Virus record (IMG/VR): IMGVR_UViG_3300031950_000001
Coordinates: 1-64,000 of that record
DNA length: 64,000 nt
Origin: a virus
Direction: 5' to 3' (one strand)
Shown here: piece after piece, positions 1 through 64,000 of the stretch
Layout of the letters: the number at the start of each line of letters is the position of its first letter
How positions within the stretch are numbered: the stretch's first letter is position 1
The notes under the pieces: generated by a model
Databases searched by the model: none
The model's input: the letters and a program-made list of their open reading frames with translations, nothing else
Told to the model about the DNA's origin: nothing
Position numbers and translations under genes: made by a program

Positions 1-1071
1 GACGCCGAAATCACCGAAGGCTTCACAGACCGGGTAGCCGAATTCTTGGCCAAGGTCCCCCAGGATTGGGAAGGCATTATGCTGGGCGGCCAGCACCATA
101 CCTCTCCGAAAGAGACTGGCATTCCCGGCGTGGTCCGGGTCCAGTATGCCCAACGGACCCATGCCTATATCGCCCGGCCAAGTTACATGAAAGCCCTTCA
201 GCAGCGGTGGGGCAATTGCACCGTCCATATCGACTGGGCCATGAAAGACTGGCAGCATACCCGAATTGTGTATGCTCCTGATCCCTGGCTCATTGGGCAA
301 GCCGGAGGGCGATCCGACATCCGGGGCGCCGTAAAACCCAGGGAATGGTGGTCATCGGCAGCCCCACCTGCCCCCAGTACCAGCAAACTTCCGCCTGGAC
401 CGAAACCGGTGATTCTTTTGCGGGCAAGCCGTCCAGTTGCCGAACAGCTTCAGCGGTTCGGCTGGCATGGCGGATATAGCCGGGATCGACAAACCGGCTA
501 CGACAGCGGCCTAAAAGACATTGCCCGGCAATCCAAAGAAGTAAGACCCCGCCGTCTCCGGGAGTGGATTCAATTGGTCGGTCGTGAAGCCGACGACGCC
601 TACGCCCTCTGTACCATTTGGCACCCAGAAATCACCATCGAAGATGTTCGGGCTGCCCATTCGGGTCCAATCCTGGAAATCCAGGTCGAACAGGACAACG
701 TCGAAGCCGCCGTGGAAGCAGCGTTCGATCAGCTGCCATCCGAGTGGCGGGAATACTTGGAAACTAACCCGGCTCCCAATCAACCGCCGGTGGTCTTGCT
801 CAACGCCCCGGAGGAAACGGCCCACGAGCTCCAGGAGAAACATCGCTGGCTTTGCGCCCGGCTTCCCGAACCGCTTCCCGAAGCCAATCAACTTCAGCGT
901 TGGATCGCCCGACTCCGCCGACAGGCCGCCCAAGAGGGCAAAGCCCTTGCCCTTTACGGCCTATCCGTGTTCGATCTACCCCCCTTAAAAATCCCCACCG
1001 AACCCATCACCGCCCATACGGCAGAAGAAGCCATGGGACAGTTCTTAATGGAAGGGAAAAACTATGGTTAA
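1..1071 (+). CDS. Glycosyltransferase, GT25-like N-terminal part plus unknown C-terminal domain (5' truncated by window edge)
   Basis: Frame open from base 1 (DAEITEGFTDRVAEFLAKVPQDWEGIMLGG). THAYI, HIDW and PWLIGQ..G.SDI motifs resemble GT25 enzymes. Confidence 0.6.
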   Translation, partial: DAEITEGFTDRVAEFLAKVPQDWEGIMLGGQHHTSPKETGIPGVVRVQYAQRTHAYIARPSYMKALQQRWGNCTVHIDWAMKDWQHTRIVYAPDPWLIGQAGGRSDIRGAVKPREWWSSAAPPAPSTSKLPPGPKPVILLRASRPVAEQLQRFGWHGGYSRDRQTGYDSGLKDIARQSKEVRPRRLREWIQLVGREADDAYALCTIWHPEITIEDVRAAHSGPILEIQVEQDNVEAAVEAAFDQLPSEWREYLETNPAPNQPPVVLLNAPEETAHELQEKHRWLCARLPEPLPEANQLQRWIARLRRQAAQEGKALALYGLSVFDLPPLKIPTEPITAHTAEEAMGQFLMEGKNYG

Positions 1072-1639
1072 TATCTATTGCTATTGGGAAGGGGAAAAGC
1101 CACCGTATATCCAAGTTTGTGAGGACCTTTTGCGAGCCTACCATCCGAATTTAGTGGTGGTGGATCCGCCAACTCTCCATACCATGAAATTCCCCCGCGA
1201 TGTATGGGATGCAATCCGCAACTGGAACGTAGCGAACCGCTCCGATGTCATTCGTTGCTGGCTTCTCAAGCAATTTGGGGGCATGTGGTGTGATATTGAC
1301 TGCATACCGGTTCACTCGTTTTCCGTATTTCTGCAGATTGCTCAAACTACACCTGCAGGAGTAGCAGCGTACGCTTCGACAGATAACACGATTGGGGTCG
1401 GGTTTATCGCAGCCCGGCCTGGCAGCGAAGCTATCGAACGATGGTGGCAAGCGATTCTCCGGGTTTTTCAGGAACAACGACACCCCCGTTGGTTGGAAGT
1501 AAGCACAGAGCCGTTCACTCGTATTGTGTCCGAAATTGGCCGTGATCAATTTGCATTATGGCCGCTGGCACACATTTCCCCAGTGGTCTGGCGTGACACG
1601 GAACGTTTTTTAATGGAGGTTAAAGCTGTTTTCAAATAA
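1064..1639 (+). CDS. DXD sugar-binding glycosyltransferase (GT32/OCH1-like), C-terminus interrupted by an inserted element
   Basis: RSDVIRCWLLKQFGGMWCDID motif. The last residues EVKAVFK come from the 451-bp element starting at 1616. Confidence 0.75.
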   Translation: MVNIYCYWEGEKPPYIQVCEDLLRAYHPNLVVVDPPTLHTMKFPRDVWDAIRNWNVANRSDVIRCWLLKQFGGMWCDIDCIPVHSFSVFLQIAQTTPAGVAAYASTDNTIGVGFIAARPGSEAIERWWQAILRVFQEQRHPRWLEVSTEPFTRIVSEIGRDQFALWPLAHISPVVWRDTERFLMEVKAVFK

Positions 1640-2066
1640 CTAACTATACCGCTACAAACATACCAATAACACTTGACAAGAGACAAAGATGCGATATACT
1701 AATTGGTAAGGATTACCTGCTGGTCGACAGTGAAATAATCGAGGTTGACCGTCGTTCGGTATAGACACGGGCGTCAAGGCGTTAGCCGTTCTCTCAGATG
1801 GAAAGCGGTACGAGAACCAAGTACTGCTACGCTCAAGACTGAGAAGTTGTCGACGCTACATCGACGGATATTTGAACGCCGCTCGGAACATTGAGCGGGA
1901 AGCGTTACGTTTGATCAACAGAGGCCGGAGTGGGTTCACGGACTCTCTAAACGGACGTGGACAGGACGTAAGACCCTTCGGGGCAGTCCTGGATGAAACG
2001 TCAAAATTGGCTGAAGAAAGGCAGCCTTCCATTCCTGCCGTGGTTTAGGCAGGTTTGGTAAACCAG
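1616..2066 (+). mobile_element. Non-autonomous TnpB-derived miniature element (IS607/IS200-605 type), copy 1
   Basis: Matches 36694-37144 by eye over 451 bp. Carries TnpB fragments (GIDTGVKALAVLSDGKRYENQ; NAARNIEREAL), a TTGACA-N16-TATACT promoter and a hairpin-rich right end. Confidence 0.8.
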
Positions 2067-2627
2067 ATTACCATTCCCATTGTACCTTGGAAAGACCCCT
2101 TCTGGGAGAAACTCAACCTAGATCGACACCTAGCGATGTATGAGCGAGTCGTCTTTGTCGATCGGGACGCCATTATCAGTGAGCGGCGCCCCAATCTCTT
2201 TGACATTGTGCCTGTCGAGTCGTTCGGAGTTGTCCCATCTGAGCAGGACGGCCATTGCTTTCTGGAGCACATTGCGCAACATATGGCGCCGCTTTGTCGA
2301 TTACTGGGGATCGACATGGACTATACACGGGAATATTACAATTCGGGCGTGATGGTTTTCAGTCCACAACGCCATCAAGCCGTGTTTGAGCTCAGCCGGT
2401 CGATCCATCCGTTGCCTTCCCATCGGGGATGGGTAACGATTGATCAAGGCCTTTTAAGTGCAGCATTGAAATATCTTGGAGTTCCGGTTTGCCGGCTAGC
2501 GCCGACGTTTAATCGCATCGGCGAAAAACTTTGGAACCGCTGGCAGCCTGTCATGGATGATTTTATCTGGCATTTTTGCGGCCCCAAAAACTGGGAACAT
2601 ATGAGTCAGACCAGTTGGCGAATATGA
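2055..2627 (+). CDS. GT8-like glycosyltransferase domain (probably the 3' part of the interrupted gene)
   Basis: YERVVFVDRD, YNSGVMVF, DQGLL and WHFCG motifs of GT-A/GT8 type. The called start lies inside the inserted element. Confidence 0.7.
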   Translation: MVNQITIPIVPWKDPFWEKLNLDRHLAMYERVVFVDRDAIISERRPNLFDIVPVESFGVVPSEQDGHCFLEHIAQHMAPLCRLLGIDMDYTREYYNSGVMVFSPQRHQAVFELSRSIHPLPSHRGWVTIDQGLLSAALKYLGVPVCRLAPTFNRIGEKLWNRWQPVMDDFIWHFCGPKNWEHMSQTSWRI

Positions 2628-2743
2628 CAATACCCACCATTTTGACATTAGAGATCGATTTTTTTCGATGCGGCTCCAACAGTGCTCTGTGATTTCGAGG
2701 TATCCGAAAACGCTATTAGAACTTCGATCCGGGAACCTGAGCT

Positions 2744-4396
2744 ATGAAGCTTGCGGCTTTGTGCATCACATATAACCGCCCCCATCTATTGGGGGAGCTT
2801 ATTCAGTGCTTCTTAGCACAGGACTATCCTAAGGAGCTCCGGGAGCTTATTATTCTCGATGATGCCGGTCAGTATGACAATCAGGAAGGTAATGGCTGGC
2901 GTCTTATTTCGATTCCTAGAAGATTCCATACCCTCGGCGAAAAACGGAATGCGTGTGCCGCCTTGGCTAGCCCCGATGTAGAGGGATTTTTAGTTGCCGA
3001 TGATGACGATATTTATCTTCCGCATTGGTTTTCGGCGTGTGCCCGCGCCCTAAAAGAGGGCGATTTTTGTAGGCCTAGTCTAGTACTGACTCTCGAAGGG
3101 GATAAGTTCGTTGCGAAATCGACGGCTGGTGGGGTATTCCATCCCGGATGGGCGTATAGGAAATCGGCCTTTTATCGTGTTGGCGGCTATCGCGACATCA
3201 ATGCCGGGGAAGATCAGGATTTTGGACGTCGACTTCTTGCCAGCGGGGTCAAAGTCGTCGATCCGTGCCAATACTATCCTCCTTATCTTTATTACCGGTG
3301 GGATATTTCCAATACCTATCACGCTACCTCTGCGTCCTATGATGCATTAGGACGAATGAAAATCGAAAAATGCCATCGCATCGAGATTAAATGGTCTAAA
3401 CCCTGGAGCAAACTGCCTATTATTCTTCCAGGCGGACAACGAATCAATCAACCCACCATCCGCGACGTACACGCATATCATGTGTCCGCAGGGCCGAAAC
3501 GCGTCGATCTTATTAGGCCCATATTGCATCCTGATAATAGCGGTCCCATTATGGGGATGTATGCTCTGCAAAAGCTTCTGCGAAGGAAGATCGAATCAGG
3601 CTTAAAGTGGTTGTCTATTGTAACAAACCCCTCCAGCAAGCAAGTACTGCCGTGGTTTTGGTGGGTAGGCGATAGGGATAAAGCGTCGAAGTGGATTGAT
3701 TTGGGGCTGCCGTTTGTCCAGGGTCCAAATGCACTATTTATCCGCGCCCGTACTCCCAGAATCGATTCGTTGGAGTGTAAGCTACTAGATTCCTCGTTAT
3801 GTAAGATGACGTTTTGTCATAGCGAGTGGTATCGTGATCTCATCCTAAAACAACGAGGTCCTGAGAATACGTCTCCAATCGTACTTTGGCCGTATCCTGT
3901 AGATGTTTGGCCGGAAGGCCCGCTTCTTCCGGAATACGATCTTTTAATCTATGTCAAAAATTTTGTCCCTCCCGGACTACCCGAATTTCTAGCCGAGCGA
4001 TTTCCTAATAGCAAAATTATTCAATACGGACATTACCAAAGAGAAGAGCTCTTTGAGATCGCCCGACGTTCTAAAGCATGTGCGTATCTCGCGGAAGACG
4101 AATCCGGCGGGATTGCTACGGCTGAGATATTTCTGTCTGGGTGTCCTATTGTAGGCGTGAAAACAGGTGCGCCGTTCATTATCGATGGTCTTACCGGTCT
4201 TTTTGTCGAAAAGCTGCCTAATCCTAGTCCGCAAAATGACGAGCAGAAGGAGCTTCTGGGGGATTATCTCTTCGCCATACGGAAGGCTCAGGAGTTCGAT
4301 CGTAAAACCGTTCGCGATGCCGCAGCCGAGAAATTTGATAATGAGAAAATTGTGAAGACCATTCTTGACGCCCTAGAGCTGGCGCGATCTTCATGA
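2744..4396 (+). CDS. Two-domain glycosyltransferase (GT2 N-terminal, GT4-like C-terminal)
   Basis: CITYNRP...QDY...ILDD, ADDDD and GED motifs; C-terminal ESGGIATAEIFLSGCPIV. Confidence 0.85.
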   Translation: MKLAALCITYNRPHLLGELIQCFLAQDYPKELRELIILDDAGQYDNQEGNGWRLISIPRRFHTLGEKRNACAALASPDVEGFLVADDDDIYLPHWFSACARALKEGDFCRPSLVLTLEGDKFVAKSTAGGVFHPGWAYRKSAFYRVGGYRDINAGEDQDFGRRLLASGVKVVDPCQYYPPYLYYRWDISNTYHATSASYDALGRMKIEKCHRIEIKWSKPWSKLPIILPGGQRINQPTIRDVHAYHVSAGPKRVDLIRPILHPDNSGPIMGMYALQKLLRRKIESGLKWLSIVTNPSSKQVLPWFWWVGDRDKASKWIDLGLPFVQGPNALFIRARTPRIDSLECKLLDSSLCKMTFCHSEWYRDLILKQRGPENTSPIVLWPYPVDVWPEGPLLPEYDLLIYVKNFVPPGLPEFLAERFPNSKIIQYGHYQREELFEIARRSKACAYLAEDESGGIATAEIFLSGCPIVGVKTGAPFIIDGLTGLFVEKLPNPSPQNDEQKELLGDYLFAIRKAQEFDRKTVRDAAAEKFDNEKIVKTILDALELARSS

Positions 4397-5112
4397 CCGA
4401 TTGGACGCCCAAAACCGGAAAAGCCGAATGGCATCTTACTTATAGATGCAATCTGCGGTGCGTCGGTTGCAATCGGCTCACCCACTTGTTTCCCAATCTC
4501 GATATTCCGGATATGACTCTAGATGACGCAGCACGATTCTGTAGAGAAGGTCCGAAATTCGGGTTTCATACAATCATCATTATCGGCGGCGAACCAACGC
4601 TTCATCCCGATTTTTTAAGTTTTGTGAAATTAGCCCGGAAGCATTTTCCGACGGTTCAACTGTTTTCGAACGAGTATACCGAAGATACCCGGCTTTTGGT
4701 AAAATGGGCCGTTGCCCAAGGAGTCATAAAAGTTCATTCAGCGAAGACCACATCATGTGTCCATCATATTTTGGATCAATGTGTCGCCCCCGTCGATTGC
4801 GGTATTCAGCGCGAGCCTTGCCGGTTTTGTTCGTGCTATCCTGGTGCTTGCGGCATTTCTGTTGATTCGCTCGGTTATACGATGTGCTGTTGTGGGGGTG
4901 CTGTTGATACAGCGCTCGGACTAAACGCTCGCGCAAAACAATTAAGTCAGCTTTTTAATAACGATTTTGCAAAACGGCAATTGGACGCGATGTGCTCGAG
5001 ATGTGGCTTTGATATGGGCATCTATACGCAACACGGTCATCTTGTCGAACGTCATTGTGGTGTTCCGATGTCAAAAACATGGATCGAGGCATGGAAAAAA
5101 CGCGGCATTTAA
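4393..5112 (+). CDS. Radical SAM protein
   Basis: CNLRCVGC (CxxxCxxC), GGEPTLHP and a Cys-rich C-terminal region. Confidence 0.9.
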   Translation: MTDWTPKTGKAEWHLTYRCNLRCVGCNRLTHLFPNLDIPDMTLDDAARFCREGPKFGFHTIIIIGGEPTLHPDFLSFVKLARKHFPTVQLFSNEYTEDTRLLVKWAVAQGVIKVHSAKTTSCVHHILDQCVAPVDCGIQREPCRFCSCYPGACGISVDSLGYTMCCCGGAVDTALGLNARAKQLSQLFNNDFAKRQLDAMCSRCGFDMGIYTQHGHLVERHCGVPMSKTWIEAWKKRGI

Positions 5113-5178
5113 AGATGGGAAGGATTTTTAGTTAAGAGCACTTGAATTTTTTAACTGTTAATTGGTAGACTAAAAGAC

Positions 5179-5285
5179 GAAAGGCCGGCCAGAGTAACAA
5201 GGCTATCGTTTTGGAGGGACGGTCCCTCCAGCCGATCGAACCACAAAGCCCGATCCTTTTGCCCTGCTCTGGCCGGCCTTTTTTG
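5179..5285 (+). terminator. Long imperfect hairpin with T-tract (terminator or small RNA)
   Basis: aaaggccggccagag ... ctctggccggccttt inverted repeat followed by Ts. Confidence 0.55.
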
Positions 5286-5387
5286 TTTAACTCTTTACGA
5301 CAAAGGAGAAGCGTATGACGAATTGAAAAAGTTACAATGACGGCAATGGACAGGGTAAGAAAGGTTTTTTGACAAGGAGGAGTTGCT

Positions 5388-5618
5388 GTGCTCATGCTCA
5401 GCCGTAGGACCAATCAGTCGATCATCTTAAAGGTTGGTGACATCCGTATCGAGGTTCTCGTTGCCGAAATTGAGGCCGGTAGGTACGGCCGTCGAGGAGG
5501 CCTGGTCAAGCTGGGAATAGACGCCCCTAAAGACACCGTCGTTATCTACCGAAAAGAGCTCGAAGAAAGGAATAGCAAGCCTTCGGAGCCGCAGCCAGCC
5601 AGCGAACCTGCGACTTAA
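5388..5618 (+). CDS. csrA: Carbon storage regulator CsrA/RsmA family RNA-binding protein
   Basis: MLMLSRRTNQSIIL...VKLGIDAPKDTVVIYRKEL matches the CsrA pattern; AGGAGG RBS upstream. Confidence 0.85.
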   Translation: MLMLSRRTNQSIILKVGDIRIEVLVAEIEAGRYGRRGGLVKLGIDAPKDTVVIYRKELEERNSKPSEPQPASEPAT

Positions 5619-5637
5619 TTTAAAAAAGACAATAACA

Positions 5638-5686
5638 AATAAGCCGGGACTGGCAAGACTCTTGCTCGTCCCGGCTTATTTTTTAG
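5638..5686. terminator. Intrinsic terminator between convergent genes
   Basis: aataagccgggac...gtcccggcttatt hairpin followed by TTTTAGCTA. Confidence 0.75.
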
Positions 5687-6403
5687 CTATTTCTCTTTTT
5701 CAGCTTCCACCATGTTTTTAAAGCTCATGAACGTGGCTTTGTCCTGCGCGTACGCCGTCATCATGGCAATGGCATATTCAGCCGCCTTATCCATCTTATA
5801 CCTCTGCGCGCAGTCGATAAATCGCTGAAACTCTTCAAGCGTGTCCAAATCGGCTCTATCGGCTTTGGCTTTCGCAACAGCGTAAATGGCGTCCATCATC
5901 GCCTTATCATTCCGCCACCGGTTCATGACATCATAGTTATTCTCGACATCGTACATGTAGTTAATTATCTTCGGCACCAGGATATATTGTTCTGCGTCGC
6001 ACAATTCTTTAACGAACGTTTTGACCTTCTCGGCAAACATCAAGCTATAGCCTATTCTCAATAGGCAAATATCGGCCGTAGCAACGGCCACTTCATAAAC
6101 CGACGGCGGTCGATACGTGAGTATATCAAATACCCCCGTTGCCATAGCCGTTACAATACGGCTAAAGTCGGTTACCCGACTTTGCCAGAAATCGTTCGTC
6201 ATGACGTTGATAGCCGCCATAAGCCGATTCATCATCCCCTCGCCTACGGGATGGCCTAGTATCTCTTCTAGTTCGGCCTTAATGGCCGCATATTCCCCGT
6301 CCAGAACATTAGGCCCGTACTTTTCGGCTAACGCCAGATAAAGCATGGGAGGGGTGGCTTCCGGGTCTTCGAAAATGGCAACAATCTTAGCGTCGTTTGG
6401 CAT
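5687..6403 (-). CDS. Hypothetical protein
   Basis: Long ORF; likely start MPNDAK at 6403. Confidence 0.7.
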   Translation of the reverse strand: MPNDAKIVAIFEDPEATPPMLYLALAEKYGPNVLDGEYAAIKAELEEILGHPVGEGMMNRLMAAINVMTNDFWQSRVTDFSRIVTAMATGVFDILTYRPPSVYEVAVATADICLLRIGYSLMFAEKVKTFVKELCDAEQYILVPKIINYMYDVENNYDVMNRWRNDKAMMDAIYAVAKAKADRADLDTLEEFQRFIDCAQRYKMDKAAEYAIAMMTAYAQDKATFMSFKNMVEAEKEK

Positions 6404-6419
6404 GGAAGGGAAACCTTTC

Positions 6420-6809
6420 TTAGAAGACTTTGAGCTCCAAGAGCCTCGTAATACCGTTAATATCAAAGAGCCTTGCCTCTAAAGTGGGCGGAATCTCGTC
6501 GGCAAATTCGTTGTCATGAATATCATACCACTTTTGGGGTACGCCGTTTACAAATAAGGTAGCCCATCGATTGTCTGCAATGCCCAATTTAACATCGGCC
6601 TTTTTGTCGAGAGCCTCAAGAATGGCGTCTTTGAACTTTTTAAAGATAATCTTAACCGCCGTTTCGTCATATCGGGAGGCAATAAAGACAAGCGAGATGA
6701 GGACGGATTTTTCGGTTTCCGTGAGTTTGGAATAGTCTTCGTTAAAGCCCAAAAGAATGCAAATCTCCACAAGCTGCTTACGTTTGATGGGAATAAGCCG
6801 CTTTTGCAT
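6420..6809 (-). CDS. Hypothetical protein
   Basis: ORF with likely start MQKRL after an AAAGGAG RBS. Confidence 0.65.
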   Translation of the reverse strand: MQKRLIPIKRKQLVEICILLGFNEDYSKLTETEKSVLISLVFIASRYDETAVKIIFKKFKDAILEALDKKADVKLGIADNRWATLFVNGVPQKWYDIHDNEFADEIPPTLEARLFDINGITRLLELKVF

Positions 6810-7070
6810 TGAGGGGTCTCCTTTGGGGGATACTTTCATTATACTGGAGACCGAACTGGAATTGGGCTGGAGGATTTGGTCTATTGGCAGTATGGATTGG
6901 CCGTTCGTACGAAATTTGATTCCGGAATCAAATTTGGGGCTAAAGAATCGGGAATTTCATGGCATTTAAGCATGAGCTGGGCGACCAGCCTTTACCACCT
7001 CGGCCAACCCCGCCTGGCCGGGTGGTAAGGACCGGAAAAGGCGGGGAACCTCCTAAAAAGGAGGAGGAAC

Positions 7071-7301
7071 ATGTTTATCATCATCATGGACGGTCGCGGC
7101 CGCTACTGGGCTTGCAGCCCAGTTAGCGACCGCGAGGCCGACCTTTGGCGGCTTGTCGGCCGGCCGCCAAAGGTCGGCCAGATCCTGGAGGCTCCGCAAG
7201 GGGCCTCCAGGATGCTGAAACGGCTCGGGTACACCCGGGTCAACCGGGTACCCGAGCCGTTGAGACCCGATCACCTATGGGCCCTTGAGGCCCTAGGGTG
7301 A
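7071..7301 (+). CDS. Hypothetical early protein
   Basis: Strong AGGAGG RBS; follows the promoter motif and precedes a terminator. Confidence 0.7.
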   Translation: MFIIIMDGRGRYWACSPVSDREADLWRLVGRPPKVGQILEAPQGASRMLKRLGYTRVNRVPEPLRPDHLWALEALG

Positions 7302-7308
7302 TCGGGGG

Positions 7309-7364
7309 CCGGAGGCGGGGGAATGGCCGGCACAAAGAAACCCCCGCCTCCGGTTTTTTAGCTA
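7309..7364 (+). terminator. Intrinsic terminator
   Basis: ccggaggcggggg...cccccgcctccgg followed by TTTTTTAGCTA. Confidence 0.8.
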
Positions 7365-7501
7365 TTTCTGTTTTTTATCCGTCGGGAACCGGCGGCGGAC
7401 ATCGTCGTCCTTATGGTCTGCGAAAGCATCTTTCTTTTTTAGAGTTGATAAGTTTAGAATCCTGGCTTTGTAGTATAATTTATTTCTCATCGCTTTTCCC
7501 A

Positions 7502-7678
7502 GCCCCGACCGCTCTCGGGTTCAGCCCTTCGCCGGGCTAAGATTATTGCCTGTCGTGGCTGAGCTGCTGCCCGTCCACAGGAAGACTGGCTCCGGGCTGG
7601 CGGTTAACCGCAGAGAGCCGTCGGGGCACTGCAAGGGGAGGAAGGTCTGCCGGCCCCTTCCTCCCCCGCTTTTTTTTA
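7502..7678 (+). ncRNA. Candidate structured small RNA
   Basis: TATAAT at ~7474. The 5' gccccgac..ctctc pairs with 3' gagag..gtcggggc, followed by a GC hairpin and T-tract. No RBS-led ORF. Confidence 0.45.
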
Positions 7679-7891
7679 ACCTAAAAGTTCCGTTCGATTT
7701 GTGGCATTTAAATATGGAGCTCAAAATCTAGCCCATATTGGGCTAGATTTGGGCTTCTTTTTACTTTTTTTTTTTTCTTTCGCTACAAAAAAAAGACGGT
7801 TTAGCCTTGCCCGATTTTTTCCCGCCAATCGGGAGTAAGGCTTGTTAGTGAACGGCGGGGTGTTTTTTAGTTTTTTTTAAGGAGGTGTGTT

Positions 7892-8686
7892 ATGAAGTTA
7901 CGTGTCCAGTTCAACGATCAGGCCAAGGCTTATCCAGCATTGCTGACGGATCACGAGAAGGAATTTGTACCAGCGTTCGTAAAATTTATTTTCTGGAACG
8001 ACGAGGGGGTACAGATTCGACCAGCCCCTGATGATGGGCTGCATCTGTTACCCCATAAGATTGCGAATCTAAAACGCCATGTCAATTTATCTTCATGGAG
8101 TTATAGTGTTGCTGAACACGGACTCGTCGTTTTAAGCTGGGATCCGGTCAGCAAATCTAAGTGCCATCAGGTAAAGCTCCCGTCCCGTATGGCACTATAT
8201 GACGTGATTCAAGAGCTCAATCCTCCGGCATATGCCCGGAAAGGAGCTCAGCAATTAGTGGAGCAATATAAGGAAGAGGGCCATCAAACAGTTGAATGGT
8301 ATGTTGCCGATGGCCTTGATACAGCCCTCATATTAAAGAAGAAAGGAGATACGGATTTATTAGCCCAAATATACGATTCTGAGGTTGACGAAAACCCGGC
8401 CATTCGGCTCAATAACATCGGCCTTTGGCCGGTTCGCGAAATGACAATAACGAAATTATTCAGTTATGAAACAATCGAACCGCCTTTGTACGACGAAATT
8501 GTCAATAGACGATTCAAAGGGCGGGAGTTTTGCACCCTGTTCTGGCTCCGATGGAACGGAGTCAAAAATGGGGTGATTACACGAGATACGAAAGTATTAG
8601 CATATTTAGCCGAGCATCAACAGCAATCAGGGGACACGGAGGTCGTCATACCTGAAGGCTGGTATATGATTAAACCCATTGCGTAA
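7892..8686 (+). CDS. Hypothetical protein, paralog 1 of a tandem pair
   Basis: AAGGAGG RBS; highly similar to 8852-9646. Confidence 0.85.
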   Translation: MKLRVQFNDQAKAYPALLTDHEKEFVPAFVKFIFWNDEGVQIRPAPDDGLHLLPHKIANLKRHVNLSSWSYSVAEHGLVVLSWDPVSKSKCHQVKLPSRMALYDVIQELNPPAYARKGAQQLVEQYKEEGHQTVEWYVADGLDTALILKKKGDTDLLAQIYDSEVDENPAIRLNNIGLWPVREMTITKLFSYETIEPPLYDEIVNRRFKGREFCTLFWLRWNGVKNGVITRDTKVLAYLAEHQQQSGDTEVVIPEGWYMIKPIA

Positions 8687-8851
8687 CGAAAAATTCATCC
8701 TGCTGAGGTTAAAACTACTTAGATAGATATCCTGGGAAGACCTGTCTCTCTCACTGAGGGGCAGGTCTTCCCTCTTTTTTTAGAGATGGTTAGGGTACGT
8801 GTATACTTGGTAGTTTTTTGTAACCTTTTTTTCCTTTTAAGGAGGTACTTT

Positions 8852-9646
8852 ATGAAGTTACGCTTAGAGCTCAACGACCAAAACATTGCTTACCCTGCGC
8901 TGTTGACCAATCATGATCAAGATTTTGTTCCTGCTTTTGTAAAATTTATCTTTTGGGATGACGAGGGGGTCCAGATTCGACCGGCCCCCGATGATGGTAG
9001 GCATTTATTGCCCCACCAAGTTTTGGACTTTAAACGTCATGTTAATCTATCATCGTGGAGCTACATGGTAGCCGAACAAGGACTCGTCATTTTGACGTGG
9101 GACCCGATCAGCAAGTCAGGATGTCATAGTGTTAAGGTCCCGGATAAGGCGGTCCAATATGACATCGTTCAGGAGCTCAACCCGCCAGCGTATGCCCGTC
9201 AAGGGGCTCAGCAGCTGGTGGAGCGATATAAAGAAGAGGGCTATCAAACAGTTGAATGGCGTGTTGCAGGCGGCCTTGATACGGCCCTCATTTTAAGGAA
9301 AAAGGATACTCCGGCTTTATTCGCCGCCATAAACGTTTTTGAAACCGATCAAGATCCGGCCATTAGACTCGATAACATCGGCCTTTGGCCGGTCCATGAG
9401 ATGGACGTGCGAAAACTATATCGCCTCGAAACACTCACACCGCCCTGGTATGAAAACGTTGAGAGCCGCCGGTTCAAGGGGCGGGAGTTTAGTACCCTAT
9501 TCTGGCTCCGATGGAACGGAGTCAAAGATGGGGTGATCACAAAAGAGACAAAAGTATTAGCCTATTTGATGGCGCAACAGAAGCATTCAGGCCGCACGGA
9601 GGTCAGCATACCTGAAGGCATGTATGTAATTAAGCCGCTAACATAA
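8852..9646 (+). CDS. Hypothetical protein, paralog 2 of a tandem pair
   Basis: Start MKLRLE after AAGGAGG; colinear paralog of 7892-8686; own terminator follows. Confidence 0.85.
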   Translation: MKLRLELNDQNIAYPALLTNHDQDFVPAFVKFIFWDDEGVQIRPAPDDGRHLLPHQVLDFKRHVNLSSWSYMVAEQGLVILTWDPISKSGCHSVKVPDKAVQYDIVQELNPPAYARQGAQQLVERYKEEGYQTVEWRVAGGLDTALILRKKDTPALFAAINVFETDQDPAIRLDNIGLWPVHEMDVRKLYRLETLTPPWYENVESRRFKGREFSTLFWLRWNGVKDGVITKETKVLAYLMAQQKHSGRTEVSIPEGMYVIKPLT

Positions 9647-9842
9647 GAAGTCAATCCCCTGGGGTCAAAAAATAACCAATCCGAGGGAAGACCCTCCCTC
9701 CCTGAGGGAGATCGTCTTCCCTCTTTTTTAGCTATTCCAGCTTAAAATATAATAGCTTCAAGCTGCTACGACTTCTTTTACTCGCCGAACGTAGGACCGG
9801 CTTCGATTAGTGCGGGTTTATGCTTTTTCGGAAAGGTCGGTT

Positions 9843-10157
9843 ATGGTCTTTGTAATTAGCTCACCCGTTCTAACAATGCATGGTATCTATTACTTCAAGT
9901 CAATCGATCTTGAGGAGGCCAAACAACTTCTCTCGGGGGAATTCGTATCTGCTATTAGCAACCGAACCGCTGCTAAGGTACTTAGCCATTTGCTTGGGAT
10001 TTACATCCCAGCCCGTAAGGGTAAGATTGGTATGGCCCCCGGTGATAAGGCTGTTGTTTTCCGGCTCCGAACCCCTCTCCCCAAGAACTGGGTTCCTAGC
10101 CAAGGGAAGATGGCAGACATTTTGTATGATCTTGATCTATTAGTCCGGACGAACTAG
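9843..10157 (+). CDS. DUF1874/AcrIII-1-like paralog with degenerate active site
   Basis: Aligns with 10375-10689, but SAVGH becomes SAISN and RLPEG becomes PLPKN. Confidence 0.75.
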   Translation: MVFVISSPVLTMHGIYYFKSIDLEEAKQLLSGEFVSAISNRTAAKVLSHLLGIYIPARKGKIGMAPGDKAVVFRLRTPLPKNWVPSQGKMADILYDLDLLVRTN

Positions 10158-10374
10158 GTGCCATTTACTGCGAGCTCTTTCCCTTCCTGAGCCCCGGCGA
10201 AAACCGGGGACTTTTTTTTGTCGGAACCACGCTAAAAAAAAGTCGCCAAATACGGCATTTAAATATGGCCTGGGCGTCCAGGCCGCTGCTCCGATTTTTT
10301 TACCCGCCGAAAGTCGGAGCTGCGATGCGAAGAAAAAGGGCGGGTGATTTTTTTTTCGTTTAAGGAGTTTTTTT

Positions 10375-10689
10375 ATGTTATTTGTACTCAACACCCCGGT
10401 TCTCACTAGCCACGGTATCTTCAAATTCGCCCCACTGTCTGTTGATGAGGCCAAAGCGCTGCTTGCTGGGGGCTTTCAATCCGCGGTTGGCCACGCGGCC
10501 ACCGCGGAAGTAATGACCGGTCTATTGGGGATTCAAATCCCCGTAGACCGGGGCCAAATTTTTATGCAGCCCGGCGACCGGGCTGTCGTGTTTCGGTTAT
10601 TGACCCGGCTACCGGAGGGCCGGGTCCTGAACCGGGAGGAGCTGGAGGCCCTCCCGTATGAAATTGGGCTCTTGACCCGGCTGGATTAG
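10375..10689 (+). CDS. acrIII-1: AcrIII-1 family viral ring nuclease (DUF1874, STIV B116/YddF-like)
   Basis: SAVGH..TA, (N/D)R..I, GD.A.VF.L..RLPEG..L..EEL signature; 104 aa. Confidence 0.85.
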   Translation: MLFVLNTPVLTSHGIFKFAPLSVDEAKALLAGGFQSAVGHAATAEVMTGLLGIQIPVDRGQIFMQPGDRAVVFRLLTRLPEGRVLNREELEALPYEIGLLTRLD

Positions 10690-10987
10690 GATTCCAGACC
10701 GGGTCAGTAGGGGAGGCCTTCTCGTTTTTTCCCTCGGACGAGAAGGCCTCCCCAAAAAAAGAAGAGGAATCCCTTCCCGTTCTCCCCTCGACCGGGAAGG
10801 GCGGCCTCTTCTTTTTTTTTTTTAGCTATAGATAGCCGACAAACAGGGCAATTAAAGTATTATATTAATAAGGGCATTTAATATTGGGAGCCTAATGGTT
10901 AGGCTCCGGCCTCAATTTTTTACCCCGCCGGAAATTGAGGCCATACGTAAATGGCGGGTTGGCCACTTTTTTAAGGAAGGGTTCGCT

Positions 10988-11134
10988 ATGGCATTTTACG
11001 TTTTGCTTGGTCTCGTTGTTGGCGGCACTATTGCCGCCGCGATGGGCGGTAACCCCGCGGCCGCAATCCGCGGGGCTATCGCGTTTACGATTCTGAGCTG
11101 GCTCGCGTTCTCAGCAACGCGACGCCGGCTCTAA
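10988..11134 (+). CDS. Small two-helix membrane protein (48 aa)
   Basis: MAFYVLLGLVVGG...WLAFSATRRRL; purine-rich RBS, promoter motif and terminator. Confidence 0.7.
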   Translation: MAFYVLLGLVVGGTIAAAMGGNPAAAIRGAIAFTILSWLAFSATRRRL

Positions 11135-11405
11135 AAGTTATATTATTTTCGCGTTAAAAAAATTAAAAAATCTCGGACGAAAGCCCTCTCCCCCGCTGAG
11201 AGGGCTTTCATTTTAGCCGTTCTTTCGTTAAATTTTGATTCCGGAATCAAATTTTTTTCGCGGGTATCCGATCCAGCAGTTAATTATTTTAGCCTTCAGG
11301 CTTTCCCTAATATAACGCCTTTGTCCGGCTTCTTCCTCGCCGGTCGGATAAAGGCGCGTTGGCACTTGGCGAGGAACGTCTTTCTTTGAAGAAAGGAGTT
11401 TGGTA

Positions 11406-11822
11406 ATGGCGTCCCAAGTTTTAGCCAGTCCCAAAGGTGCGCAGGTCATCGAACAGACTTTGGACAAGTATATGACCCAATTTGGGACGGAGATGTCGTA
11501 TTTTGAGGACGACGGCCAGTATTTTATCTTGGGTCCGAAGTCGATCTGTCGTGGTAGCCACATTCTTATTTCAGTCGGCTGTAAGGGTGGAAACATCATC
11601 CTTTCCACCGACGAGCCGTTGAAACGGCTCAAGAAGTCGTCCCTTTATAAGGAATGCCAAACCATGATCGAGATCATATTGGCGAAGCTTAAGGTACGGC
11701 AGAAGGGCGACATGCTAGTTGTTGCTACAAAGCCGGATAACTTCAGCAACGGACTCTCTCGAATGCTTCGAGCCGTTATATTCTTGGACTTACTCGAATC
11801 GTTGAAACCTTACTTCAATTAG
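11406..11822 (+). CDS. Hypothetical protein
   Basis: GAAAGGAG RBS; 138-aa ORF. Confidence 0.7.
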   Translation: MASQVLASPKGAQVIEQTLDKYMTQFGTEMSYFEDDGQYFILGPKSICRGSHILISVGCKGGNIILSTDEPLKRLKKSSLYKECQTMIEIILAKLKVRQKGDMLVVATKPDNFSNGLSRMLRAVIFLDLLESLKPYFN

Positions 11823-11838
11823 TAGAAAGGAGGCGAAA

Positions 11839-12015
11839 ATGAGTCGTAAAGGTGAGCGCGTTAAAGAGTTTCTATTTCGGTTTTCGATTGGTTTTTTGTC
11901 AGCCAATGTCTATCTCGCACTTGCACGCGATGATTGGCCCCTTGCCTCGACAATAATTCTGATAATAGCATGGGCGATTGGATACAAATACTGGAAGAAA
12001 GCCGAGTGCAAGTAG
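11839..12015 (+). CDS. Small two-helix membrane protein (58 aa)
   Basis: Hand translation MSRKGERVKEFLFRFSIGFLSANVYLALARDDWPLASTIILIIAWAIGYKYWKKAECK; AGGAGG RBS. Confidence 0.7.
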   Translation: MSRKGERVKEFLFRFSIGFLSANVYLALARDDWPLASTIILIIAWAIGYKYWKKAECK

Positions 12016-12099
12016 AACCCTAAAAAAAGGGCCGGGTTTGGTCAGCCAAAACTGCCAGACCCGGCCCCTGTGTTTTTTTAGAACGAAGGAGTCGCAAAA

Positions 12100-12240
12100 A
12101 TGCGAATTTTGCTTGTTGGGGTTGCGTGTTTGTTAAGCGGAATTATTGGTGCGCTTTACTGCTTCGAGCTGTGGCACATGGTGCTATTAGGGCTGGCTAC
12201 GCTTGCTGCAATTAGCTTTGCGATTACTAAAGTTGATTAA
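12100..12240 (+). CDS. Small two-helix membrane protein (46 aa)
   Basis: MRILLVGVACLLSGIIGALYCFELWHMVLLGLATLAAISFAITKVD; AAGGAG RBS. Confidence 0.7.
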   Translation: MRILLVGVACLLSGIIGALYCFELWHMVLLGLATLAAISFAITKVD

Positions 12241-12347
12241 CCTTATAAACTTTGTCGTCTTGTAGTCTAATGAGCTTGCAAAAATTTTGATTCCGGAATC
12301 AAAAACAGCCGGAGCTAAATCTTTTACCGTTTTAAGGCGTTTAATGA

Positions 12348-12497
12348 CGGTGATCGCGATCCCTCCTCTCCTACCGCTGGGAGAGGACGGGAATCGTGAT
12401 CACTACGCAGGTCAAGGGGAGCACACCGGTCTACCTGCGAGTATGCGGGTTACCGAGAACCCCAGCCATTACCAGCAACCGGTATGGACTTTTTTTT
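12348..12497 (+). ncRNA. Structured RNA family, divergent short member (or 5' leader of the next gene)
   Basis: 5' hairpin nearly identical to the 12881 unit; has ACGCAG, AGTA..GAA and a GACTTTTT end. Confidence 0.5.
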
Positions 12498-12514
12498 GAA
12501 AGGGAGAGTGGAAA

Positions 12515-12679
12515 ATGGTGGACATTGGTTTGTGGTTTCTGATGTTGGCCGGTGCGGCCGCTACCCGCGAGTTCATTGCGGATGGCGACCTTGCCATGGC
12601 ACATGCAACAACCGTCGCCATGATCGTTATGGCGTTTGTTGCACTAATTTATCGACTGATCCGCAAAGAAGGCTCCTAG
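12515..12679 (+). CDS. Small two-helix membrane protein (54 aa)
   Basis: MVDIGLWFLMLAGAAATREFIADGDLAMAHATTVAMIVMAFVALIYRLIRKEGS; purine-rich RBS. Confidence 0.7.
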   Translation: MVDIGLWFLMLAGAAATREFIADGDLAMAHATTVAMIVMAFVALIYRLIRKEGS

Positions 12680-12880
12680 CCCTACCCCATGAATAAGGCG
12701 ATTTCGAGGGTGCTGAAAGCCTAAACCCTTATTGGCAACGCGGCGTGCGCAAGCTGCAAGCGCACCGCGGTAAAGACGGCACGATTTATTTCACGCTGCC
12801 TGCAGAAGCAATGGTCGACTTTGAAAAAGGCTCCACTTCGGCCGAAGCTAAATCTTTTGCCATTTAAAGGCATTTAATGA

Positions 12881-13090
12881 CGGTGATCGCGATCCCACCT
12901 CTCCTACCGCGGGGAGAGGGCGGGAATCGTGATCACTACGCAGGTCATCCGCCGCTCCGGAGGGAGTGGCGGATGAGTGGCGTCCGAAGTCGCCGCCGAA
13001 AGGTACCCGGCGGCGGCTGAGGTCAATACGGGCCACGGCCGGGCCCGGAAACCCGTCTATCCTTGGCCGGATGGATCGGGACTTTTTTTA
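12881..13090 (+). ncRNA. Structured ncRNA family member A
   Basis: Promoter-to-T-tract unit with no RBS-led ORF. Conserved linkers CGCAG / GTGGCGTCCGAA / GAGGTCA..TAC / GGAAAC / GACTTTT separate variable hairpins. Confidence 0.7.
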
Positions 13091-13174
13091 GCTAGCGTGG
13101 TAAGGATCATAGGCACTCATTTTTTAGGACTGGCCGACGGCTAAAGATTCGCCGATATTGCGGCATTTACATAT

Positions 13175-13390
13175 GGCCCGGGCGTCTAATGCTCCTTGGG
13201 GCGCCCGGGCCGTTTGTAAAAGGAGGTTTTTTAAAAGCTCTTTGAAACGGGTCGCGACCCCGGCGACCTAAAATAATCGGAGGGGCGCCCCTCTGCGGAG
13301 GGGCTGGCTGTCAGGTCTCGCCCACACCTGACGGCCCATAGTCGAAATCCAGCCCTGGCAAGGCTGGGAGCGATTATGAAGTTTTTTTTA
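13175..13390 (+). ncRNA. Candidate structured RNA, unrelated to members A-C
   Basis: Promoter motif, several GC hairpins, ends in T-tract+AG; no credible ORF. Confidence 0.4.
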
Positions 13391-13450
13391 GCCATTGACA
13401 ACGCTGCTTAACCCACCTAAAGATTTGTCAGTTTTAAGGCATTTAATTGT

Positions 13451-13725
13451 GTGGCGCCGCACAACCGTCTTCCTCCCCTGCCGCTGAGGTGGGGGTCGTG
13501 GCGGCTCCCGGGGTTTTCCGGACACCCCGTGGAGGAACCCGGACGAGGGGGGAAACGCGGCGCCTGCGCAGTCCGTCCATACAGTCGGTCCGGACGACTG
13601 TTGGACGGGTGGCGCCCGAAGCATCCGTCGCAACGCGACGGGTGCAGAGGTCATCTACCGGACTCGTGAGAGCACCGGGAAACTCGCTCTGGTCTCCCCG
13701 TCGGCCGAGCGAGACTTTTTTTTAG
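13451..13725 (+). ncRNA. Structured ncRNA family member B
   Basis: Same linkers as A and C; shares a 5' domain GTGGCGGCTCC..GGAGGAACC(C)GGACGAGG with C. Confidence 0.7.
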
Positions 13726-13912
13726 CTAGCGAGCCCTTTTTTGGTCAATGCCCTATTAAGGGATTTTTTTTACGTTTCCGCACAGAAAAAAAAAGATAAT
13801 TTTGCAGTTCGGCTCGTGCTTAAATATAGACAGGACCGTCCATGTTTTTTCCGGAGCGGTCCGGAAGGCGATTCTGTCCTGGGGTCTTCCTTTTTTTAGG
13901 AGGAAACAAAAA

Positions 13913-14062
13913 ATGGACGACACCGATCTATGGGGTCTGACGGGATTCCTAGCCGCGTTAGGCTGCTACGGGGCCCTCAACGACATTGTGCCTCTAGCTA
14001 TAGCCGCGACGCTAATCATCATCATCGTGGCCATGTTTAAGCTATTCAAGAAAAATAAATAG
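13913..14062 (+). CDS. Small two-helix membrane protein (49 aa)
   Basis: MDDTDLWGLTGFLAALGCYG...AMFKLFKKNK; AGGAGG RBS; conserved 5' leader hairpin. Confidence 0.7.
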   Translation: MDDTDLWGLTGFLAALGCYGALNDIVPLAIAATLIIIIVAMFKLFKKNK

Positions 14063-14097
14063 AAAAAAATTCGTCAATTTTTTAAGGCATTTAATAA

Positions 14098-14368
14098 CGG
14101 GAGCCGCGATCCCGCATCGTTCCCGTCCGGCCAAACGGGAACGTGGCGGCTCCTTCGGACAATAGGGCGGTCCGAAGGAGGAACCGGACGAGGAGGAACT
14201 ACGCGGCTCCATTGCGCAGATCATCCCTTGTTTCGTCGCCCTACGAACAAGGGGTGAGTGGCGCCCGAACCTCGCGGCATCGAGGGGTGCTGCGAGGCGA
14301 GGTCAGTACTGGCTCGGCCGGGCCAGGAAACCTGTCAGCTTCCTCGTCGGCTGAACAGGACTTTTTTA
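14098..14368 (+). ncRNA. Structured ncRNA family member C
   Basis: Same linkers; AGTA-C[stem]G-GAA loop-E-like motif; ends GACTTTTTTAGCTA. Confidence 0.7.
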
Positions 14369-14566
14369 GCTATCTAGCAGAATTTTCTTGTGTAGCCTTT
14401 TTTTGGCTATTTGGGTATTTTCCCCTTTCTGTTTCCAAGATCGAAAGCCGCTACATACGGCTGTTAGCATTGATAGCTAAAAACGGGACCGCAAGGGTTT
14501 TTTCCGGATGACCGGAAAGGCGGTTCCGTCTTTTTGTTTCTCTTTTTTTAGAAAGGAGAGTAAAAG

Positions 14567-14731
14567 ATGAGGATGGGGGTGGAGTGTGTCAAGGCTATTG
14601 CATACGGGCTTGTATTTTACGCACTGACGCTTTTATGCGTCTGGACGGCCGTAATGTCCTATTGGCCTCTTACGATTATCACCGGCATGGGACTGGCTGG
14701 GGTTACCTACAAAATTGCAAAGACACCCTAA
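14567..14731 (+). CDS. Small two-helix membrane protein (54 aa)
   Basis: MRMGVECVKAIAYGLVFYALTLLCVWTAVMSYWPLTIITGMGLAGVTYKIAKTP; GAAAGGAG RBS. Confidence 0.7.
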   Translation: MRMGVECVKAIAYGLVFYALTLLCVWTAVMSYWPLTIITGMGLAGVTYKIAKTP

Positions 14732-14920
14732 GTTTCCACCTTTATGAGGCCGTCCTGAATATGTAGGTTCAAGAGCGAAAAGCTGGGGTCGCTTAATTGG
14801 CCGAAATCGGCTAAAGATTAGCCGATTTCTTGGCATTTACAAATGGACGGGACCGCCAGGGTTTCCGGAGCGGTCCGGAGGCGGTTCCGTCCTGGTCCCT
14901 TTTAAGAAAGGGGAAACAAA

Positions 14921-15073
14921 ATGAGGGACTACATCCTAGCCGGTGTTTGGATTGCCGCGTTCGTGGCCGCCCTAGCGGCCGCGACGCAATGCTGGGTTGA
15001 AGGAAACTGGACTGCCGCGATCGCGGTGGCAGTCATTTTCGGCGGCCTCACCTACTATATAGAAACGAGGTGA
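14921..15073 (+). CDS. Small two-helix membrane protein (50 aa)
   Basis: MRDYILAGVWIAAFVAALAAATQCWVEGNWTAAIAVAVIFGGLTYYIETR; promoter, leader hairpin, RBS and terminator present. Confidence 0.7.
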   Translation: MRDYILAGVWIAAFVAALAAATQCWVEGNWTAAIAVAVIFGGLTYYIETR

Positions 15074-15121
15074 GGCCCCACACCACCCCCTGAACAAGGA
15101 GGTTCAGGGTGGTGGGTTTTT

Positions 15122-15333
15122 TTAGTTATTAGTTAGTATCCTTGTCCCGAGCTTCCCATCCAGGTATTCAAACACCCTTTTCCAATTCCCCCAGATCATG
15201 TCATCATCAACTAGTTCATGCAACCGCTTTCTTGCTGACTCTATAATAAAAACCCTTAAATCTTCCTCATATGCCAATTTCGTAGCGTAATAGGCCATTT
15301 CGTCTAAATCATTTGCTAGAAACCCTGTTACTC
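15122..15333 (-). pseudogene. Duplicated 3' fragment of the GT4 gene at 15774-16841
   Basis: Encodes VTGFLANDLDEMAYYATKLAYEEDLRVF...ILTNN, nearly identical to the end of the full gene, with the same terminator. Confidence 0.85.
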
Positions 15334-15337
15334 GATT

Positions 15338-15412
15338 GAGGTCAGTACGAGCCACGATCATACCAGGAAAAAAACCTGTCAGCTTCCTCGTCGTCTGAAG
15401 AGGACTTTTTTT
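15338..15412 (+). ncRNA. 3' half-copy of the structured ncRNA family
   Basis: GAGGTCAGTAC...GGAAA..cctgtcagcttcctcgtcg..GACTTTTT, like member C. Confidence 0.5.
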
Positions 15413-15564
15413 AAACTAGTATGGTCAGAAGCAACCCCCATCTTGAGGATTGGCCAACGGCTAAAGATTAGCCGCTTTCGCGGCATTTACAAATGGACGG
15501 GACCGCCAGGGTTTCCGGGCGGCCGGAAGGCGGTCTCGTCCTGGGCTCCGAAAAGGAGGGAGAA

Positions 15565-15720
15565 ATGAGCAACATTTCGGTCCTGATTGTACTGCTCGTA
15601 CTTTCCATCGGCGCCGTCGCAACGACGGCGCCGATGGGACAGTTTTCCGCCGGGCTGATGACCGCGTCCGCGGTCATCAGCTTGGCGGCGCTCGGCGAGG
15701 CTGTAGCGCGAAAGCTATAG
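15565..15720 (+). CDS. Small two-helix membrane protein (51 aa)
   Basis: MSNISVLIVLLVLSIGAVATT...EAVARKL; AAGGAGG RBS. Confidence 0.7.
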   Translation: MSNISVLIVLLVLSIGAVATTAPMGQFSAGLMTASAVISLAALGEAVARKL

Positions 15721-15773
15721 CCTCGCCGGTGAACCCACCCCCTGAACAAGGAGGTTCAGGGTGGTGGGTTTTT

Positions 15774-16841
15774 TTAGTTATTCGTCAGTATTCTTGTCCC
15801 GAACTTCCCATCCACGTATTCAAACACCCTCTTCCAATTCCCCCATATTACATTATCATCAACCAATTCATGCAATCGCTTTCTTGCCGACTCTATGATG
15901 AAGACCCTTAAATCTTCCTCGTATGCCAATTTCGTAGCGTAATAAGCCATTTCGTCTAGATCGTTCGCTAGAAACCCTGTTACTCCGTGTACGATCATCT
16001 CTTTCCAGCCCCAGTCGTTATGGGCTACTATAGCCACTCCTGTTGCCATAGCCTCTAGTCCAGCCCTTGACCAGTTTTCGTTTGCCTGGTCGCTGGCTTG
16101 TATCATACAGTGCAATTGGGACAAGAATTGCTGCGCTGTCTCAGCTCGGCTGGGTAGTACGGTAGCCCACGCGGGGGGTTTTCCTACTTTACGTTCTACT
16201 TCCTTGCTCCAAGCCATTATCCTTGCATGTATGGGGTGGATGATCCGTTCGTATAATCTCCAAGTCCCGCGATGGTACTTATCGGGTGCAGGTCGGCTAA
16301 TTCTTCCTACGACGAATGTTTCTCCTCTTTTATGTCGTAGGGGATTAAAGGGCCATTCATCTAATGCGAACGCTGCTCGTACTAAGAAGCCTTGTTCGTC
16401 GGTAACGCCGTATTCTTTTAGCTGAGGCATAAGAAGGTTTTGTTGAAACTGGCTCTGGAAGACATAGGCATCGAAGGGTTTTTGCATTCGGCTATAATGC
16501 CGCCGCTCTTCATCGAAGAGCCAGCACATGCAGCCTACCCAGATGATTTTGCAATCCATGCGTCGTAGGAGGTCTGCCGAGCGTAGGAATTCGCTGTTGC
16601 AGAAGGAAATAACAGGGGCGCCCCTAAGCTCGTTGAGGTCGAGGAGACGCGTAGGGCCGCTTACTTGAAGAGTTTGGCAGCCTATAGAATCGCACTTTGT
16701 GCGATATTCAGGCAGGGGCGCCCCCCACGTGGGGATGAGGGTGACTTCAAGTCCAAACTTCCTCCAGAGCTTAAGAGTGTGCCAGCACTCGGTATTAGCC
16801 CCACCAACATCGCCGGGATAACCAATGACAAAGATGCCCAT
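15774..16841 (-). CDS. Glycosyltransferase family 4 (GT-B fold)
   Basis: GGANTE, VGRISR...K and ENWSRAGLEAMATGVAIV...EMIVHGVTGFL motifs. Confidence 0.85.
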   Translation of the reverse strand: MGIFVIGYPGDVGGANTECWHTLKLWRKFGLEVTLIPTWGAPLPEYRTKCDSIGCQTLQVSGPTRLLDLNELRGAPVISFCNSEFLRSADLLRRMDCKIIWVGCMCWLFDEERRHYSRMQKPFDAYVFQSQFQQNLLMPQLKEYGVTDEQGFLVRAAFALDEWPFNPLRHKRGETFVVGRISRPAPDKYHRGTWRLYERIIHPIHARIMAWSKEVERKVGKPPAWATVLPSRAETAQQFLSQLHCMIQASDQANENWSRAGLEAMATGVAIVAHNDWGWKEMIVHGVTGFLANDLDEMAYYATKLAYEEDLRVFIIESARKRLHELVDDNVIWGNWKRVFEYVDGKFGTRILTNN

Positions 16842-17250
16842 AACGTCAAAACGAAGAAGACGGACAATAAGGGTACCTTCTCGAAATTTTGATTCTGGAA
16901 TCAATTATAACATTAGACGGTCTCTTTTTTACTGGCTAAATTATCTTTGGCCAAAGAAAGAAATAGAAAACGGTGGATGCCGTAATTCGCGCCTTTAACC
17001 TTATCACTACTTTTTTTTATAGTGTTGGACCTAATAAAAGACGTCTACAAGACAGTGGCTAATTCCTCTTGATCGCGATTCAACTCGTGGCTGCCGTCAG
17101 CTTTGGTTGGTTGCCGTGCTCCCAGGACTAGCCTTAATTTAGCTAAAGATTCGCCGGTTTCGCGGCATTTACAAATGGACGGGACCGCCAGGTTTCCGGA
17201 GCGGTCCGGAGGCGGTTCCCGTCAGGGTCGCCTTTAAAAGGAGAACAGAC

Positions 17251-17415
17251 ATGAGGCAACTGATGTTGGCCTTGGTCGGGTGTTGTGCCATCTTGGCCGC
17301 ATGGGCGGCCAAGAGTGGTACGTCCGAGACCGCGCACGTGGCCGCGATTTTCGCGGCCACGGGCGTGGCCACGATGCTCCTTGCCGAGGGGATCAGCGAG
17401 CTGCGCAAACGCTGA
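17251..17415 (+). CDS. Small two-helix membrane protein (54 aa)
   Basis: MRQLMLALVGCCAILAAWAAKSGTSETAHVAAIFAATGVATMLLAEGISELRKR; AAGGAG RBS. Confidence 0.7.
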   Translation: MRQLMLALVGCCAILAAWAAKSGTSETAHVAAIFAATGVATMLLAEGISELRKR

Positions 17416-17835
17416 TCCCCCCGGCCCACCCCCTGAACAAGGAGGTTCAGGTGTGGTGGGTTTTTTTAGGTAGTTTATAAGGAAAGGGGGTGTGGGATCG
17501 GTTGATCCCATCCCCCCTAAAAGAATATCCCCGCCGTCAATTTTTTGGGGCATTTAAATATGGAGATCCAAATTTAGCCCGAATATTAACTTCGTTTTTT
17601 TACTTATTTTTTTTCTTTAGCTACAAAAGACGGTTTTAGCCTTGCCCGATTTTTTCCGTGCCAGTCGAGGCAAAGGCTTGGTTCAATGGACGATGGGTAG
17701 AAGGTCAGTAGATACCCCAGACCGCCTTTCGGTGCGGCCACCCTGAGTCCTTAGAGACTCAGGGTGTGATGGGGGATTTTTTTTAGCTATTCGGCAATCG
17801 AGGTTCAGAAAAATTTGATTCCGGAATCAAATTTT

Positions 17836-18108
17836 TTACCATGCGTTGGGGACGCAATGGATTTGCCGACGGTATACGATCTTTGTATTCGGTTTCGTAG
17901 GCATAACGATTGGACTACCGTCTTCGGCATCAAACGGCGCCGGACCTTTCGTTTTAGGTCCGATAGCGCAATTGAAATATCCTCCCTCCTTCGCTACATT
18001 AAGTGCGAAGTTAAGGGCTGAAGAGTCTACGAGCTCTTCCCGGCTGTCGGACTCCAAGGTAATCATCAACCCGTCCTCGTCCATTTTCACACTGGCAACT
18101 TTGAGCAT
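17836..18108 (-). CDS. Hypothetical protein
   Basis: 90-aa ORF with GAGGT RBS, directly downstream of 18115-18459. Confidence 0.65.
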   Translation of the reverse strand: MLKVASVKMDEDGLMITLESDSREELVDSSALNFALNVAKEGGYFNCAIGPKTKGPAPFDAEDGSPIVMPTKPNTKIVYRRQIHCVPNAW

Positions 18109-18114
18109 CTTACC

Positions 18115-18459
18115 TCACTCCTTCTTCTTTTTGGGGATACGGATACGCCTTAAAACGGGACTACCTCTTTCGTTATTATATCGTACTGCAATCTCATCGG
18201 CTCCTAGTTCCTGTCCTATTTTGACCAAAATCTCATCCTTCCATTCCGTTCCTATCCGGTGCATGACGTCATTCCAAAACTTATTTGCAGCCAAAGCGTC
18301 ATCCTGGGTCAAGCATTTCGTATATGCCACTCCAGGAGCATAGCCAATCAGATCAGCCAACTGTTTATCATATTGCCGAAGCTTACGCTTTGGCATCGAG
18401 ATAAGGATGGCAGGTGTTAGCAGCACAGATCGTGGCATCGTCTTGGGTTCCCGTTTCAT
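18115..18459 (-). CDS. Hypothetical protein
   Basis: 114-aa ORF with a basic C-terminus. Confidence 0.65.
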   Translation of the reverse strand: MKREPKTMPRSVLLTPAILISMPKRKLRQYDKQLADLIGYAPGVAYTKCLTQDDALAANKFWNDVMHRIGTEWKDEILVKIGQELGADEIAVRYNNERGSPVLRRIRIPKKKKE

Positions 18460-18788
18460 ACCCTTTTATTCCACAAAACGTCCCTTTCGTACGTATGTAC
18501 GATCAATTATAATACATCTTAGATAGCGTCGCATGTTTATTCTCGCGTAATCCGGATAAGTGATTCTAACATAAAAGCCCTACACCCCAATATCCCCGTT
18601 TTTGATTCCGGAGTCAAATTGTGCGCGTATTACGGATTTGTCGATTCGTATGAAATTTGATTCCGGAATCAAATTTTTGTACGACGAATACTCCTTATAA
18701 ACTCATAAAACAGAGCATACCGAGACAGTTAAAGGCGCTTTGTCTCCCTTTTTTGTCGCGTGATATTTTTGCTTGTTGGGATCGAGGG

Positions 18789-19301
18789 ATGTCTCCTTCA
18801 TTTCTACATTATTTGAAATCTATGCCTTACCGGCCTGGCGCACTTTCCAATCTCATTCCCGAGGGGCAGATCGTGCTACGGCCTCTCCTGTTTCACGGAG
18901 ACCTGATCGGGATTTTGGAGGTATATCACGAGTGCTTTGGACGGCTTCCGCCGATTATGCCCATGCGGCGGGCGCTTCTGAAACATAGGTGGCTCTTGGC
19001 CTGTGTTTCTCATAACCATGAGCTTAAAATTATAGGGTTCATGATTTTTGCGGTTCGACGGCGCCGCAAGCAGGTGCATGTTTTACGGATTGCCGTTACG
19101 AAGCAGTTTCGTCGGCACGGAATTGCGTCCCAGATGCTACAGGACCTAATAGCCCACGCCAAGGGCTATTCCATATATGCCAAAGTGCCAGAAAAGAACC
19201 TTGCTGCCCTTGAGCTTTTTAAGAAGCTTGGATTCAATTCCCGTCTTATTCGTTGTCCGGAGAAAGATCAAGATACGATCCTTTTCTTCCGTCACGGGTA
19301 A
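18789..19301 (+). CDS. GNAT family N-acetyltransferase (RimI-like)
   Basis: IIGFMI...HVLRIAVTKQFRRHGIASQML and NLAALELFKKLGF acetyl-CoA motifs; start uncertain. Confidence 0.85.
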   Translation: MSPSFLHYLKSMPYRPGALSNLIPEGQIVLRPLLFHGDLIGILEVYHECFGRLPPIMPMRRALLKHRWLLACVSHNHELKIIGFMIFAVRRRRKQVHVLRIAVTKQFRRHGIASQMLQDLIAHAKGYSIYAKVPEKNLAALELFKKLGFNSRLIRCPEKDQDTILFFRHG

Positions 19302-19312
19302 GGGGTGTTAAA

Positions 19313-19780
19313 ATGGGTAAGATTTATAAGTATAAAACGGTAGAGTTTTGGCCTGAGCGTGGAAGGATTATGGTTATTGACACCGAGAAGGCTGCCGAGG
19401 CCAAGGACGAGCTCTGGACCTACATAACAAGCGTCGATCCCGTAGAGTTTTACAAACGGGCAATCGCTATTTATGTCATGTGCGAAGACACACCACTTGA
19501 TCGTCAGCAAGCAAGTCGGCTTTTAGAGGACGCCAGGGAAGCGTGCATTACGGCCTTACGTCAGGATGAGAATCGTCCTAAACTATTAGAGATGCGCAAG
19601 CGTGCCATGATGGCGTGGCGTCAGGAGCGTGAAAACGAGCGTCGTCAACTCATTCTTCCACCGGGAGCAGAGGTCGCACAGCAATGGACGTTCAAAAAAG
19701 AATCTCCAAAGAAAATCCTTGTCAGCGGATACGAAATTATTCCAAAAGAGCCGCCGCCGAAAAACGAGCCCGCGCAGTAA
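19313..19780 (+). CDS. Hypothetical phage protein
   Basis: Start MGKIYK; part of a tightly packed operon. Confidence 0.7.
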   Translation: MGKIYKYKTVEFWPERGRIMVIDTEKAAEAKDELWTYITSVDPVEFYKRAIAIYVMCEDTPLDRQQASRLLEDAREACITALRQDENRPKLLEMRKRAMMAWRQERENERRQLILPPGAEVAQQWTFKKESPKKILVSGYEIIPKEPPPKNEPAQ

Positions 19781-19800
19781 AAGGCAATCAGACCGGCAAT

Positions 19801-20097
19801 ATGAATGCTGACCCGTCGATGATGCAGAAAGAGGCCGGTTTCTGGGATTTTCTTGCGTGGGGCACTAAAACGGGATTTTTCTATGTTCTTGTGCCGGCTC
19901 TTTTTGGCATGGGGTTCACAAGCGCGTATCTATTACTCGATGGCACGAAGCGTCTTACATCGGGGTTCGCAAAATCTTCGGATGCGTGGGCAAGAGACAT
20001 GACGATTAAAAGCATCTGCGATGAACTTGGCGAAGAGTTCGAGTTTGCGGCGCGTCAGGCCGAAGAAGAGAAAAAGAAACGTCAAAGCCACTCTTAA
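19801..20097 (+). CDS. Putative virion membrane-type protein with K-x-A leader
   Basis: MNADPSMMQKEA|GFWDF followed by a hydrophobic segment. Confidence 0.6.
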   Translation: MNADPSMMQKEAGFWDFLAWGTKTGFFYVLVPALFGMGFTSAYLLLDGTKRLTSGFAKSSDAWARDMTIKSICDELGEEFEFAARQAEEEKKKRQSHS

Positions 20098-20103
20098 TGT
20101 TCC

Positions 20104-20505
20104 ATGTCGAATATCAACCCCATGTTTTCGGGTCAGCGTCCCGCCGCAATCATGAAATATTGCGGCGAGCAAGACCCGCGTCATAAAGGCTTTCTTGTGT
20201 GGACGTACATGCCGTTCGGGCTTCCTCTCCGATTAAAAACCGGTCAACCGATTCCCAAGCTTGAGTCTGAAGAACTCTTTCAATTTAGTACGATTGTTGT
20301 CGACTGGTGGCATGATCTCTTCGATATGTCCAAGGAGTCCGACCGTCAAGCCTATCAATGGGTACAAGACCGTATTGCCAACGGATGGTTCGTGCAGGTC
20401 TTCGTTGAACGGAAATGGAGTGACGAAACGAAGAATTACCACATTTACCTCGAATGGGTCCAACTTTATTCGGAGCTAACAAAAGATGTCTCGCAATTCG
20501 TCTAA
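20104..20505 (+). CDS. Hypothetical phage protein
   Basis: 133-aa Trp-rich ORF in the operon. Confidence 0.7.
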   Translation: MSNINPMFSGQRPAAIMKYCGEQDPRHKGFLVWTYMPFGLPLRLKTGQPIPKLESEELFQFSTIVVDWWHDLFDMSKESDRQAYQWVQDRIANGWFVQVFVERKWSDETKNYHIYLEWVQLYSELTKDVSQFV

Positions 20506-21571
20506 CAAAAATTTGATTCCGGAATCAAATTCTAGGTTCGTTTACGTCGAAGTCCCGAGAGCCGAACTTGAGAATGCGGTTCGTGATATTATCCGCTTTG
20601 CCCTAGAGAAAGCCGCCCAAACCCCTCCAGCGGCCCAGTCTCCTGCAGAAGCAATGGGCGTGTCTGAGGGAAGTCTTTTCTTTGGGACAACGGCTTGGCT
20701 CGTTCTTTTGGGAGCTATGTCGCTTTCGGCGATAGGAAGTGTGATTACGGCCGCCAAACTACGAAATAGAATCGCCAATGCTATTGATAGAGTCCGACAG
20801 CAGCGGCGTTATGGCGGTATTCCTAAAGAGGAATGGATCCGGTTGCACAAGGAAATTCGCTTTCCCGAAATTAAAGAAGGTCAAGAAAAGGTTAACATTC
20901 CTCTTCCTGTTCAATTCACCGCCCAAACTGCGGATATCGTTGCTGGGTTTATTCCAAGCACGACGCTTCAATATGCTGCCGCCGCGACTGTGTTATCGTT
21001 AATGTATTGGGTTGGATGCTGGGCTGGTGGCTTAATTGGTGATTTAGTGGCCAATAAGAATCTCACGAAAGATATTTCCGGCGAAGTTGCCGAATCCAAA
21101 CGAAAAATGCTCAATTCTCTGAAACGGTTAATTAAAGCCAAAATCCCGGAACCGTTCTCGCGAGCCGTTTCTGTCGATAATCCTACAGGGCTTCAGCTTG
21201 TCAAACAGGGCGCATTTGAAAAGACAGCTTTAATTAGTGAACTGGCGGAGTTTCTCACAAAAGTGCCTCCAATCATCTATGGAGCGCTATACCTTGTTGG
21301 TTTCCTCGCCGGAACGGTAACATATCCCTCGCTCGAAAAAGCCCATTCCGCATCCCCAGATCCCGAACAAGCAGCCGTTGCCAAAGCCCTAAGTATTCTT
21401 TCGGGATCATCTTATCCTGTTGAACTCGATCCGGCAGAAATCAAAGAAATCTTTAAGTACCAGCAGCCTGAGAAAGAAGTTGGGCGTTCTGCAATTCCTA
21501 TGGGGCTTGCAAAAGTGGCTCCGGAAAGCGATAAAAAACGTCAACGGCCTGGAATTAGCCTAATGTATTAA
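20486..21571 (+). CDS. Putative virion protein with hydrophobic helices and K-x-A sites
   Basis: EKAA and EKTA sites; three hydrophobic segments. Start uncertain because the frame reads through a palindrome copy. Confidence 0.65.
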   Translation: MSRNSSNKNLIPESNSRFVYVEVPRAELENAVRDIIRFALEKAAQTPPAAQSPAEAMGVSEGSLFFGTTAWLVLLGAMSLSAIGSVITAAKLRNRIANAIDRVRQQRRYGGIPKEEWIRLHKEIRFPEIKEGQEKVNIPLPVQFTAQTADIVAGFIPSTTLQYAAAATVLSLMYWVGCWAGGLIGDLVANKNLTKDISGEVAESKRKMLNSLKRLIKAKIPEPFSRAVSVDNPTGLQLVKQGAFEKTALISELAEFLTKVPPIIYGALYLVGFLAGTVTYPSLEKAHSASPDPEQAAVAKALSILSGSSYPVELDPAEIKEIFKYQQPEKEVGRSAIPMGLAKVAPESDKKRQRPGISLMY

Positions 21572-21573
21572 TC

Positions 21574-24500
21574 ATGACAACGCCCGAACTTATCGACATA
21601 AGCGACGTTAAGACCATACGCCAGAGGATCTTCGACTCTGTGCGTAACGCGTTTTTATCAACTCCGGCTTATACGCAAGGGCCGTGGTCTATTGAAATCT
21701 CGGACGTCGACTATAAAGACTCGGAACCCGAAGAGGAGCTTCTTAGTCCTTTTTCACACAAAAAGGCTATCGTAACAAACGCAACCCTTGCTAGGGACCT
21801 TTACGGAACCATCAAGATCACGACTCCCGACGGCGTTATCAAAAAACGTACCCTTCTTGCCAAGGTTCCCTATCTTACCGACCGGGGCGTCTTTATTATT
21901 AATGGCGTTGAATACGCCATTACAAACCAGCAGCGCTTAAAGCCGGGTGTTTACGTACGGTTCCGTCAAACTGGGGAGCCTGAGGCTTTCATTAACCTTC
22001 CTGGGCATAAGACCCACCGCTACGTCCTTGATCCCAGAACGGGTATTTTCTACATTCAAGCCGGACAAGCCACATTCCGTCTTTATCCCATTCTTAAGGC
22101 GATGGGCGTTACCGACGAGGAAATACGTAACGCCTGGGGTGCTGACCTCTTTGCGCGCAATGCCGTCGAAAAATCAGACGACCTTCGGCGATTTGCAACA
22201 AGAATGTTCGGCTCTCCCGACGTCGATATTAGCCGAGAATTTACCCAAGTCCCGGTCGCAGCCGATGTGATGCGGCGTAATCTCGGTCTGATTCAAAACT
22301 ACCTTGATAAGCGCGCTGCGCTGGCCTCAACCGTCAAGATGATTCAGCTATTGCAAGGCCAAGCCAAAGAAGATGACCGGGACTCGATTGCCAATCAGCA
22401 GTTCCTGGGACCAGAGGATATCTTTGCCGACGGCGTGCCTATGAAAATGCGCCTTATTTTGCGCAATATCCTCTGGAAGGCCATGCGCAATCCCAAAAAA
22501 GAAATCATTCCCCCTCGACCGGCCCAGGCAATTATCGATCATGTTATCCGCGCCTCGGGTCTTATGTCGGCTCCTGCGGAGATCAACCCCGTCGAAATCT
22601 TGGACCACCTTTTCAAAGTAACCCGAATGGGGGAGGGCGGTATCGGTGCTACGGAAGCAATTCCATATTCGGCACGCGACGTCCATGCTACGCAATTCGG
22701 CTTTATCGATCCTGTTACTACGCCCGAATCCCTAAGAGTGGGGGTAGATACGCGGTTTACCGTTACTGCCAAGCGTGGTGCCGACGGTCTCCTCTATATT
22801 CCTGCCGTCGATGTAAAGACCGGAAAGAAGACCTGGCTAAACTCCGAGCAAACCGAAGACGTTACGATTGCCTTCCCAGGAGAACTTGAGACGGGCAGGA
22901 AGTTTGTTCGAGCCATTCATAAAGGCTCCGAAGCCATTGTTCCGCGCGATCAAGTAACGCATTATATTAAGGACGCTACGCACATCTTTGGTCCTTTGGC
23001 GTCCTTAATCCCTATGAAAAGCGCTTGCTTCCCGCAACGGGTTGCCATGGGAAGCCGTTTTATTACGCAAGCGCTTCCTCTTATTAATAGAGAAGTCCCC
23101 CTCGTTCAGTCCGTCGATGCTGAAGGCACACCTTTCGTTGCCAAATTTGGTCCGTATGCCGGTGCTGTTAAAAGCCCGTGCAAAGGAGTTGTGAGAAAGG
23201 TTACGCCCGACTTTATCGAAGTTTATGATTCTGACGCTAAAAAGACACGTAAGATTTGGATTCACAACAACACGCCCTATGCCCGGCAAACCGCCCTTTA
23301 TAACGAGCCTTTAGTAAAACCCGGCGATGTCATAAAACCGGGTCAACTATTGGCTTATAGCAATTTCACGGATCAAAACGGCAACCTTGCCATGGGCGTA
23401 AACGCCAAGATTGCCTATATGGCGACAGGCGATACGTATGAAGACGCCTTTGTCATCTCCGAATCCTTTGCCAAACGACTCACGGCTGAGAACCTATTCG
23501 TCTACGAACATAAACCCAGCGAAGGTTCTGGAAAACCCTTCTATGTCTCCCTTTTCCCCAATAAACTTACTTCCGAGGCCCTAGAACGATACACGGAAGA
23601 AGGGGTTGCCAAGCCTGGTACTGTTTTGTCAAAGGGCGATCCCATCGTTCTTAGCGTCAAAATGCTTCCCATTACAACCGCCAGGGCGTCCCATCGTATG
23701 TTTGTGGATGATAGCATCACATGGGATTATGACTCGCCTGGTATCGTGATTGCAGCAGGTAAGACCAAGGATGGTTATATCGCTATGGTAAAGTCCTTGT
23801 TTGAGACCCAACAAGGGGATAAGATCGCAGGCCAATATGGCAATAAAGGCGTTGTCATCATAAAGCCCGATAGCCAGATGCCGATCGGCGAAGACGGTAA
23901 GCCGGTCGATATCGTCGCGTCGCCGTTTATTATCTCTCGAGCCAATATTGGCCAAATCTACGAAGCACTCTTAGGTAAGGTTGCCAAAAAGCTGGGGCGG
24001 CCTATTTATGTCAAGGACTTCGAGAACGCCGACAAATTGCATCAGTACGTTACGGAGATGCTCAAAAAGCACGGGGTAAAGGATACCGAAGTCCTTACCG
24101 ATCCTGCTACCGGCAGGAAAATCCGGGCGCTTACCGGTTACGGCTACATCCTTCGGCTCTGCCATATTGCCGAAGATAAGCTTCAGGCCGTTGATGAAGC
24201 CATTGCGTCCAGCGTTGAAGATATTCCAACGGTAGGGGAAACAGGTAAAGCAAAACGACTCGGTCTATTAGAGCTTAATGCTCTATTGGCGCATGGCGCA
24301 TATGACACCATTACCGATGCCGCGCTCATCCGAGGACAGGCCAACGATGAAGCATGGCGCCAGTTTATGACTGGCTATAACCTTCCGCAGCCTAAAGTAC
24401 CCCACATTTGGCATAAGTTCGTAGCCCTATTAAGAGGGGCAGGCATTAATCCTATTCAAGAGCGGTCTGGAATTAGGCTTCTGGCGCTACGGGATAAGGA

Positions 24501-25935
24501 TATTGATACCCTGGCTGGTAAGCGCTATATCCAGAACTCCGAAACGGTTCGCGTCTTTAGCGACGGATTCCGGACGGTTCAAGGTGGGCTTTTCGATGAT
24601 GGGCTTACAGGCGGGCTAGCCGGAACGCGATGGGCGGCTATTAAACTACCGGAGCCTGTTCCCAATCCCGTTATGCTGGAACTGTTAGGGCGGCTCATCG
24701 GGGTTAGCGAAAAAGACTTTATTAGCATGTGGGCAGGAGAAATCCCTATCCCAGAGCGCTACCGGACCGGCAAAGAGCCTATCACTGGTCCCCAAGCCGT
24801 CCTTAATCTATTTAAAAACTATAACGTCAGCCGCGAAATTGAACGAACGAAAGAAGAGCTCCAAGTTGCGGCTCCGTCAAAACGCGCTTCGCTTATCAAA
24901 AAGCTCAATTACCTAGAAGGACTCAAGAAGTTTGGTATTCATCCTTCGGAGCTCTTCTGGACCAAGGTCCCGGTTACCCCGCCCATCTTCCGTCCTATTT
25001 CGATGATTAAGGACGGTACCCTTATCGTTAATGATGCCAACTATCTCTATAAAGAGCTCCTGGATTTCATTTCGGCTTATAGCGAGATTGCAGGAGAACT
25101 CAGCCAACTGACCGATGAGCGGAAAACACTTATTAATATATTAAGAGGTCTAGCCGGTCTTGATGATCCCCATAACTACGCTCTCAAACGACAAGGGATT
25201 AAAGGACTGCTGGCTACGGTTGTCGGCCCTAGTCCCAAGGCCGGCATCATGCAGCGTAAGATGCTGGGTATCAGCGCTACGCTAGCCGGTCGGGCGGTTA
25301 TTACGCCGAATAGCTCATTAGACATTGATGAGATCGGGTTGCCCGAAGACGCGGCTTGGGTGGCGTATAAGCCGTTTATCATTCGCGACCTGATGCGTCG
25401 AGGACTACCCGATAGCGTTCTTCGGAATGTTCCGCCGGCTCTTCGGCAATCTCCCTTCCTTGTGGCCAATCTGCTTGTCAAGGAAAAGCATCCATATGCC
25501 CGAGAATCCCTCCAACGGGTTATTGAGCAACGCCCGGTTGTCGTAAACCGTGCGCCTGTGCTGCATAAATACGGGATTATGGCGTTTAAGCCCGTACTTA
25601 CGCAAGGAAAGACCATTGAGATAAGCCCGCTTATTACTCAAGCTTTTGGGGCGGACTTTGACGGGGATACAATGCAATTCCATGTTCCGGCGTCAGACGA
25701 TGCCGTAAAAGAAGCATTTACGAAGCTACTACCGTCAAAGAACCTCTTTAAGGCAGCAACCCTGACGGAGCCGGTTTATACCCCTCAACAGGACTATCTC
25801 ATTGGTCTTTGGTATGCGCGCCGCGTCGATAAAAATAAACCGGTTAAGGTATTTTCGACGAAGCAAGACGCACTCGCTGCATTTGCAAGGGGCGAAGTCG
25901 CTATCGATCAGCCGATCAAGATTCTCGAAAGCTAA
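21574..25935 (+). CDS. Phage multisubunit RNA polymerase: beta subunit fused to the N-terminal half of beta' (catalytic DFDGD)
   Basis: RpoB-like motifs GVFIING, RDVH..QFG.IDP.TTPE, YEDAFVISE, GDKIAG.YGNKG, GLLELNALLAHGA. RpoC-like motifs VPVTPP.FRP, GRAVI, NRAPVLH, GADFDGD. Confidence 0.95.
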   Translation: MTTPELIDISDVKTIRQRIFDSVRNAFLSTPAYTQGPWSIEISDVDYKDSEPEEELLSPFSHKKAIVTNATLARDLYGTIKITTPDGVIKKRTLLAKVPYLTDRGVFIINGVEYAITNQQRLKPGVYVRFRQTGEPEAFINLPGHKTHRYVLDPRTGIFYIQAGQATFRLYPILKAMGVTDEEIRNAWGADLFARNAVEKSDDLRRFATRMFGSPDVDISREFTQVPVAADVMRRNLGLIQNYLDKRAALASTVKMIQLLQGQAKEDDRDSIANQQFLGPEDIFADGVPMKMRLILRNILWKAMRNPKKEIIPPRPAQAIIDHVIRASGLMSAPAEINPVEILDHLFKVTRMGEGGIGATEAIPYSARDVHATQFGFIDPVTTPESLRVGVDTRFTVTAKRGADGLLYIPAVDVKTGKKTWLNSEQTEDVTIAFPGELETGRKFVRAIHKGSEAIVPRDQVTHYIKDATHIFGPLASLIPMKSACFPQRVAMGSRFITQALPLINREVPLVQSVDAEGTPFVAKFGPYAGAVKSPCKGVVRKVTPDFIEVYDSDAKKTRKIWIHNNTPYARQTALYNEPLVKPGDVIKPGQLLAYSNFTDQNGNLAMGVNAKIAYMATGDTYEDAFVISESFAKRLTAENLFVYEHKPSEGSGKPFYVSLFPNKLTSEALERYTEEGVAKPGTVLSKGDPIVLSVKMLPITTARASHRMFVDDSITWDYDSPGIVIAAGKTKDGYIAMVKSLFETQQGDKIAGQYGNKGVVIIKPDSQMPIGEDGKPVDIVASPFIISRANIGQIYEALLGKVAKKLGRPIYVKDFENADKLHQYVTEMLKKHGVKDTEVLTDPATGRKIRALTGYGYILRLCHIAEDKLQAVDEAIASSVEDIPTVGETGKAKRLGLLELNALLAHGAYDTITDAALIRGQANDEAWRQFMTGYNLPQPKVPHIWHKFVALLRGAGINPIQERSGIRLLALRDKDIDTLAGKRYIQNSETVRVFSDGFRTVQGGLFDDGLTGGLAGTRWAAIKLPEPVPNPVMLELLGRLIGVSEKDFISMWAGEIPIPERYRTGKEPITGPQAVLNLFKNYNVSREIERTKEELQVAAPSKRASLIKKLNYLEGLKKFGIHPSELFWTKVPVTPPIFRPISMIKDGTLIVNDANYLYKELLDFISAYSEIAGELSQLTDERKTLINILRGLAGLDDPHNYALKRQGIKGLLATVVGPSPKAGIMQRKMLGISATLAGRAVITPNSSLDIDEIGLPEDAAWVAYKPFIIRDLMRRGLPDSVLRNVPPALRQSPFLVANLLVKEKHPYARESLQRVIEQRPVVVNRAPVLHKYGIMAFKPVLTQGKTIEISPLITQAFGADFDGDTMQFHVPASDDAVKEAFTKLLPSKNLFKAATLTEPVYTPQQDYLIGLWYARRVDKNKPVKVFSTKQDALAAFARGEVAIDQPIKILES

Positions 25936-26075
25936 CGAAAAATTTGATTCCGGAATCAAATTTTTGTGTATTCTCGTCCTTCGTGTATTAGCGTGGTGCT
26001 CTCCGGTATTGTTGGTCGATCTGTTAAAATAGAAGAATGATAGACGTAGAGTCTTTAGGCGATTAGGGAAGACCG

Positions 26076-26273
26076 ATGTTGATATACGACTTTAAAAGCG
26101 GGAAGATGGTAAAGTTTGCAATGCCGGACTTGACGATGCGGCAGTTGCGCGCGCTACAGAGGCATGCGACGCGTGCATTAAAACGCATTGCACTTGCGAC
26201 CACAGTCGATATGTTCCTTGCAAGGAGCCGTCGTCGAAAAGGTTCGTCTTCGCTGCGACGGCGTGGTCTGTAA
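26076..26273 (+). CDS. Leader family L1 protein (short, basic)
   Basis: MLIYDFKSGKMVKFA|MPD. Confidence 0.7.
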   Translation: MLIYDFKSGKMVKFAMPDLTMRQLRALQRHATRALKRIALATTVDMFLARSRRRKGSSSLRRRGL

Positions 26274-26290
26274 AACCGCGAAAAAGAACG

Positions 26291-26536
26291 ATGCTAATCT
26301 ATAACTTTCAAAATAACAAGATGGAAAAGGTTGCGATGCCGGACTGGCTGCGTAATACGCTATCGGTGTTTGGGAGAATCGCAGGCCGCGTATTACGCAA
26401 AATTGCCATTGGGGTTGCGATTGCGGTGTTATTAGGAAAAGATCATCATCATACTAGGATTGGCCTGCCTAGTGTCAACAAACTGCCGTCAACCAGCCGA
26501 TTGTTTCGAACGAAAACGATACGTCTTCCTAAATAA
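26291..26536 (+). CDS. Leader family L1 protein
   Basis: MLIYNFQNNKMEKVA|MPDW. Confidence 0.7.
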   Translation: MLIYNFQNNKMEKVAMPDWLRNTLSVFGRIAGRVLRKIAIGVAIAVLLGKDHHHTRIGLPSVNKLPSTSRLFRTKTIRLPK

Positions 26537-26616
26537 TAGTTGCTGAAAACGCATCCTTCTATGCCTGCGACGACACAGAAGGATGTGATAAACCGAGAGC
26601 CGGAGAGATAAAAACG

Positions 26617-27255
26617 ATGCTAATCCATGATTTTCAAAAACAAGGTCAGACGGTGAAGGTTGAGATGCCTGAATGGTTAGAGGATGCGGTATATGCGCTC
26701 GGAGCACTGGCGATCGGCGGCAGCCTTGGAGGTTATCACGGGGCGGCCCTAGGATCCGCAGCGAGCGTAATCGCCAGCCTCCGTCGCACGCTCAGACGCG
26801 AACTGGCTAAGGATAATGAAAAAGATGAAAAAGACGAAAACGCGACCGAATCGAAGGAAGAGAGTCGCGCTACTCGTCCGTCTGGCAAACTCGAGAAGTC
26901 GGCGATGCCTCTTTGGCTGCGGGATGTACTATCGATAGTCGGAGCGACGATACTTGGCAGCCTTGGTGGAGGTGCTGCCGGGGCGGCACTCGATTCAGCG
27001 CTGGGCGCGGAAGCGCCGGATTTGACGGCTTTACTTGGTGGTCTAGGCGCTGGAGTCGGGTATACAACGGGTATCACGAGCAGATTGCGTCGAGAGGTTC
27101 GCAACGCGCTCAGGGAGGCACGAGAGCAAGGTAAAAGAAAAACCGAACGCTCGAATGTAGATCGTTCGACTTCTCGGAAGACGGACGAAGACGAAGATGA
27201 GGAAGCCGAAATATCGCTTAAAGGCTTGGCTGACGAACTGAAAAAATATGATTAG
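26617..27255 (+). CDS. Leader family L1 protein with two tandem Gly-zipper modules
   Basis: MLIHDFQKQGQTVKVE|MPEWL and an internal GKLEKSA|MPLWL. Confidence 0.75.
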   Translation: MLIHDFQKQGQTVKVEMPEWLEDAVYALGALAIGGSLGGYHGAALGSAASVIASLRRTLRRELAKDNEKDEKDENATESKEESRATRPSGKLEKSAMPLWLRDVLSIVGATILGSLGGGAAGAALDSALGAEAPDLTALLGGLGAGVGYTTGITSRLRREVRNALREAREQGKRKTERSNVDRSTSRKTDEDEDEEAEISLKGLADELKKYD

Positions 27256-27331
27256 CCAAGTTCCAAATTCAAGAAAAAAATGGAAGTGATTTCCGCTCGG
27301 CAAGCAAGTTTTTTTCGATGAAAGGGGACCT

Positions 27332-28081
27332 TTGATGGCAGACTATGACGTTAATGACATTGCGCGTACGATTATCGCGATGTATCTATCCGACGTGGTA
27401 AAGTCGGACATGGAGAAGAAGGGTTTTGTTCCGGTTAAGGCTGGGCAAGACCCGATGGCGGCATTGATGGGAGGTGGTATGCCTCCTGGCGGAGCTCCGC
27501 CCGGAATGCCGCCTGGTGCTCCTATGGGTGGGCCTCCTGGAGCGCCTCCAATGGGTATGCCGGGTATGGGAGCACCGCCTGGTATGCCACCTGATATGGG
27601 TGGAATGGGCGCTCCTCCTGGCGGCGGCGATCTGGGCGGGCTCATGAGCCTTTTAGGCGGTATGCCACCGCCTCCTCCGCCTTCTGGTACCGAGGAAAAA
27701 ACGAAAGAAGAAGAAACGCCTCCCGAAGGAGAAAAGGGGTTCGGCGAGACTACAGGAAAAGGGGAAGTTACCCCTACCGTCCTATATGCGGAGCTTGTCA
27801 AAGTCAGGAAGCTGTTACTGGGTCTGTATGACAAGTTTAATATTAGTGTGCCTACCGATGCTCTGTCGGACGAGGAAGTTTATCTGGGGAAACCTAATAT
27901 TAAAGAGGAAGTAAGACAATCTCCGAAAGAGCGTGAGCAGACAACACCCGAGATTAGGCCGTTGCCGGAGGGGCCGACGGGGGAACTTGGGCCTACGGGT
28001 GCTGTTCCGCCCGAAACGATCCCACCAGCGCCTACGGTACCACCTGAGGTCAAGAACGCCCTTTTGCAATATCGTAGATAA
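27332..28081 (+). CDS. Gly/Pro/Met-rich putative head protein
   Basis: EKKG|FVP followed by GGMPPG low-complexity repeats. Confidence 0.7.
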   Translation: MMADYDVNDIARTIIAMYLSDVVKSDMEKKGFVPVKAGQDPMAALMGGGMPPGGAPPGMPPGAPMGGPPGAPPMGMPGMGAPPGMPPDMGGMGAPPGGGDLGGLMSLLGGMPPPPPPSGTEEKTKEEETPPEGEKGFGETTGKGEVTPTVLYAELVKVRKLLLGLYDKFNISVPTDALSDEEVYLGKPNIKEEVRQSPKEREQTTPEIRPLPEGPTGELGPTGAVPPETIPPAPTVPPEVKNALLQYRR

Positions 28082-28134
28082 AAAAAGAGACAAGGAGATT
28101 TTAAATTCTAGGAGAAAAAAAAGGAGTATTCGAC

Positions 28135-28722
28135 ATGATCTATACGTACCCTTATACTAGCAAAGTCGCTGGCCAAGATCCAGGAAGTGCTAGCGATGCT
28201 GGTCCAGAGCCAAAGCCAGTACCCGCCGTGCCAGCGCCAGGCCCCACCGGGCCGGCAGCAGCTACTAGCCAGCCACCTGCCGGTCCAGGGCCGGCGTCAG
28301 TTCAGCAAGGCCCCACCGGGCCGGCAGCTACTGACCGGCCGGCTACCAATACAGTGCCAGCCGCAGGTGCGACAGACTCCGCCAGGCAAGCAGCAGGTCA
28401 GACAGGTGCCGAGCAACCGATATTCGACCCTGTGACACTTAACGAGATTGCCGGGTACGCAACACTTCCTATACTTCTTGCGCTGATATCTGCCTTTTTG
28501 ACAGATAAGCCTGCCATTCCGCTTGCCTTAGCCTTAGCTGGACTGGGCGCTGCGTATTATAGCCCGTGGGTAAAGGAAAATATTAATGTAATGAGATTGG
28601 CTGAGGCGCTATTTGGTGGCAATACGTCAAACGTGGATACGGAAGATGGCGCAAAAAATAATGCACCACCAAACACTACCCCGGCGACAAACGATTCAGG
28701 AACGTCTGCACAAGGCGGCTAG
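28135..28722 (+). CDS. Family L2-related protein (shared C-terminal hydrophobic hairpin)
   Basis: MIYTYPYTSKVA|G; GYATLPILLALISAFLTDKP..LAGLG is shared with 28843 and 30574. Confidence 0.75.
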   Translation: MIYTYPYTSKVAGQDPGSASDAGPEPKPVPAVPAPGPTGPAAATSQPPAGPGPASVQQGPTGPAATDRPATNTVPAAGATDSARQAAGQTGAEQPIFDPVTLNEIAGYATLPILLALISAFLTDKPAIPLALALAGLGAAYYSPWVKENINVMRLAEALFGGNTSNVDTEDGAKNNAPPNTTPATNDSGTSAQGG

Positions 28723-28842
28723 CCTGATACGACATCTTGATTCCAGAATCAAATTGTGTTTCAGGGCGTTAGTTATTCATAGTCGGGCGTTACAAAAAAA
28801 GATTCGGTGCTAATAACCTAAGCAGAACGAAAGGATCAATAA

Positions 28843-29691
28843 ATGGGTCTCGTATTTAACCCGAACAAATTTTCTTCTACAAAACGAGCAGCCGTACGAG
28901 ATTTCGTTGGACCTTTTTGGGAGGACTATAAGTATTATTTTGATAAAAAATACGGATGGCTTAATCCATTTCCGGCAATTCGCAGCTGGCTACAGCCTGA
29001 TATATCCACGATGCTTCGGGATCCTCAACAACGACAGGCCTTCCTAAACGCCGTATCAGAAATCGCACAGGATCCTCAGCAACGACGCGCCCTCCAAGAT
29101 ATGCTATCAAAAATCTTACCGGATGTTCAGCAACAACAGCAACAACAGCAACAACAATTCCTCAAACAACGGGTTGAACCGGAAGTAGGAAAAATACTCG
29201 GCGGTTATTTCACACTTCCCGCGTTGCTTGCTTTACTTTCGGCGATTTTTACTGATAAGCCTATCGTTCCGATTCTGCTAGGCTTGGCAGGACTTGGTAT
29301 AGCGCACTTCTTCCCCGAAGTTCGAGAGTACGTTAATGCCGCTAACTGGCTAGAGGCGTTGAAGGCGAAACAGGAAGGGACTGGAACCGAGCAGAAGCAG
29401 ACTACGCCCAAGGAGAAGCCGATTGCAGAGCCCCCGTCCGAGCAGAAGCAGACTACGCCCAAGGAGAAGCCGATTGCAGAGCCCCCGTCCGAGCAGCAGC
29501 CGCCTGAAGAGCCTCCGCCTGGGCCGAAACCGCTTGTAGAGCCTACGCCCCCGACCGAGCAGAAGCCGCCTGAAGAGCCTCCGCCTGGGCCGAAACCGCT
29601 TGTAGAGCCTACGCCCCCGACCGAGCAGAAGCCGCCTGAAGAGCCTCCACCCGGGCCGAAACCGCTTGTAGAGCCTACGCCCCCGACGTAG
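28843..29691 (+). CDS. Leader family L2 protein with a Pro/Glu-rich repeat tail
   Basis: MGLVFNPNKFSSTKRA|A; tandem repeats EQKQTTPKEKPIAEPPS x2 and PPEEPPPGPKPLVEPTPPT x3. Confidence 0.8.
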   Translation: MGLVFNPNKFSSTKRAAVRDFVGPFWEDYKYYFDKKYGWLNPFPAIRSWLQPDISTMLRDPQQRQAFLNAVSEIAQDPQQRRALQDMLSKILPDVQQQQQQQQQQFLKQRVEPEVGKILGGYFTLPALLALLSAIFTDKPIVPILLGLAGLGIAHFFPEVREYVNAANWLEALKAKQEGTGTEQKQTTPKEKPIAEPPSEQKQTTPKEKPIAEPPSEQQPPEEPPPGPKPLVEPTPPTEQKPPEEPPPGPKPLVEPTPPTEQKPPEEPPPGPKPLVEPTPPT

Positions 29692-29870
29692 CGGCCTGCC
29701 TGACGTGCACCCTGGGCGAATCCGCAAATGATGCCCTAGATCCAGGTCGCGGCCAAATGCAACAATCGAAAAAATGGCGATTTGTCCGTGACCGAAAATG
29801 GTCGCTGCAAATCCTGTTCTTTATGGTTTGAGGAATAAAGCGGCCATGGTTTCAAACCATTAGAGTCATC

Positions 29871-30097
29871 TGTGAGTAAGGCGCGTTCCGCCCATGTCTT
29901 TCGGCATGGGAGGAACGCTGTCTTGATCCTCTTGCAAACCATGATAAACAACGGAACGTGCAATATCGCGGCCAAGTGCCATGCTCAGGTAAGCGGTGCT
30001 AGTCTGAGCGGACAGCCCGTCAACCTGCCTATCGCGGAGAACCGTGTTCCACACGGCTCACCTACAAGCCTCCGGTTTTAGCCGCGGAGTAGTTGAC
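29871..30097 (+). mobile_element. IS200/IS605-type miniature element (internally deleted tnpB)
   Basis: Left-end hairpin cgttccgcccatg..catgggaggaacg; TnpB C-terminal-like CNIAAK..VNLPIA; right-end palindrome aagcctccggttttagccgcggagtagTTGAC. Confidence 0.7.
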
Positions 30098-30573
30098 ATC
30101 GTGCTTTTGTAGATGAATGTATAAGGTACGAATTCAGGTTAAATAACGACGAGGAAATGGAGGATTATGGCTCGACGCTGGCTCTTGCGCGAGGCAGTGA
30201 TCAGACACGGAACAGTATTATGTCTTGGATACAAAAAGAGCCAACGGTAGCTTCTAAGTTATGTATCAACTTTCGTCAGCTTTAGCGAAATATACTAGGG
30301 ATCGACCAATGACAGATTGTTTTCAGATGGATAAAGAAGAATATTACTGCAGCGAGACGGGCTGAGGCGTTACTTGGAAAACAAGCAGAATACAAAAGGT
30401 GACCAGAACATGGACACGAAGTAGCTAGAACGCGGCCGGATAGGCTGGTACGGCTCCAGCAGACGTCTTGATTCCAGAATCAAATTGTGTTTCAGGCGTT
30501 AATTATTCATAGTCAGGTGTTACAAAAAAAAGATTCGGTACTAATAACCTAAGCAGAACGAAAGGATCAATAA

Positions 30574-31725
30574 ATGGGTCTCGTATTTAACCCGAACAAG
30601 TTTTCGTCTACAAAACGAGCAGCCATACTAGGTTTGCCCTTTTGGGAGGACATTAAGTACTATTATGGCACCCCTCAAGGTCGGCGGGAAAGCTATAAAC
30701 CGATTACCAGCTGGCTACAGCCTGATATATCCACGATTCTTCAGGATCCTCAGCAACGACAGGCCATCCAAAATGCGCTATTAAACGCCCTACAGGATCC
30801 TAAACAACAACAAGTCGTCCAAGAAATGATATTAAAAGGCTTACAGGATCCTAAACAACAACAAGTCGTCCAAGACATGATATTAAAAGGCTTACAGGAT
30901 CCTAAACAACAACAAGTCGTCCAAGACATGATATTAAAAGGCTTACAGGATCCTCAGAAACGATACGTCCTCCAAGACATGGTATTAAGCGTCTTACAGG
31001 ATCCTGCGCAACGACGGGCCCTCCAAGGCATGCTGTTAAGAGGCTTACAGGAGCCTCAGCAACAACAAGCCCTCCAAACCATTATATTAAACATCTTACA
31101 GGATCCTCAGCAACAACAAGCCCTCCAAGACATGATATTAAAAGGCTTACAGGATCCTCAGCAACAACAAGTCATACAAGGCATGCTATTAGACATCTTA
31201 CAGGAGCCTAAGCAACGACTGTTCCTCCGAGACATGATATTAAACGCCTTACAGGATCCTAAACAACAACAAGTCGTCCAAGAAATGATATTAAAAGGCT
31301 TACAGGATCCTCAGTACCAACAAGTCGTCCAAGAAATGATATTAAAAGGCTTACAGGATCCTCAGCAACAACAAGCCCTCCAAACCATTATATTAAACAT
31401 CTTACAGGATCCTAAACAACAACAAGTCGTCCAAGACATGATATTAAAAACCATACAGGATCCTAAGCAACGAGAGGCCCTTCGACAACAGTTTAAACAG
31501 GAAACAGGAAGAATACTCGGCGGTTATTTCACACTTCCCGCGTTGCTTGCTTTACTTTCGTCGATTTTTACTGATAAGCCTATCGTTCCGATTCTGCTAG
31601 GCTTGGCGGGACTTGGTATAGCACACTTCTTCCCCGAAGTTCGAGAGAACGTTAATATCGCTAAGTGGCTATCGGCGTTGGAGAAACAGGAAGGGTCTGA
31701 GGCCGGGGAAGGGACGCCTACATAG
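30574..31725 (+). CDS. Leader family L2 protein with about 15 x 17-aa Gln-rich repeats
   Basis: Same leader as 28843; (QDPKQQQVVQDMILKGL)n with 51-bp periodicity; same hydrophobic C-terminus. Confidence 0.85.
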   Translation: MGLVFNPNKFSSTKRAAILGLPFWEDIKYYYGTPQGRRESYKPITSWLQPDISTILQDPQQRQAIQNALLNALQDPKQQQVVQEMILKGLQDPKQQQVVQDMILKGLQDPKQQQVVQDMILKGLQDPQKRYVLQDMVLSVLQDPAQRRALQGMLLRGLQEPQQQQALQTIILNILQDPQQQQALQDMILKGLQDPQQQQVIQGMLLDILQEPKQRLFLRDMILNALQDPKQQQVVQEMILKGLQDPQYQQVVQEMILKGLQDPQQQQALQTIILNILQDPKQQQVVQDMILKTIQDPKQREALRQQFKQETGRILGGYFTLPALLALLSSIFTDKPIVPILLGLAGLGIAHFFPEVRENVNIAKWLSALEKQEGSEAGEGTPT

Positions 31726-31896
31726 CATGCGCCCGGGACGAAGTCGCCGGAGGAGCCACTAGGTCCAGGTGGCGGTCCAATGCACTAATCGAAAAAAACG
31801 GCGATTTGTCTGTGATCAAAAAATCGATCACCGCAAATCCTGTTCTTTATAGCGTGAGGAATAAAGCGGCCATAGTTTCAAACCATTGTAGTCATC

Positions 31897-32304
31897 CCAC
31901 CAGAACACAAGCATCCGCAAGGTCGGTCGGGATAGACGCGGACGAAGACTTTAGCCGTTCTCTCCGATGGCAAGCGGTACGAGAACCAAGTGCTGCTATG
32001 CTCAAGACTGAGAAAGTTGAAGCGTTTGAACCGTGAGTTATCCCGCCGACAAGAGAGTAGAGGAAGAAGTTGGCGACGCTACATCGTCGGATATTTGAAT
32101 ACCGCTAGAAGCATTGAGCGGGAAGCATTACGTTTAATCGACAGATGCCGGAGTGGGTTCACGGACTCTCTAAACGGGCGTGGACGGGAAGGCTCTGGCT
32201 ATCGGGAAACCGATAGTGAAACCGGCCCGAATAAAGCGCCAAAATTGGCCGAAGAAAGGCGGCCTTCCAGACCTGCCGTTGTTTAGGCAGGTTTGGTAAA
32301 CCAG
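31897..32304 (+). mobile_element. Degenerate tnpB remnant with the same right end as the 451-bp element
   Basis: SVGID / LAVLSDGKRYENQ / RLRKLKRLNRELSRRQ / NTARSIEREAL fragments; ends ggcaggtttggtaaaccag. Confidence 0.75.
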
Positions 32305-32311
32305 GTGTAAC

Positions 32312-32572
32312 ATGCTGATCGCAGACTTTCGTACCGGTAAAATGACCAAACTGGCCATTGATTGGAAGGGTCTTTTCTCTGTTCTAATGTCGGGCGCGGT
32401 AGGTGGAATTGGCGGACTCGGCGCTGGCGGTCTTATTGACCTACTCCGTGGAGACGGAACGCAGGACTATACCAAAACGCTCGGACTAATCGGTCTGATT
32501 AGCGGTCTTGGTTATGGCGGCGCCAGAAAGCTGCTTGAGTATTTATTTAGTGATCATAAGGAGGAAAAATAA
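32312..32572 (+). CDS. Leader family L1 protein (leader plus Gly-zipper hairpin only)
   Basis: MLIADFRTGKMTKLA|IDW. Confidence 0.8.
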   Translation: MLIADFRTGKMTKLAIDWKGLFSVLMSGAVGGIGGLGAGGLIDLLRGDGTQDYTKTLGLIGLISGLGYGGARKLLEYLFSDHKEEK

Positions 32573-32575
32573 GGG

Positions 32576-32830
32576 GTGTTGATATTCGACTTTCGTACCG
32601 GCAAAATGACTAAGAGGGCGTTCGACTTTGTCGATTTCGTCGATATTGTCGTGCCTGCGTTGAAAGGAGGCATATATGGGCTTATTGGACTAGTGCTTGG
32701 CGATATTATCGATCAGCACATTGGTACCAGAAATCGATGGGCCACGATTCTTGGTCTTACGGGCTTGATCGCAGGTTTGGGCATTGGAGGGTACAGCCGC
32801 TACTTAGCTCGGCGACACTTAGAGCAATGA
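32576..32830 (+). CDS. Leader family L1 protein (leader plus Gly-zipper hairpin only)
   Basis: MLIFDFRTGKMTKRA|FDF. Confidence 0.8.
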   Translation: MLIFDFRTGKMTKRAFDFVDFVDIVVPALKGGIYGLIGLVLGDIIDQHIGTRNRWATILGLTGLIAGLGIGGYSRYLARRHLEQ

Positions 32831-32910
32831 CGTTCAGACTGGACGGTAGTGCTTAGCTGTGAAGAGCGTAGGTTACTAGATGGCTAAGCTCTTTCCGAGA
32901 TTCGAAAAAA

Positions 32911-34242
32911 ATGTTAATACTCGACTTTCGTACTGGCAAAATGACTAAAATAGCGCTAGACTTTAGCGACGCAGCTTCCGCACTGATATCGGCCGGATTA
33001 CTCGGTCTCGGCGGGGCCGGCCTTGGCTATCTCATTGACATGCGAGCCGGGACCGGAAAGCGATGGACTAAGATTCTTGGCTTGTTAGGCCTGCTGGGCG
33101 GGCTTGGGCTCGGTGCGTACGGCCGATATTTGTATAAAACGGACCAAACATCTCCCAATCAGGACGGTATGGCGGCTAGTCCTCTAGCGGTATCTGGCAG
33201 CACGTCCGATACAGCGCCCGAAGAACAGGCTCGCCGCTTGCCAGCCGACGGTTCGCCACTATCAATCGCACCTACCTCTGACAAGGTACAATCTGACGCC
33301 CCATCGGCTAAAACGCGGCCGACACGCCCGTCTAGCGGCTCATCCGACGCGCCACGAACTTCTTCAGGATCGTCGCGTAGTCCGTCCAACCAGCAACAGC
33401 CCTCTGTTTCTATAAGCTCGTCTGCCGGTTCAGCTGGCACGAAACTGCCTCCTAGCCCGCCAGCTGTACAGCATCCTCAAGGGCTGCATAGCGAGTCATC
33501 CAATAGAGCACAATCTCCGTCAGCGTCGTCTGGTCAGGCATCCGGCACGCCACAAACTTCTTCAAAATCAGCGCCCGGTTCATCTGGTACGGCACAATCT
33601 TCGTTAGGGTCATCCGGTCGCCCATCTGCTGCGCCGCCAACTTCTCCAGGATCATCGAGTGGTCCGTCCGACCAGAAACAGACTTCCGGTTCTACAGGAT
33701 CGTCTGCCGGGTCATCTGGTACGAAACCGTCCTCTACAGGGATCAGGCTTTCCGATGACCTCGCACAGAGGTTAGTAGAAAGAGTAAAGACGTTCCTTAA
33801 AGATACGCGGGGATCGCCTGACGATACGGATAGATATAAGGATCTTGATCAAGCACCTAACGAGATGTGCGTTCGACTTGTGCACACGGGAGTCCAAGGC
33901 GGTCAGGGCGTCTATCAGCCGGATGCCCGAGCCTATCGGGCAGCCGCAGAATTTGCTCGCGGCGACGAACAAAAACAGAGAGCAATTCGTCTCGCGAAGC
34001 GTTTCAGTGCACGGATCCATCTGCTTTTATTGCTCCAGCCCAAGCTTGCGCCTGATATGGCACAAGACATAACTCAGCGTATTAACGATGCTCTAACGGT
34101 GTTGCTAACGTTAAAGCCCGACGCATCAAACGCAGACGAGATCGATAAGTATTTTGCAGACAGGCTGCGCGGTTTGTTTAGTAATGATATTATTAATAAG
34201 GCGCTAACCGATCCCTTTTCGATTTCGCCTGAACCACGTTAA
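32911..34242 (+). CDS. Leader family L1 protein with Ser-rich linker and C-terminal domain
   Basis: MLILDFRTGKMTKIA|LDF. Confidence 0.85.
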   Translation: MLILDFRTGKMTKIALDFSDAASALISAGLLGLGGAGLGYLIDMRAGTGKRWTKILGLLGLLGGLGLGAYGRYLYKTDQTSPNQDGMAASPLAVSGSTSDTAPEEQARRLPADGSPLSIAPTSDKVQSDAPSAKTRPTRPSSGSSDAPRTSSGSSRSPSNQQQPSVSISSSAGSAGTKLPPSPPAVQHPQGLHSESSNRAQSPSASSGQASGTPQTSSKSAPGSSGTAQSSLGSSGRPSAAPPTSPGSSSGPSDQKQTSGSTGSSAGSSGTKPSSTGIRLSDDLAQRLVERVKTFLKDTRGSPDDTDRYKDLDQAPNEMCVRLVHTGVQGGQGVYQPDARAYRAAAEFARGDEQKQRAIRLAKRFSARIHLLLLLQPKLAPDMAQDITQRINDALTVLLTLKPDASNADEIDKYFADRLRGLFSNDIINKALTDPFSISPEPR

Positions 34243-34457
34243 ACGAAGTCGAAAGCTGTTTTCAAATTTTATCTTCGTCAGTCCCTGATAGCACTGTACG
34301 GTCCAGAACGAAACTTACCGAACGAAGAAGCGGCTGAAAGGGAATTTCAACCAGTGATAGAGTTGTTTAAGCAGACTAACATCGGAGAGATTCAGAGGGC
34401 GCTAGAAAATCCATTTTCCCTTTTAACTGAATCACCCTAGAAAAGGGGGTAATTATC

Positions 34458-35285
34458 ATGCGAATCCTTGACTTTCGCGCTGGCAAAATGACGAAACGGG
34501 GGTTAGACCTTGGTGATGTTGGTGATGTTCTTTCCGTGGTAGGACCGGGAGCATTGTTTGGTATCGGTGGTGCAGGGCTTGGTAGTATCATTGATATGCT
34601 AGCCGGCACTAAACGTCGATGGACCACGATTCTTGGCCTGACAGGATTGGCTGGAGGCGTTGGGCTTGGAAGTACAGGTCTATTTAAGTCCTGGTTCGCA
34701 GCAGAACGAGGGCCTGAGTTCCCCAAGAAACTAAGTGACATCCCAGCTTATGCTAAGATCTTCCGCTATATCGTATTTATGCGAGCAGATCCGAGTGCAT
34801 TCAAAGGCTCTGATCATCCTATATTTCGACGCCTCCCTGAGATGGATGGAGAGCAGCTGTATTGCCATCTTACGCAGCTGGGGATTGCTCCGAACACGCT
34901 TCCGGGGTATAGAGCGAATCCGTATGTCCATAACGTGGCGGCAAACCTAGTTTCTCCTACCGACCCGCGACAGTTTGCAATTCTACATGCGGCGCATTTC
35001 AACCTGGAAGTTGTGCCGTTACAACTGTGCTGGAACGAGCTTGATGCAAACCAGCGCAACCGACTATTTTCGTCTCTCGGTGCGTATAGGGAGAAATTGG
35101 CTTTAAACGCCAACGACCCTACAATCAGCAAGGAAGCCGATAACGAGTTTAATAAACTAGTAAAGCAACTTATAGAGTACGGGAAAAAAGAGCATGCAGA
35201 TGCACTACGAATATTGCACCAGCAGCATCAAATGGACGTCCAAGAATTTGCTCAACAAATTCAGCAAGTTAAGCAACGACCGTAA
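34458..35285 (+). CDS. Leader family L1 protein with variable C-terminal domain
   Basis: MRILDFRAGKMTKRG|LDL. Confidence 0.85.
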   Translation: MRILDFRAGKMTKRGLDLGDVGDVLSVVGPGALFGIGGAGLGSIIDMLAGTKRRWTTILGLTGLAGGVGLGSTGLFKSWFAAERGPEFPKKLSDIPAYAKIFRYIVFMRADPSAFKGSDHPIFRRLPEMDGEQLYCHLTQLGIAPNTLPGYRANPYVHNVAANLVSPTDPRQFAILHAAHFNLEVVPLQLCWNELDANQRNRLFSSLGAYREKLALNANDPTISKEADNEFNKLVKQLIEYGKKEHADALRILHQQHQMDVQEFAQQIQQVKQRP

Positions 35286-35510
35286 TGACATTAAAGAACC
35301 CTGATTCATTATCACGATTTCTTTTATCTTCGTCGGTTCCTGATAGCATTGTACGATCCAGAGCGAAATTCACTGAACGAAACAGCGGCCGAGAAGGAAT
35401 TTCAACCAGTGATAGAGTTGTTTAAGCAGGCTAACATAAGAGAGATTCAGAAGGCGCTAGAAAATCCGCTTTCCCTTTTAACTGAATCACCCTAGAAAAG
35501 GGTAATTATC

Positions 35511-36293
35511 ATGCGAATCCTTGACTTTCGTACCGGCAAAATGACGAAACTGGCGTTAGACTTTGGTTATATTCCTGCTATGGCTATACCGGGAGTATTG
35601 TATGGTATCGGTGGTGCAGGGCTAGGTAGTCTCATTGATAGGCTAGCCGGCACTAAACGTCGATGGACCACGATTCTTGGTCTGCTAGGATTGGCCGGAG
35701 GTGCTGGGGCTGGAGGGTTGCTCCGATATCTGGATGAGCGCTCCAATACTCCTGAAGCGCAGATGCGTCGGTTCCTAACGAATGCAACGGCGCCGCCGTC
35801 TGATCAGTTTGTGCAACAGATGAGCGAGACCTTCCCATATATAGTTGAGACTTTCCGAAAGGCCGCTACCGAAAAGAAACCGAGCGATCTGATTCGTGGT
35901 CTTATCTGGCCATTATACGAGGAAGGCGGAATTTGGCTTTATAACCCGAGTGCCAGCGAGTTCCAACTTATCCTCTATTTCGCTTCTAAAACGCGAAACC
36001 ATGAGATGATACTACCTGCAATTGATCTTGCAACGGATATAGCTGCGCAAGGTCGGTTGCTTTCGCGGTATCAGGAATGGATTCCGGAGAATTTACGGCC
36101 AGAGATAGAGAACCACTTTAGGAACTATGTGAATGCGACTATCGACTATGTCGAAGGTAAGACGCCGGATCCGAACGCGCCTAAATTATATCTTGACAAG
36201 TTGGTGAAACTACTCAAGGATACAAATAAAAAAGAGCTTATAGAAATTGCGGATCTGATCAGACAACCACGTAAGGTTCTACAACAACAGTAA
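35511..36293 (+). CDS. Leader family L1 protein with variable C-terminal domain
   Basis: MRILDFRTGKMTKLA|LDF; shares GRLLSRYQ..IPE.LRPEIE.HF with 37155. Confidence 0.85.
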   Translation: MRILDFRTGKMTKLALDFGYIPAMAIPGVLYGIGGAGLGSLIDRLAGTKRRWTTILGLLGLAGGAGAGGLLRYLDERSNTPEAQMRRFLTNATAPPSDQFVQQMSETFPYIVETFRKAATEKKPSDLIRGLIWPLYEEGGIWLYNPSASEFQLILYFASKTRNHEMILPAIDLATDIAAQGRLLSRYQEWIPENLRPEIENHFRNYVNATIDYVEGKTPDPNAPKLYLDKLVKLLKDTNKKELIEIADLIRQPRKVLQQQ

Positions 36294-36472
36294 ACAAGAA
36301 CGGGAATACTGATAACGATCAAAATTTTGATTCCGGAATCAAATTTCGATGATGGTTCCGGAATACGCCAATGGTGCGGGCTGATATAGCCCGTTTTTCG
36401 TGGTCTTGGCCGTGAGAGTATTAGGTCAACCTGATTAAGTTATTCATCTCGGCGCCAAATGCGCACAAATTC

Positions 36473-36689
36473 ATGTTAATACTCGATTTTCGTACCGGCC
36501 GATATAACAGAATTCAGCCCGAAGGCTACGATCCAGATCCCGTAGACTACCAAGCTGCTAGCCAAGCTGCTATAATAAAATCTGTACCGTCCAAACCGAC
36601 GAAGTGATAGAGTTGTTTAAGCAGGCTAACGTCGGAGAGATTCAAAGGGCTATAGAAATCCGTTTTCCCTTTTAACTGAATCACCCTAG
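36473..36689 (+). pseudogene. Collapsed L1 family pseudogene
   Basis: Begins MLILDFRTG, then fragments GYDPDPVDYQAA and VIELFKQAN. Upstream ~200 bp duplicates 37930-38132. Confidence 0.7.
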
Positions 36690-36693
36690 AAAG

Positions 36694-37144
36694 GAGGTTA
36701 AAGCTGTTTTCAAATAACTAACTATACCGCTACAAACATACCAATAACACTTGACAAGAGACAAAGATGCGATATACTAATTGGTAAGGATTACCTGCTG
36801 GTCGACAGTGAAATAATCGAGGTTGACCGTCGTTCGGTATAGACACGGGCGTCAAGGCGTTAGCCGTTCTCTCAGATGGAAAGCGGTACGAGAACCAAGT
36901 ACTGCTACGCTCAAGACTGAGAAGTTGTCGACGCTACATCGACGGATATTTGAACGCCGCTCGGAACATTGAGCGGGAAGCGTTACGTTTGATCAACAGA
37001 GGCCGGAGTGGGTTCACGGACTCTCTAAACGGACGTGGACAGGACGTAAGACCCTTCGGGGCAGTCCTGGATGAAACGTCAAAATTGGCTGAAGAAAGGC
37101 AGCCTTCCATTCCTGCCGTGGTTTAGGCAGGTTTGGTAAACCAG
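36694..37144 (+). mobile_element. Non-autonomous TnpB-derived miniature element, copy 2
   Basis: Matches 1616-2066. Inserted within a G-run of a site whose empty paralog is ccctagaaaag|ggtaattatcATG at ~35490-35513. Confidence 0.85.
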
Positions 37145-37154
37145 GGTAACTATC

Positions 37155-37922
37155 ATGTTAATCCTTGACTTTCGCACCGGCAAAATGACGAAACTGGCGT
37201 TAGACTTTGGTGATGTTGCGTCCGTGGCGATACCGGGGGCGTTGTTGGGTCTCGGTGGTGTGGGGCTCGGTAGTCTAATTGATATGCTAGCCGGCACTAA
37301 ACGTCGATGGACCACGATTCTTGGTCTGACAGGACTGGCCGGAGGTGCGGGGCTTGGAGGATTGGGTCGATATCTGTATAAGCGCGATCCTACATATCAG
37401 ACGTTTGTGTTCCTAGATAAGGCATTCACGCCGGCGACTGAGTCGGATGTGCAGAAGAAGTTCGGTAACAACCCAGACGCGATTGCGGCGCACCAAACCC
37501 GAATCAATAACATGACGCCGACCGAACTGATTAATAGTCTTATCGAACCAATGTACAAGGACTTTTGGGGGTATGACCCGGATGTTCTCGATTTCCAAGT
37601 TGCCCGCTATCTCGTTTCTAAACAGGCCGATAACGCGAAATTAACCGCACTTAATATCGCCGTGGATATAGCGGTACGAGGTCGGTTGCTTTCGCGGTAT
37701 CAGAAACGGATTCCGGAGGATTTACGGCCAGAAATAGAGAAACACTTTATGAACTATGCGCGCGAAATGACCAATCAGTTCGCAAGTGCGAATCCAAATT
37801 GGGAAGTGCCTAAATCGCATCTTCAGACGTTGGTAGGGTTACTCGTGGCGACGAATCAAGAAGAGGTCGAAAAACTTGCGAAGCTAGTCGCAAATCCATA
37901 TAGCGTTCGGGATCAATCATAA
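37155..37922 (+). CDS. Leader family L1 protein with variable C-terminal domain
   Basis: MLILDFRTGKMTKLA|LDF. Confidence 0.85.
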   Translation: MLILDFRTGKMTKLALDFGDVASVAIPGALLGLGGVGLGSLIDMLAGTKRRWTTILGLTGLAGGAGLGGLGRYLYKRDPTYQTFVFLDKAFTPATESDVQKKFGNNPDAIAAHQTRINNMTPTELINSLIEPMYKDFWGYDPDVLDFQVARYLVSKQADNAKLTALNIAVDIAVRGRLLSRYQKRIPEDLRPEIEKHFMNYAREMTNQFASANPNWEVPKSHLQTLVGLLVATNQEEVEKLAKLVANPYSVRDQS

Positions 37923-38105
37923 AAAAACGAACGGGAATATTGATCGGTATCAAAAAATTTTGATTCCGGAATCAAATTTCGATGATGGTTCCGGAATACG
38001 CCAATGGTGCAGACCGATATAGCCCGTTTTTCGTGGTCTTGGCCGTGAGAGTATTAGGTCAACCTGATTAAGTTATTCATCTCGGCGCCAAATGCGCACA
38101 AATTC

Positions 38106-38918
38106 ATGTTAATACTCGATTTTCGTACCGGCCGAATGACCAAGTTTGCTTTGGAATGGCGCGGGCCGCTTGTTGATTGGCAAGGACTGGCTCGTGACTG
38201 GGGGTTGATCGGGCTACTGACCCTTGGCGGACTCGGCGTCGGCAGTCTTGTTGATTGGCTTCGCGATCGAAAGCTCTTTAGTGACGTCTCAAAACGAATT
38301 TTGTTGCTAAGCTTAGCGGTGGGATCGGTCGCTACGCTCGGCCGTTTTATGAATCAAAATATTTGGCTATATTTGCGGAAACGGAAACCGCTGGAAGGCC
38401 AAGGAAAAGAAATCGCGGACAAACATATCGAATTTGCCGCAAAATTACTAGAATTGCATAAAAGCGCGGCGAACGGATCAGCACAGATCAAGGACCCAGG
38501 ATTGCCAGTTGATATGACATTGAGTGAGATCGTCCGCGCAGGCAAGACGGGTGATCATCGATTCCTCGACGCGATTCAGAAGGTTTTGCAAAGTACGCGT
38601 TATAACCTGGATCAGGATTATAAAAACGCCGTCGATGATCTACTAAACTCCGTCGCGTTCTGGCATCTAATGCAAGCCATGCTTTCGAAAGTGCCGCCAA
38701 ACCACCCGATACGACAGACAATCAACCAGAAAATGGATCGCTGTATGCTTGATCCGCGCGTCGCGCGACAAGCGGAAGTTGAATCGATGAAGGCCGATCT
38801 TAGCGCCTTACAAATTCCCAATGCGCACGCTACAGTAGAGACGTTATTCTCGAATCCAGATGCGTTTATACAATCATGGCCGCAAATGTCGGCTAAACTC
38901 TTTGAACAGACAAAATAG
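38106..38918 (+). CDS. Leader family L1 protein with variable C-terminal domain
   Basis: MLILDFRTGRMTKFA|LEW. Confidence 0.85.
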   Translation: MLILDFRTGRMTKFALEWRGPLVDWQGLARDWGLIGLLTLGGLGVGSLVDWLRDRKLFSDVSKRILLLSLAVGSVATLGRFMNQNIWLYLRKRKPLEGQGKEIADKHIEFAAKLLELHKSAANGSAQIKDPGLPVDMTLSEIVRAGKTGDHRFLDAIQKVLQSTRYNLDQDYKNAVDDLLNSVAFWHLMQAMLSKVPPNHPIRQTINQKMDRCMLDPRVARQAEVESMKADLSALQIPNAHATVETLFSNPDAFIQSWPQMSAKLFEQTK

Positions 38919-39000
38919 CGGTCGAATCCTGCCGTCTTTGTGAAATTTGATTCCGGAATCAAAATCATCGTTGTTTTTAGTTTGACGGGACAAGAAACGT

Positions 39001-39285
39001 ATGCGAATTGTACTCGACAATAAAGAATTTGAATGTAAGAAGTTCGTCGTATTCGACAAGTTTGGCAACGCGGTCGCTGCCGGATATGATCATGCTGATG
39101 TCCTCGTGTTTGATACATGTGCCGGCCCCGATTTTCCGAAAATTCTCTCCATTGTTGGCTATCCAGATCGTCTTCCAACACAGATCATTGATACAAAACC
39201 ATTAATACCGGAGCTTTCTCCTATCAAGCCTGACACAGGTGCCGACCATGCAGGAAACGACCATTGGACAACTCTTAATTTCTAG
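39001..39285 (+). CDS. Hypothetical protein
   Basis: 94-aa ORF overlapping the start of the RNAP beta'C gene. Confidence 0.6.
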   Translation: MRIVLDNKEFECKKFVVFDKFGNAVAAGYDHADVLVFDTCAGPDFPKILSIVGYPDRLPTQIIDTKPLIPELSPIKPDTGADHAGNDHWTTLNF

Positions 39286-41089
39286 TACCCTGCCGTCGGA
39301 TATTAAGCTTCCTGACGAAATCACAAAGAAGACGATCAATAGTTTCTATGGGGAGCTTGCTCGCAAATACCCCGATCGCTACGGCGAAATTACGAAAAAG
39401 TTAAATCAAATTGCCGTTCAGGCCCTTTATTCCAATGACGGCGCCTCGTTTAGCCTAGATGATCTTCGACCTCTTCCTTCTTCTTACTCTTATAGACCGG
39501 TTATTCTAAAAGAGATCGAGCAGATCGCGTCCAGCAAATTGCCGGATCGCGAAAAGCGCAAAAAAATCGCCGACGCCATTCTTCGTCATTCGCAAAATCT
39601 CCTTCAACTCACGCAAGACGAGGCCAAAGCCGCGAATAATCGATTCTACGAATATGTCTATTCCGGCGCTCGCGGTAATCCCGCCCAGCTTAAGCGGCTT
39701 ATTACGGGGGATACGGCCTACTTTGACCCCTCTGGAGAGGTAGTACCCTTCCCCGTTTTATCTGCGTATTCGGCAGGAGTACCTCCCGCAGAGTTTTGGG
39801 CTGCCTGCTATGGCGCCAGGAAGGGGCTAGCGGATACAAAGCTGGATGTAGCCAGAAGCGGTTATCTTGCCAAGCTTCTCAACCGTGCTACCCATCGGCT
39901 TGTTGTTATCGGCCACGACGCCAAAACAAAAACTCCTTATCCCATTGGTCTTCCTGTAGAGACTCAAGACCCTGATAATATCGGCGCATTTCTCGCACTT
40001 CCGGCAGGAAGATGGCCTGCCGGTACGGAGATAACACCGGCCGTTTATGAAGATCTAAAACGAGACGGTATCAAAAAGATCGTCGTTCGGAGTCCCATTG
40101 CCAGCCCTGCTGTTGATGGAATCTATGCCGTCGATGCCGGAATCCGCGAACATGGTCGTCTCCCCGAAATCGGTAGCATTCCTGGCATGGCGGCGGCCCA
40201 AGCAATCGGCGAACGACTAGCACAGACGTCCTTGAGCTCGAAGCATCTGGGAGGCGTTGTGAAGTTTAGCGGCTTTAGAGTGCTAGAACAGATGCTTAAT
40301 GTTCCGAAATTCTACGTTGGCGGCGCCATTCATAGCCAGGTCGACGGAAAAGTTCGATCTATAGACAAAAATGAAATTGGTCAATGGCGAATTGTAATCG
40401 GAGAACAAGAACATCTAGCACCTCCGTCCCATAAACCCATCGTCAAAGAGGGCGACGTTGTCGAAGCCGGAGACATACTAACGGAGGGTTTGCCCAACCC
40501 GGCAGAGGTAGTAAAGCACAAAGGGGTTGGCGAAGGACGTAGGGCATTTGTTAAAATGTTTTATGAGGCGATGCGTGACGCTGGTCAGCCGGTCCATCGT
40601 CGTAATGTCGAGCTTTTAGCCCGAGGTCTTATCGATCACGTTATTATAACCCAGCCGTTTGGGGGGTTCTATCTCGATGAAATCGTACCCTATGGCGAGG
40701 TTGCTAAGCGATGGACCCCCCGAAAGGGTAGTGTTCGAGTTCCTGTCGACAGCGCGTTAGGCTACTATCTTGAAGTACCCGTTCTTCACTACACGATAGG
40801 GACAAAGATAAAGCCTTCGGTTATCAAAGAGCTTAAAGAGGCGGGAATCAAAGATATTATCGTTCATAGCGATCCGCCTCCGTTTGAGTCATATATGGTT
40901 CGTGCAGCATCTTCGCTTGAGTTTGATCCCAACTGGATGACACGGTTGTTCGGCTCGAACCAAATTCGGGCCTTATTAAGCGCCGTCCGTCAAGGCGCTA
41001 CAGGTGAAATCTACGGTACTAGCTTTGTTCCTGCAAAAGCAATCGGGATTCCGTTGGGGCAGTGGATACGTGGAGTTGTAAATCGCTAA
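39248..41089 (+). CDS. Phage RNA polymerase beta' C-terminal half
   Basis: SGARGN, GARKGLADT..VARSGYL (bridge helix), AAQAIGERLAQ..L..KH.GG (trigger loop) and RRNVELL motifs. Confidence 0.93.
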   Translation: MQETTIGQLLISSTLPSDIKLPDEITKKTINSFYGELARKYPDRYGEITKKLNQIAVQALYSNDGASFSLDDLRPLPSSYSYRPVILKEIEQIASSKLPDREKRKKIADAILRHSQNLLQLTQDEAKAANNRFYEYVYSGARGNPAQLKRLITGDTAYFDPSGEVVPFPVLSAYSAGVPPAEFWAACYGARKGLADTKLDVARSGYLAKLLNRATHRLVVIGHDAKTKTPYPIGLPVETQDPDNIGAFLALPAGRWPAGTEITPAVYEDLKRDGIKKIVVRSPIASPAVDGIYAVDAGIREHGRLPEIGSIPGMAAAQAIGERLAQTSLSSKHLGGVVKFSGFRVLEQMLNVPKFYVGGAIHSQVDGKVRSIDKNEIGQWRIVIGEQEHLAPPSHKPIVKEGDVVEAGDILTEGLPNPAEVVKHKGVGEGRRAFVKMFYEAMRDAGQPVHRRNVELLARGLIDHVIITQPFGGFYLDEIVPYGEVAKRWTPRKGSVRVPVDSALGYYLEVPVLHYTIGTKIKPSVIKELKEAGIKDIIVHSDPPPFESYMVRAASSLEFDPNWMTRLFGSNQIRALLSAVRQGATGEIYGTSFVPAKAIGIPLGQWIRGVVNR

Positions 41090-41130
41090 AAAATTTGATT
41101 CCGGAATCAAATTTTTTCGAGATTTGAGCC

Positions 41131-41985
41131 GTGAATATCAGAAAACTCGACCTTGGGCGATCGAATCGCGCGCTAAACGCCGTGGAAGCCAGGATTCGTT
41201 GCCTTATTAAGACCGCCCAAACATCGGAAGAAAAAGATACGCCTTGGATGAAGCTACTGAACTATCTGCAAAGTAAGCCAATACTGGTACCATTTTTGCG
41301 AATGAAGCTTAACAGTCTTGACATGGAACAAAATGAACGTCAAAAGCTTCTGGATTCTATTGCCAAATATGGACTGTTTAAAGTTGTAGACGAGGAGGTT
41401 CTCAACAGTATGGTTGACGCTCTATACAAGAATAATCAGTTAAAAGATAAATTCGTGAAGGCCGTGCGGGCCAGCGATAGTCTGCCCGAAGGTGCGAAAA
41501 CCGCGTTGTTAGATGCGCTTGAATGGCGCCTGAACCAAATGCGTCAGCAACAAAATCGAACGCAGCCCGCGCAACAAGATATGTTGCAACCTGGTCCGTC
41601 ACAGCCACAGCCAGCGCAAGATGTCGAGAAGCGTCTTCAGTTGATGATGCGTGGTTTCGATACGGATTTCTATTACGATCCCGTCGGATCGTGTTACTGG
41701 CTACGCTATCGTAATGGGCTGTGGATCGGGTTTGTGCCTGCGGTTCCAGATAGCTCAAGACGTCTTACGGTCGTAGAGGATTCGAAACATGTAACTACCT
41801 ATCGCGACAACGCTACAGGCCATCATTGGGTACAACTTCCGAACGACCAATGGTACATAGTTAGTATCCCAATGCGGCAACCTAGCTATACTCAGTTTGA
41901 TCCGCAAAAAGCTTTGGGGCCACTGCCAGGAGCTAAGTCGACTCAACCAAACATCCAACAGCCTGTCCTTACGCAGCCAAAATAA
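41131..41985 (+). CDS. Leader family L3 protein
   Basis: MNIRKLDLGRSNRALNAVEARIRCLIKTA|Q. Confidence 0.8.
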   Translation: MNIRKLDLGRSNRALNAVEARIRCLIKTAQTSEEKDTPWMKLLNYLQSKPILVPFLRMKLNSLDMEQNERQKLLDSIAKYGLFKVVDEEVLNSMVDALYKNNQLKDKFVKAVRASDSLPEGAKTALLDALEWRLNQMRQQQNRTQPAQQDMLQPGPSQPQPAQDVEKRLQLMMRGFDTDFYYDPVGSCYWLRYRNGLWIGFVPAVPDSSRRLTVVEDSKHVTTYRDNATGHHWVQLPNDQWYIVSIPMRQPSYTQFDPQKALGPLPGAKSTQPNIQQPVLTQPK

Positions 41986-42088
41986 ACACAAAACCGTCGA
42001 GAAACGTAACGCACGTAACGTCGGGTCGCATTTGATTAAGGAAATTGAAAAATTTGATTCCGGAATCAAAATTTTGAGGTCGCTGTCG

Positions 42089-43021
42089 ATGAACGTCCGA
42101 AAGCACTATTTAGGTCGATCGAATCGTAACTTAAACGCACTCGAAGCCAGGATTCGTCTTCTTATTAAGAGGGCCCAACGGTTTGATCTAGACGAAATGC
42201 GGAACACTTTAGTGACACGTCTGGCACAGCAACGTTGGAGAATAACTGACTTCCTCCGTAATCTTGTGGCAAACGACGCAATCAGCAAGGAGGATGCTCA
42301 AAGACTTTTGAACTATCTTACGAATACATATAGATTTTATGGTACTGACCTTGTAAATCGCAAGGTTATTGATGTCATAATGGATTTCATGCAAAGACAA
42401 TCGCCCGAGAGCCAAAGGGCGTTTATCGCCGGTCTGGAGAAGTTGATGTCCAATTTAATTGGCATGCCGCCAAATGAGCAAGAGAACGTGTTAGATATGG
42501 TTCGTCAAGGCATATCGCCCAGCCAGCCGGATCAACAAAGCCTGCTGGATCGACAGGATCAGCCGCAGATCGGGGAGCCTCTCACCATGATTCCGCTTGG
42601 TCAGAATCGATGGCTCTTCCTAAGCAAAAACAGAGCCGATGCGGCTTGGATGGGAGGTCCGAACAAATACTTGACCCCAGTCGATCACCAATATGTGGTT
42701 GAGCTGTTGAAACAACAGCCAAACCTAAGGAAACAAGCCAAGAATGTTATTTTTGAGTATCGTTCGCCATATCACCCTGTATACTTCGTTCGCGAGCAAG
42801 CTACTGGAAAGTCGTTTTCGATACCTTCGGAGGAACAAATTCGCCAATACCTTCCTGGCTACACGCCTCAACAGCCGACTCAGCAAAATATGCAGCCGTT
42901 TGCCCCTAGACCAACTCAGCAAAATACGTCGCCGTTTGCCCCTGAGACGATGCAACCACCTATTCCTGGACGGACTCAACAACGGCCAAATGCTGGAAAA
43001 CGTGGCGCTCCGTCTTATTAG
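42089..43021 (+). CDS. Leader family L3 protein
   Basis: MNVRKHYLGRSNRNLNALEARIRLLIKRA|Q; start corrected from the ORF track. Confidence 0.8.
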   Translation: MNVRKHYLGRSNRNLNALEARIRLLIKRAQRFDLDEMRNTLVTRLAQQRWRITDFLRNLVANDAISKEDAQRLLNYLTNTYRFYGTDLVNRKVIDVIMDFMQRQSPESQRAFIAGLEKLMSNLIGMPPNEQENVLDMVRQGISPSQPDQQSLLDRQDQPQIGEPLTMIPLGQNRWLFLSKNRADAAWMGGPNKYLTPVDHQYVVELLKQQPNLRKQAKNVIFEYRSPYHPVYFVREQATGKSFSIPSEEQIRQYLPGYTPQQPTQQNMQPFAPRPTQQNTSPFAPETMQPPIPGRTQQRPNAGKRGAPSY

Positions 43022-43087
43022 TCACAAAACGATAGTTGAAAAACGAGATTTTTTTGATTCCGTAATCAAATCTTGAGGGCTCGACCA

Positions 43088-45376
43088 ATGAACGTCAGAA
43101 ACCTCTATTTCGATCGATTAAATCGTAAATTAAACGCAATCGAGGACAGTATTCGTCTTGTAAAGAGGGCGCAAGGAGCTGACCAGAAGGACCCATGGAA
43201 AATTTTGGATAGCTATCTAAAGGCGCATGAGATGAAGGTAAGGGACCTGCTCGATAAGGTCCAGCAGAAATACGGGCAAACCGGCGCGACAATGCTTCAG
43301 CGATTTCTTGAAAATAACGGGATCAAGCCCGACACTTCCTTATCTTCGGATCTTACGCAGAAAATTCTTAACCTTATACGATCGAAACAAGAGTACAAAT
43401 TCGCTCTTGACGCCGTGCCTGCTATAGTGGATGCGTTGTTGAAGGACATGCCGAAAAATGAACGAAAGATCGTGACAAATGCGGTTAAAGCGCATATATC
43501 CGCTCCGCAGACCAGACAGCCAGCTCAACAGCCAGCTCAACAGAACGCCGCACAGCCAAGTCCGCAGGCTCAACAAACGCAAAAGGCTAGGGAGCGCCTT
43601 GTTCCAGTTCAGCTTTCGCCGGACGGAAAGGGCGGCGTCTATCACGACCCAGAAACGGGCTATTATTGGGCACTTTTTCCAGATGAAAGAAAGGTCTGGG
43701 TCTCCCCAGACGAAATGGCGAAGACGATAAACGCTAGGGAAATGAGCAAAAATCGACCTTGGTTCCAGCAGATTATGTCAAATCCGCACTATACGGATAG
43801 GAGCAAAGTCCTCGAAGATCAAGGAATGACAGAGGACGCAGAGCGAATGTTCAAGTTTCATCTCCAACAATTTGCGCCCAGGAGCTTTGATCCGAATCGG
43901 ACGGCGCTACTACGCGCCCGAGCGGCGGAGTTTGCAGAGGTTCGCGACGGTAAAAAGGTTATAACAGGCAATAGCGTAAAAGCCGCAATAGTGGCAGATT
44001 ACCTAATACAGCGTGGTAGGGGTTTGGCACATGAAGACGAGGTGTTTAGAAATCCTGCTACAGCGGGCTGGCCGACCAATATGCCGCCGCGTACGAAAGA
44101 ACAACAGGCGAAGCGCATAGCCGAATCGGTTACGAGCTCGGTAGAGCGCTTTGAAGATATTCGAAATACGCTTCTTGGTCTGTCACCTGAACTTCGCCTA
44201 CGGGTTTGGAGTTCGCTTCCGAAGGAGACTCGACAGCAACTGCTAAAAGCGTATAGAGACTTGGATTATAAAACATTTGGCCGCGGTTACATCGAGGAAA
44301 GATGGAAGAGAATAAAATCGGATATAGTGAAATGGGGGATTATACCAGTCCCGCCCGAGCAGAAACCGCCAGAAGGGCCCCCGCCCGAGCAGAAGCAGCC
44401 TCCAGCGCCCCCGCCGAATCCGTTCGACGAGCCCCAGCCAGAGCAGAAGCAGCCTCCAGTACCTCCGCCAGAGCAGAAGCAGCCTCCAGTGCCTCCGCCG
44501 ACGCCCGAGCAGAAACCGCCAGAAGGGCCCCCGCCCGAGCGGAAGCAGCCTCCAGCGCCTCCGCCACCTGCTGACCAATCGTATGCCCTAACGTATCCCT
44601 TTGCGCCTCGCGAGCCAGGCACAATTGGATCAGTTGGTGAACAGATTACTGTACCGCCGTCGCTCTTATCGGGGTGGCCAGAGTCGAACAAGCCTGCCTT
44701 TCCGAATTATCCGTATAGAGTAGTAGAATCGAATCCCACTGAAGGGCTTGGTCTGCCTAACGCCTTAACGCAGCCGCAAAAACCCTTATCACAGATATTT
44801 GAGTCTACACTCGGTCCTTTGCCGCCCCCGTCGAACAAGCCTACCGTTCCGAATTACCCGTATCGAGTCGTAGAATCGAATCCCACTGAAGGGCTTGGTC
44901 TGCCTAACGCCTTAACGCAGCCGCAAAAACCCTTATCACAGATATTTGAGTCTACACTCGGTCCTTTGCCGTCTGAGTCGAAGAAGACGCCTGCACCAAC
45001 GTATCCCTTTGCATCTCAAACACCGGGCACAATTGGATCAGTTGGGGAACAGATTACTGTGCCGCCGTCGCTCTTATCGGGGCGGCCTGCGTCGAATGCC
45101 AGCCTATCTGGTCTGCCTGCTGCTGGGCAATCGTCCGCACCAACGTATCCCTTTGCATCTCAAACACCGGGCACAATTGGATCAGTTGGGGAACAGATTA
45201 CTGTGCCGCCGTCGCTCGTATCGGGGTGGCCAGAGTCGAATGCCAGCCCGTTTGGTTCGCCTGCTGCTGGTCGGCCATCCATACCGACGTATCCATATTC
45301 GCCTCTAGAATCGAGTCCACCAGGAACGATTGGTCGACCGAGCGTTATACCACCTGCGCTACCGCTAATTTATTGA
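43088..45376 (+). CDS. Leader family L3 protein with Pro-rich repetitive C-terminus
   Basis: MNVRNLYFDRLNRKLNAIEDSIRLVKRA|Q; PPPEQKQ repeats, a 147-bp tandem duplication and three PGTIGSVGEQITVPPSL units. Confidence 0.8.
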   Translation: MNVRNLYFDRLNRKLNAIEDSIRLVKRAQGADQKDPWKILDSYLKAHEMKVRDLLDKVQQKYGQTGATMLQRFLENNGIKPDTSLSSDLTQKILNLIRSKQEYKFALDAVPAIVDALLKDMPKNERKIVTNAVKAHISAPQTRQPAQQPAQQNAAQPSPQAQQTQKARERLVPVQLSPDGKGGVYHDPETGYYWALFPDERKVWVSPDEMAKTINAREMSKNRPWFQQIMSNPHYTDRSKVLEDQGMTEDAERMFKFHLQQFAPRSFDPNRTALLRARAAEFAEVRDGKKVITGNSVKAAIVADYLIQRGRGLAHEDEVFRNPATAGWPTNMPPRTKEQQAKRIAESVTSSVERFEDIRNTLLGLSPELRLRVWSSLPKETRQQLLKAYRDLDYKTFGRGYIEERWKRIKSDIVKWGIIPVPPEQKPPEGPPPEQKQPPAPPPNPFDEPQPEQKQPPVPPPEQKQPPVPPPTPEQKPPEGPPPERKQPPAPPPPADQSYALTYPFAPREPGTIGSVGEQITVPPSLLSGWPESNKPAFPNYPYRVVESNPTEGLGLPNALTQPQKPLSQIFESTLGPLPPPSNKPTVPNYPYRVVESNPTEGLGLPNALTQPQKPLSQIFESTLGPLPSESKKTPAPTYPFASQTPGTIGSVGEQITVPPSLLSGRPASNASLSGLPAAGQSSAPTYPFASQTPGTIGSVGEQITVPPSLVSGWPESNASPFGSPAAGRPSIPTYPYSPLESSPPGTIGRPSVIPPALPLIY

Positions 45377-45416
45377 GTGGGCCGTCACGCACCTGTTTCT
45401 ATGAGGAGGTAGAGCG

Positions 45417-45746
45417 TTGGCTTTTCTAACTTTTTCTTCGGCAAATGACGAATATTTGATTGTTTTCTGGAAAGATGAGTCGACACCTCTATTGGTGTTT
45501 GAAATCGCCTCCGGCAGCGGGATGGTGGCCAAATGCGTTCCCAATTCGGAACCAAACTCATTTGTGATGGATATTATCGGAGGAATAAAGCGAAATAGTC
45601 CGAAATCGATACGCGTAGATATCGATAATGACAACATGAAGTATTATGGTCCTTTGCTGGACGAGTTCATAGAGGAACTGACTGGCGGTGAAATCAAGGC
45701 CGATTCGACAAGCAAAGGTACCAATACTCAGTCCTCTGCTAGTTAA
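45417..45746 (+). CDS. Hypothetical protein, paralog of the next gene
   Basis: TPL..FE and GGIK.NS...IRV.ID..N..Y.GP..DE.IE.LTG are shared. Confidence 0.75.
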   Translation: MAFLTFSSANDEYLIVFWKDESTPLLVFEIASGSGMVAKCVPNSEPNSFVMDIIGGIKRNSPKSIRVDIDNDNMKYYGPLLDEFIEELTGGEIKADSTSKGTNTQSSAS

Positions 45747-45782
45747 ACGTGAACGGTTTCCGGTGTCTGTTTCTTTAAGGAG

Positions 45783-46139
45783 TTGGTCGTGCTCTTTATC
45801 GACATTTATTCGGAAAAAGACGGGTTTGTCGTTATTATTCGGAAAGATAAGTTGACCCCTCTAGTGGCGTTTGAAACTGACGGCACTAGCTTTGTTGTGC
45901 ACAAGTACGTTTGGGGTCCCGGAAGAAAAAAGATTGAGTTTACGCCGAACGCTTTAGGCGGAATCAAGCTAAATAGCTCACAGGCCATACGAGTCGAGAT
46001 CGATGACGCGAACGTGGTATATATTGGCCCTACTATGGACGAACTCATTGAGGCCCTAACCGGTGTCAAAATTCGACCGAAAGAATCCCAAAATGGAGCT
46101 GATTCTGAAACTTGCAAAGATCGGCGAGCAGATTCATAA
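45783..46139 (+). CDS. Hypothetical protein, paralog of the previous gene
   Basis: Shares the same motifs; AAGGAG RBS. Confidence 0.75.
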   Translation: MVVLFIDIYSEKDGFVVIIRKDKLTPLVAFETDGTSFVVHKYVWGPGRKKIEFTPNALGGIKLNSSQAIRVEIDDANVVYIGPTMDELIEALTGVKIRPKESQNGADSETCKDRRADS

Positions 46140-46323
46140 CGGCAATTCGACGCCGGAAGGTATCGAAGAGTTTTTGGCGCTTTCGGAGGAACGTCTTAAA
46201 GAGCTCCACAAGCAAGTTGCCGAGTTCTATCAGTCTGGAAATCTTGAAGACTGGAAAACCTATTATTTTGCGCGACTTTGTCTTCAATCGATCTTCCGGC
46301 GTCGTTCAGGCCGTCATCCTTAA
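46093..46323 (+). CDS. Hypothetical small protein
   Basis: MELILKLA|K..., helical 76-aa ORF. Confidence 0.5.
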   Translation: MELILKLAKIGEQIHNGNSTPEGIEEFLALSEERLKELHKQVAEFYQSGNLEDWKTYYFARLCLQSIFRRRSGRHP

Positions 46324-46490
46324 CGCGCCGTTCCACCGTCAAAATTTTTGATTCCGGAATCAAAAATTTTTGGTTTATCCCCCTATATAGGGGGTTATCG
46401 CTAAAAATTTGATTCCGGAATCAAATTTCGCGAACCTGTTCGATACAAAAGACGTCGTTATCATGCATCAAAGGACTCGGATTTCCCGGA

Positions 46491-46523
46491 TCTGCCGCGG
46501 TTTCGGCAGGTTTGGTAAACCAG
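46491..46523 (+). mobile_element. Isolated right-end remnant of the TnpB-derived element
   Basis: ctgccgcggtttcggcaggtttggtaaaccag matches the ends at 2066, 32304 and 37144. Confidence 0.6.
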
Positions 46524-46566
46524 TACTTCATGTGGTACAATAACTTGGAGAGAGGAGGGCTGCAAA

Positions 46567-47049
46567 ATGGGCGATATTATTAAAGATTTGAAGCAGGCTT
46601 TTATGACCTTTATGGAAATCATGCGTCTAATGGCTGGCTATTTTTTAGCAATGATCTGCAGCCTCCTGCAAACCATTTTTGGCTATCCAAGTCCCGACTC
46701 TCGCCTGAGCTACAACGCATTTTTGCGGAGATATGGAACCGATCCGACACTTTCCGATATTGCCGATATGCTCCTTGCGGGTCTTAGAACGGTGGTTTTA
46801 GCCTTTCTGGCGTTCGTATCCTGGATTGCCTTGACCCTTTTTCATATCTACGCGAATATTCGAGATGCCATTTTAGCGCTACTAAAGCGAAAAACCTATA
46901 AAGCCGAACGGACCGGCGGGGTTATTGTTAATGTAATTGTGAACGTCGTCATTTCGGTAGGTATTATCGTTCTCGGGCTGTTGGGGACATTACTGTACTT
47001 GCTCGTTCGTCTGATCTCCGAGCTCCTCAAAAAGATACGGAAACAGTAA
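46567..47049 (+). CDS. Membrane protein with three hydrophobic segments
   Basis: GGAGG RBS; three TM-like helices and a basic tail. Confidence 0.7.
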   Translation: MGDIIKDLKQAFMTFMEIMRLMAGYFLAMICSLLQTIFGYPSPDSRLSYNAFLRRYGTDPTLSDIADMLLAGLRTVVLAFLAFVSWIALTLFHIYANIRDAILALLKRKTYKAERTGGVIVNVIVNVVISVGIIVLGLLGTLLYLLVRLISELLKKIRKQ

Positions 47050-47051
47050 AC

Positions 47052-49232
47052 ATGAGCAGCTACATGAAAAGCAAAGCTCTGCTTCAGAAACTGGCCGGCC
47101 TGAAAGGCGTTAAACGGGCTGACGACCTTTCGAGCACGAACGAGTTCGAGAAGGCATTCTCGAATCTCGCCCTGGCTGTTACGATGGACCAATTTCCGCA
47201 ACTATCTGAGCGGATTCTTGGTTTCCAGACTATCGAAAAAAGCGAAGACGAGCGCAAAGCCGTCGGCGTACTGGGTCTGGATCTAGGCGGAAAGCTGGCC
47301 CTAGCGCCGTTTTTCTTCAATAAAGGCGAGCTTGTTGGCAGCGAACTTCTGTGGTTGGCGGATGGGAACGTCTTTGTGCCCAAGATTCCTGAATGGATCG
47401 ACCATCTTGTAATGCATCACAATATGCCGATGGGCACCCTTATTTCCGAAAATATCCGCCCGATTCAGCCAACAATGGATTTTCTGCGCTTCCTTCCCAC
47501 AAAAGCGGCAAGCGCAGATTGGCTCGTTAATTACCTGCCCGATATTGCGTATGCGCGACTGCATCCGCCGGGACTTAAGGGCGTCGACCTTGAGGGGGCT
47601 ATCCGTCGCAATCCTGCGCTTGCGAAGGCGTTCATTAAGCTCAGTGAAGCGTGGCCTGCAATTAAGCTCTATAAGCAATACGGTGTCCAGAGACTTCTCA
47701 ATGTTGCTGAAGAGTCGGCCCAGCGGGGTGAATCGGTTCTTTATGAACCGATCAAACGACAACGAGTAAAAACGGCCGCAGTTGAGATTATTACCAATCT
47801 CGACGTAGATGACCCCCGGCTCTCGGTCGAAGATCGCCTGAAAATCAAGAAAGACGGTTATCTCGTCATCGACCGACGGAAATCTTTTGCCAAATATGCA
47901 AAAGTCGAGGACGTTGAAGCCACCGTTCGAGAACAGATTCAAGTAAACGTAACCGAGCCGGGCGTCTATAAAGTATTGTCGGAAAAGGACGGAAAGTTCC
48001 ACCGTGCCCTGGTTATCCCGTATCGTGCCGATCTACGAAACGACCGTGCGCGTAAGCCCGATTTTTACCCGACAAGATACGAAACGGACCGTCTATCTAA
48101 GGTTTACGTGAAGTTTCTCGATGGCGACGAGGAGTACATGTGCCATCCGCAAGACGTAGCCGTTCTTGTGGGAAGCAAGGAGAGCGACGAGGCGTTTCAG
48201 CGAGCGCTTAAGAACAATAGTGTTTCCGCTAAGAAGACGTCGGGCCGTCACCTTATTGTTGATAAATCGGGCAACGTCATCCATGTTTTTCAGTATGATG
48301 ACGAGCTTGTACTCGCCGACGGCGACCGTCCGGGGCAGGAAGTCGTCGTTATCATTACCGAGACGCCTACGGGTAATATTGTGTTCGGCCGTAAGCGGGT
48401 GTTCGTTCCGCCGGATGCGCGGATGATCAATCTTGCCAAAGTCAAACAAAAATCCCCTTCTGGGGGGCCTGATCTCCTCGCTAAACGGGTAGCAAATGGC
48501 GATTTTGATCAACTTACGGTCATTAAATTCAATGACGATCATTTCGCCATCAACGGTCGGCACAAAAACAAGCGGGAAGCCGTTAGTGAGCTTCTCATCG
48601 TTTACGGTCTTAATGAGAAAGGGGCTGAGGAAATCCTCCGTACATCCCGCTCCAGTGGAACTCGGTGGATTGTCTCAAAGACTGCCGAGCAGATTTCGCT
48701 CGATCCCAAGCTTACGCCTGCACCCGGTTTTGTCGAACCTGCTGGCGTTCCTGATATGTTCCTGGGTTCTCAAACCCCTACAAAGCCGGCTCTTTCATAT
48801 ATGGTTTCTGTATCCTCGGTCAGAGGAATTATGCCTGTTCGTCGGCGGGCGAACGAGCCGATCAACCCTGAGCTTGTAAAAGCCGTCCAAGAGGCCGCCC
48901 AAACCGGCCAGAAAGAAGTTTTCGATACAACTACGCTTTCGTCCTTGCTTTCCATTGCCGATGACCGGGAGATTATCGACAAGCATCTTCCCGACGTCCT
49001 CCAGGCGGTTGATGCTCTTGGGCGTATCCTCTTTGCGTTCTATTGGCATAGCGACGAGTTTGAACGGCGCTATGGTCAATATGACGTCGAACGGATCAAG
49101 AATATGCTCTCGGCGCAGTTCAAACAGCTTGGGAAACTGTCGGTTATGCTCAAGGAACAGCAGCAAACGGCAATGACACGCCATATCGATGAGGGTACTG
49201 GTGAATTTGGTTCGGCTAGGGAATTAGGATAA
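47052..49232 (+). CDS. Large putative head protein with multiple K-x-A sites
   Basis: VKRA, TKAA, VKTA and SKTA sites; located in the head module. Confidence 0.6.
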   Translation: MSSYMKSKALLQKLAGLKGVKRADDLSSTNEFEKAFSNLALAVTMDQFPQLSERILGFQTIEKSEDERKAVGVLGLDLGGKLALAPFFFNKGELVGSELLWLADGNVFVPKIPEWIDHLVMHHNMPMGTLISENIRPIQPTMDFLRFLPTKAASADWLVNYLPDIAYARLHPPGLKGVDLEGAIRRNPALAKAFIKLSEAWPAIKLYKQYGVQRLLNVAEESAQRGESVLYEPIKRQRVKTAAVEIITNLDVDDPRLSVEDRLKIKKDGYLVIDRRKSFAKYAKVEDVEATVREQIQVNVTEPGVYKVLSEKDGKFHRALVIPYRADLRNDRARKPDFYPTRYETDRLSKVYVKFLDGDEEYMCHPQDVAVLVGSKESDEAFQRALKNNSVSAKKTSGRHLIVDKSGNVIHVFQYDDELVLADGDRPGQEVVVIITETPTGNIVFGRKRVFVPPDARMINLAKVKQKSPSGGPDLLAKRVANGDFDQLTVIKFNDDHFAINGRHKNKREAVSELLIVYGLNEKGAEEILRTSRSSGTRWIVSKTAEQISLDPKLTPAPGFVEPAGVPDMFLGSQTPTKPALSYMVSVSSVRGIMPVRRRANEPINPELVKAVQEAAQTGQKEVFDTTTLSSLLSIADDREIIDKHLPDVLQAVDALGRILFAFYWHSDEFERRYGQYDVERIKNMLSAQFKQLGKLSVMLKEQQQTAMTRHIDEGTGEFGSARELG

Positions 49233-49239
49233 GTAGACC

Positions 49240-49647
49240 ATGAAGCTCCATGAAATTCGACGTAGTTCGGTAACAGGGAATGCTCTCGAAGTAGGCCAAG
49301 CGGCATCATCAGTTGTTTTTGCGATACCCGTTCCTGCCGAAGGTATCGTTCGACGCTTTTCTCTTGCTGCCGAAACGACGCAGGATATGCCTACAATTAC
49401 CGGCGTGAATCTCTATGATGATAGTCCGTCCGGGACAAATTCGGCCTTCAATCATGCTAGCAAGGTTATTCCCACCCAAACGTCGGCTCCTGCCCAATAT
49501 ATAGGACAGGCGGCCTATTCGTTAACGTCTCGTCGTGCGCAGTATGGCGGTCAGTTGTACGTCGAAGTTACAGCCGGTTCTAATATCCCGGCAGGGGCTA
49601 AGTTTGCTCTTTCGCTTGTGATTCAAGTCGGTGGCGCAATCATGTAG
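49240..49647 (+). CDS. Putative structural protein (beta-rich)
   Basis: Composition rich in small and beta-branched residues; structural operon. Confidence 0.55.
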   Translation: MKLHEIRRSSVTGNALEVGQAASSVVFAIPVPAEGIVRRFSLAAETTQDMPTITGVNLYDDSPSGTNSAFNHASKVIPTQTSAPAQYIGQAAYSLTSRRAQYGGQLYVEVTAGSNIPAGAKFALSLVIQVGGAIM

Positions 49648-49651
49648 GCCT

Positions 49652-50422
49652 ATGATCGACAACGAATTCACAAAGTCCCAGCTCTGGAGACCGCCAGATT
49701 GGCGTTGGAAAAGGGCGCAAATGCTGAAGGATGTCGCTAACCTCCCCCGAACGGAGGATAACGACAACTATGTCCTTCTTGCCATCGATTACTTAAGTGG
49801 CAAGCAGACGGCCGAGCAGATCATGGCCGAAAAGATTTACTCAAAAGAGATTCTCGCGTCAGTAAAGTGGGAAGTAGAAGCCAGATTAATCGCCGGTCAG
49901 ACAGATCAAGAAATCGCTTCTCGGTTAGCGACATCCCCAGATGTAATACGGTTTTATGAAGCATGGTTTTATAATATAAGAGATAGACTTGACAACTATA
50001 GTTATATCTTTCAACGACTGATATACCCCATTGTAGAGGTGGTCGACGGTAAGCCATCCAGGGAGGCTGTCTGGAAGTTTTTTGCCTTTTGTGGCGGTTC
50101 CGGCGTTATTGATGAAATTATTTACGACAGCAATATTCTACGTGGCTTGTCGACCAAGAACTTCTGGAAGCAGAATCTTGCGCACACCGTCCTACGTCGG
50201 TTGGCTGTCAAGGCCAAATTTAACGAAGACTTCCTGGATCGTAATGTAGATCGTTTGCTAAGCTCCGTTTCGGAAGAAGGCAAGAAGCGTGAAGGAGACG
50301 AGCTTCACAAGGTTCTTGTCAGTACGATGACGAGTTTGGGGTGGAACTGGGGGGATAAGAAGCTGATCGAACACATGCCGGATGGGCCCAATTTCGAAAA
50401 TACGAATCCGGAGTCAAATTAA
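49652..50422 (+). CDS. Hypothetical phage protein
   Basis: RPPDWRW motif; tightly packed in the operon. Confidence 0.7.
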   Translation: MIDNEFTKSQLWRPPDWRWKRAQMLKDVANLPRTEDNDNYVLLAIDYLSGKQTAEQIMAEKIYSKEILASVKWEVEARLIAGQTDQEIASRLATSPDVIRFYEAWFYNIRDRLDNYSYIFQRLIYPIVEVVDGKPSREAVWKFFAFCGGSGVIDEIIYDSNILRGLSTKNFWKQNLAHTVLRRLAVKAKFNEDFLDRNVDRLLSSVSEEGKKREGDELHKVLVSTMTSLGWNWGDKKLIEHMPDGPNFENTNPESN

Positions 50423-50423
50423 G

Positions 50424-51779
50424 ATGTCGGTCAAAAAGCTAACATCCGAAACCAAGGAAAAGATCGCGCATATTACCAGCGAGCTTGTCGACAGCGTCGA
50501 GATGGGCGAAGACCCGAAGGCAGCCGCCATTAAGCTCGCCAAAGCGTACGATCTGACAAAAGATCAAATCCGAATGGTCGTTCGAGCCTATAATACGGCG
50601 GCATCGTTGGCCCAGCTAGAGGAATTTGACAAACGAGCCGAAGTTCCACGCGTCATTAACGCAGAAGCGGTTGTCAAAGCTGTCTTTGGAGGCAAGCGGA
50701 CCAAGGTCGCAAGCCAAGAAGTACAAGAAAAGCCGCAAGTGGTTTCCTCCGACTGGTCTCTTCCCGTACAAGCGGTGGTCCGAACTGATACGCCGATTCG
50801 TACCAGCCGTATCATCAAGTTCGCGACAGTTGACCGTCCTAAGCCGGAACCGAAAGATAACACTCCGTTTCTTGCTCAACAAGCTCGCAAAGAAGCGGCT
50901 GTTGTAAAGCTGGCCGCAGAACGTCGTTTCGTCGACGCGATTCAGCAGCTTGCGGAATATTTTTCCGTAACTGGAGCAATTGATCCGAAAATTGCGGAAC
51001 AGAACGCGGTTGCGGCTTTTGGTAAAGATAGTAAAACGATCATCAAATCAGCCCTTGATTTTGCAGGACTAAAGAAAAAACCCATTTATTCTAATAACCC
51101 TGTTTTTGATCCGCAAAAGCCCCCTTACAATCTAATCAAACAGGCCGTTGATGCCTGCAATGACTATCTGCAGGCCGTTAAGACCGAAAAGCTGGCCGAT
51201 GAAGTTGCTCCAAAGAAGAAAAAGCTCGATCTTGCCAACCTCCGGAAGCCGATCTACGGAACGATCTTTCCCGAACTTGAGCCCGAACGTTGGCAGACCA
51301 TCTTTCCTGAATTAGAGTTTGGAAAGGAGGCCGCAGCCAAGACCGGAATTAATATATCTCCGTTTGGACCGACCGCGCAGACGTTGGCCCTTGGTTTAGG
51401 GGAAGTGTTCGGTCATCCTCGAGAATCGGTTGTTAAACCGACCGACGTTACGATGAATATTGAGGCTACAACATTACGAACAAAGAGCTACCTTATTCAT
51501 TTGATGGCCAATGACCCTGTTATAAGCAAATATCCGCCTGAAGAGGTGGTTAAAGTTTATAACGCCCTTAGTCGTCTAGCGCCGAGAGCAATGCAGCAGC
51601 CGAACGTAATTGTTATGTACCTTCGGATTGCACTACAGTCTGGAGGCTCGTTGGATAATTTCCACACCAATTCGCTTGTGGCGATAAATCGCGAATTAGA
51701 CCGGGTAGCGACGGGAATTTCATCCGGCGCATTTTCGCTCGCCGAACGCGGCACGGGCGAATCAGAGGAGGCCGCATAA
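50424..51779 (+). CDS. Putative head/core protein with many K-x-A sites
   Basis: DKRA, TKVA, IKFA, VKLA, EKLA and GKEA sites. Confidence 0.65.
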   Translation: MSVKKLTSETKEKIAHITSELVDSVEMGEDPKAAAIKLAKAYDLTKDQIRMVVRAYNTAASLAQLEEFDKRAEVPRVINAEAVVKAVFGGKRTKVASQEVQEKPQVVSSDWSLPVQAVVRTDTPIRTSRIIKFATVDRPKPEPKDNTPFLAQQARKEAAVVKLAAERRFVDAIQQLAEYFSVTGAIDPKIAEQNAVAAFGKDSKTIIKSALDFAGLKKKPIYSNNPVFDPQKPPYNLIKQAVDACNDYLQAVKTEKLADEVAPKKKKLDLANLRKPIYGTIFPELEPERWQTIFPELEFGKEAAAKTGINISPFGPTAQTLALGLGEVFGHPRESVVKPTDVTMNIEATTLRTKSYLIHLMANDPVISKYPPEEVVKVYNALSRLAPRAMQQPNVIVMYLRIALQSGGSLDNFHTNSLVAINRELDRVATGISSGAFSLAERGTGESEEAA

Positions 51780-51815
51780 ACAACCCTCCTTTTTTGACCA
51801 GAAAGGTTTAAAACA

Positions 51816-52079
51816 ATGCTCTGCTACGAGGCTATTATGAAGATCGCTGCGTTGCTAAAAGAAGCTCGTAAATCAAAGCATTTTGAGGAAAAGGACTATC
51901 CGGAAAAGGCAAAAGAGATTTATCGTGCTCTGAAACGCGAACACGGCGAAGAGATGCCTGCCGAAGTCAAGGCTCGAATAGCCCTTGCGAGAGCCAAAGG
52001 AAAGAAGCCTGGTAGTAAACCTACAGGACCGATACATTATCGTTGGAGCCGTAGTAAGAAGAAATATGTGTCGAAATAA
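51816..52079 (+). CDS. Small basic protein
   Basis: K/R-rich 87 aa; MKIA and LKEA sites. Confidence 0.65.
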   Translation: MLCYEAIMKIAALLKEARKSKHFEEKDYPEKAKEIYRALKREHGEEMPAEVKARIALARAKGKKPGSKPTGPIHYRWSRSKKKYVSK

Positions 52080-52125
52080 CATTTTCGGTTGTCGCGAGCA
52101 ATTTAGCAAAAAATAGGACAAAACG

Positions 52126-53583
52126 ATGGCGACTGATCCTATAAAGCTGATACGGCGACATCGCATAAAACACGCCGCGGAGCCGGCCGGGCCTGCTGAT
52201 CAAAGTGAACCGACGCTACAGGTCGGGCCTCCAGCCCCAAGGAACCTCGGGCCAGAACCGCCGCCTGATGCGCCTGCCTCGGGCGCTGCACCGCCGACGG
52301 GCGTGCGCGGATTTATGGATGCAGTCGTCCCGCCCGCTCTCGCATTAGGTGCGACAGGGATATTAATTGGAACATTATTTGATCGAAAACACGGGCTTTT
52401 TGCAGGAACGACGGCGGCATTAGGGCTTCTGGGAACGGCTATTGGCGCTGGTTGGGGTGCTTTGCAAGCCGGCGGCGGCACCGGCGGCACTGGTGGTCTT
52501 TCAGATGTTATGATACGCGGCATTGGGCGTATGTTTGGCTTCGGCGACCAGTCAGGAGAGCCTTCACAAGGGTGGGGAGAAAGTCTAGCCCCGTGGGTTC
52601 GATGGTTGTCGCCAGTTGGTGGCGGTGGTGTCGGTTTTTTCCTTGGAAGCGGCCTCGGTAGCCGTCTATATAAACGATTCGCCTATCCGCGCGGGCTAAA
52701 GAAATTCAATTTATATATACCCCATCCGACGCACGTACGACGATTTGATTCATTTATCGATATGGTAATAGATACATTGCAAAGTCGCGGGGCCGTACTA
52801 AAGCACGCTATAGATAGGCTTAACAATAAGGCGTCATTACTTGTTGACCAAGCTAAGCAACTAGATCAGCTGTTGCGCGCGCGAATTCAGACTAAGATGA
52901 AAGGGATGTCCGATTTAGCATACCGCGTAACAAGTCAGAAGGAGCCATTATACGAACATGCGATATCGCAAAAAACCGTAGTGCGGCAACAACCCGTATT
53001 CGAGTCGCCTGTGTTAATAACGAACAACGCAACGCTTGTAAGCGACGCTTTGGCGGCAAACAAAGAAGTACGACTCAGAATGGCGACACGCGAGTTCTTG
53101 TCTTGTCTTGGGCCTGGGGATATTAATCCATTAGAGTTCGAAAAGTGTAAAGATGTTCTAAAAGCGATTGCAAAAGACCACGGGCTCGAAGGAAGCGAGA
53201 AAAGAATTTTCGACAGTGCGAGTGATCAAATAGCGGCTGCACGTAGAAGTTGGTTCCGGAACAGGACTGATGCAGAGGCGCTTGAACACGCAAAACAAAG
53301 TATCGACGTTGGTCGCGCCGAAAGGACTGCGCAGAAGCGTCTCAGCAAAGCACTTCGCGCTCTTGAGCAGCAACTCGATGCGACCGCCCGCGATATCAGC
53401 GTGCTTGAGCGGTGTAAGCGACGCTTGCCCAACATAAAGTCTCCGCCAAAATGGCCCGGATGGACAGGTGGCTTGGGTGTGGGGGCGGCAGGCGTGGTGC
53501 TGGGTGAATTCGCTGGTCCGTTGGTGGCAGATTGGCTTATGCCTCCGCATCCCGTGCGCTCTCTACAACAACCTATAGATTAG
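52126..53583 (+). CDS. Putative virion protein with K-x-A leader and Gly-zipper helices
   Basis: MATDPIKLIRRHRIKHA|A followed by Gly-rich hydrophobic segments. Confidence 0.7.
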   Translation: MATDPIKLIRRHRIKHAAEPAGPADQSEPTLQVGPPAPRNLGPEPPPDAPASGAAPPTGVRGFMDAVVPPALALGATGILIGTLFDRKHGLFAGTTAALGLLGTAIGAGWGALQAGGGTGGTGGLSDVMIRGIGRMFGFGDQSGEPSQGWGESLAPWVRWLSPVGGGGVGFFLGSGLGSRLYKRFAYPRGLKKFNLYIPHPTHVRRFDSFIDMVIDTLQSRGAVLKHAIDRLNNKASLLVDQAKQLDQLLRARIQTKMKGMSDLAYRVTSQKEPLYEHAISQKTVVRQQPVFESPVLITNNATLVSDALAANKEVRLRMATREFLSCLGPGDINPLEFEKCKDVLKAIAKDHGLEGSEKRIFDSASDQIAAARRSWFRNRTDAEALEHAKQSIDVGRAERTAQKRLSKALRALEQQLDATARDISVLERCKRRLPNIKSPPKWPGWTGGLGVGAAGVVLGEFAGPLVADWLMPPHPVRSLQQPID

Positions 53584-53730
53584 TTTTCGCGTTTACATTG
53601 TGCGCATTCAAGCATAATATACGAGGCGGGAACGGGCGCTTGCCGTTATCGTTCGTCTTATAACAGCTGCTAGGCGTCGAATCTCTCGGTGGGTAGATTC
53701 TAGTAAATTCGGAAGAGCCGAAAGATACCC

Positions 53731-55137
53731 ATGCTAAAAATCATTCCTCCCAATAGCCAAACCTTTGACGAGCCTCCCGTCTATGCCGTAAAGATGGCGT
53801 CGAAAGGTCTTACGGGAGAGGATCGAAAAAGCTTTGTCAAACGGGCGGCTGCCTATTTTATTGACGTATTACAGAAATCGCCACCAAAATCCGGTGAAGT
53901 GCCTATCCATGTTATCGCCCTCGGCGATGGCGAGCATTTCGGGCCAAATCGTAACGGCGACTATTTCCCGTCGGAAACATGTGAACGCGATCATTCTACT
54001 TTTACCAAATTTGCCTATTTTTACCGTTCTCACATCAATAAAAACCCCCGTCGCAGTTATGGGATCGTAAAGGCTTCTTATTACAACAAGCCAGCAGGTC
54101 GGATTGAACTTCTTGTTTATCTTAATGGTACTAAAGAGGCTGCCGAGCGTAATCAAGGCCTTGTTGCCGATGAGGAGCTTGAACTCCTCCATAAGGGGGA
54201 AGATATCCCCGTCAGCATGGCAACCAGGGTACCTTATGACGTCTGCTCGGGCTGCGGCAATAAAGCCCGGACCCGACTTGAATACTGCACTCCCGCCCGA
54301 TGCGTGAAATATGGCGGACTCCGTAGCAATATTGGTAAAACCTTCGATGACGGCCATACGCTGTGTGCGATAAACCCCGTTTGTGAGTGGTTTGATATTT
54401 CCCACGTCATTCGACCGGCGGATAGGATTGCCTATTCCATTGCGGTTTATTCCGAACTTACCAAGCAGGCTAACGAAGATGGAACAGTCGTTTCTGGGGC
54501 CGAGCTAGCCGAAAAGATAAAGCTTGCCCTTCCGACGTGGTATATCGATGCGCTTCCTTCGCCGATAGTCAGAAAGCAGTACCAAGCCCTTAAAACGCTC
54601 ACTGAGATCGAAAAAACAGCGGCGTTTGACCTCTCCTATGCTACTAAATTGGCCGAAATCTCGAAAATTGCTAAAAGCGGTCATCCGGTGCCCTCAAAAA
54701 ACATTGACAAACAGAACTTCCTTATCTCCTTAGGCCAAATGGGAGTAATGCTCCCCCCGAAAGTATGGGCCGATCTGTTTGGAGCTCCCGATTTTTCGTC
54801 GTATTTGCCCGGGAGTTTCACAAAGCTATCCCAACAGAGCGATGTAGTTTCTATAATAGAAAGTAATCCGTATATTTCGACCCAAAGCGTCAAAGTTGCC
54901 GGTTCCGTTGATATTCGTCCTATCGTTTCCTGTTACTCGATAAAGCCGTTTGAATTCGCGATTAAGACGGCCAGTTATAGCCCCCATTACGTAACCCTGG
55001 AGAAGGAGGCCGATGAGCGATTGGGGCAGGTTTTAGCCAGGGAATACGCCCTATATCAATTGGCCGTTCTTTCAAATTACGTTGATAGTCCAGATTTCCG
55101 GAAAATGGCAGCCATTGCCGTTTCCGTACAGTTTTAA
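53731..55137 (+). CDS. Putative prohead maturation protease
   Basis: N.NGD.F, H.N, VSM..RVPYDVCSGCGN, F.DIS.V..PAD pattern; lies upstream of the scaffold and capsid genes; itself rich in K-x-A. Confidence 0.6.
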   Translation: MLKIIPPNSQTFDEPPVYAVKMASKGLTGEDRKSFVKRAAAYFIDVLQKSPPKSGEVPIHVIALGDGEHFGPNRNGDYFPSETCERDHSTFTKFAYFYRSHINKNPRRSYGIVKASYYNKPAGRIELLVYLNGTKEAAERNQGLVADEELELLHKGEDIPVSMATRVPYDVCSGCGNKARTRLEYCTPARCVKYGGLRSNIGKTFDDGHTLCAINPVCEWFDISHVIRPADRIAYSIAVYSELTKQANEDGTVVSGAELAEKIKLALPTWYIDALPSPIVRKQYQALKTLTEIEKTAAFDLSYATKLAEISKIAKSGHPVPSKNIDKQNFLISLGQMGVMLPPKVWADLFGAPDFSSYLPGSFTKLSQQSDVVSIIESNPYISTQSVKVAGSVDIRPIVSCYSIKPFEFAIKTASYSPHYVTLEKEADERLGQVLAREYALYQLAVLSNYVDSPDFRKMAAIAVSVQF

Positions 55138-55251
55138 AAAATTTGATTCCGGAATCAAATTTTTAAGAGTAGCTGTGTTGGGTGTTTCTTATATGCTATA
55201 ATAAAAAATTGAAAAACGAGCGTTTCGCGGATTTCATTTGGAGGAGCAAAT

Positions 55252-56460
55252 ATGACCAAATCTTTGCAAGAAATCACCGATCTCCTTCGTCAAGTGATTG
55301 AAGGGAAGGTCAAGAAAGCATCGGTTGGTGACGACGCGGATGACAGAACCCGAGAGCATAAGCCCGGCGATTTTGCCGACGAGCTTTTGCAGGAAAACAA
55401 GGAAACGATTCCCTCGGGTACCGCCAGCTATGACGAGGAAGAACCAGTGGACACGGATGAAGACAAAGAAGAGGAAACCACCGAGGGTGCTGAAAACCTT
55501 TTGGCTGGTCCTAGCGGCTATGAAGGTGTTCCGGAACCTGAGGATAAACCTAAAGACGTCTCCACCTCTTCCGGGCTTAGCGTCGAGAAACAGAGTGCAG
55601 TCAAAAAGGCTAGTACTAATGAACTCGCCGAAGCCGCAGTTCATTACGCTGCCCGCATTGCAGGCTTCTTGAAAGAGGCCGCGGAGGATAGTGGTTATCT
55701 TCTCAGCGAGATTTCGCCTACGGTTCTTTCGCGCCTTGTTGCCAGCAAAGTCGTCGAGGAGGCACGAGCTCGGGCGAATCTCGTCGGTGCCATTTTGCAT
55801 AGCGTAAAGCTTGCGCAAGATGCGGCTGAAGAAGAGGAAGAAGGGAAAGAAAAGAAGAAAAAGATGCCCACGGACGAATATGAGGAGACCGAAGAATCTG
55901 AGAACGAGCCCCCAAAAGTCAAAGTAAAAGAGCCCGAGGAAACGCCCGAAGAGACCGCTGAAGAGCCTTCCAACGTTCCCGTTATTCCCGCCGAAGATAT
56001 CGATAGGCTTGTTGATGCTCTTTCGGATCTCGTTCGTGCTGAAGAGGCTGCGGGCCGTTCGGGAGCACCTCGAGGCCTTGAGCCTGGCACTGAGGAAGAA
56101 CCGAGCGAGGAAGACGAAGAAGAAAAGGGTCAAATCCTCGAACGGCTTCTGAGCGAAGCTCCTGCGCCGGCTGCGGAGGAAGAGAAGAAAAAAGAGGAAG
56201 AAATTAAACGCGCCAGCGACGAGGAAATTCTCTCGGCGACTCTAGATGCGCTTCTTGCTCGTGGTGAAAGCCTGACTGATCTGGCTTCTAAAGGCGGCCG
56301 GATTGGATATCAATTGGCGAAATGCGCTGAAGCGCATTTGCGAAGCCGTCGATATGTTCCGCTTTCGCGATTGCCCGCAGAAAAACGGGCTCGTGCTCGT
56401 CGGTTGCGAGACCACGTTGAAGATTTCATTTCCGATCTGTACAATAAAAGTAGGAACTAA
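55252..56460 (+). CDS. Putative capsid scaffolding protein
   Basis: Very acidic low-complexity protein with repeated K-x-A sites, between protease and capsid genes. Confidence 0.6.
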   Translation: MTKSLQEITDLLRQVIEGKVKKASVGDDADDRTREHKPGDFADELLQENKETIPSGTASYDEEEPVDTDEDKEEETTEGAENLLAGPSGYEGVPEPEDKPKDVSTSSGLSVEKQSAVKKASTNELAEAAVHYAARIAGFLKEAAEDSGYLLSEISPTVLSRLVASKVVEEARARANLVGAILHSVKLAQDAAEEEEEGKEKKKKMPTDEYEETEESENEPPKVKVKEPEETPEETAEEPSNVPVIPAEDIDRLVDALSDLVRAEEAAGRSGAPRGLEPGTEEEPSEEDEEEKGQILERLLSEAPAPAAEEEKKKEEEIKRASDEEILSATLDALLARGESLTDLASKGGRIGYQLAKCAEAHLRSRRYVPLSRLPAEKRARARRLRDHVEDFISDLYNKSRN

Positions 56461-56478
56461 GCAGAGGAGACATCAAAT

Positions 56479-56859
56479 ATGGCAGACATTGTAAAATATG
56501 CCGAAGCTCTTCAGCTCGTTGTCCGCGAGCTTGCCAATCGAGCCAGTGGCTACGTCGAAAAGCAAGCTGCCGTGACGAAACGAGTTCCGGAGGTGATTGA
56601 TACCCTTGTCGCGAACTCGTTTATCACGGTTAACCAAAAAGACGTGGCGGCAAAACTCTTAAGCACACACGAAGGTAGCCTCGAAATTATCGAGCGGATG
56701 GCTAAAAAGGCAAGCGTTCGCCAATCTGGCGTTATTGGTGAAGCCGTAGGCGGTAGTTCCAGCACTCCTATCCGCCGAGTGGCCGTGGATCATATTCCTC
56801 GAATTGAGGATCTCCCGGCTGCGCAGGAGTTTGCTCAGCGGATTTTGTCTCGCGCATAA
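56479..56859 (+). CDS. Putative head assembly protein
   Basis: VKYA, EKQA and KKA sites; GAGGAG RBS. Confidence 0.55.
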   Translation: MADIVKYAEALQLVVRELANRASGYVEKQAAVTKRVPEVIDTLVANSFITVNQKDVAAKLLSTHEGSLEIIERMAKKASVRQSGVIGEAVGGSSSTPIRRVAVDHIPRIEDLPAAQEFAQRILSRA

Positions 56860-56900
56860 CGGTACATTAGACGAAAAACTCTAAGAAGGAGATTAAAACG

Positions 56901-57527
56901 ATGGCTAGACTGATCCTTCAAGCTTACGATCATGCATTGAATGTTGTGCGTGGGTGGAACCCGCCTACTCATTTGCAGAAGGTGGCGCCGGTTGATACCG
57001 CCCTCCTGCAGACGATTAGCACCTGGCCTGCAGGGCGTGTCGGGTTTGTTTCCGGTTCGGGCGCGAATGCGGGTACCGTGACTTTGGCTACGCCGACGAA
57101 CACCGCTGGTAACCCGATGCCTCTCTATCTGTTGCAGGGCGGCCAAGGCTACGATGTGGCGGATACCGGTGTTAACGCCGCCGGCAATCTGGTGCAGGTG
57201 AATACTGCCCCGGGCGGTGTTATTACGGGCCTTGTTGCTACAGGTGGTTTCGAGCTCCAGACCACCGAATACAAAACCGGCCAAGGTGTTAACTACAGTG
57301 TGAATACTCCTCTGACGGTTGCGCTTGATGCCAGTAACATCGGTGGTTTGCTTGCGCCGGGCACTTTCTATACGAACTGGATTTGCGGCGTGGCCTCTGT
57401 GCATTGGGGCTATGACTATCAGACCTACGGACCCGGTCAATATCCGACCAGTCCCGTTGGCGTGAACGCCATGAAACGCAACGTGCTGACGTTCTGGAGT
57501 TACTTCTTGCCGAAGTCCGGAAGCTAA
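56901..57527 (+). CDS. Putative capsid decoration/cement protein
   Basis: G/T/N/V-rich beta protein immediately upstream of the MCP; strong RBS. Confidence 0.6.
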   Translation: MARLILQAYDHALNVVRGWNPPTHLQKVAPVDTALLQTISTWPAGRVGFVSGSGANAGTVTLATPTNTAGNPMPLYLLQGGQGYDVADTGVNAAGNLVQVNTAPGGVITGLVATGGFELQTTEYKTGQGVNYSVNTPLTVALDASNIGGLLAPGTFYTNWICGVASVHWGYDYQTYGPGQYPTSPVGVNAMKRNVLTFWSYFLPKSGS

Positions 57528-57577
57528 TTCAGTCTGAGCAACTTAACTTCAACTAAGAATATAAGGAGACAGAGACT

Positions 57578-58540
57578 ATGGCAGATACTGTGGTCCAAAC
57601 CGGTGATCCCATTAAGGATTATCGACTTTTGAATGAAGCCTTGTTTAACCAACTGATGGGCGATCCTTATGAGAAGGCTGCCGCCCAGCAGGATCTGGAT
57701 AACTTCGTTCGGTTGATGGCTCGTGAAACCGGCGTTCAACGGCGCTTCCTGCCGTTCGTGCCGATCACCTCGGATCAACTCCATCCGCAAGTCAGCACGG
57801 ACGTTCCGGCAATCGTGCTGTTCAAAGAACCGAACAGCCCTGGCGCCGTGAGTATCGGTTACAATACGAACTCCAGCCAATGGTTCATCCATGGCGATCG
57901 GTACTTACTGACCTTCGCCCGTATCAAAAGCCCGACCTTCATGGGCGACAAGAGCCTCTTGAGCACCTATCAATACGATATCCGTCAAGTGATTGCCGAC
58001 CAAGCTGTCCTTGACGTCATGGCCCAAGAGGACTCTCGCTTCTTTGCCGCCGTGAATACGGTGCTTGGCAACACCGTTAACGGCGCAAGCCCGATGACGG
58101 GTGTTGTCCAGTACGTCGGGTATTCAGGCGGGCTGAACCGTGAAACCTTCGTGAGCTCGCTGCAGATTCTGCCCAGCACCCCCGCCCACTTCGAAACCCA
58201 GACGATTGTGATCAACAACGTTACCGCTAAAGAAATCCGTAAGTGGGACTTCATGGAAATGGGTGGTCAGCGGAGCCAGGAAGTGCTGCTGGGTGGTAAC
58301 CTGTATGATCAGTTCGAGGATATCAAATGGGTTATCACGATTAAGCGCCATCTGGTTCCCGATAACGAATGCTACCTGTTTGCGGATCCGCGAGGCCTCG
58401 GCAAGGCTTATAGCCGCGAAGAACTCACCATGTATGTCGAAGCCAAGGCTTGGCAGATTCTGTGGTTCTCCTATGAAGAAGTTGGCGCGGCGATCGTGAA
58501 CGGCTACTCCGTGGCCCGCGCGAAGTTCAATCATACGTAA
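57578..58540 (+). CDS. Major capsid protein (HK97 fold, inferred)
   Basis: 320 aa, strong RBS, C-ending codon bias; EKAA|A near the N-terminus; RE.G..RR.LP and ED..F features; head-module position. Confidence 0.75.
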   Translation: MADTVVQTGDPIKDYRLLNEALFNQLMGDPYEKAAAQQDLDNFVRLMARETGVQRRFLPFVPITSDQLHPQVSTDVPAIVLFKEPNSPGAVSIGYNTNSSQWFIHGDRYLLTFARIKSPTFMGDKSLLSTYQYDIRQVIADQAVLDVMAQEDSRFFAAVNTVLGNTVNGASPMTGVVQYVGYSGGLNRETFVSSLQILPSTPAHFETQTIVINNVTAKEIRKWDFMEMGGQRSQEVLLGGNLYDQFEDIKWVITIKRHLVPDNECYLFADPRGLGKAYSREELTMYVEAKAWQILWFSYEEVGAAIVNGYSVARAKFNHT

Positions 58541-58583
58541 TCTCCGTAAAATTCTGAGAAATTGATGTTCGAGGAGAGATAGT

Positions 58584-58850
58584 ATGCCCAGCCAAGAAAA
58601 GATTGCTCAAGCGTTGGGATATATCGAGCAGAACTATGCGGTGCCTGCGTACCTCCGTAGGCTTGCTGAACTCGGTATTATCCCTGAAAACCAAGCGGAA
58701 GTGAATCTCTTGGTTAAGATGGGAGAAGAGGCCGGCGAGCTCTTGCGGAAGTACGGCAACGCCGAAATGGAAAAGTCCGCAGCGGATGAATCCGCCTCGG
58801 TTGACCCTTATCTTTTAGATGCCGTTAAGACCATCTTTGGCCGAGATTAA
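58584..58850 (+). CDS. Small head-associated protein
   Basis: EKIA and EKSA sites; follows the MCP. Confidence 0.6.
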   Translation: MPSQEKIAQALGYIEQNYAVPAYLRRLAELGIIPENQAEVNLLVKMGEEAGELLRKYGNAEMEKSAADESASVDPYLLDAVKTIFGRD

Positions 58851-58855
58851 CAAAT

Positions 58856-59074
58856 ATGAAAGCCTTTAAGGTACTCCGCGAAGGTGGTGTCCGTATTAAT
58901 GGTCGCTATTTCCCGAAAGATGCCATTGTAACGGGAGATAGCTTAGTCGAAGCCTTTGTCAGATATCCGGGCGGGCTTCTTCGTCGTAATAAACGACGTC
59001 TTGATAAAGTTAAAGCTCTTCTCGAGCAGCTTGAACAAAGCGGCGCAATTACGATTGAAGATGTCGAAGGATAG
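58856..59074 (+). CDS. Hypothetical protein
   Basis: 72 aa; L..L...GAIT motif shared with the next gene. Confidence 0.6.
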   Translation: MKAFKVLREGGVRINGRYFPKDAIVTGDSLVEAFVRYPGGLLRRNKRRLDKVKALLEQLEQSGAITIEDVEG

Positions 59075-59080
59075 CCAATC

Positions 59081-59569
59081 ATGGCCAAAAAATTAACCGT
59101 TAATAAACCGCTCGATCTTTTTGGTGAGCTTAAATTAGGATCGGGCGACTCTTTTGTTGCTCCGACACGGGAAGCGCTCTATGCGTTACTTGGAGCGTTA
59201 ACGCGCAGCGTTAAACAACTTGGACGTGCTCTTACAGCATTCCAAAAGACGTTAGACACATTAATGTCGGCAGGTGCGATCACCGAGACAAGTTACATGT
59301 TCGAGCCTAATTTTGAGCAGGAACCGCTTTGGGTTGTTGTAGATTGCACGACTTTAGACAAAGTTTATTTGCCGAATGTAGAAGATCTTGCGACATATAG
59401 CGACCGAATTGTGAAACTTACCTCAGAAGATGGTAGCCATAGTTTCTGTGGGCTTGTGACGCAAAGCCAATCGTACGATACTGTTGATGAGCGCCGATAT
59501 ATCGTAGCTCAGCAATTTGAGAGCTGCCATGAGTGCGTGAATGCATCGAATAGTTCTTCGAAATCGTGA
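59081..59569 (+). CDS. Hypothetical protein
   Basis: 162 aa with a C-terminal CHEC. Confidence 0.6.
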   Translation: MAKKLTVNKPLDLFGELKLGSGDSFVAPTREALYALLGALTRSVKQLGRALTAFQKTLDTLMSAGAITETSYMFEPNFEQEPLWVVVDCTTLDKVYLPNVEDLATYSDRIVKLTSEDGSHSFCGLVTQSQSYDTVDERRYIVAQQFESCHECVNASNSSSKS

Positions 59570-59623
59570 TCAGATAATGACGAGTGTTTAGACGACCCGC
59601 GATGCCATTTCTAAATTAAAACG

Positions 59624-59662
59624 GGCCGCGTTTCTCGCAAGGGAGACGCGGCCTTTCTTGTT
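59624..59662 (+). terminator. Intrinsic terminator of the capsid operon
   Basis: ggccgcgtttctc-gcaa-gggagacgcggcc followed by a T-rich tail. Confidence 0.75.
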
Positions 59663-59794
59663 CAAAAAAAGCAAACGGACGCGACGTTCGGTCGTGAAGC
59701 TTGAAGACCTTGTTTCCGTCTACAAAATGTAGTAGCATTGAAATATGGGCGAAAATCGTGTCTTTGTACATAGTTACCAGATGGAGTCGTCGCC

Positions 59795-60562
59795 ATGCCT
59801 AAAATTACCGATCTTAATGTGCTTCCACGTGCCGAACTCAGCTCCAGCGACAAACTGGAAGTTGTTGACGTCAGTGATCATACAATGGCCCCTACGGGGA
59901 CGAATAAGACCATTACGGCCGGAAGCCTTGTAGGAGAACTATTAAACGCCGTTCCAGGCACGATTGTCGCCAATGCGGCGGTTGTAGCCAATTCGTCTGG
60001 TCAGATTGCCCCTGGGGTGGGGCAGACGCAACTTACGACGCTTGCTGTCGAACCAGGCGCCTGGACTTCCGGGAAGGCGCTTGTTGTTGATACAAACGGC
60101 AAGCTGAATTCCGTAAGCTCAAGCCAGTTTCAGACGCTTAACGTTACGGCGGGGTCGTGGACAGCGGGGAAGGCACTCGTTGTTGCAGCAGACGGTAAAA
60201 TAAATTCCGTTTCGTCGAGTCAGTTCCAGGCTCTAAACACAACTCCGGGAGATATTGCGCCAAATAAAGCCGTTGTTCCCGATTCGTACGGTTCGATGGC
60301 ATCGTCGACCGTAAGCATTAACACCGGGAATCCCGGAAGCATTGAGATTTTAAAAGGCGGAACATCGGTTGTTATTACAGGCGATACGATCACCATCGCG
60401 GACGGCACGTCTTCGATCACGGTCACGAAATCTTCGTTTGTAGGGTCTGGATCGCCGCTTATTGTTAAGTGGCAAGGGCTTCCAACCTCCGAAGTCGGTC
60501 TTGAGAATTATCAGCTTTGGATCGATGAGTTGGGCTATCTCAGGATGAAGCTACCCACCTAA
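59795..60562 (+). CDS. Putative fibre/structural protein
   Basis: KITDL...D...VD.S N-terminus and internal repeats (GxWTxGKALVV..GK.NSVSSSQFQ). Confidence 0.6.
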   Translation: MPKITDLNVLPRAELSSSDKLEVVDVSDHTMAPTGTNKTITAGSLVGELLNAVPGTIVANAAVVANSSGQIAPGVGQTQLTTLAVEPGAWTSGKALVVDTNGKLNSVSSSQFQTLNVTAGSWTAGKALVVAADGKINSVSSSQFQALNTTPGDIAPNKAVVPDSYGSMASSTVSINTGNPGSIEILKGGTSVVITGDTITIADGTSSITVTKSSFVGSGSPLIVKWQGLPTSEVGLENYQLWIDELGYLRMKLPT

Positions 60563-60638
60563 TTTTTGATTCCGGAATCAAAAATTTCGTAATCGCGTCT
60601 CGACCTCTCTACTATCGCCAATTCCGGAAGCCGAATCT

Positions 60639-60842
60639 ATGAGCATCATAGAGACGCTCAAACGGGCCTTAGACGGCAAAGAGTTTTGGCTACTCGATAT
60701 GTCCAAAGTAGCCGACGACAGGGTTCATCTTGCGAATATTCTTCATCAATTAGAGCTTTCTAAGACCGACGATATGGAGCGGAAGCAGCTGTTCGATCTG
60801 CTCTATATCATTTTCGCCGAAGACCCGTTCCGCAGGAAATAA
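60639..60842 (+). CDS. Hypothetical protein
   Basis: 67-aa ORF coupled to the next gene. Confidence 0.55.
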   Translation: MSIIETLKRALDGKEFWLLDMSKVADDRVHLANILHQLELSKTDDMERKQLFDLLYIIFAEDPFRRK

Positions 60843-60845
60843 ACG

Positions 60846-61664
60846 ATGGCCACTATTCGTGAAGAGATTCCTCAATTCTTAGGGCAGCCGGTTTACTCCA
60901 AAAAGACTGCCTTCCATACCAAGGCAGGTATGGATGCGCCGCTGGAAGCTGTAATACGCGATGATAACGGTAATCCTATCAACCTTGGCCACTCCGGGCC
61001 TTACGGACAGGCCAGTTTAAAAGCCTATTTCCAAGAGGGAAGCCAGCCGGATTGGTTTCCCGATTCTTCCGATGTTACGATCATCGATCGCGATGGCGGA
61101 AGAATTTCTTTTTCGCTTCTCGATCAAGTCAAGAACGTTCCGGGTATCTATAATGTTCTCGTAAAAATCTTCGATAAAGACGACAAGTGGGTCGATTCCC
61201 GGGAATACTTTGTTTATATCGATCCTTCGCCCGATCAGAAACAAAGTACCGAATTCCCCCCGATATCGCGTGTTCGGCTAGCCCTATTTGACACAAGCCC
61301 AATCGAAAATGAGCTCCTTGGCCAGAAGCAGTTTAATCTGACCGATATCTGTATTGCGGCCATCGAAGCCGTTGATGAATGGAATACATCTCCTCCGTTT
61401 ACCCCGCGGCTTATGGTTACTACGAATTCTATTTGGGACTGCTGCAATTTTATTACCGGGGTCAAGCTAAAGCTCTATTCCATGCTTGTCGAGCATTATC
61501 GAAAGAATAGTCTTGCATACCAAGCCGCCGGCATTGCCATTAACGATAGCAAGCTTCAAGAATATAGTGTGGCGTTAGCTGAGGCGCAGCGTAAGTATCT
61601 CGAAGAAGTGATGCGTCTGAAGTATCATCGCAATATGATGAATACCTTCCGCATTATTCCATGA
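60846..61664 (+). CDS. Putative head-tail adaptor/neck protein
   Basis: RL.L.D....N.LL, WN.SPP and N.L.Y...G....D pattern; located after the capsid module. Confidence 0.55.
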   Translation: MATIREEIPQFLGQPVYSKKTAFHTKAGMDAPLEAVIRDDNGNPINLGHSGPYGQASLKAYFQEGSQPDWFPDSSDVTIIDRDGGRISFSLLDQVKNVPGIYNVLVKIFDKDDKWVDSREYFVYIDPSPDQKQSTEFPPISRVRLALFDTSPIENELLGQKQFNLTDICIAAIEAVDEWNTSPPFTPRLMVTTNSIWDCCNFITGVKLKLYSMLVEHYRKNSLAYQAAGIAINDSKLQEYSVALAEAQRKYLEEVMRLKYHRNMMNTFRIIP

Positions 61665-61676
61665 GACGGAGACGCC

Positions 61677-62951
61677 ATGCTCGTCAAACAAGCTGCCCGA
61701 AAGCTTATAAAAGCCGTTGGCAATATTGCTGCCGAAGATTTGTCGAAGGCAAAGACGAGGGCCGAAGCTCGAAAGCGGCTTCGCGAATTAAGAATTGCCC
61801 TTACATACGGTAAAAGGCCTGTCGAGGTTGCGGCGATCAATATGGTCTTGGATCTTTTCCGAGACATCGTGGATAAATTAGACCCAACCTACATTCGAGA
61901 ATGGTGGGAGGAAACGGAGAAACAATTCCAGGAAGAACAAGAAGAGATGGCGCAATCGGTAGATGTTAAAGAACTGGCCGAACAGCTGCCGGACTATGCC
62001 GCTGCGCCGATAAAGCGATTGGACGACATATGGGCGCGGGTTTATCTGACACATGGTGATGAGCGTCTTATTGACGCATATTTTGTTAAGAAAAGCAAGG
62101 GCAAATATGAAGTCAATCCCAGAGTCAAACAGGCTTTTGCCCATCTGTTGAAGAATTTCGGCTCTAATATCGACAAACTCTATATGGAGGCCACTGGGGT
62201 CGGCCGCGTGATGGGCTTTTTCCAGCGGATTAAAGACGAGCCCATTATTGCGCTCGCACCGACTAAAGGTGTTGCCTTGTTGCAGACGTTGTACCACGAG
62301 CTCGTACACGCTACTGCGCCAAAGTACCTACTCGAATTGCAAAAGCATCCGCATACCAGCACGTTGACTCGAAGCCGAATCAGGCTAATCAATGAAATTT
62401 CTTCCGAAATTGCGACGAGAGCCTTTAATGACTGGGTTCAAGAAAACTATACGCCGGAAGTGCTAGTCGCGATTAAAAACGGCGTCCTCCCAGTGCCCGA
62501 TACGCCAAAATGGAAGGAGTTTGTGAAACGACACAATATCCAGATCGAACCTCCTGCGATACCTCGGCATCCTATTGAAATACTTGCAGGAACCGAAGAG
62601 TCCGAACCGCTTGTTGAAGAGCTTGCCGGGTACAAAGGCGTTGGGCCTATTCGTCGTACGTTATATCGAATTTGGGACGTTCTATATGGGCCGTCATATT
62701 ATCTAGGAGGCTACAAAGTGGGTGCAGTGCAGCCGAATAAAGCCGATCCTCGGGTTGCGCCGGGAGGCATCAATCCTCCTCCTCCTCCTGGTGCGCAATC
62801 GCCGCTTCAACGGGCGCCTACCAATCAGCCTAATAACCCGACACTTGCGAAATGGATGCTCGTTATTAATACGATGAAGAAAATATTGCAGTCGTTACAG
62901 CAGAACACGCCCGGTACGCCGCAAGCACCATCGACTCCAAATGTGGCCTAA
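61677..62951 (+). CDS. Protein with HExxH zinc-metallopeptidase-like motif
   Basis: LYHELVHA with downstream Glu residues (NEISSE); N-terminal MLVKQA|A. Confidence 0.55.
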   Translation: MLVKQAARKLIKAVGNIAAEDLSKAKTRAEARKRLRELRIALTYGKRPVEVAAINMVLDLFRDIVDKLDPTYIREWWEETEKQFQEEQEEMAQSVDVKELAEQLPDYAAAPIKRLDDIWARVYLTHGDERLIDAYFVKKSKGKYEVNPRVKQAFAHLLKNFGSNIDKLYMEATGVGRVMGFFQRIKDEPIIALAPTKGVALLQTLYHELVHATAPKYLLELQKHPHTSTLTRSRIRLINEISSEIATRAFNDWVQENYTPEVLVAIKNGVLPVPDTPKWKEFVKRHNIQIEPPAIPRHPIEILAGTEESEPLVEELAGYKGVGPIRRTLYRIWDVLYGPSYYLGGYKVGAVQPNKADPRVAPGGINPPPPPGAQSPLQRAPTNQPNNPTLAKWMLVINTMKKILQSLQQNTPGTPQAPSTPNVA

Positions 62952-63750
62952 TATCCCTCCAAATACACCACCCTTTAAATGGGTCGTCTGCGAAACAGAG
63001 ACAGGATATTGGACAATATCCTGGGACTTAGAGGGACCGTTTTCTGATCCAACACCTTGGAACTTTCAAGTCCAGATCAACAATCTCAATAGTCAAGATA
63101 ACGCTTGGGAAAACATCGGCGATCCTATCCAAGATGGCAACTTCGTTAGGATCGAACAAGGACGGCATTATATTCCGAACGTTACCCCACTGTTTAGGGT
63201 CGTCCTAACCACCCCTTCAGGCCAATACATATCCGGAGCAGTCGCCTCGCTTGGGGAGCTTACCTGGCGTCAGCGTTATATTGCAAAAAAGCTTTATCGA
63301 TTGCTTCGTTTAGAGCGTCCTTCGATGCCTCGAATTCGAGGCCAACTGTTACATCGTCGAATTGTCGGTCAGCCGTGCACATGTTCTGCGGCGGCAGCCT
63401 CCATTAAATCTGCCGTCGATAGCAAATGCCGAATCTGCTTTGGTACGGGGATTGTAGGCGGATTTTGGCGTCCTGCCGATTCTCCGGTGATTTTCATCGG
63501 AGGCCAGCAGATTGCAGCCAAGATGGATCCAAAACTGGGTACGGTAGTAAGCGCGGTTAAGCAAGGGCTTTTTGTCGGCCTTCCTTTTGTTTATCCGAGG
63601 GATGTCTGGGTAGACAGCGTATCCAAGATGAGATATCTTATACGAGAAGCCAACATTACGGCCGAACTTAATGGTATTCCCGTTGTCATTCAGGCCGGAA
63701 TGAGCCTTATTCCGCCCGATAATCCTATTTACGACCTGAAGGTTGCGTAA
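62941..63750 (+). CDS. Putative head-closure/neck protein with zinc finger
   Basis: CTC...CRICFGTGIVGGF motif; neck-module position. Confidence 0.55.
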   Translation: MWPNIPPNTPPFKWVVCETETGYWTISWDLEGPFSDPTPWNFQVQINNLNSQDNAWENIGDPIQDGNFVRIEQGRHYIPNVTPLFRVVLTTPSGQYISGAVASLGELTWRQRYIAKKLYRLLRLERPSMPRIRGQLLHRRIVGQPCTCSAAAASIKSAVDSKCRICFGTGIVGGFWRPADSPVIFIGGQQIAAKMDPKLGTVVSAVKQGLFVGLPFVYPRDVWVDSVSKMRYLIREANITAELNGIPVVIQAGMSLIPPDNPIYDLKVA

Positions 63751-64000
63751 ATGTCCGAAGACCCTTTTGTCGTAATTCCGTACGAAGAGGTTTGTCGAAA
63801 CGGTCCTTCGCCGTTGTATTTTGATCGGGTCCTAAAGGAACTGCTGGCAGAGCATTTTTCCGATTCGACACGAATCATTTCTCCTTATTTGCGAAATAAA
63901 ATCTACTCGCCGGATTACACCGAGACGCAACTTAGAATCGAACCTTATTATGTATGGACGCCTGAATCAGCCGATCAGACCCCGGCCATCATTCTTACCC
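63751..64000 (+). CDS. Probable tail-completion protein (3' truncated)
   Basis: Open frame MSEDPFVV...PAIILT starts directly after the previous stop; call is positional. Confidence 0.4.
   Translation, partial: MSEDPFVVIPYEEVCRNGPSPLYFDRVLKELLAEHFSDSTRIISPYLRNKIYSPDYTETQLRIEPYYVWTPESADQTPAIILT

Follow-up and report, generated by a model that had tools for sequence, protein, structure and literature searches.

Orphan structured RNAs of phages, comprising Rfam motifs and ~10,000 unnamed candidates (PMC10690425), are intergenic genes that extend from a promoter to a terminator and are defined by covariation. Racrs are small phage RNAs that mimic CRISPR repeats, lie behind strong promoters and are often found beside acr genes (PMC10651486). 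The phi29 pRNA, ROOL and GOLLD RNAs are also phage-encoded and elaborately folded, with loop–loop contacts. Lastly, CsrB and RsmZ are sets of several paralogous sRNAs with GGA-containing linkers in genomes that carry a CsrA-family gene; known sponges of this type are loose strings of GGA hairpins and have no compact kissing-loop folds.

We identified three full copies of a structured non-coding RNA (units A, B and C), one chimera (D) and one remnant (E) in a 144-kb hot-spring phage. All are located in the window analyzed here, meaning the whole stretch of 64,000 nucleotides at positions 1 to 64,000 of IMG/VR record IMGVR_UViG_3300031950_000001:

12346-12497, + strand: unit D, a 5′ hairpin of A type with ACGCAGGTCA, joined to a 3′ part that differs and ends in GACTTTTTTTT
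12879-13090, + strand: unit A, a 5′ hairpin (12882-12937) and the 3′ domain (12934-13087)
13448-13728, + strand: unit B, a 5′ four-way-junction domain (13448-13568) and the 3′ domain (13562-13720)
14096-14370, + strand: unit C, a 5′ four-way-junction domain (14096-14216) and the 3′ domain (14210-14366)
15338-15412, + strand: remnant E, in which GAGGTCAGTAC is followed by a degraded P4, GGAAAAAAAC, a P5 of C type and a U-run

A covariance model (R1) whose only seed was the 3′ domain of unit C matched unit A at 12934-13087 (91 bits), unit B at 13562-13720 (73.5 bits) and remnant E at 15296-15410 (22.6 bits), with no further match in the window or the whole 144-kb genome, and the units lie where a sequence-only reading of this DNA had first placed them. 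With a second model (R2), which likewise matched at the units alone, A and B scored 138 and 134 bits. The ~155-nt 3′ domain common to A, B and C has four helical arms and invariant linkers. Two irregular hairpin arms lie side by side, one formed by P1 and P2 with a 3 × 3 loop (AGN/GUG) and the other by a CC/GG helix and P3 with the loop GAA/NGA, in which tandem G-A pairs can form; these are followed by a short hairpin (P4), the linker GAAAC, a terminal hairpin (P5) and a U-run. In unit A, the same parts (P1/P2, CC-GAA/NGA-GG with P3, P4, and P5 with its U-run) accompany a long 5′ hairpin, and the predicted fold has a minimum free energy (MFE) of -131 kcal/mol. The shared layout claimed from the letters alone, RCGCAG-hairpin-GTGGCGYCCGAA-hairpin-GAGGTCA..TAC-hairpin-GGAAAC-hairpin-GACTTTTT, is exact in all three full copies.

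Units D and E depart from this plan. D had been described as a divergent copy, which is correct insofar as it is related to A (107 nt at 93% identity); only the promoter, the 5′ hairpin and ACGCAGGTCA are in common, however, and its 3′ half has no score with R1 or R2, so that D, judged by its sequence, is either a chimera or a copy that has diverged very far. Because it leads directly into the ribosome-binding site (RBS) of a peptide gene (12515-12679), D is probably the leader of that gene. E has no promoter and adjoins a truncated copy of the 3′ end of a glycosyltransferase gene (15083-15333, 91% identical to 15735-15985), and we infer that it is dead.

Pairing within the 3′ domain is kept despite extensive change in the hairpin sequences, as first proposed. 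In alignments that had been fitted to the model, 98% of cells were paired among A, B and C and 25 of 50 pairs had changed on both sides, whereas a control with slid partners gave 35-48% paired cells. With orthologues added, in a sample of three paralogues and two haplotype groups (nine distinct sequences, one phage species complex), 97% of cells were paired and 29 of 50 pairs had changed on both sides. Between B and its variant B′ there are 13 compensatory changes and between C and C′ there are two, plus six one-sided changes, with 0-1 disrupted. The exchange of ACGC/GCGU for GCGC/GCGC is a genuine compensatory change (columns 5/63 are GC in five sequences and AU in four). Stems drift freely while internal loops and linkers are invariant. 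G-U pairs (35 of 490) restrict the fold to the + strand, and coding is ruled out by nine indels of 1-2 nt between B and B′. The description of the units as ORF-less needs amending, in that B and C are overlapped by mechanical ORFs (92 and 122 aa), whose frames are broken by 1-2-nt indels between orthologues.

Two finer structural proposals did not survive. A helix between GAGGUC and GACUUU lacks support: B′ has GAGGUA with no compensation, and the GG is taken by the invariant CC/GG helix. The suggested loop-E/sarcin-ricin bulged-G motif is not conserved, AGUA being present in C alone (AAUA in A and C′, UCUA in B). Overall, the comparative evidence makes the structured RNA fold well supported, and with it the central claim of a family of paralogous structured non-coding RNAs with compensatory changes.

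The second 5′ domain that had been noticed in B and C is also borne out, with seven of 28 pairs compensatory; its four-way junction and the complementarity between its Pd loop and the P2 loop are newly recognized here. The segments concerned are as follows:

13517-13523, + strand: Pd apical loop of B, UCCGGAC, proposed kissing partner of 13588-13594
13588-13594, + strand: P2 apical loop of B, GUCCGGA, proposed kissing partner of 13517-13523
14163-14169, + strand: Pd apical loop of C, UAGGGCG, proposed kissing partner of 14237-14243
14237-14243, + strand: P2 apical loop of C, CGCCCUA, proposed kissing partner of 14163-14169
13542-13551, + strand: equivalent linker of B, possible pairing with 13693-13702
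14187-14196, + strand: 5′-domain linker of C, GACGAGGAGG, possible pairing with the P5 loop at 14339-14348

In both units the Pd and P2 loops form seven Watson-Crick pairs, the longest run among 15 loop pairs (reached in 50 of 20,000 shuffles for B and 257 of 20,000 for C), as measured by a custom script; MAFFT alignments were out of register in these loops, and likewise in the J3/4-P4-J4/5 module. The 7-nt sequences are unrelated between B and C and their complementarity is retained in variants, which implies a compact, folded-back RNA; the kissing loop is most simply intramolecular. For pairing of the linker with the P5 loop, 96.7% of cells were paired with zero two-sided changes, so covariation gave no confirmation, and the chance frequency was 94 of 5,000 for C and not significant for B.

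Each full unit is preceded by a phage-specific promoter-like motif and ended by a hairpin and U-run, in agreement with the proposal that the copies mostly have their own promoters:

12315-12345, + strand: promoter-like motif CTAAA-N-AAGGCGTTTAAT before D, of a repeat family
12848-12878, + strand: promoter-like motif of A, of the repeat family, from a motif scan
13417-13447, + strand: promoter-like motif of B, of the repeat family, from a motif scan
14065-14095, + strand: promoter-like motif of C, with a degenerate upstream half (68% to the reference copy)

The GGCRTTTA motif is present in 13 copies within 5104-17549, every one on the + strand, and no sigma-70-like match on that strand was found at the promoter-like motif. 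A, B and C each end in GACU7-8, after which the next promoter follows; a scanner for sigma-70 promoters and simple terminators missed these ends because of loops longer than 8 nt and an AC spacer ahead of the U-run. Taken together, the G-U pairs, the 1-2-nt indels, the promoter motif and the hairpin/U-run ends point to RNA genes on the + strand. Contigs from RNA libraries of two studies cover D with its peptide gene (12303-12658), part of B (13479-13627), a neighboring RNA and a leader, a hint of expression that comes from few contigs, one of them beginning 43 nt ahead of the predicted start, and from libraries of a kind that can contain DNA. Parts of A and C have no such contig, which, for contigs, is no sign of absent transcription.

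The first reading could not match these RNAs to a class, and neither could our searches. Rfam 15, which includes riboswitches, ribozymes, 6S, Y RNA, pRNA, tmRNA, T-box, HEARO, ROOL and GOLLD, gave no match at gathering thresholds across the window; at E ≤ 10 over 11800-16000 there were only weak chance matches to miRNAs and sRNAs, none inside the units above one third of threshold. ARAGORN found no tRNA or tmRNA genes in the window; one tRNA-Met is encoded elsewhere in the 144-kb genome. Exact-motif scans of viral, metagenome and genome contigs returned chance matches only, except for the variant-phage contigs L049 and L103 (the unit C orthologue in L103 scored 166 bits), and a 5′-domain motif scan of viral contigs returned chance matches only. 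There was no blastn match among GenBank phages, nothing significant with R1 or R2 in G001-G005, five phage contigs whose RNA polymerase is related, or in seven contigs with the same glycosyltransferase, and a protein-based contig search added only near-identical strains. The family was confined to this phage and to variant strains of it from metagenomes of hot springs and mats. IS607/TnpB omega-RNA-like mini-elements of the genome were considered as relatives and rejected, being unrelated in sequence.

Compared with the orphan phage RNAs, the present family has no match among the 4227 Rfam models and is unusual in having three tandem paralogues with unrelated stems and a fold of two domains that a kissing loop would close. 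It differs from phi29 pRNA, ROOL and GOLLD in having no Rfam match and no link to packaging genes, and is much smaller than ROOL and GOLLD.

AcrIII-1-type genes (PF08960) are located 2-3 kb upstream of the RNA units. The gene at 9810-10157 has a PF08960 match (STIV B116-like, AcrIII-1 family; E = 4.6e-12); the ORF at 10375-10689 matches only phrog_5063, and its 104-aa counterparts in strain contigs have PF08960. A CsrA-family ORF at 5388-5618 (PF02599, 38 bits, at 5391-5570; PDB CsrA matches at E = 0.003) sits behind the same promoter type (copy at 5104), and six genes for hydrophobic peptides of 46-54 aa alternate with the RNA units. The region differs between related phages, and strains gain and lose cassettes. 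In a relative with an 83% identical RNA polymerase, the same slot holds a different RNA together with tRNAs and a tmRNA (a literature search on the tmRNA tag was without result). The phage also encodes a multisubunit RNA polymerase of its own as well as one or more further RNA families.

We propose, with a probability of about 0.45, that each of A, B and C is an early gene in its own right, whose product would be a compact RNA of ~210-280 nt that acts in trans via protein binding. Conserved junctions combined with variable stems are the usual mark of RNAs recognized by shape or by proteins, as opposed to seed-pairing sRNAs, which would favor protein binding here. The invariant loops and linkers would be contact sites for a host or phage protein, and the RNAs, acting early in infection, may be decoys or scaffolds that titrate or redirect it. 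They would belong to a fast-changing accessory island for host takeover or anti-defense, alongside the AcrIII-1-type genes, the CsrA-like gene and the small membrane peptides, with D as a related peptide-gene leader and E as a dead remnant. Invariant linkers could equally mean base-pairing, catalysis or processing, however, and the covariation comes from a single phage species complex. The anti-defense role as decoy, sponge or scaffold previously suggested from genomic context is plausible.

Best placed among the other explanations, although improbable, is an RNA anti-CRISPR-like decoy in which J3/4-P4-J4/5 (GGUCAAUAC-hairpin-GGAAAC, 30-34 nt) would mimic a host CRISPR repeat. This module would be a binding target for Cas6 and/or type III effector subunits, with P5 (~36 nt) as a structured pseudo-spacer, and the resulting dead complexes would complement AcrIII-1. 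Thermotoga repeats read GTTTCAATACTTCCTTAGAGGTATGGAAAC (PMC5637354, Table 7), and their UCAAUAC, central hairpin and terminal GGAAAC are also found in A and C′ at similar spacing, in exactly the linkers that are invariant in the family; yet the match covers 13 of ~30 nt and was made post hoc among thousands of known repeats (chance roughly ~0.1, a rough estimate), and the P4 stem is different in every paralogue. No arrays with such repeats were found among 401 Chloroflexota and 401 Cyanobacteriota genomes sampled, which yielded single chance matches. By eye, D and the G001 RNAs have a similar 'GGUa.AUAC - hairpin - GAAC' module, but the G001 RNAs are unscored by R2. The PF08960 genes give the units an anti-CRISPR neighborhood like that of Racrs, and the module has the ends of a common family of CRISPR repeats (UCAAUAC ... 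GGAAAC). A Racr, however, is essentially one repeat near its promoter (PMC10651486), whereas here the module has a varying stem, is embedded in a 210-280-nt fold and is found not directly after the promoter but ~140 nt (A) to 200 nt (B, C) from the predicted start. The module lies 150-230 nt after the start, within a larger fold for which repeat mimicry gives no explanation. About equally improbable is a fuller version, in which elaborate RNA anti-CRISPRs would act against a host type III system beside the AcrIII-1 ring nuclease, whose gene lies 2-3 kb upstream: the repeat mimic would capture Cas6 and/or tag-binding effector subunits, P5 would be a self-paired pseudo-spacer and the rest of the fold (kissing loop, tandem G-A loops) would stabilize the decoy at high temperature.

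We consider it unlikely that the RNAs are CsrA sponges, whose GGA motifs would sequester the phage CsrA-like protein or host CsrA and so time early-gene translation. The CsrA-family ORF with its shared promoter type is suggestive, as are the invariant GGAAAC between two helices, the three to four GGA in the 5′ linker of B and C (GGAGGAACCGGACGAGGAGGAAC) and the peptide-gene ribosome sites, which likewise read GGAGGAAAC or GGGGAAAC. The 3′ domain nevertheless exposes a single invariant GGA, GGA in hairpin loops is inconsistent, the GGA-bearing 5′ linker may pair with the P5 loop, and frequent GGA is expected in G/A-rich sequence. Unlike CsrB and RsmZ, the phage RNAs have few exposed GGA, a compact fold and long GC stems, and no sequence similarity to them.

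Just as unlikely, in our estimate, is regulation of the interleaved two-helix membrane-peptide genes by base pairing, in an antitoxin-like or anti-antisense manner. These genes alternate with the RNA units, D is fused to one of them and hairpins in their leaders hide the ribosome site; B and C each have SD-like and anti-SD-like segments, CCGGAAACCC of A exactly complements the GGGUUUCCGG of a leader bulge at 14859 and 15509, and GGTTTCC is present in leaders at 14860, 15510 and 17191. Such complementarity spans 6-10 nt and shows no covariation (the variant phage has GGUCUUCC in its leader but still GGAAAC in its RNAs), and GTTTCC is not enriched genome-wide (45 on + versus 52 on -). Conserved, covarying complementarity to target mRNAs, as in type I antitoxins and trans-encoded base-pairing sRNAs, was not found, the conserved part of the RNA is mostly structure rather than seed, and the variant phage keeps A, B and C although two peptide genes are absent.

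Cis-acting leaders, attenuators, riboswitches or a new self-cleaving ribozyme are more improbable again. D is directly before an ORF, with a terminator-like hairpin ahead of the RBS, and conserved junction nucleotides beside variable stems, in multiple copies and in a phage, are also typical of small ribozymes. Only D, however, is within a leader; A, B and C end in a hairpin and U-run followed by a new promoter and not an ORF, no alternative pairing that opens P5 was found (the only long-range pairing touches its loop, not its stem), and no Rfam riboswitch or ribozyme matched even at E ≤ 10. That the region is not an RNA gene at all, but protein-coding or a DNA element (an origin, packaging or recombination site), is very improbable: the mechanical ORFs over B and C and the recombination of the region speak for it, but frame-breaking indels, strand-specific G-U pairs, the promoter and terminator features that bracket each unit and the RNA-library contigs speak against it.

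Structured RNAs of phages are far less explored than phage proteins, and this phage devotes ~1 kb of its early region to a single elaborate fold in three paralogous versions. Interpretation is limited mainly by the uncultured host and by the narrow distribution of the family. The fold is sufficiently well defined for probing, pull-downs and structural work, and its proposed kissing loop comes in two natural, orthogonal sequence versions. Three paralogues, a further RNA family in the same phage and a different RNA in the same slot of a relative suggest that RNA-based host manipulation or counter-defense may evolve as fast as protein anti-defense genes.

Units A (12879-13090), B (13448-13728) and C (14096-14370), all on the plus strand, belong to an uncultured thermophilic phage and are full copies of a real, previously undescribed family of structured RNAs whose architecture is unusually well defined. 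A covariance model seeded with the 3' domain of unit C alone (R1; 14210-14366, 50 base pairs) scored 91 bits at A, 73.5 bits at B and 22.6 bits at the decayed 3' remnant E (15338-15412), and gave no further match elsewhere in the window or in the remaining genome. With A, B and C aligned under the guidance of the model, standard pairs occupied 98% of cells and both sides had changed in 25 of 50 pairs, bearing out the claim, made without database searches, of an RNA family with kept pairing; when 3' partners were slid by 1-3 columns as a control, pairing reached only 35-48%, with 1-6 compensatory pairs. Orthologues A', B' and C' (94%, 84% and 91% identical, respectively) turned up in a scan of metagenomes; they belong to a variant phage represented by the overlapping contigs L049 and L103. 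With these and minor strain variants added (9 distinct sequences), 97% of cells were paired and 29/50 pairs were compensatory, in alignments that were fitted to the model and sampled one phage species complex throughout. Between B and B', 13 pairs are compensatory, 2 one-sided and 1 disrupted; the corresponding counts for C and C' are 2, 6 and 0. Rfam returned no match, whether at gathering thresholds or with the cutoff relaxed to E≤10, in agreement with the view that the RNAs fit no known class, and a tRNA search found 0 tRNAs.

All three full units carry the motif chain RCGCAG, GTGGCGYCCGAA, GAGGTCA..TAC, GGAAAC and GACT7-8 at the very positions given by the sequence-only reading. Within the 3' domain (helices P1-P5), P1 reads GCGC/GCGC, or ACGC/GCGU in A, and is connected to P2 via a 3x3 loop (AGN/GUG); directly after this arm, CC/GG is connected to P3 via GAA/NGA, a loop that by its sequence can form tandem sheared G-A pairs, and P3 is followed by the linker UMA(N)UA, P4, the linker GAAAC, P5 and a U-run. 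Two finer proposals fell away: a GAGGUC/GACUUU helix, since B' reads GAGGUA without a compensating change and the GG is used in the invariant CC/GG helix, and a loop-E/sarcin-ricin bulged-G motif, whose AGUA is present in C only and so is not conserved. The 5' part of A and of unit D (12346-12497) is a long hairpin. D had been taken for a divergent copy; its first 107 nt do match A, but its 3' half was scored by neither R1 nor the second model of the family (R2), so that D is a chimera or else a very divergent copy; by eye, this half retains GGUCUAC-hairpin-GAGAAC-hairpin-ACU8.

The 5' part of B and C is instead a four-way junction closed by stem Pa, with two arms, Pb/Pc and Pd, and a linker rich in purines, GGAACC(N)GGACGAGGRGGAA; 7/28 of its pairs are compensatory. 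The apical loop of Pd has 7 nt of Watson-Crick complementarity to that of P2 in the other domain (UCCGGAC with GUCCGGA in B, UAGGGCG with CGCCCUA in C), the longest of all 15 loop pairs in both units; a run this long arose in 50 of 20000 shuffles of the loops for B and in 257 of 20000 for C, and B' retains 7 bp of pairing here and C' 6 bp. Because two unrelated sequences serve the same loop pair, there is good evidence for a predicted kissing contact that would fold the RNA back on itself. Another possible contact joins the linker GACGAGGRGG to the unusually large P5 loop (96.7% paired, with one-sided changes only and significance in C only).

The phage genome is complete (144,055 bp, direct terminal repeats; the window is its first 64 kb) and encodes a multisubunit RNA polymerase (Rpb2 and Rpb1 domains at 21574-25935, Rpb1 domain 5 at 39239-41089). 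GenBank held no close relative, the best polymerase matches being 29-30% identical, and near-identical DNA was seen in metagenomes of hot springs and microbial mats from ~20 studies. The units sit in an early-looking region with a radical-SAM gene, a CsrA-family gene, two PF08960/AcrIII-1-type genes, glycosyltransferases and a series of two-helix peptide genes. Elsewhere in the window, ORF 30574-31725 encodes a tandem 17-aa repeat protein, seen as a 51-bp periodicity with near-matches to an unrelated probe every 51 nt (minus strand, 30780-31403). A conserved element end (...CTGCCGTGGTTTAGGCAGGTTTGGTAAACCAG) in five copies (window 2060, 32298, 37138 and 46517; genome 88730) marks the right ends of IS607/TnpB-like mini-elements, which were rejected as kin of the RNA family, the sequences being unrelated.

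Features of the phage and its closest relative
5388-5618: CsrA-family ORF, 76 aa, ~10-residue insertion in the beta-sheet region, Pro/Glu-rich tail
12100-12240, 12515-12679, 13913-14062, 14567-14731, 14921-15073, 15565-15720: six hydrophobic two-helix peptide genes, 46-54 aa
Window 13176-13392; genome 79236-79480: second RNA family, two copies in this genome; orthologue L049 ~3935-4145
L034 (G001:64000-82000) ~4112-4366 and ~3057-3286, minus strand: ~230-nt RNA copies of the relative G001
L034 5326-5465: tRNAs of G001
L034 9529-9891: tmRNA of G001

In front of every full unit lies CTAAA-N-AAGGCRTTTAAT, one form of a wider promoter-like motif, GGCRTTTA(A/C)(A/T)..ATGG, with 13 sites at window 5104-17563, all on the plus strand, and others at genome 79226 and 79543; CTAAAGATT often lies 17-18 nt upstream. 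No resemblance of the unit-preceding motif to sigma-70 promoters was found, and hence the RNA polymerase that the phage encodes presumably reads it. Behind a CTAAAGATT..GGCATTTACA promoter lies a second family of structured RNAs, unrelated to the first.

Invariant internal loops and linkers combined with drifting stems and a tertiary contact are characteristic of RNAs that are recognised by shape, in most cases by proteins, as opposed to seed-pairing sRNAs. Fold, RNA-gene organisation and island context are observed and function is inferred; this pattern, together with paralogue dosage, favours trans-acting, protein-binding RNAs for host takeover or counter-defence (probability about 0.45): the RNAs would be recognised as shapes, and three paralogues under strong early promoters would suit a dosage-dependent decoy or scaffold. 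Mimicry of a CRISPR repeat is unlikely. The invariant linkers flanking P4 read GGUCAAUAC ... GGAAAC, the termini shared by a widespread family of repeats, exemplified by the Thermotoga repeat GTTTCAATACTTCCTTAGAGGTATGGAAAC (PMC5637354), and Racrs are known near acr genes (PMC10651486), a siting that counts in its favour; however, the match to the Thermotoga-type repeat is only 13 nt and post hoc, the stem of P4 is variable, and a larger RNA encloses the module. A CsrA sponge is quite unlikely: the genome has a CsrA-family gene, which retains the conserved GIDAPK..V.IYRKE block, but exposed GGA motifs are few. Just as unlikely is regulation of the peptide genes: their interleaving with the units and a 6-10-nt complement to a leader bulge speak for it, but that complement is missing in the variant phage. 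These six genes had no match in a PHROG search; upstream of most lie a nested hairpin, conserved in the leaders, a T-run and another, small hairpin hiding the ribosome-binding site, reminiscent of tightly controlled toxic peptides. Units end in a 9-11-bp hairpin, AC, 6-8 U and usually AGCTAG, which follows most terminator T-runs, and then comes the next promoter; action in cis, as a leader, riboswitch or ribozyme, is improbable.

A non-RNA signal is scarcely credible: mechanical ORFs do overlap B and C, but nine indels, each of 1-2 nt, separate B from B', and the 35/490 G-U pairs would become A-C mismatches if the fold were read on the opposite strand. RNA-library contigs from two metatranscriptome studies cover D with its peptide gene (12303-12658), the inside of B (13479-13627), the window copy of the second RNA family (13198-13353) and one peptide leader; one contig starts 43 nt upstream of the predicted start. 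Coming from libraries that can hold DNA, and as assemblies that give no transcript ends, they are consistent with transcription of the units, not proof of it.

The distribution of the family is narrow. IMG/VR, JGI metagenomes and GTDB genomes were scanned for patterns, and the hits, once filtered by the models, comprised the variant phage only, and the family was absent from five phage contigs with related RNA polymerase. In the closest of these, G001 (polymerase 83% identical), the slot bounded by the same genes holds a different structured RNA of ~230 nt, in two copies and behind a promoter of the same kind, together with two tRNA-Thr genes and a tmRNA that matches Rfam RF00023 (146 bits) and whose tag ARAGORN gives as AEQPLAIAA. 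Among strains, cassettes are gained and lost: a joint 13789>14856 in one run (X4) is a natural deletion variant without a peptide-RNA-peptide cassette, and the variant phage is without D, E and two peptide genes, one of them the gene that goes with D. Remnant E adjoins a 251-bp duplicate (15083-15333 versus 15735-15985, 91%) comprising the terminator and 3' end of a minus-strand glycosyltransferase gene. Given this turnover and the different RNA in the G001 slot, the region is a fast-evolving accessory island of self-contained cassettes, some for peptides and some for RNAs.

Follow-up and report, generated by a model that had tools for sequence, protein, structure and literature searches.

It was found that the full catalytic core of an RNA polymerase (RNAP) of the bacterial multisubunit type is almost certainly encoded by two ORFs of a virus genome, the enzyme being a member of a phage-specific family. 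In the first chain, a whole β subunit is continued head-to-tail by the N-terminal half of β′ (clamp, lid, rudder, and Mg-binding barrel); the C-terminal half of β′, with the bridge helix, trigger loop, jaw, and cleft, makes up the second chain. The window analyzed here is a stretch of 64,000 nucleotides (positions 1 to 64,000 of the IMG/VR record IMGVR_UViG_3300031950_000001) from a complete genome of 144 kb that has direct terminal repeats. The two-chain layout is the hallmark of a large phage lineage rather than a peculiarity of this phage. The lineage is almost undescribed and includes the cultured Salmonella phage Arash. As an overall explanation, a two-chain core having a phage sigma partner and delivered in the virion is likely, where the activity, subunit composition, and packaging in the window phage are predictions. 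The features are listed in Table 1.

Table 1. Positions of the polymerase genes, their elements, and neighboring features in the window
Feature	Position	Strand	Description and evidence
Fused β-β′N gene	21574..25935	+	1453 aa, P0001; Pfam domains, PDB phmmer, profile searches, MAFFT, fold
Rifampicin cluster I equivalent	22585..22647	+	NPVEILDHLFKVTRMGEGGIG; heavily remodelled vs the bacterial 20-residue segment (alignment)
β active-site motif	23815..23853	+	GDKIAGQYGNKGV; alignment, 7 bacterial rows
Last conserved β element	24403..24456	+	HIWHKFVALLRGAGINPI; MAFFT, VIA-align range
Scar of the lost β′ zinc ribbon	24604..24627	+	LTGG/LAGT; MAFFT block
β′ clamp helices (coiled-coil)	25030..25086	+	Present, alignable (alignment)
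Catalytic Mg-binding motif	25648..25668	+	GADFDGD; P0001 residues 1359–1365
ORFan genes between the polymerase genes	26076..38918	+	13-kb block; not part of the polymerase
β′C gene	39239..41089	+	616 aa from GTG 39239, P0002; Pfam, PDB phmmer, fold, Foldseek
Bridge helix	39794..39895	+	FWAACYGARKGLADTKLDVARSGYLAKLLNRATH; P0002 residues 186–219; alignment
β′ zinc site II region	39914..40141	+	All four Cys replaced; alignment
Trigger loop	40193..40258	+	AAQAIGERLAQTSLSSKHLGGV; P0002 residues 319–340; catalytic His retained; alignment
Conserved ~730–800-aa gene	47052..49232	+	Homologue of Arash gp218 (tblastn)
Major capsid protein	57578..58540	+	phrog_2522; homologue of Arash gp226
Cluster of 14 promoter-like sites	5104..17556	+	GGCATTTA; all on + strand; extended bipartite consensus

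Architecture of the two chains

In P0001, residues 1 to ~963 are a compact but complete β subunit, and residues ~964–1453 correspond to β′ (its residues ~5–550) from the N-terminus to just past the catalytic double-psi β-barrel. Pfam found Rpb2_3 and Rpb2_6 at residues 336–888 and Rpb1_1 and Rpb1_2 at residues 1085–1382, and the family profile covered nearly the whole β (profile positions 23 to ~1000) and β′ from residue ~151. In the MAFFT alignment with 31 bacterial sequences, the C-terminus of β lies at residues 944–961, where HIWHKFVALLRGAGINPI stands against the bacterial ESFNVLMKEIRSLGLNIE. Since the β′ N-terminus begins a few residues past this element, the two parts abut directly, with no linker between them. 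The predicted fold of residues 900–1453 (pLDDT 84.5) matches β′ and γ from their residues 5–17 onward (VIA Z 22). It superposes on E. coli β′ 17–501 from P0001 residue ~964 (408 aligned residues, rmsd 10.3), and VIA-align equates residues 65–507 of the junction model with this range.

The active-site motif GADFDGD is read where the sequence-only reading had placed it; among 121 homologues, GADFDGD occurs in 88, NADFDGD in 25, and AADFDGD in two. In GDKIAGQYGNKGV, compared with the bacterial GDKxAGRHGNKGV, both Lys residues are retained, while R and H are changed to Q and Y, respectively. The clamp helices, which are the docking site for sigma region 2 in bacterial RNAP, are present, and the segment of the flap tip, which binds sigma region 4, is shorter in P0001.

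P0002 has Rpb1_4 and Rpb1_5 (Pfam) and aligns to β′ 578–1081 (PDB phmmer). Its predicted fold (pLDDT 78.7) matches β′ with a Foldseek E of 2e-29, having a long helix (H183–217) at the bridge helix and, at the trigger loop, helices 315–333 and 346–353 with a low-confidence tip. The division into β-β′N and β′C proposed by the sequence-only reading is thus upheld by Pfam, MAFFT, and the folds alike, and the alignment and the model agree with its assignment of the bridge helix and trigger loop to the second gene.

Loss of zinc sites and cysteine residues

At the zinc-ribbon position, bacterial β′ has ~32 residues with four Cys. These 32 columns are a gap in every phage family row inspected (8 of 29 rows, MAFFT). 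In zinc site II of P0002, HDAKT replaces the bacterial DCGT and VRSPIASPAVDGIYAVDAG replaces RSxLTCESxxGVCxxCYG, leaving zero Cys. Both zinc sites are therefore absent, as had been noticed from the sequence. Unlike the window phage, Arash, the Vibrio phage D69, and the single-chain relatives L042, L053, and L081 retain the four Cys of site II, which are missing in L011 and L024; the loss of site II is limited to the sub-clade of the window phage, from which nearly all other Cys have disappeared as well.

P0001 and P0002 have three and one Cys, respectively, a total of four over 2069 aa, whereas Cys makes up 1.35% of the remaining proteome (binomial p 2e-8). There is none in the 273 residues of the sigma-like ORF described below and one in the 1525 residues of Arash gp206. 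Strong Cys depletion is common to the polymerase chains and structural proteins, and Cys content separates MS-detected (0.50%) from undetected (0.87%) proteins of Arash weakly.

Distribution and phylogeny

Is this architecture common among phages? At least 420 IMG/VR contigs encode relatives, and more than 120 protein clusters of 1420–1490 aa cover 99–100% of the query. The layout claimed from the sequence to be distinct is real and is unlike the arrangements in phiKZ, Helicobacter, and cyanobacteria, but it is not peculiar to the window phage, as these contigs and the phages Arash, D69, D181, and D148 indicate. Among 82 phage loci, 46 are two-chain and 35 single-chain; in a single-chain relative, all six Pfam domains lie in order in one ORF. 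The single-chain members (~2050 aa) are more distant from the window phage, and fusion of β to β′ and deletion of the zinc ribbon (in the rows inspected) mark the family as a whole. The hosts include Salmonella, Vibrio, and environmental bacteria.

The window chains are 23–33% identical to bacterial β and β′. Between them, the trees covered 31 bacteria and four phage RNAPs from outside the family, with no archaeal outgroup and no Helicobacter or Wolbachia sequence. A branch of 1.29 (SH-aLRT 100) lies between the family and all 31 bacteria, and the four other phage polymerases are likewise separate from the family; nesting in a host rpoBC clade, which the sequence-only reading had left to phylogeny, was not seen. 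The branch between one-chain and two-chain members has a support of 73–91. In the two-chain branch (the window phage, Arash, and D69), the break in β′ falls within a variable surface loop, ~18 residues away from the rpoC1/rpoC2 split of cyanobacteria.

Comparison with known polymerases

Arash (Gp206 and Gp216; OQ632216, PMC10585845) and Vibrio D69, D181, and D148 have the two genes in the same order and strand as the window phage, encoding a fused chain of 1525–1527 aa and a second chain of 606–609 aa. They also lack the zinc ribbon, fall into one clade with the window phage in both trees, share the capsid, portal, and two structural genes with it, and each has a sigma-family gene; the identity to the window chains is just 29–30%. 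The Arash paper (PMC10585845) and the database records of Arash and D69 name the chains β, β′, or hypothetical, and mention neither fusion, split, nor zinc loss. The uncultured single-chain phages (L042, L053, and L081; ~2020–2160 aa, 30–33% identity) share the family, the β-β′ junction, and the zinc-ribbon deletion. In contrast to the window phage, their β′ is unsplit, and they lie on the opposite side of the one-chain/two-chain branch.

In the fused RpoBC of Helicobacter and Wolbachia, the β C-terminus is joined to the β′ N-terminus as in P0001. Their models (NCBIfam NF007172 and NF011417) are the top-scoring NCBIfam models for P0001, which reaches 310 bits where the cut-off is 5372 bits. 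Unlike P0001, these fusions contain the whole β′ (~2840–2890 aa), retain the zinc sites, and use α2 and ω. The phage and Helicobacter/Wolbachia fusions may have arisen independently, because the phage clade is separate in the tree. In cyanobacteria and plastids, β′ is cut into γ (RpoC1) and β′ (RpoC2) at nearly the same surface loop as in the window phage; residue ~18 of P0002 corresponds to the cyanobacterial junction, and the β′N part of P0001 matches γ best in structure. However, γ is not fused to β, the zinc sites are retained, β′ has a large insertion, and in the tree the phage family is unrelated to the clade of cyanobacteria.

Jumbo phages of the phiKZ/AR9 type also encode β/β′ homologues without α or ω, and one of their polymerase sets is packaged in the virion and starts early transcription (PMC7598289, PMC13282480). 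Their β and β′ are never fused but each divided into two or three chains, and they have two paralogous sets and no sigma-70 homologue, whereas the window phage has a single set in which β is undivided and fused, plus a gene of the sigma-70 family. Their sequences, too distant to appear, were absent from the similarity search results. The mReC phages (Weinheimer & Aylward 2020, PMC7481178) resemble the window phage in being tailed, 110–210 kb in genome size, and equipped with deep-branching bacterial-type β and β′. In all entries seen from that source, β (1000–1487 aa) and β′ (887–1391 aa) are separate genes and the capsids are T4-type (PF07068), while the window capsid matches no Pfam family. 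Rhizobium TM30, Vibrio 1.031.O, Ralstonia RP13, and E. coli IME392, tailed phages of 110–210 kb with separate, deep-branching bacterial-type β′ genes, form a separate group in the β′ tree (99 SH-aLRT).

Sigma-like factor and gene neighborhood

It had been noted that no α or sigma gene is evident in the window. This is true of the 64,000-nt window, but a minimal enzyme without sigma is wrong for the genome; a sigma-70-family ORF of 273 aa (phrog_351) lies outside the window, at genome positions 135073–135894. Its matches to Sigma70_r3 (37 bits) and r4 (34 bits) exceed the Pfam cut-offs, and NCBIfam sigma models match residues 52–260, far below the full-length cut-offs. Arash and D69 also have annotated sigma factors; BLAST detected no similarity to one Arash sigma (gp196) and the D69 sigma in the loci compared. 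Sigma-like matches exist in five of five relatives' genomes, above the cut-off in two. Neither α, ω, nor a second RNAP was detected in the 144-kb genome, which has one polymerase set and one clear sigma-70-family gene.

The 13-kb gap between the two genes is real here (13.3 kb), but it is not a general trait of the layout and is a local insertion. Among relatives, the spacing ranges from 0.65 to 14 kb (4.8 kb in Arash, 0.65 kb in D69) and is most commonly ~1 kb, with just a ~240-aa P/A/G-rich ORF (orf48 homologue; 27332–28081 in the window) and an ~80-aa ORF in the interval. In the inserted block, at least 10 genes are paralogues sharing the leader MLIxDFRTGKMTKxA. Homologues of the 47052..49232 gene lie directly 3′ of β′C in relatives, and Arash gp218 was detected in virions (MS table, PMC10585845). 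The position of the capsid gene places the polymerase genes within the structural module, which is conserved and also holds genes whose products were detected in virions.

The GGCATTTA sites are overrepresented (14 observed against an expectation of 2.65; 100 shuffles all gave fewer than 14), and the motif is absent from 20–64 kb of the window. They are candidate targets of a phage polymerase-sigma holoenzyme. They could instead be read by the host holoenzyme.

Possible mode of action and alternatives

In the proposed mechanism, the fusion would replace the α dimer in holding β and β′ together, a role that must also be filled without α in the phiKZ and AR9 enzymes, and the phage sigma-like factor would dock on the retained clamp helices and flap. 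A partnership of the phage core with this factor is fairly probable. Transcription by the holoenzyme would begin at bipartite, phage-specific promoters (CTAAAG-N17-CATTTA type), clustered at the left genome end. The core and sigma would be produced late together with the structural proteins, encapsidated, and carried into the cell along with the DNA; early transcription would then be independent of the host polymerase. From the Arash MS data, the position in the structural module, and the Cys depletion, delivery in the virion is slightly favored. The sequence-only reading had also suggested packaging, and this is plausible in view of the Arash MS data; the head cargo role of the adjoining genes, on which it relied, is itself putative. 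Arash virion proteomics is the best packaging evidence, ahead of the neighboring genes.

It is possible, though rather doubtful, that the polymerase is not packaged and is synthesized after infection as a non-virion enzyme: early on, the host RNAP would read GGCATTTA early promoters, and the phage core and sigma would then take the middle and late genes, like the non-virion enzymes of phiKZ/AR9. The sites are sigma-70-like and bipartite and could suit the host holoenzyme, and the single polymerase set may be compared with the set beside the virion enzyme in phiKZ-like phages, which is the non-virion one. The Arash virion preparation is very inclusive, as its 116 proteins take in metabolic enzymes, with ribonucleotide reductases and RNA ligases among those listed, and its authors considered carry-over of abundant intracellular proteins possible (PMC10585845); thus, the polymerase may be a contaminant. 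However, Gp206 has the highest spectral count of that sample (3516), and Gp216 (1210) and the sigma Gp10 (467) are also high (PMC10585845). Moreover, the polymerase genes are part of the structural module and have no early-promoter motif, and their extreme Cys depletion is like that of structural proteins.

Independence of host α and ω has about an even chance, and the sequence alone leaves room for their use. A hybrid enzyme, in which the phage swaps only the catalytic subunits and uses host α2, ω, and possibly sigma, is unlikely. It would account for the phage α and ω genes not found in the genome and for β and β′ that are bacterial-type nearly throughout, including the C-terminal regions contacting α and ω in bacteria. 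On the other hand, the covalent junction removes the main assembly role of α, the phage encodes its own sigma-like factor, and low identity to bacterial chains together with a wide host span makes conserved host contacts improbable. In addition, phiKZ/AR9-type polymerases lack α and ω and bind no host subunits stably (review, PMC13282480). As for a sequencing or assembly error, cellular contamination, or a recent capture of host rpoBC, the chance is practically nil. In bacteria, rpoB and rpoC lie side by side in one orientation, so that one frame error could join them, and some phage-collection records are clearly bacterial rpoBC contamination (H5, H6, H8, and H9). Nevertheless, β and β′N share one ORF at 79 of 80 independent related IMG/VR loci, which answers the sequence-only reading's own caveat of a sequencing error, as well as in more than 120 clusters and four cultured phage genomes. 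The junction residues are conserved, the genome is complete with terminal repeats, the best bacterial identity is ~26–33%, and all bacteria lie beyond the long branch. Junction conservation and the tree rule out this reading.

Two minor points concern the chains themselves. The remodelled rifampicin cluster I may make the enzyme insensitive to rifampicin. The true start of the β′C gene is probably ATG 39248, giving 613 aa, since AGGTG lies 7 nt upstream and relatives begin with M-x-x-TT-x-GQ.

The polymerase genes and the fused family

The complete viral genome is 144,055 bp long with direct terminal repeats, and the window is its first 64 kb. The two polymerase genes and a sigma-like ORF are listed in the table.

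Polymerase genes and sigma-like ORF of the viral genome
Feature	Position	Strand	Length	Pfam domains
Fused beta-beta'N chain gene	window 21574-25935	+	1453 aa	Rpb2_3 and Rpb2_6, residues 336-888; Rpb1_1 and Rpb1_2, residues 1085-1382
beta'C gene	window 39239-41089	+	616 aa	Rpb1_4 and Rpb1_5
Sigma-like ORF	genome 135073-135894, outside the window		273 aa	Sigma70_r3 and Sigma70_r4, above the Pfam cut-offs

By sequence matches to PDB entries, residues ~60-960 of the fused chain correspond to bacterial beta and residues 1062-1450 to beta' (E. coli ~166-550), while the second chain corresponds to bacterial beta' starting at about residue 575. With a profile built from 22 family members, almost all of the beta subunit was covered (residues 33-1053 of the 1100 in cyanobacterial beta). 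The Rpb2_6 domain has an E-value of 4e-41, and the lysine motif of the beta double-psi barrel, GDKIAGQYGNKGV at residues 748-760, aligns with bacterial GDKxAGRHGNKGV and has both catalytic lysines. The Mg-binding motif at residues 1359-1365 reads GADFDGD; it retains the three aspartates of NADFDGD and has G in the place of N, as in 88 of the 121 family members. The bridge helix (residues 186-219) and the trigger loop (residues 319-340) both align in the second chain, whose structural model (pLDDT 78.7) has a long helix at 183-217 and helices at 315-333 and 346-353; Foldseek matched this model to beta' chains with an E-value of 2e-29 over ~640 columns. The lid, rudder and clamp helices are also present in the alignments.

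Is the fusion a sequencing error, one of the outcomes that would have refuted the sequence-only reading of a beta-beta'N chain? It was found that beta and beta'N lie in one ORF in 79 of the best 80 IMG/VR loci, in more than 120 protein clusters and in cultured phages, so the fusion is not an error. Drawn from 5.8 billion clustered proteins, these >120 clusters are 1420-1490 aa long and share 40-83% identity with the fused chain over 99-100% of its length. PF00562 and PF00623 occur together in every one of them, and their contigs are up to 226 kb long. At least 420 IMG/VR contigs encode a relative. The Salmonella phage Arash (OQ632216) encodes gp206 of 1525 aa and gp216 of 606 aa, and Vibrio phage D69 has the same gene pair; in the Vibrio phages D181 and D148, where the first gene only was compared, the match to the fused chain is near full length. 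ORFs of the present phage also match capsid (E 2e-22), portal (E 5e-67) and two other structural genes of the Arash and D69 loci by tblastn. A megablast search of 50,697 phage records with the fused gene gave no match, and the relatives there are found at the protein level only. The single locus of the 80 with beta and beta' in different frames (L077, IMGVR_UViG_3300025602_000002) has either a frameshift or a real separation.

In 82 phage loci, 35 have one ORF of ~2020-2160 aa encoding beta and all of beta' (one example has the six Pfam domains in order), 27 have two genes in the locus, 19 have a fused gene with beta'C beyond the fetched flank, and 1 has separate frames. The window has the two-gene layout of the family, with one ORF of ~1450-1530 aa followed on the same strand by a beta'C ORF of ~600-650 aa. 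The two genes are ~1 kb apart in many relatives and 13.3 kb apart in the window, within an overall range of 0.65-14 kb. The window enzyme is a divergent member of this family, some of whose phages are already in culture. As a variant of phage multisubunit RNA polymerase, the family is real, conserved and largely undescribed. No description of a phage enzyme made of fused beta-beta'N plus beta'C, or of the zinc loss described below, was found in the literature outside paywalls. I infer the function, partners and packaging of the window enzyme.

Many relatives have a fused gene of 1640-2000 aa or longer (clusters P0008, P0015 and P0117; loci L030, L032, L034, L039 and others). Intein or LAGLIDADG domains (PF14890, PF14528) were found in these three clusters, while the over-long loci are known by length only. 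Some single-chain forms reach 2570-3011 aa. In D181 and D148, the match to the fused gene falls into two parts that flank an annotated homing endonuclease gene, an intron or a mobile insertion.

The junction, the zinc sites and the position of the split

Searched alone against PDB sequences with phmmer, the junction (residues 939-1100) had no real match, and it was therefore resolved by multiple alignment and folding. In an alignment of 29 phage and 31 bacterial concatenated beta and beta' sequences, the bacterial beta C-terminus PESFNVLMKEIRSLGLNIE aligns with residues 943-961 of the fused chain. The beta' N-terminus follows directly: a 29-residue bacterial segment aligns with KRYIQNSETVRVFSDGFRTVQGGLFDDGLTGG, and the next N-terminal block of beta', bacterial RMGHIDLASPVAHIWF, aligns with RWAAIKLPEPVPNPVM. 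Between these two phage blocks, a 32-column gap lies exactly over the four-Cys zinc ribbon in all the phage rows inspected (8 of 29). Residues 900-1453 were modelled with AlphaFold (27-sequence alignment, pLDDT 84.5). From its residue 65, about residue 964 of the fused chain, the model can be superposed on beta' 17-501 of E. coli, gamma 8-513 of Synechococcus and beta' 5-780 of Thermus (VIA Z 22, 405-418 aligned residues). Since the model superposes from this point on the beta' N-terminal region, beta and beta' are joined end to end, without a linker.

The second zinc site is also lost. Bacterial DCGT...LTCESxxGVCxxCYG reads HDAKT...PIASPAVDGIYAVDAG in the second chain, with no Cys. The four Cys of this site are kept in Arash, D69 and the single-chain relatives and are lost in the closer relatives of the window (L011 and L024).

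The first chain ends after the KVKVR-equivalent strand and the second chain begins at a TTxGQ motif. On the NCBIfam rpoC model, the break lies between positions 534 and 547. In bacteria the loop at the split has lineage-specific insertions, whereas the single-chain phage forms have a very short one. As for the start codon of beta'C (39239-39250), the ATG at 39248 is likelier than the GTG at 39239; AGGTG lies 7 nt upstream, and relatives start with M-x-x-TT-x-GQ.

Relation to cellular and other phage polymerases

Do these genes nest within a host rpoBC clade, as the sequence-only reading had considered among its possible refutations? I made a concatenated beta and beta' tree (IQ-TREE, LG+G4, 1971 columns, short search) in which the bacteria represent at least 11 phyla, among them Chloroflexota, CPR groups and Cyanobacteria. 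All 29 phage sequences are parted from all 31 bacterial sequences by a branch of length 1.29 (SH-aLRT 100). A branch with support 85 sets the two-chain forms apart, with Arash plus D69 sister to the rest of them, and the window enzyme, on a long end branch of 0.96, lies inside a set of 11 two-chain rows (SH-aLRT 97). A beta'-only tree (LG+C20+F+G4 PMSF, 1031 columns), to which four other cultured-phage polymerases were added, resolves the fused family, the other phages and bacteria as three groups, all supported at 99 or more, with the same placement of the window enzyme. As bacteria share only 23-33% identity with the fused chain and are separated from it in both trees, the genes do not nest in a host clade. 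Both trees are unrooted, with no archaeal outgroup. Parsimony and outgroup states, the only grounds for ordering events here, suggest that the fusion may have come first and the beta' split later.

Several known enzymes have a related architecture. Fusions of the Helicobacter and Wolbachia type join whole subunits and keep the zinc sites. In contrast, the phage fused chain holds beta' only to about residue 550, and it scored 310 bits against a cut-off of 5372 with the models of the fused RpoBC (NF007172, NF011417), so it does not belong to this type. A cellular rpoB-rpoC fusion also exists outside the Helicobacter and Wolbachia groups: in a Candidatus Paceibacterota MAG (L100), a CPR bacterium, both genes form one open reading frame. 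Cyanobacteria and plastids divide beta' after the TTxGR motif into rpoC1 and rpoC2 products, but the cyanobacterial gamma is free whereas its phage equivalent is fused to beta. The cyanobacterial gamma/beta' junction corresponds to about residue 18 of the second chain, so that the phage split is ~18 residues upstream; the two splits are close to each other and not the same. In the tree, the four cyanobacterial rows fall among the other bacteria, away from the phage enzyme.

The phiKZ/AR9 enzymes, through which phage multisubunit polymerases are now discussed almost exclusively, have both subunits in many fragments, two paralogous sets and no sigma-70 homologue (PMC7598289, PMC7824862, PMC13282480). 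The present enzyme differs on each count, with an intact and fused beta, one set (only one beta' barrel was found in the genome) and a sigma-70-family ORF. The fused family represents a different solution, in which the large subunits are welded, both zinc sites are dispensable and a sigma-70-type factor is retained. Its total size of ~2010-2150 aa is less than that of the smallest bacterial cores sampled (~2270 aa). Membership of the mReC clade was also considered but appears unlikely. In all the mReC entries compared (PMC7481178), beta and beta' are distinct proteins from separate genes, and mReC capsids are T4-type (PF07068). The capsid protein of the window has no Pfam match and matches phrog_2522.

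Partners and candidate promoters

A six-frame HMM search of the complete 144-kb genome found no match with E <= 1 for alpha (PF01000, PF01193) or omega (PF01192), while 14 of 14 control genomes were matched. A search for a T7-type polymerase (PF00940) is uninformative, as the control genomes had no match either. The sigma-like ORF also has matches to phrog_351 and, over residues ~52-260, to several NCBIfam sigma models, the latter below the full-length cut-offs. Sigma factors are annotated in Arash and D69, and region-4-like sigma matches were found in the genomes of five out of five relatives (above the cut-off in 2). Of the possible docking sites of sigma, the enzyme retains the clamp helices; relatives have the flap tip, which is shortened in the window protein.

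The motif GGCATTTA occurs 14 times in the window against 2.65 expected, always on the + strand and between 5104 and 17556, with none at 20-64 kb. Its bipartite context resembles CTAAAG-N17-CATTTA. These sites are candidate promoters, and I infer that they are read by the phage holoenzyme. Genome-wide, there are 24 copies on the + strand, 10 of them outside 5104-17556, and 2 on the - strand. The extended consensus is gCTAAAGatt-N~15-GGCATTTAa.aTATGG, and many copies precede non-coding stretches.

Possible packaging in the virion

By mass spectrometry of the Arash virion, Gp206 gave more spectra (3516) than any other protein, with 1210 for Gp216, 467 for the sigma factor Gp10 and 1148 for the adjacent helicase Gp217; the authors allow for carry-over of abundant proteins in the sample (PMC10585845). 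In the present genome, both polymerase genes lie within a conserved module that also contains the capsid gene and homologues of Arash proteins detected in the virion. The two chains have 4 Cys in 2069 aa, whereas the other proteins of the phage contain 1.35% (p 2e-8). Cys content is 0.19% for the block at 20.0-41.1 kb, against ~1.3% genome-wide, and zero for the sigma-like ORF. Of 121 fused homologues, 97 are without any Cys, and Arash gp206 has one. The contrast is weak in Arash itself (0.50% for detected and 0.87% for undetected proteins), and Cys depletion is therefore taken as supporting evidence only. I lean towards delivery of the polymerase in the virion, for which Arash provides the only experimental support and gene context and Cys depletion speak here.

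A broader reading can be offered only tentatively: a zinc-free, near-Cys-free RNA polymerase of the bacterial type might have no need of alpha or omega through its covalent beta-beta' link, and might be packaged alongside a sigma-70-type factor of its own and injected together with the DNA. If this were true, it would be the first sigma-70-dependent virion polymerase, and the single-chain relatives would be a natural one-polypeptide core of bacterial RNA polymerase. The family makes testable for what the beta' zinc sites and the alpha scaffold are needed, whether a bacterial-type core can function as one or two chains and how sigma docks without the zinc ribbon. Since Arash grows on Salmonella Typhimurium ATCC 14028 and D69, D181 and D148 are deposited isolate genomes named as Vibrio phages, the material for biochemistry and cryo-EM already exists. 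Synthetic biology would have an interest in a compact bacterial-type polymerase of one or two chains that is probably insensitive to rifampicin, and the fused gene is a clean marker of a widespread lineage of 130-230-kb phages.

The neighbourhood shows further features. In some relatives, long beta'C chains carry NUDIX and SNF2-helicase domains at the C-terminus, e.g., P0170 (1774 aa), and in Arash the gene of the virion-abundant helicase, gp217, is directly 3' of beta'C. These arrangements suggest a polymerase-coupled helicase. Almost no Pfam or PHROG matches were found for 20 neighbouring ORFs, so these ORFs can be used neither for nor against a cargo role. Between the polymerase genes lies orf48 (window 27332-28081), a protein of ~240 aa rich in Pro, Ala, Gly and Met that is conserved family-wide (at ~10340-11100 in loci L011-L022). 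In relatives, an ORF of ~80 aa between the two genes follows the orf48 homologue; an omega-like role for it was dropped because this genome has no homologue. The 13.3-kb interval consists of ORFans, including a family of at least 10 paralogous ORFs (window 26076-38918) that is missing there in the 12 two-gene relatives inspected. All members are Cys-free, and have a 15-aa leader, MLIxDFRTGKMTKxA, and then a Gly-zipper hydrophobic stretch. A contiguous Cys-depleted gene block extends over ~20500-63000 of the window, and includes the polymerase, this leader family and the capsid protein.

What the first reader, a model, noticed from the sequence alone, without database searches (positions are those of the whole stretch)
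26076..38918. Polymorphic cargo family sharing a 15-aa leader MLIxDFRxGKMxKxA, a candidate capsid-targeting/export tag
Seen: ten intact genes and one pseudogene begin with a related 15-16-residue leader. Eight end in K-x-A, one in K-R-G and one in K-V-E. In the 32-39 kb members a glycine-zipper helix-loop-helix (often IDxxxGTxxRWxxILG) follows. C-termini range from absent to divergent helical domains. The cluster lies between the two RNAP genes. Known: T4 internal proteins carry a short N-terminal capsid-targeting sequence removed by the prohead protease, and polymorphic toxin loci pair a conserved trafficking N-terminus with swappable C-termini. Inference: a tag-and-cleave system that loads an expandable set of membrane-inserting proteins into the virion for delivery to the host. 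I do not recognise a described family with this leader.
Basis: partly seen in the sequence, partly recalled or inferred. Interest (0 to 1): 0.92.

Follow-up and report, generated by a model that had tools for sequence, protein, structure and literature searches.

The report
Shared cleavable leader on phage head cargo
An uncultured 142-kb phage puts the same 15-residue tag on a fast-changing set of small, mostly basic proteins; the tag ends in a Lys-x-Ala motif found on nearly all of its head proteins, so it probably loads them into the capsid and is then cut off, as in phage T4, though this is untested.

Summary
Ten intact genes and one 5' remnant, all between the two RNA polymerase genes, begin with M-[LR]-I-x-D-F...G-K-M-x-K-x-A, and the leader occurs nowhere else in the 144-kb contig.

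The leader is held by selection on the protein. Its dN/dS is 0.075, against 0.47 just downstream, at equal synonymous divergence.

The family is tiny: 19 hits among 1.84 billion representatives, and one copy in a sister phage.

New evidence partly supports the tag-and-cleave reading:
- K-x-A in the first 40 residues is the most enriched of all 400 X.Y motifs in the head-gene block (15/19 against 20/107 elsewhere, p=6e-7).
- These sites are kept in sister-phage orthologues, and the motif recurs in head proteins of distant relatives (Salmonella phage Arash, Vibrio phage D69, a 202-kb metagenomic phage).
- The 53731 protein has the T4 gp21/assemblin protease fold (Z 10.4).
- In Arash the homologous RNA polymerase is the most abundant virion protein.

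Packaging, cleavage and membrane insertion are untested.

This is a new variant of a known principle: the T4 capsid-targeting sequence, and SPN3US gp53/gp54 with identical 15-residue N-termini. Notes from this scan report similar K-x-A leaders on other DNA. Interest is moderate.

The parts
26076..26273 (+). Leader-family member, 65 aa, pI 12, no Gly-zipper; leader ends K-F-A
26291..26536 (+). Leader-family member, 81 aa, pI 11.8; leader ends K-V-A
26617..27255 (+). Leader-family member, 212 aa, two tandem modules. The first follows K-V-E and the second follows an internal K-S-A near residue 105.
   Evidence: relative P0014 has K-V-A and the same internal K-S-A
32312..32572 (+). Leader-family member, 86 aa: leader plus Gly-zipper hairpin only
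32576..32830 (+). Leader-family member, 84 aa, GTG start: leader plus hairpin only
32911..34242 (+). Leader-family member, 443 aa: leader, hairpin, long Ser/Pro/Gly-rich linker, helical C-terminus
34458..35285 (+). Leader-family member, 275 aa; leader ends K-R-G; own type of C-terminal domain, shared with metagenomic P0009, P0018 and P0020
35511..36293 (+). Leader-family member, 260 aa; C-terminal domain 37% identical to that of the 37155 protein
36473..36607 (+). 5' remnant of a 38106-like member (44 aa). Its start and its upstream 180 nt duplicate 37954-38135.
37155..37922 (+). Leader-family member, 255 aa. Residues 75-255 model as an all-alpha bundle (pLDDT above 90) with no fold match; residues 1-71 are not confidently modelled.
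38106..38918 (+). Leader-family member, 270 aa, divergent hairpin and its own C-terminal domain
28135..31725 (+). Three genes (28135, 28843, 30574) sharing a second hydrophobic hairpin. The last two share another leader, MGLVFNPNKFSSTKRAA. All three have K-x-A at residues 10-16.
41131..45376 (+). Third leader family: three genes whose roughly 29-aa leader ends K-[TR]-A-Q
21574..25935 (+). RNA polymerase beta fused to beta' N-terminal part. It is about 29-30% identical to Arash gp206, the most abundant virion protein of that phage.
39239..41089 (+). RNA polymerase beta' C-terminal part
   Evidence: PF04998 on the orthologue
53731..55137 (+). Prohead protease candidate. Residues 14-228 have the T4 gp21/assemblin fold; a Cys4 insert is present; 14 K-x-A tripeptides occur against 3.0 expected.
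46567..62951 (+). Head-module block. It includes an acidic scaffold-like protein (55252) and the major capsid protein (57578). In 15 of 19 proteins K-x-A lies within the first 40 residues.
31897..32311 (+). Remnant of a mobile element whose full copy is at about 84.7-86.8 kb of the contig. It ends just upstream of the start codon of the 32312 gene.
36690..37144 (+). Second remnant of the same element, 99.8% identical to 1612-2066. It ends 10 nt upstream of the start codon of the 37155 gene.

Best explanation
The 15-residue leader is a modular N-terminal address and propeptide. It works like the T4 capsid-targeting sequence. Its first part (M-L-I-x-D-F...) would bind the assembling head core. 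Its last five residues (M-x-K-x-A) would be a cleavage site for the phage's gp21-type prohead protease, encoded at 53731-55137. The tagged proteins would be internal head proteins. Some are small and very basic. Most carry a Gly-zipper hairpin followed by an exchangeable all-alpha domain. They would be packaged together with a virion RNA polymerase and delivered into the host at infection. The array expands and turns over quickly between strains.

Shown: the family exists; the leader is under protein-level selection and is modular; K-x-A is shared with head proteins across the clade; the protease fold is present.

Inferred: binding to the head core, cleavage, packaging, ejection and membrane insertion.
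For: 1) The leader is under strong purifying selection at saturated synonymous divergence (dN/dS 0.075 against 0.47).
2) It is nearly invariant in metagenomic relatives whose bodies are only 40-59% identical.
3) It is modular. It occurs on a protein with no hairpin (26076), on hairpin-only proteins, on at least four unrelated C-termini, and on a relative with the hairpin replaced.
4) K-x-A within residues 3-40 is the top outlier of all 400 X.Y motifs in the head block: 15/19 against 20/107, Fisher p=5.8e-7.
5) The sites persist in the sister phage with x varying.
6) The motif recurs in Arash gp220-226 (7/7; 0 of 2000 shuffles reach this), in D69 genes 268-275 (7/8; 3 of 2000) and in a 202-kb metagenomic phage. 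It is aligned between the window's and Arash's capsid proteins.
7) K-x-A is over-represented inside the 53731 protease candidate itself (14 against 3.0 expected) and in the neighbouring 50382 protein (13 against 4.9), as T4 core proteins carry many sites.
8) The 53731 protein matches T4 gp21 with Z 10.4, rmsd 3.4 A over 142 of 165 residues, followed by herpesvirus assemblins.
9) In Arash virion mass spectrometry, RNAP beta is the most detected protein. Beta', two proteins encoded between them, and the protease homologue are also detected (PMC10585845).
10) A head-module protein (52126) has a similar Gly-zipper hairpin and an N-terminal K-x-A.
11) There is a precedent. SPN3US head paralogues gp53 and gp54 share an identical 15-residue N-terminus holding the protease motif, and head paralogue families vary in number between phages (PMC5694885).
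Against: - No proteomic or biochemical data exist for this uncultured phage.
- K-x-A is a low-information motif, and the head block was delimited after I had seen the pattern.
- Two members end K-R-G and K-V-E.
- The residue after the site is hydrophobic in this family (L, I, F, M). In most head-protein sites it is small or polar.
- The window's RNA polymerase subunits lack an N-terminal K-x-A.
- The Arash virion list holds 116 proteins, including probable contaminants.
- Two hydrophobic helices are unusual for capsid contents, and AlphaFold gives no confident model of residues 1-71.
Confidence: 0.55

Rival explanations
1. The proteins are ordinary non-virion inner-membrane proteins made in the infected cell, for example for superinfection exclusion, host takeover or lysis control. 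The leader is a conserved cytoplasmic segment ahead of a signal-anchor helix, perhaps with two starts (M1 and M11) as in holin/antiholin pairs. The K-x-A ending is coincidental.
For: There are two moderately hydrophobic Gly/Ala-rich helices resembling SAR or pinholin domains. The leader carries positive charges ahead of the first helix. Met11 is nearly invariant. There is no direct evidence of packaging.
Against: - No Shine-Dalgarno-like sequence precedes the Met11 codon, whereas purine-rich sites precede Met1 or the GTG start.
- Residues 2-10 are under strong protein-level selection.
- The leader also sits on proteins without the hairpin.
- The loop and both flanks of the hairpin are all positively charged, which gives no clear topology.
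- The M-x-K-x-A ending matches the clade-wide head-protein motif.
- The locus lies within the head module.
Confidence: 0.25
2. The leader is a head-targeting or partner-binding tag that is not cleaved. It might dock on the scaffold, on the virion RNA polymerase or on the 52126 protein. K-x-A in head proteins would be a binding motif rather than a cleavage motif.
For: Leader residues 2-10 are conserved well beyond what a cleavage site needs. The residue after the site is atypically hydrophobic. Two members lack the terminal Ala.
Against: The homologous protease family in T4, phiKZ and SPN3US recognises exactly such x-X-x tripeptide ends of N-terminal propeptides. Many K-x-A copies lie inside the 53731 protease candidate and other head-module proteins (50382, the scaffold-like 55252), which fits degradation sites.
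Confidence: 0.12
3. The shared 5' end reflects a constraint on the nucleic acid: a translation-initiation or RNA element, a recombination substrate, or recent gene conversion. It is not a peptide function.
For: Intergenic repeats and mobile-element remnants abut several members, and 5' duplications exist, such as 36321-36502 against 37954-38135 at 98%.
Against: Synonymous divergence in the leader is as high as downstream (pS 0.57 against 0.60), while non-synonymous change is five-fold lower. No Rfam family matches. The peptide persists with ATG and GTG starts and with different upstream sequences.
Confidence: 0.03
4. The proteins are secreted bacteriocin-like or polymorphic-toxin peptides with an export leader.
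For: A conserved leader with a variable body and Gly-rich core resembles class II microcins and polymorphic toxin loci in outline.
Against: There is no double-glycine, Sec, Tat or lipobox signature. No transporter, peptidase or immunity gene lies in the locus. The C-terminal domain has no toxin-like fold match. The genes sit in a lytic phage head module.
Confidence: 0.03

Closest known systems
Phage T4 capsid-targeting sequence (CTS) on internal proteins IPI, IPII, IPIII and Alt, removed by prohead protease gp21
   Same: A short N-terminal peptide is shared by otherwise dissimilar, mostly basic proteins. It ends in the tripeptide motif that the phage's gp21-fold protease would use on head proteins. 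The protease gene lies in the head module.
   Different: There is no sequence similarity. The predicted site is K-x-A, not L/I-x-E. The cargo carries a Gly-zipper hairpin and large helical domains. There are eleven copies in a strain-variable array. Nothing has been shown experimentally.
Head paralogue families and processed ejection proteins of phiKZ-like giant phages (SPN3US gp53/gp54, phiKZ gp93; PMC5694885)
   Same: Paralogues that have diverged extensively keep an identical 15-residue N-terminus containing the protease motif. Family size varies between phages. The genes are syntenic with virion RNA polymerase and protease genes. Some ejection proteins have predicted transmembrane helices.
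   Different: The motif there is A/S/G-x-E. The lineage, polymerase architecture (beta-beta'N fusion plus beta'C) and protein families all differ. The genome is 142 kb, not a jumbo phage.
Herpesvirus assemblin
   Same: It shares the protease fold (Z 5-6.7) and cleaves after Ala in a hydrophobic-x-Ala motif. This makes Ala at P1 plausible.
   Different: The proposed P3 is Lys here. The substrates are scaffold proteins, not tagged cargo.
Glycine-zipper membrane helices and pinholin/SAR domains
   Same: Both have repeated small-xxx-small spacing in weakly hydrophobic helices.
   Different: No Pfam Gly-zipper family reaches threshold. No lysis genes are adjacent. Topology is unclear.

Membership tests
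CTS-type propeptide-tagged internal head proteins (T4 IPs, SPN3US/phiKZ processed paralogues) | A short N-terminal peptide shared by proteins that are otherwise divergent | tested here: met
   the leader is near-invariant, bodies are 27-79% identical over the N-terminal region, and C-termini are mostly unrelated.
CTS-type propeptide-tagged internal head proteins (T4 IPs, SPN3US/phiKZ processed paralogues) | The leader ends in the same tripeptide motif that marks N-termini of true head proteins (capsid, scaffold, protease) | tested here: met
   K-x-A is present in 15/19 head-block proteins (p=5.8e-7, best of 400 motifs). It is kept in the sister phage and recurs in head proteins of Arash, D69 and L022.
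CTS-type propeptide-tagged internal head proteins (T4 IPs, SPN3US/phiKZ processed paralogues) | The phage encodes a gp21/assemblin-fold prohead protease | tested here: met
   Model of the 53731 protein against 5jbl_A: Z 10.4, rmsd 3.4 A, 142 aligned residues. The top three Foldseek hits are gp21. The catalytic triad H101/S162/H209 is only inferred from invariant columns.
CTS-type propeptide-tagged internal head proteins (T4 IPs, SPN3US/phiKZ processed paralogues) | The leader is removed by the protease during head maturation | not testable with these tools
   This needs N-terminomics or an in vitro cleavage assay.
CTS-type propeptide-tagged internal head proteins (T4 IPs, SPN3US/phiKZ processed paralogues) | The proteins are present in the virion and ejected into the host | not testable with these tools
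   There is only an indirect analogy: the Arash virion proteome contains the RNA polymerase, the protease homologue and two proteins encoded between the polymerase genes.
CTS-type propeptide-tagged internal head proteins (T4 IPs, SPN3US/phiKZ processed paralogues) | Sequence homology to T4 or phiKZ internal protein families | tested here: not met
   No Pfam or PHROG family matches. Only 19 hits were found in 1.84 billion representatives, all in the same lineage.
Polymorphic toxin systems | Variable C-terminal toxin domain with an adjacent immunity gene | tested here: inconclusive
   The C-terminal domain of the 37155 protein has no significant fold match (Foldseek E above 0.3; best VIA Z 7.4 to generic helical bundles). 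No small partner gene follows each member.
Class II holin / pinholin with dual-start motif | Two transmembrane domains, two functional starts, linkage to an endolysin | tested here: inconclusive
   Two weak hydrophobic helices are present. No ribosome-binding site precedes Met11. No endolysin is nearby. Eleven paralogues with domains of about 180 aa are atypical.
Pfam glycine-zipper families (PF13441, PF13488, PF05433) | Match at the gathering threshold | tested here: not met
   One search gives only sub-threshold ATPase_gene1 hits. The Atlas feature search gives a weak lead to Gly-zipper_YMGG at 0.79.

The most novel reading that the evidence does not exclude
K-x-A is the cleavage code of a large, uncharacterised clade of gp21-fold prohead proteases, with more than 1000 homologues in 100-200-kb phages. 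If so, virion cargo could be read directly from genome sequence across that clade. In this phage the code, together with a private 10-residue address, loads a rapidly diversifying set of membrane-anchoring effectors that are injected with a virion RNA polymerase to disarm or remodel the host envelope.
Probability: 0.3. Interest if true: 0.7.

Novelty: new variant of a known kind. Interest (0 to 1): 0.55.

Why it matters
If the reading is right, the contents of the capsid could be predicted from sequence alone. This would apply to a widespread and almost unannotated group of large phages that carry their own RNA polymerase. A simple N-terminal signature (leader plus K-x-A) would mark them. The prediction can be tested in cultured relatives (Salmonella phage Arash, Vibrio phage D69). 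Injected proteins are where anti-defence and host-takeover functions are often found, and this locus varies between near-identical strains as such genes usually do. A short, modular packaging tag would also be useful for loading foreign proteins into phage heads, as has been done with the T4 tag.

Tried and rejected
- Pfam and PHROGs on ten locus proteins found no family. Pfam on ten head-module proteins found nothing.
- Rfam at gathering threshold and a tRNA scan of the window found nothing.
- A degenerate DNA pattern for the leader gave 0 hits in IMG/VR. It gave 9 hits in metagenome contigs; one (L009) is a chance internal match in an unrelated enzyme-like ORF.
- Fold searches with the 37155 model gave no significant match in PDB or BFVD. 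The wide VIA search gave only generic helical bundles, with best Z 7.4.
- The ESM Atlas feature search scored below 0.9.
- A sequence search of PDB with the 53731 protein found nothing.
- The genome search could not reach the sister-phage record, so I walked the contig with the look-up of encoding contigs instead.
- The genome-wide 16-bp palindrome was examined as a possible timing marker. It occurs 38 times in all modules and does not discriminate.
- Rejected readings: gene conversion or an RNA-level constraint; dual-start holin; export leader.
- BLAST among C-terminal domains links only 35511 and 37155.
- One script call returned no answer and was repeated.


Full report
**What is there**

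The window is the first 64 kb of a 144,055-bp contig. Its last ~1.7 kb repeats positions up to ~1740, so it is a complete or circularly permuted phage genome of about 142 kb. Between a 1453-aa RNA polymerase beta-beta'N fusion (21574-25935) and a 616-aa beta'C protein (39239-41089) lie eleven + strand ORFs. They begin with M-[LR]-I-x-[DN]-F-x-x-x-x-M-x-K-x-A. A six-frame scan finds this leader nowhere else in the genome.

There are two subgroups:
- The three members at 26 kb continue with M-P-x-W-L and an amphipathic or basic body. The 26617 protein repeats that module after an internal K-S-A.
- The members at 32-39 kb continue with a Gly-rich helix-loop-helix. After it comes nothing (84-86 aa proteins) or one of several C-terminal domains.

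**Is the leader more than shared ancestry?**

I collected 32 distinct members from the window and from related metagenome contigs. For 21 hairpin-bearing members I computed Nei-Gojobori distances:

| Region | pS | pN | dN/dS |
|---|---|---|---|
| Leader codons 2-15 | 0.57 | 0.077 | 0.075 |
| Codons 16-85 | 0.60 | 0.39 | 0.47 |

Synonymous sites are equally saturated in both regions. The leader is therefore kept by selection on the peptide, not by recent duplication, gene conversion or an RNA element.

The leader is also modular. It sits on a protein with no hairpin (26076), on hairpin-only proteins, on at least four unrelated C-termini, and on one metagenomic relative whose hairpin is replaced by a Gln/Pro linker.

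**How wide is the family?**

- No Pfam or PHROG family matches.
- A profile of the first ~80 residues finds 19 proteins among 1.84 billion representatives.
- A word-indexed search finds 12.
- A degenerate DNA pattern finds none in IMG/VR and eight true contigs in metagenomes.
- Closely related strains (flanks 94-97% identical) carry the same locus with a different set of paralogues that are 70-90% identical.
- A sister phage, whose protease-like protein is 76% identical, has a single member with a diverged leader (M-L-I-Y-D-F...T-K-L-A) just upstream of beta'C.

The family is therefore old in this lineage and has expanded in the window's phage.

**The K-x-A ending**

While listing N-termini of all predicted proteins, I saw that K-x-A near the N-terminus is concentrated in the gene block at 46.5-63 kb. 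I then tested all 400 X.Y motifs. K.A is the top outlier: 15 of 19 block proteins against 20 of 107 other + strand proteins, Fisher p=5.8e-7. The next motif has p=0.014. The block was delimited after seeing the pattern, but the margin is large.

- In the sister phage the sites are kept at aligned positions while the middle residue changes. This holds for the 726-aa protein, the 53731 protein, the acidic scaffold-like protein, the 56479, 56901, 60639, 60846 and 61677 proteins, and the capsid protein.
- The same holds in distant relatives that share the polymerase and the 53731 homologue at 30-40% identity. In Salmonella phage Arash gp220-226 it is 7 of 7, and 0 of 2000 composition-preserving shuffles reach this. 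In Vibrio phage D69 genes 268-275 it is 7 of 8, reached by 3 of 2000 shuffles. A 202-kb metagenomic phage shows it too.
- The window's 57578 protein is homologous to the annotated Arash major capsid protein (E 2e-25), and the K-x-A is aligned.
- In D69 the sites often read M-x-K-x-A. This is exactly the end of the leader here (M-T-K-L-A), and it explains the near-invariant Met11.
- K-x-A is also over-represented inside the 53731 protein (14 against 3.0 expected) and the 50382 protein (13 against 4.9). T4 core proteins likewise carry many protease sites.
- The two other leader families of the locus, and the 28135 protein, also end in K-x-A.

**The protease**

The 53731 protein has more than 1000 homologues on contigs of 100-200 kb, and none is annotated. 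An AlphaFold model built from 32 homologues has mean pLDDT 78.7, with the N-terminal domain mostly above 85.

- Its three best Foldseek matches are chains of T4 gp21.
- VIA-align gives Z 10.4, rmsd 3.4 A, over 142 of 165 residues of 5jbl_A. Herpesvirus assemblins follow at Z 5-6.7.
- Invariant or near-invariant His101, Ser162 and His209 have the His-Ser-His order of this fold, with a four-Cys insert between Ser and the second His. Assigning them as the catalytic triad is my inference.
- Assemblins cut after Ala, so Ala at P1 is plausible (my own knowledge).

**Context**

- The published virion proteome of Arash lists RNAP beta (gp206) as the most detected protein. It also lists beta' (gp216), two proteins encoded between them (gp210, gp213), and the protease homologue gp222 (PMC10585845). 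The polymerase of this clade is therefore probably a virion enzyme, and the space between its genes belongs to the head module.
- D69 has, at the same place, a 59-aa protein that starts M-D-K-V-A and continues with a Gly-zipper and a basic tail.
- The window's head module itself encodes a 485-aa protein (52126) with an N-terminal K-H-A and a hairpin resembling the family's.
- Most members are basic, with pI 8-12.

**What the bodies are**

The 37155 protein models as an all-alpha bundle over residues 75-255 (pLDDT above 90). It has no significant match in PDB or BFVD, and only generic helical matches by VIA (best Z 7.4). Residues 1-71 are not confidently modelled. The function of the mature proteins is therefore open. 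The hairpin helices are hydrophobic enough for membrane insertion only marginally: 1.5-1.85 and 1.1-1.5 on a 19-residue Kyte-Doolittle window. All three flanks are positively charged.

**Reading**

The best explanation is a cleavable address tag in the manner of the T4 capsid-targeting sequence.

The closest described case is SPN3US. There, head paralogues gp53 and gp54 have diverged extensively but keep an identical 15-residue N-terminus that holds the protease motif. Head paralogue families in those phages also vary in number between phages (PMC5694885).

Four things are different here: the predicted code (K-x-A), the private address, the Gly-zipper cargo, and the strain-level turnover.

I put 0.55 on this reading. 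I put 0.25 on a non-virion membrane-protein family, and the rest on an uncleaved tag or minor alternatives. Packaging, cleavage and membrane insertion remain untested.

Notes from this scan report comparable leaders ending in K-x-A on other genomes, and K-x-A enrichment in this one. I reached the enrichment independently, and I did not test the other genomes.

Noticed in passing
window 25944, 28737, 30468, 36327, 37960, 38947, 41095, 42054, 43054, 46348, 46409, 55143, 60566 and 25 more sites in the contig: A perfect 16-bp palindrome, TTGATTCCGGAATCAA, usually flanked by A/T runs, occurs 38 times (up to 1 mismatch) and appears to lie between genes. It sits about 17-20 nt upstream of several start codons. 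It is probably a promoter or terminator signal for the phage's own polymerase.
   Followed up: partly
window 1612-2066, 31897-32311, 36690-37144; full copy at contig 84.7-86.8 kb (outside the window): A mobile element has left remnants that end a few bases upstream of start codons of leader-family genes. Its full copy has a 203-aa ORF with an HTH-like N-terminus and a 421-aa ORF with a TnpB-like N-terminus, which suggests an IS607-type element. The 455-nt remnant at 36690 is 99.8% identical to the one at 1612.
   Followed up: partly
window 30574-31725: This gene holds at least 12 tandem 51-nt (17-aa) repeats rich in Gln (D-P-K/Q-Q-Q-Q...). Its paralogue at 28843 has few of these repeats but carries Pro-rich 66-nt repeats at its end.
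   Followed up: no
window 61677-62951; L019:60-536 and L019:655-2286: Proteins with an H-E-x-x-H motif, possibly metallopeptidases. One lies in the head/neck region of the window. Two paralogues lie upstream of the leader-family gene in the sister phage.
   Followed up: no
contig 109412-110581 (outside the window): A 389-aa protein with 10 K-x-A tripeptides (3.0 expected), three of them in the first 40 residues. It may be a second scaffold or core-like substrate encoded away from the head module.
   Followed up: no
L010:1285 region (minus strand), protein P0026: A metagenomic family member keeps the leader and the 34458-type C-terminal domain, but it has a Gln/Pro-rich linker instead of the Gly-zipper hairpin.
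   Followed up: no
L021:5446-5625 (Vibrio phage D69) and L020:10661-10816 (Arash gp212): Small Gly-zipper proteins with basic tails are encoded between the RNAP beta and beta' genes in both cultured relatives. The D69 protein starts M-D-K-V-A.
   Followed up: partly
window 34267-34447, 35322-35502, 36603-36701: The spacers between members are homologous (about 89-90% identical). The spacer at 36292-36472 duplicates 37923-38105. The array thus grew by unit duplication that included the intergenic DNA.
   Followed up: partly
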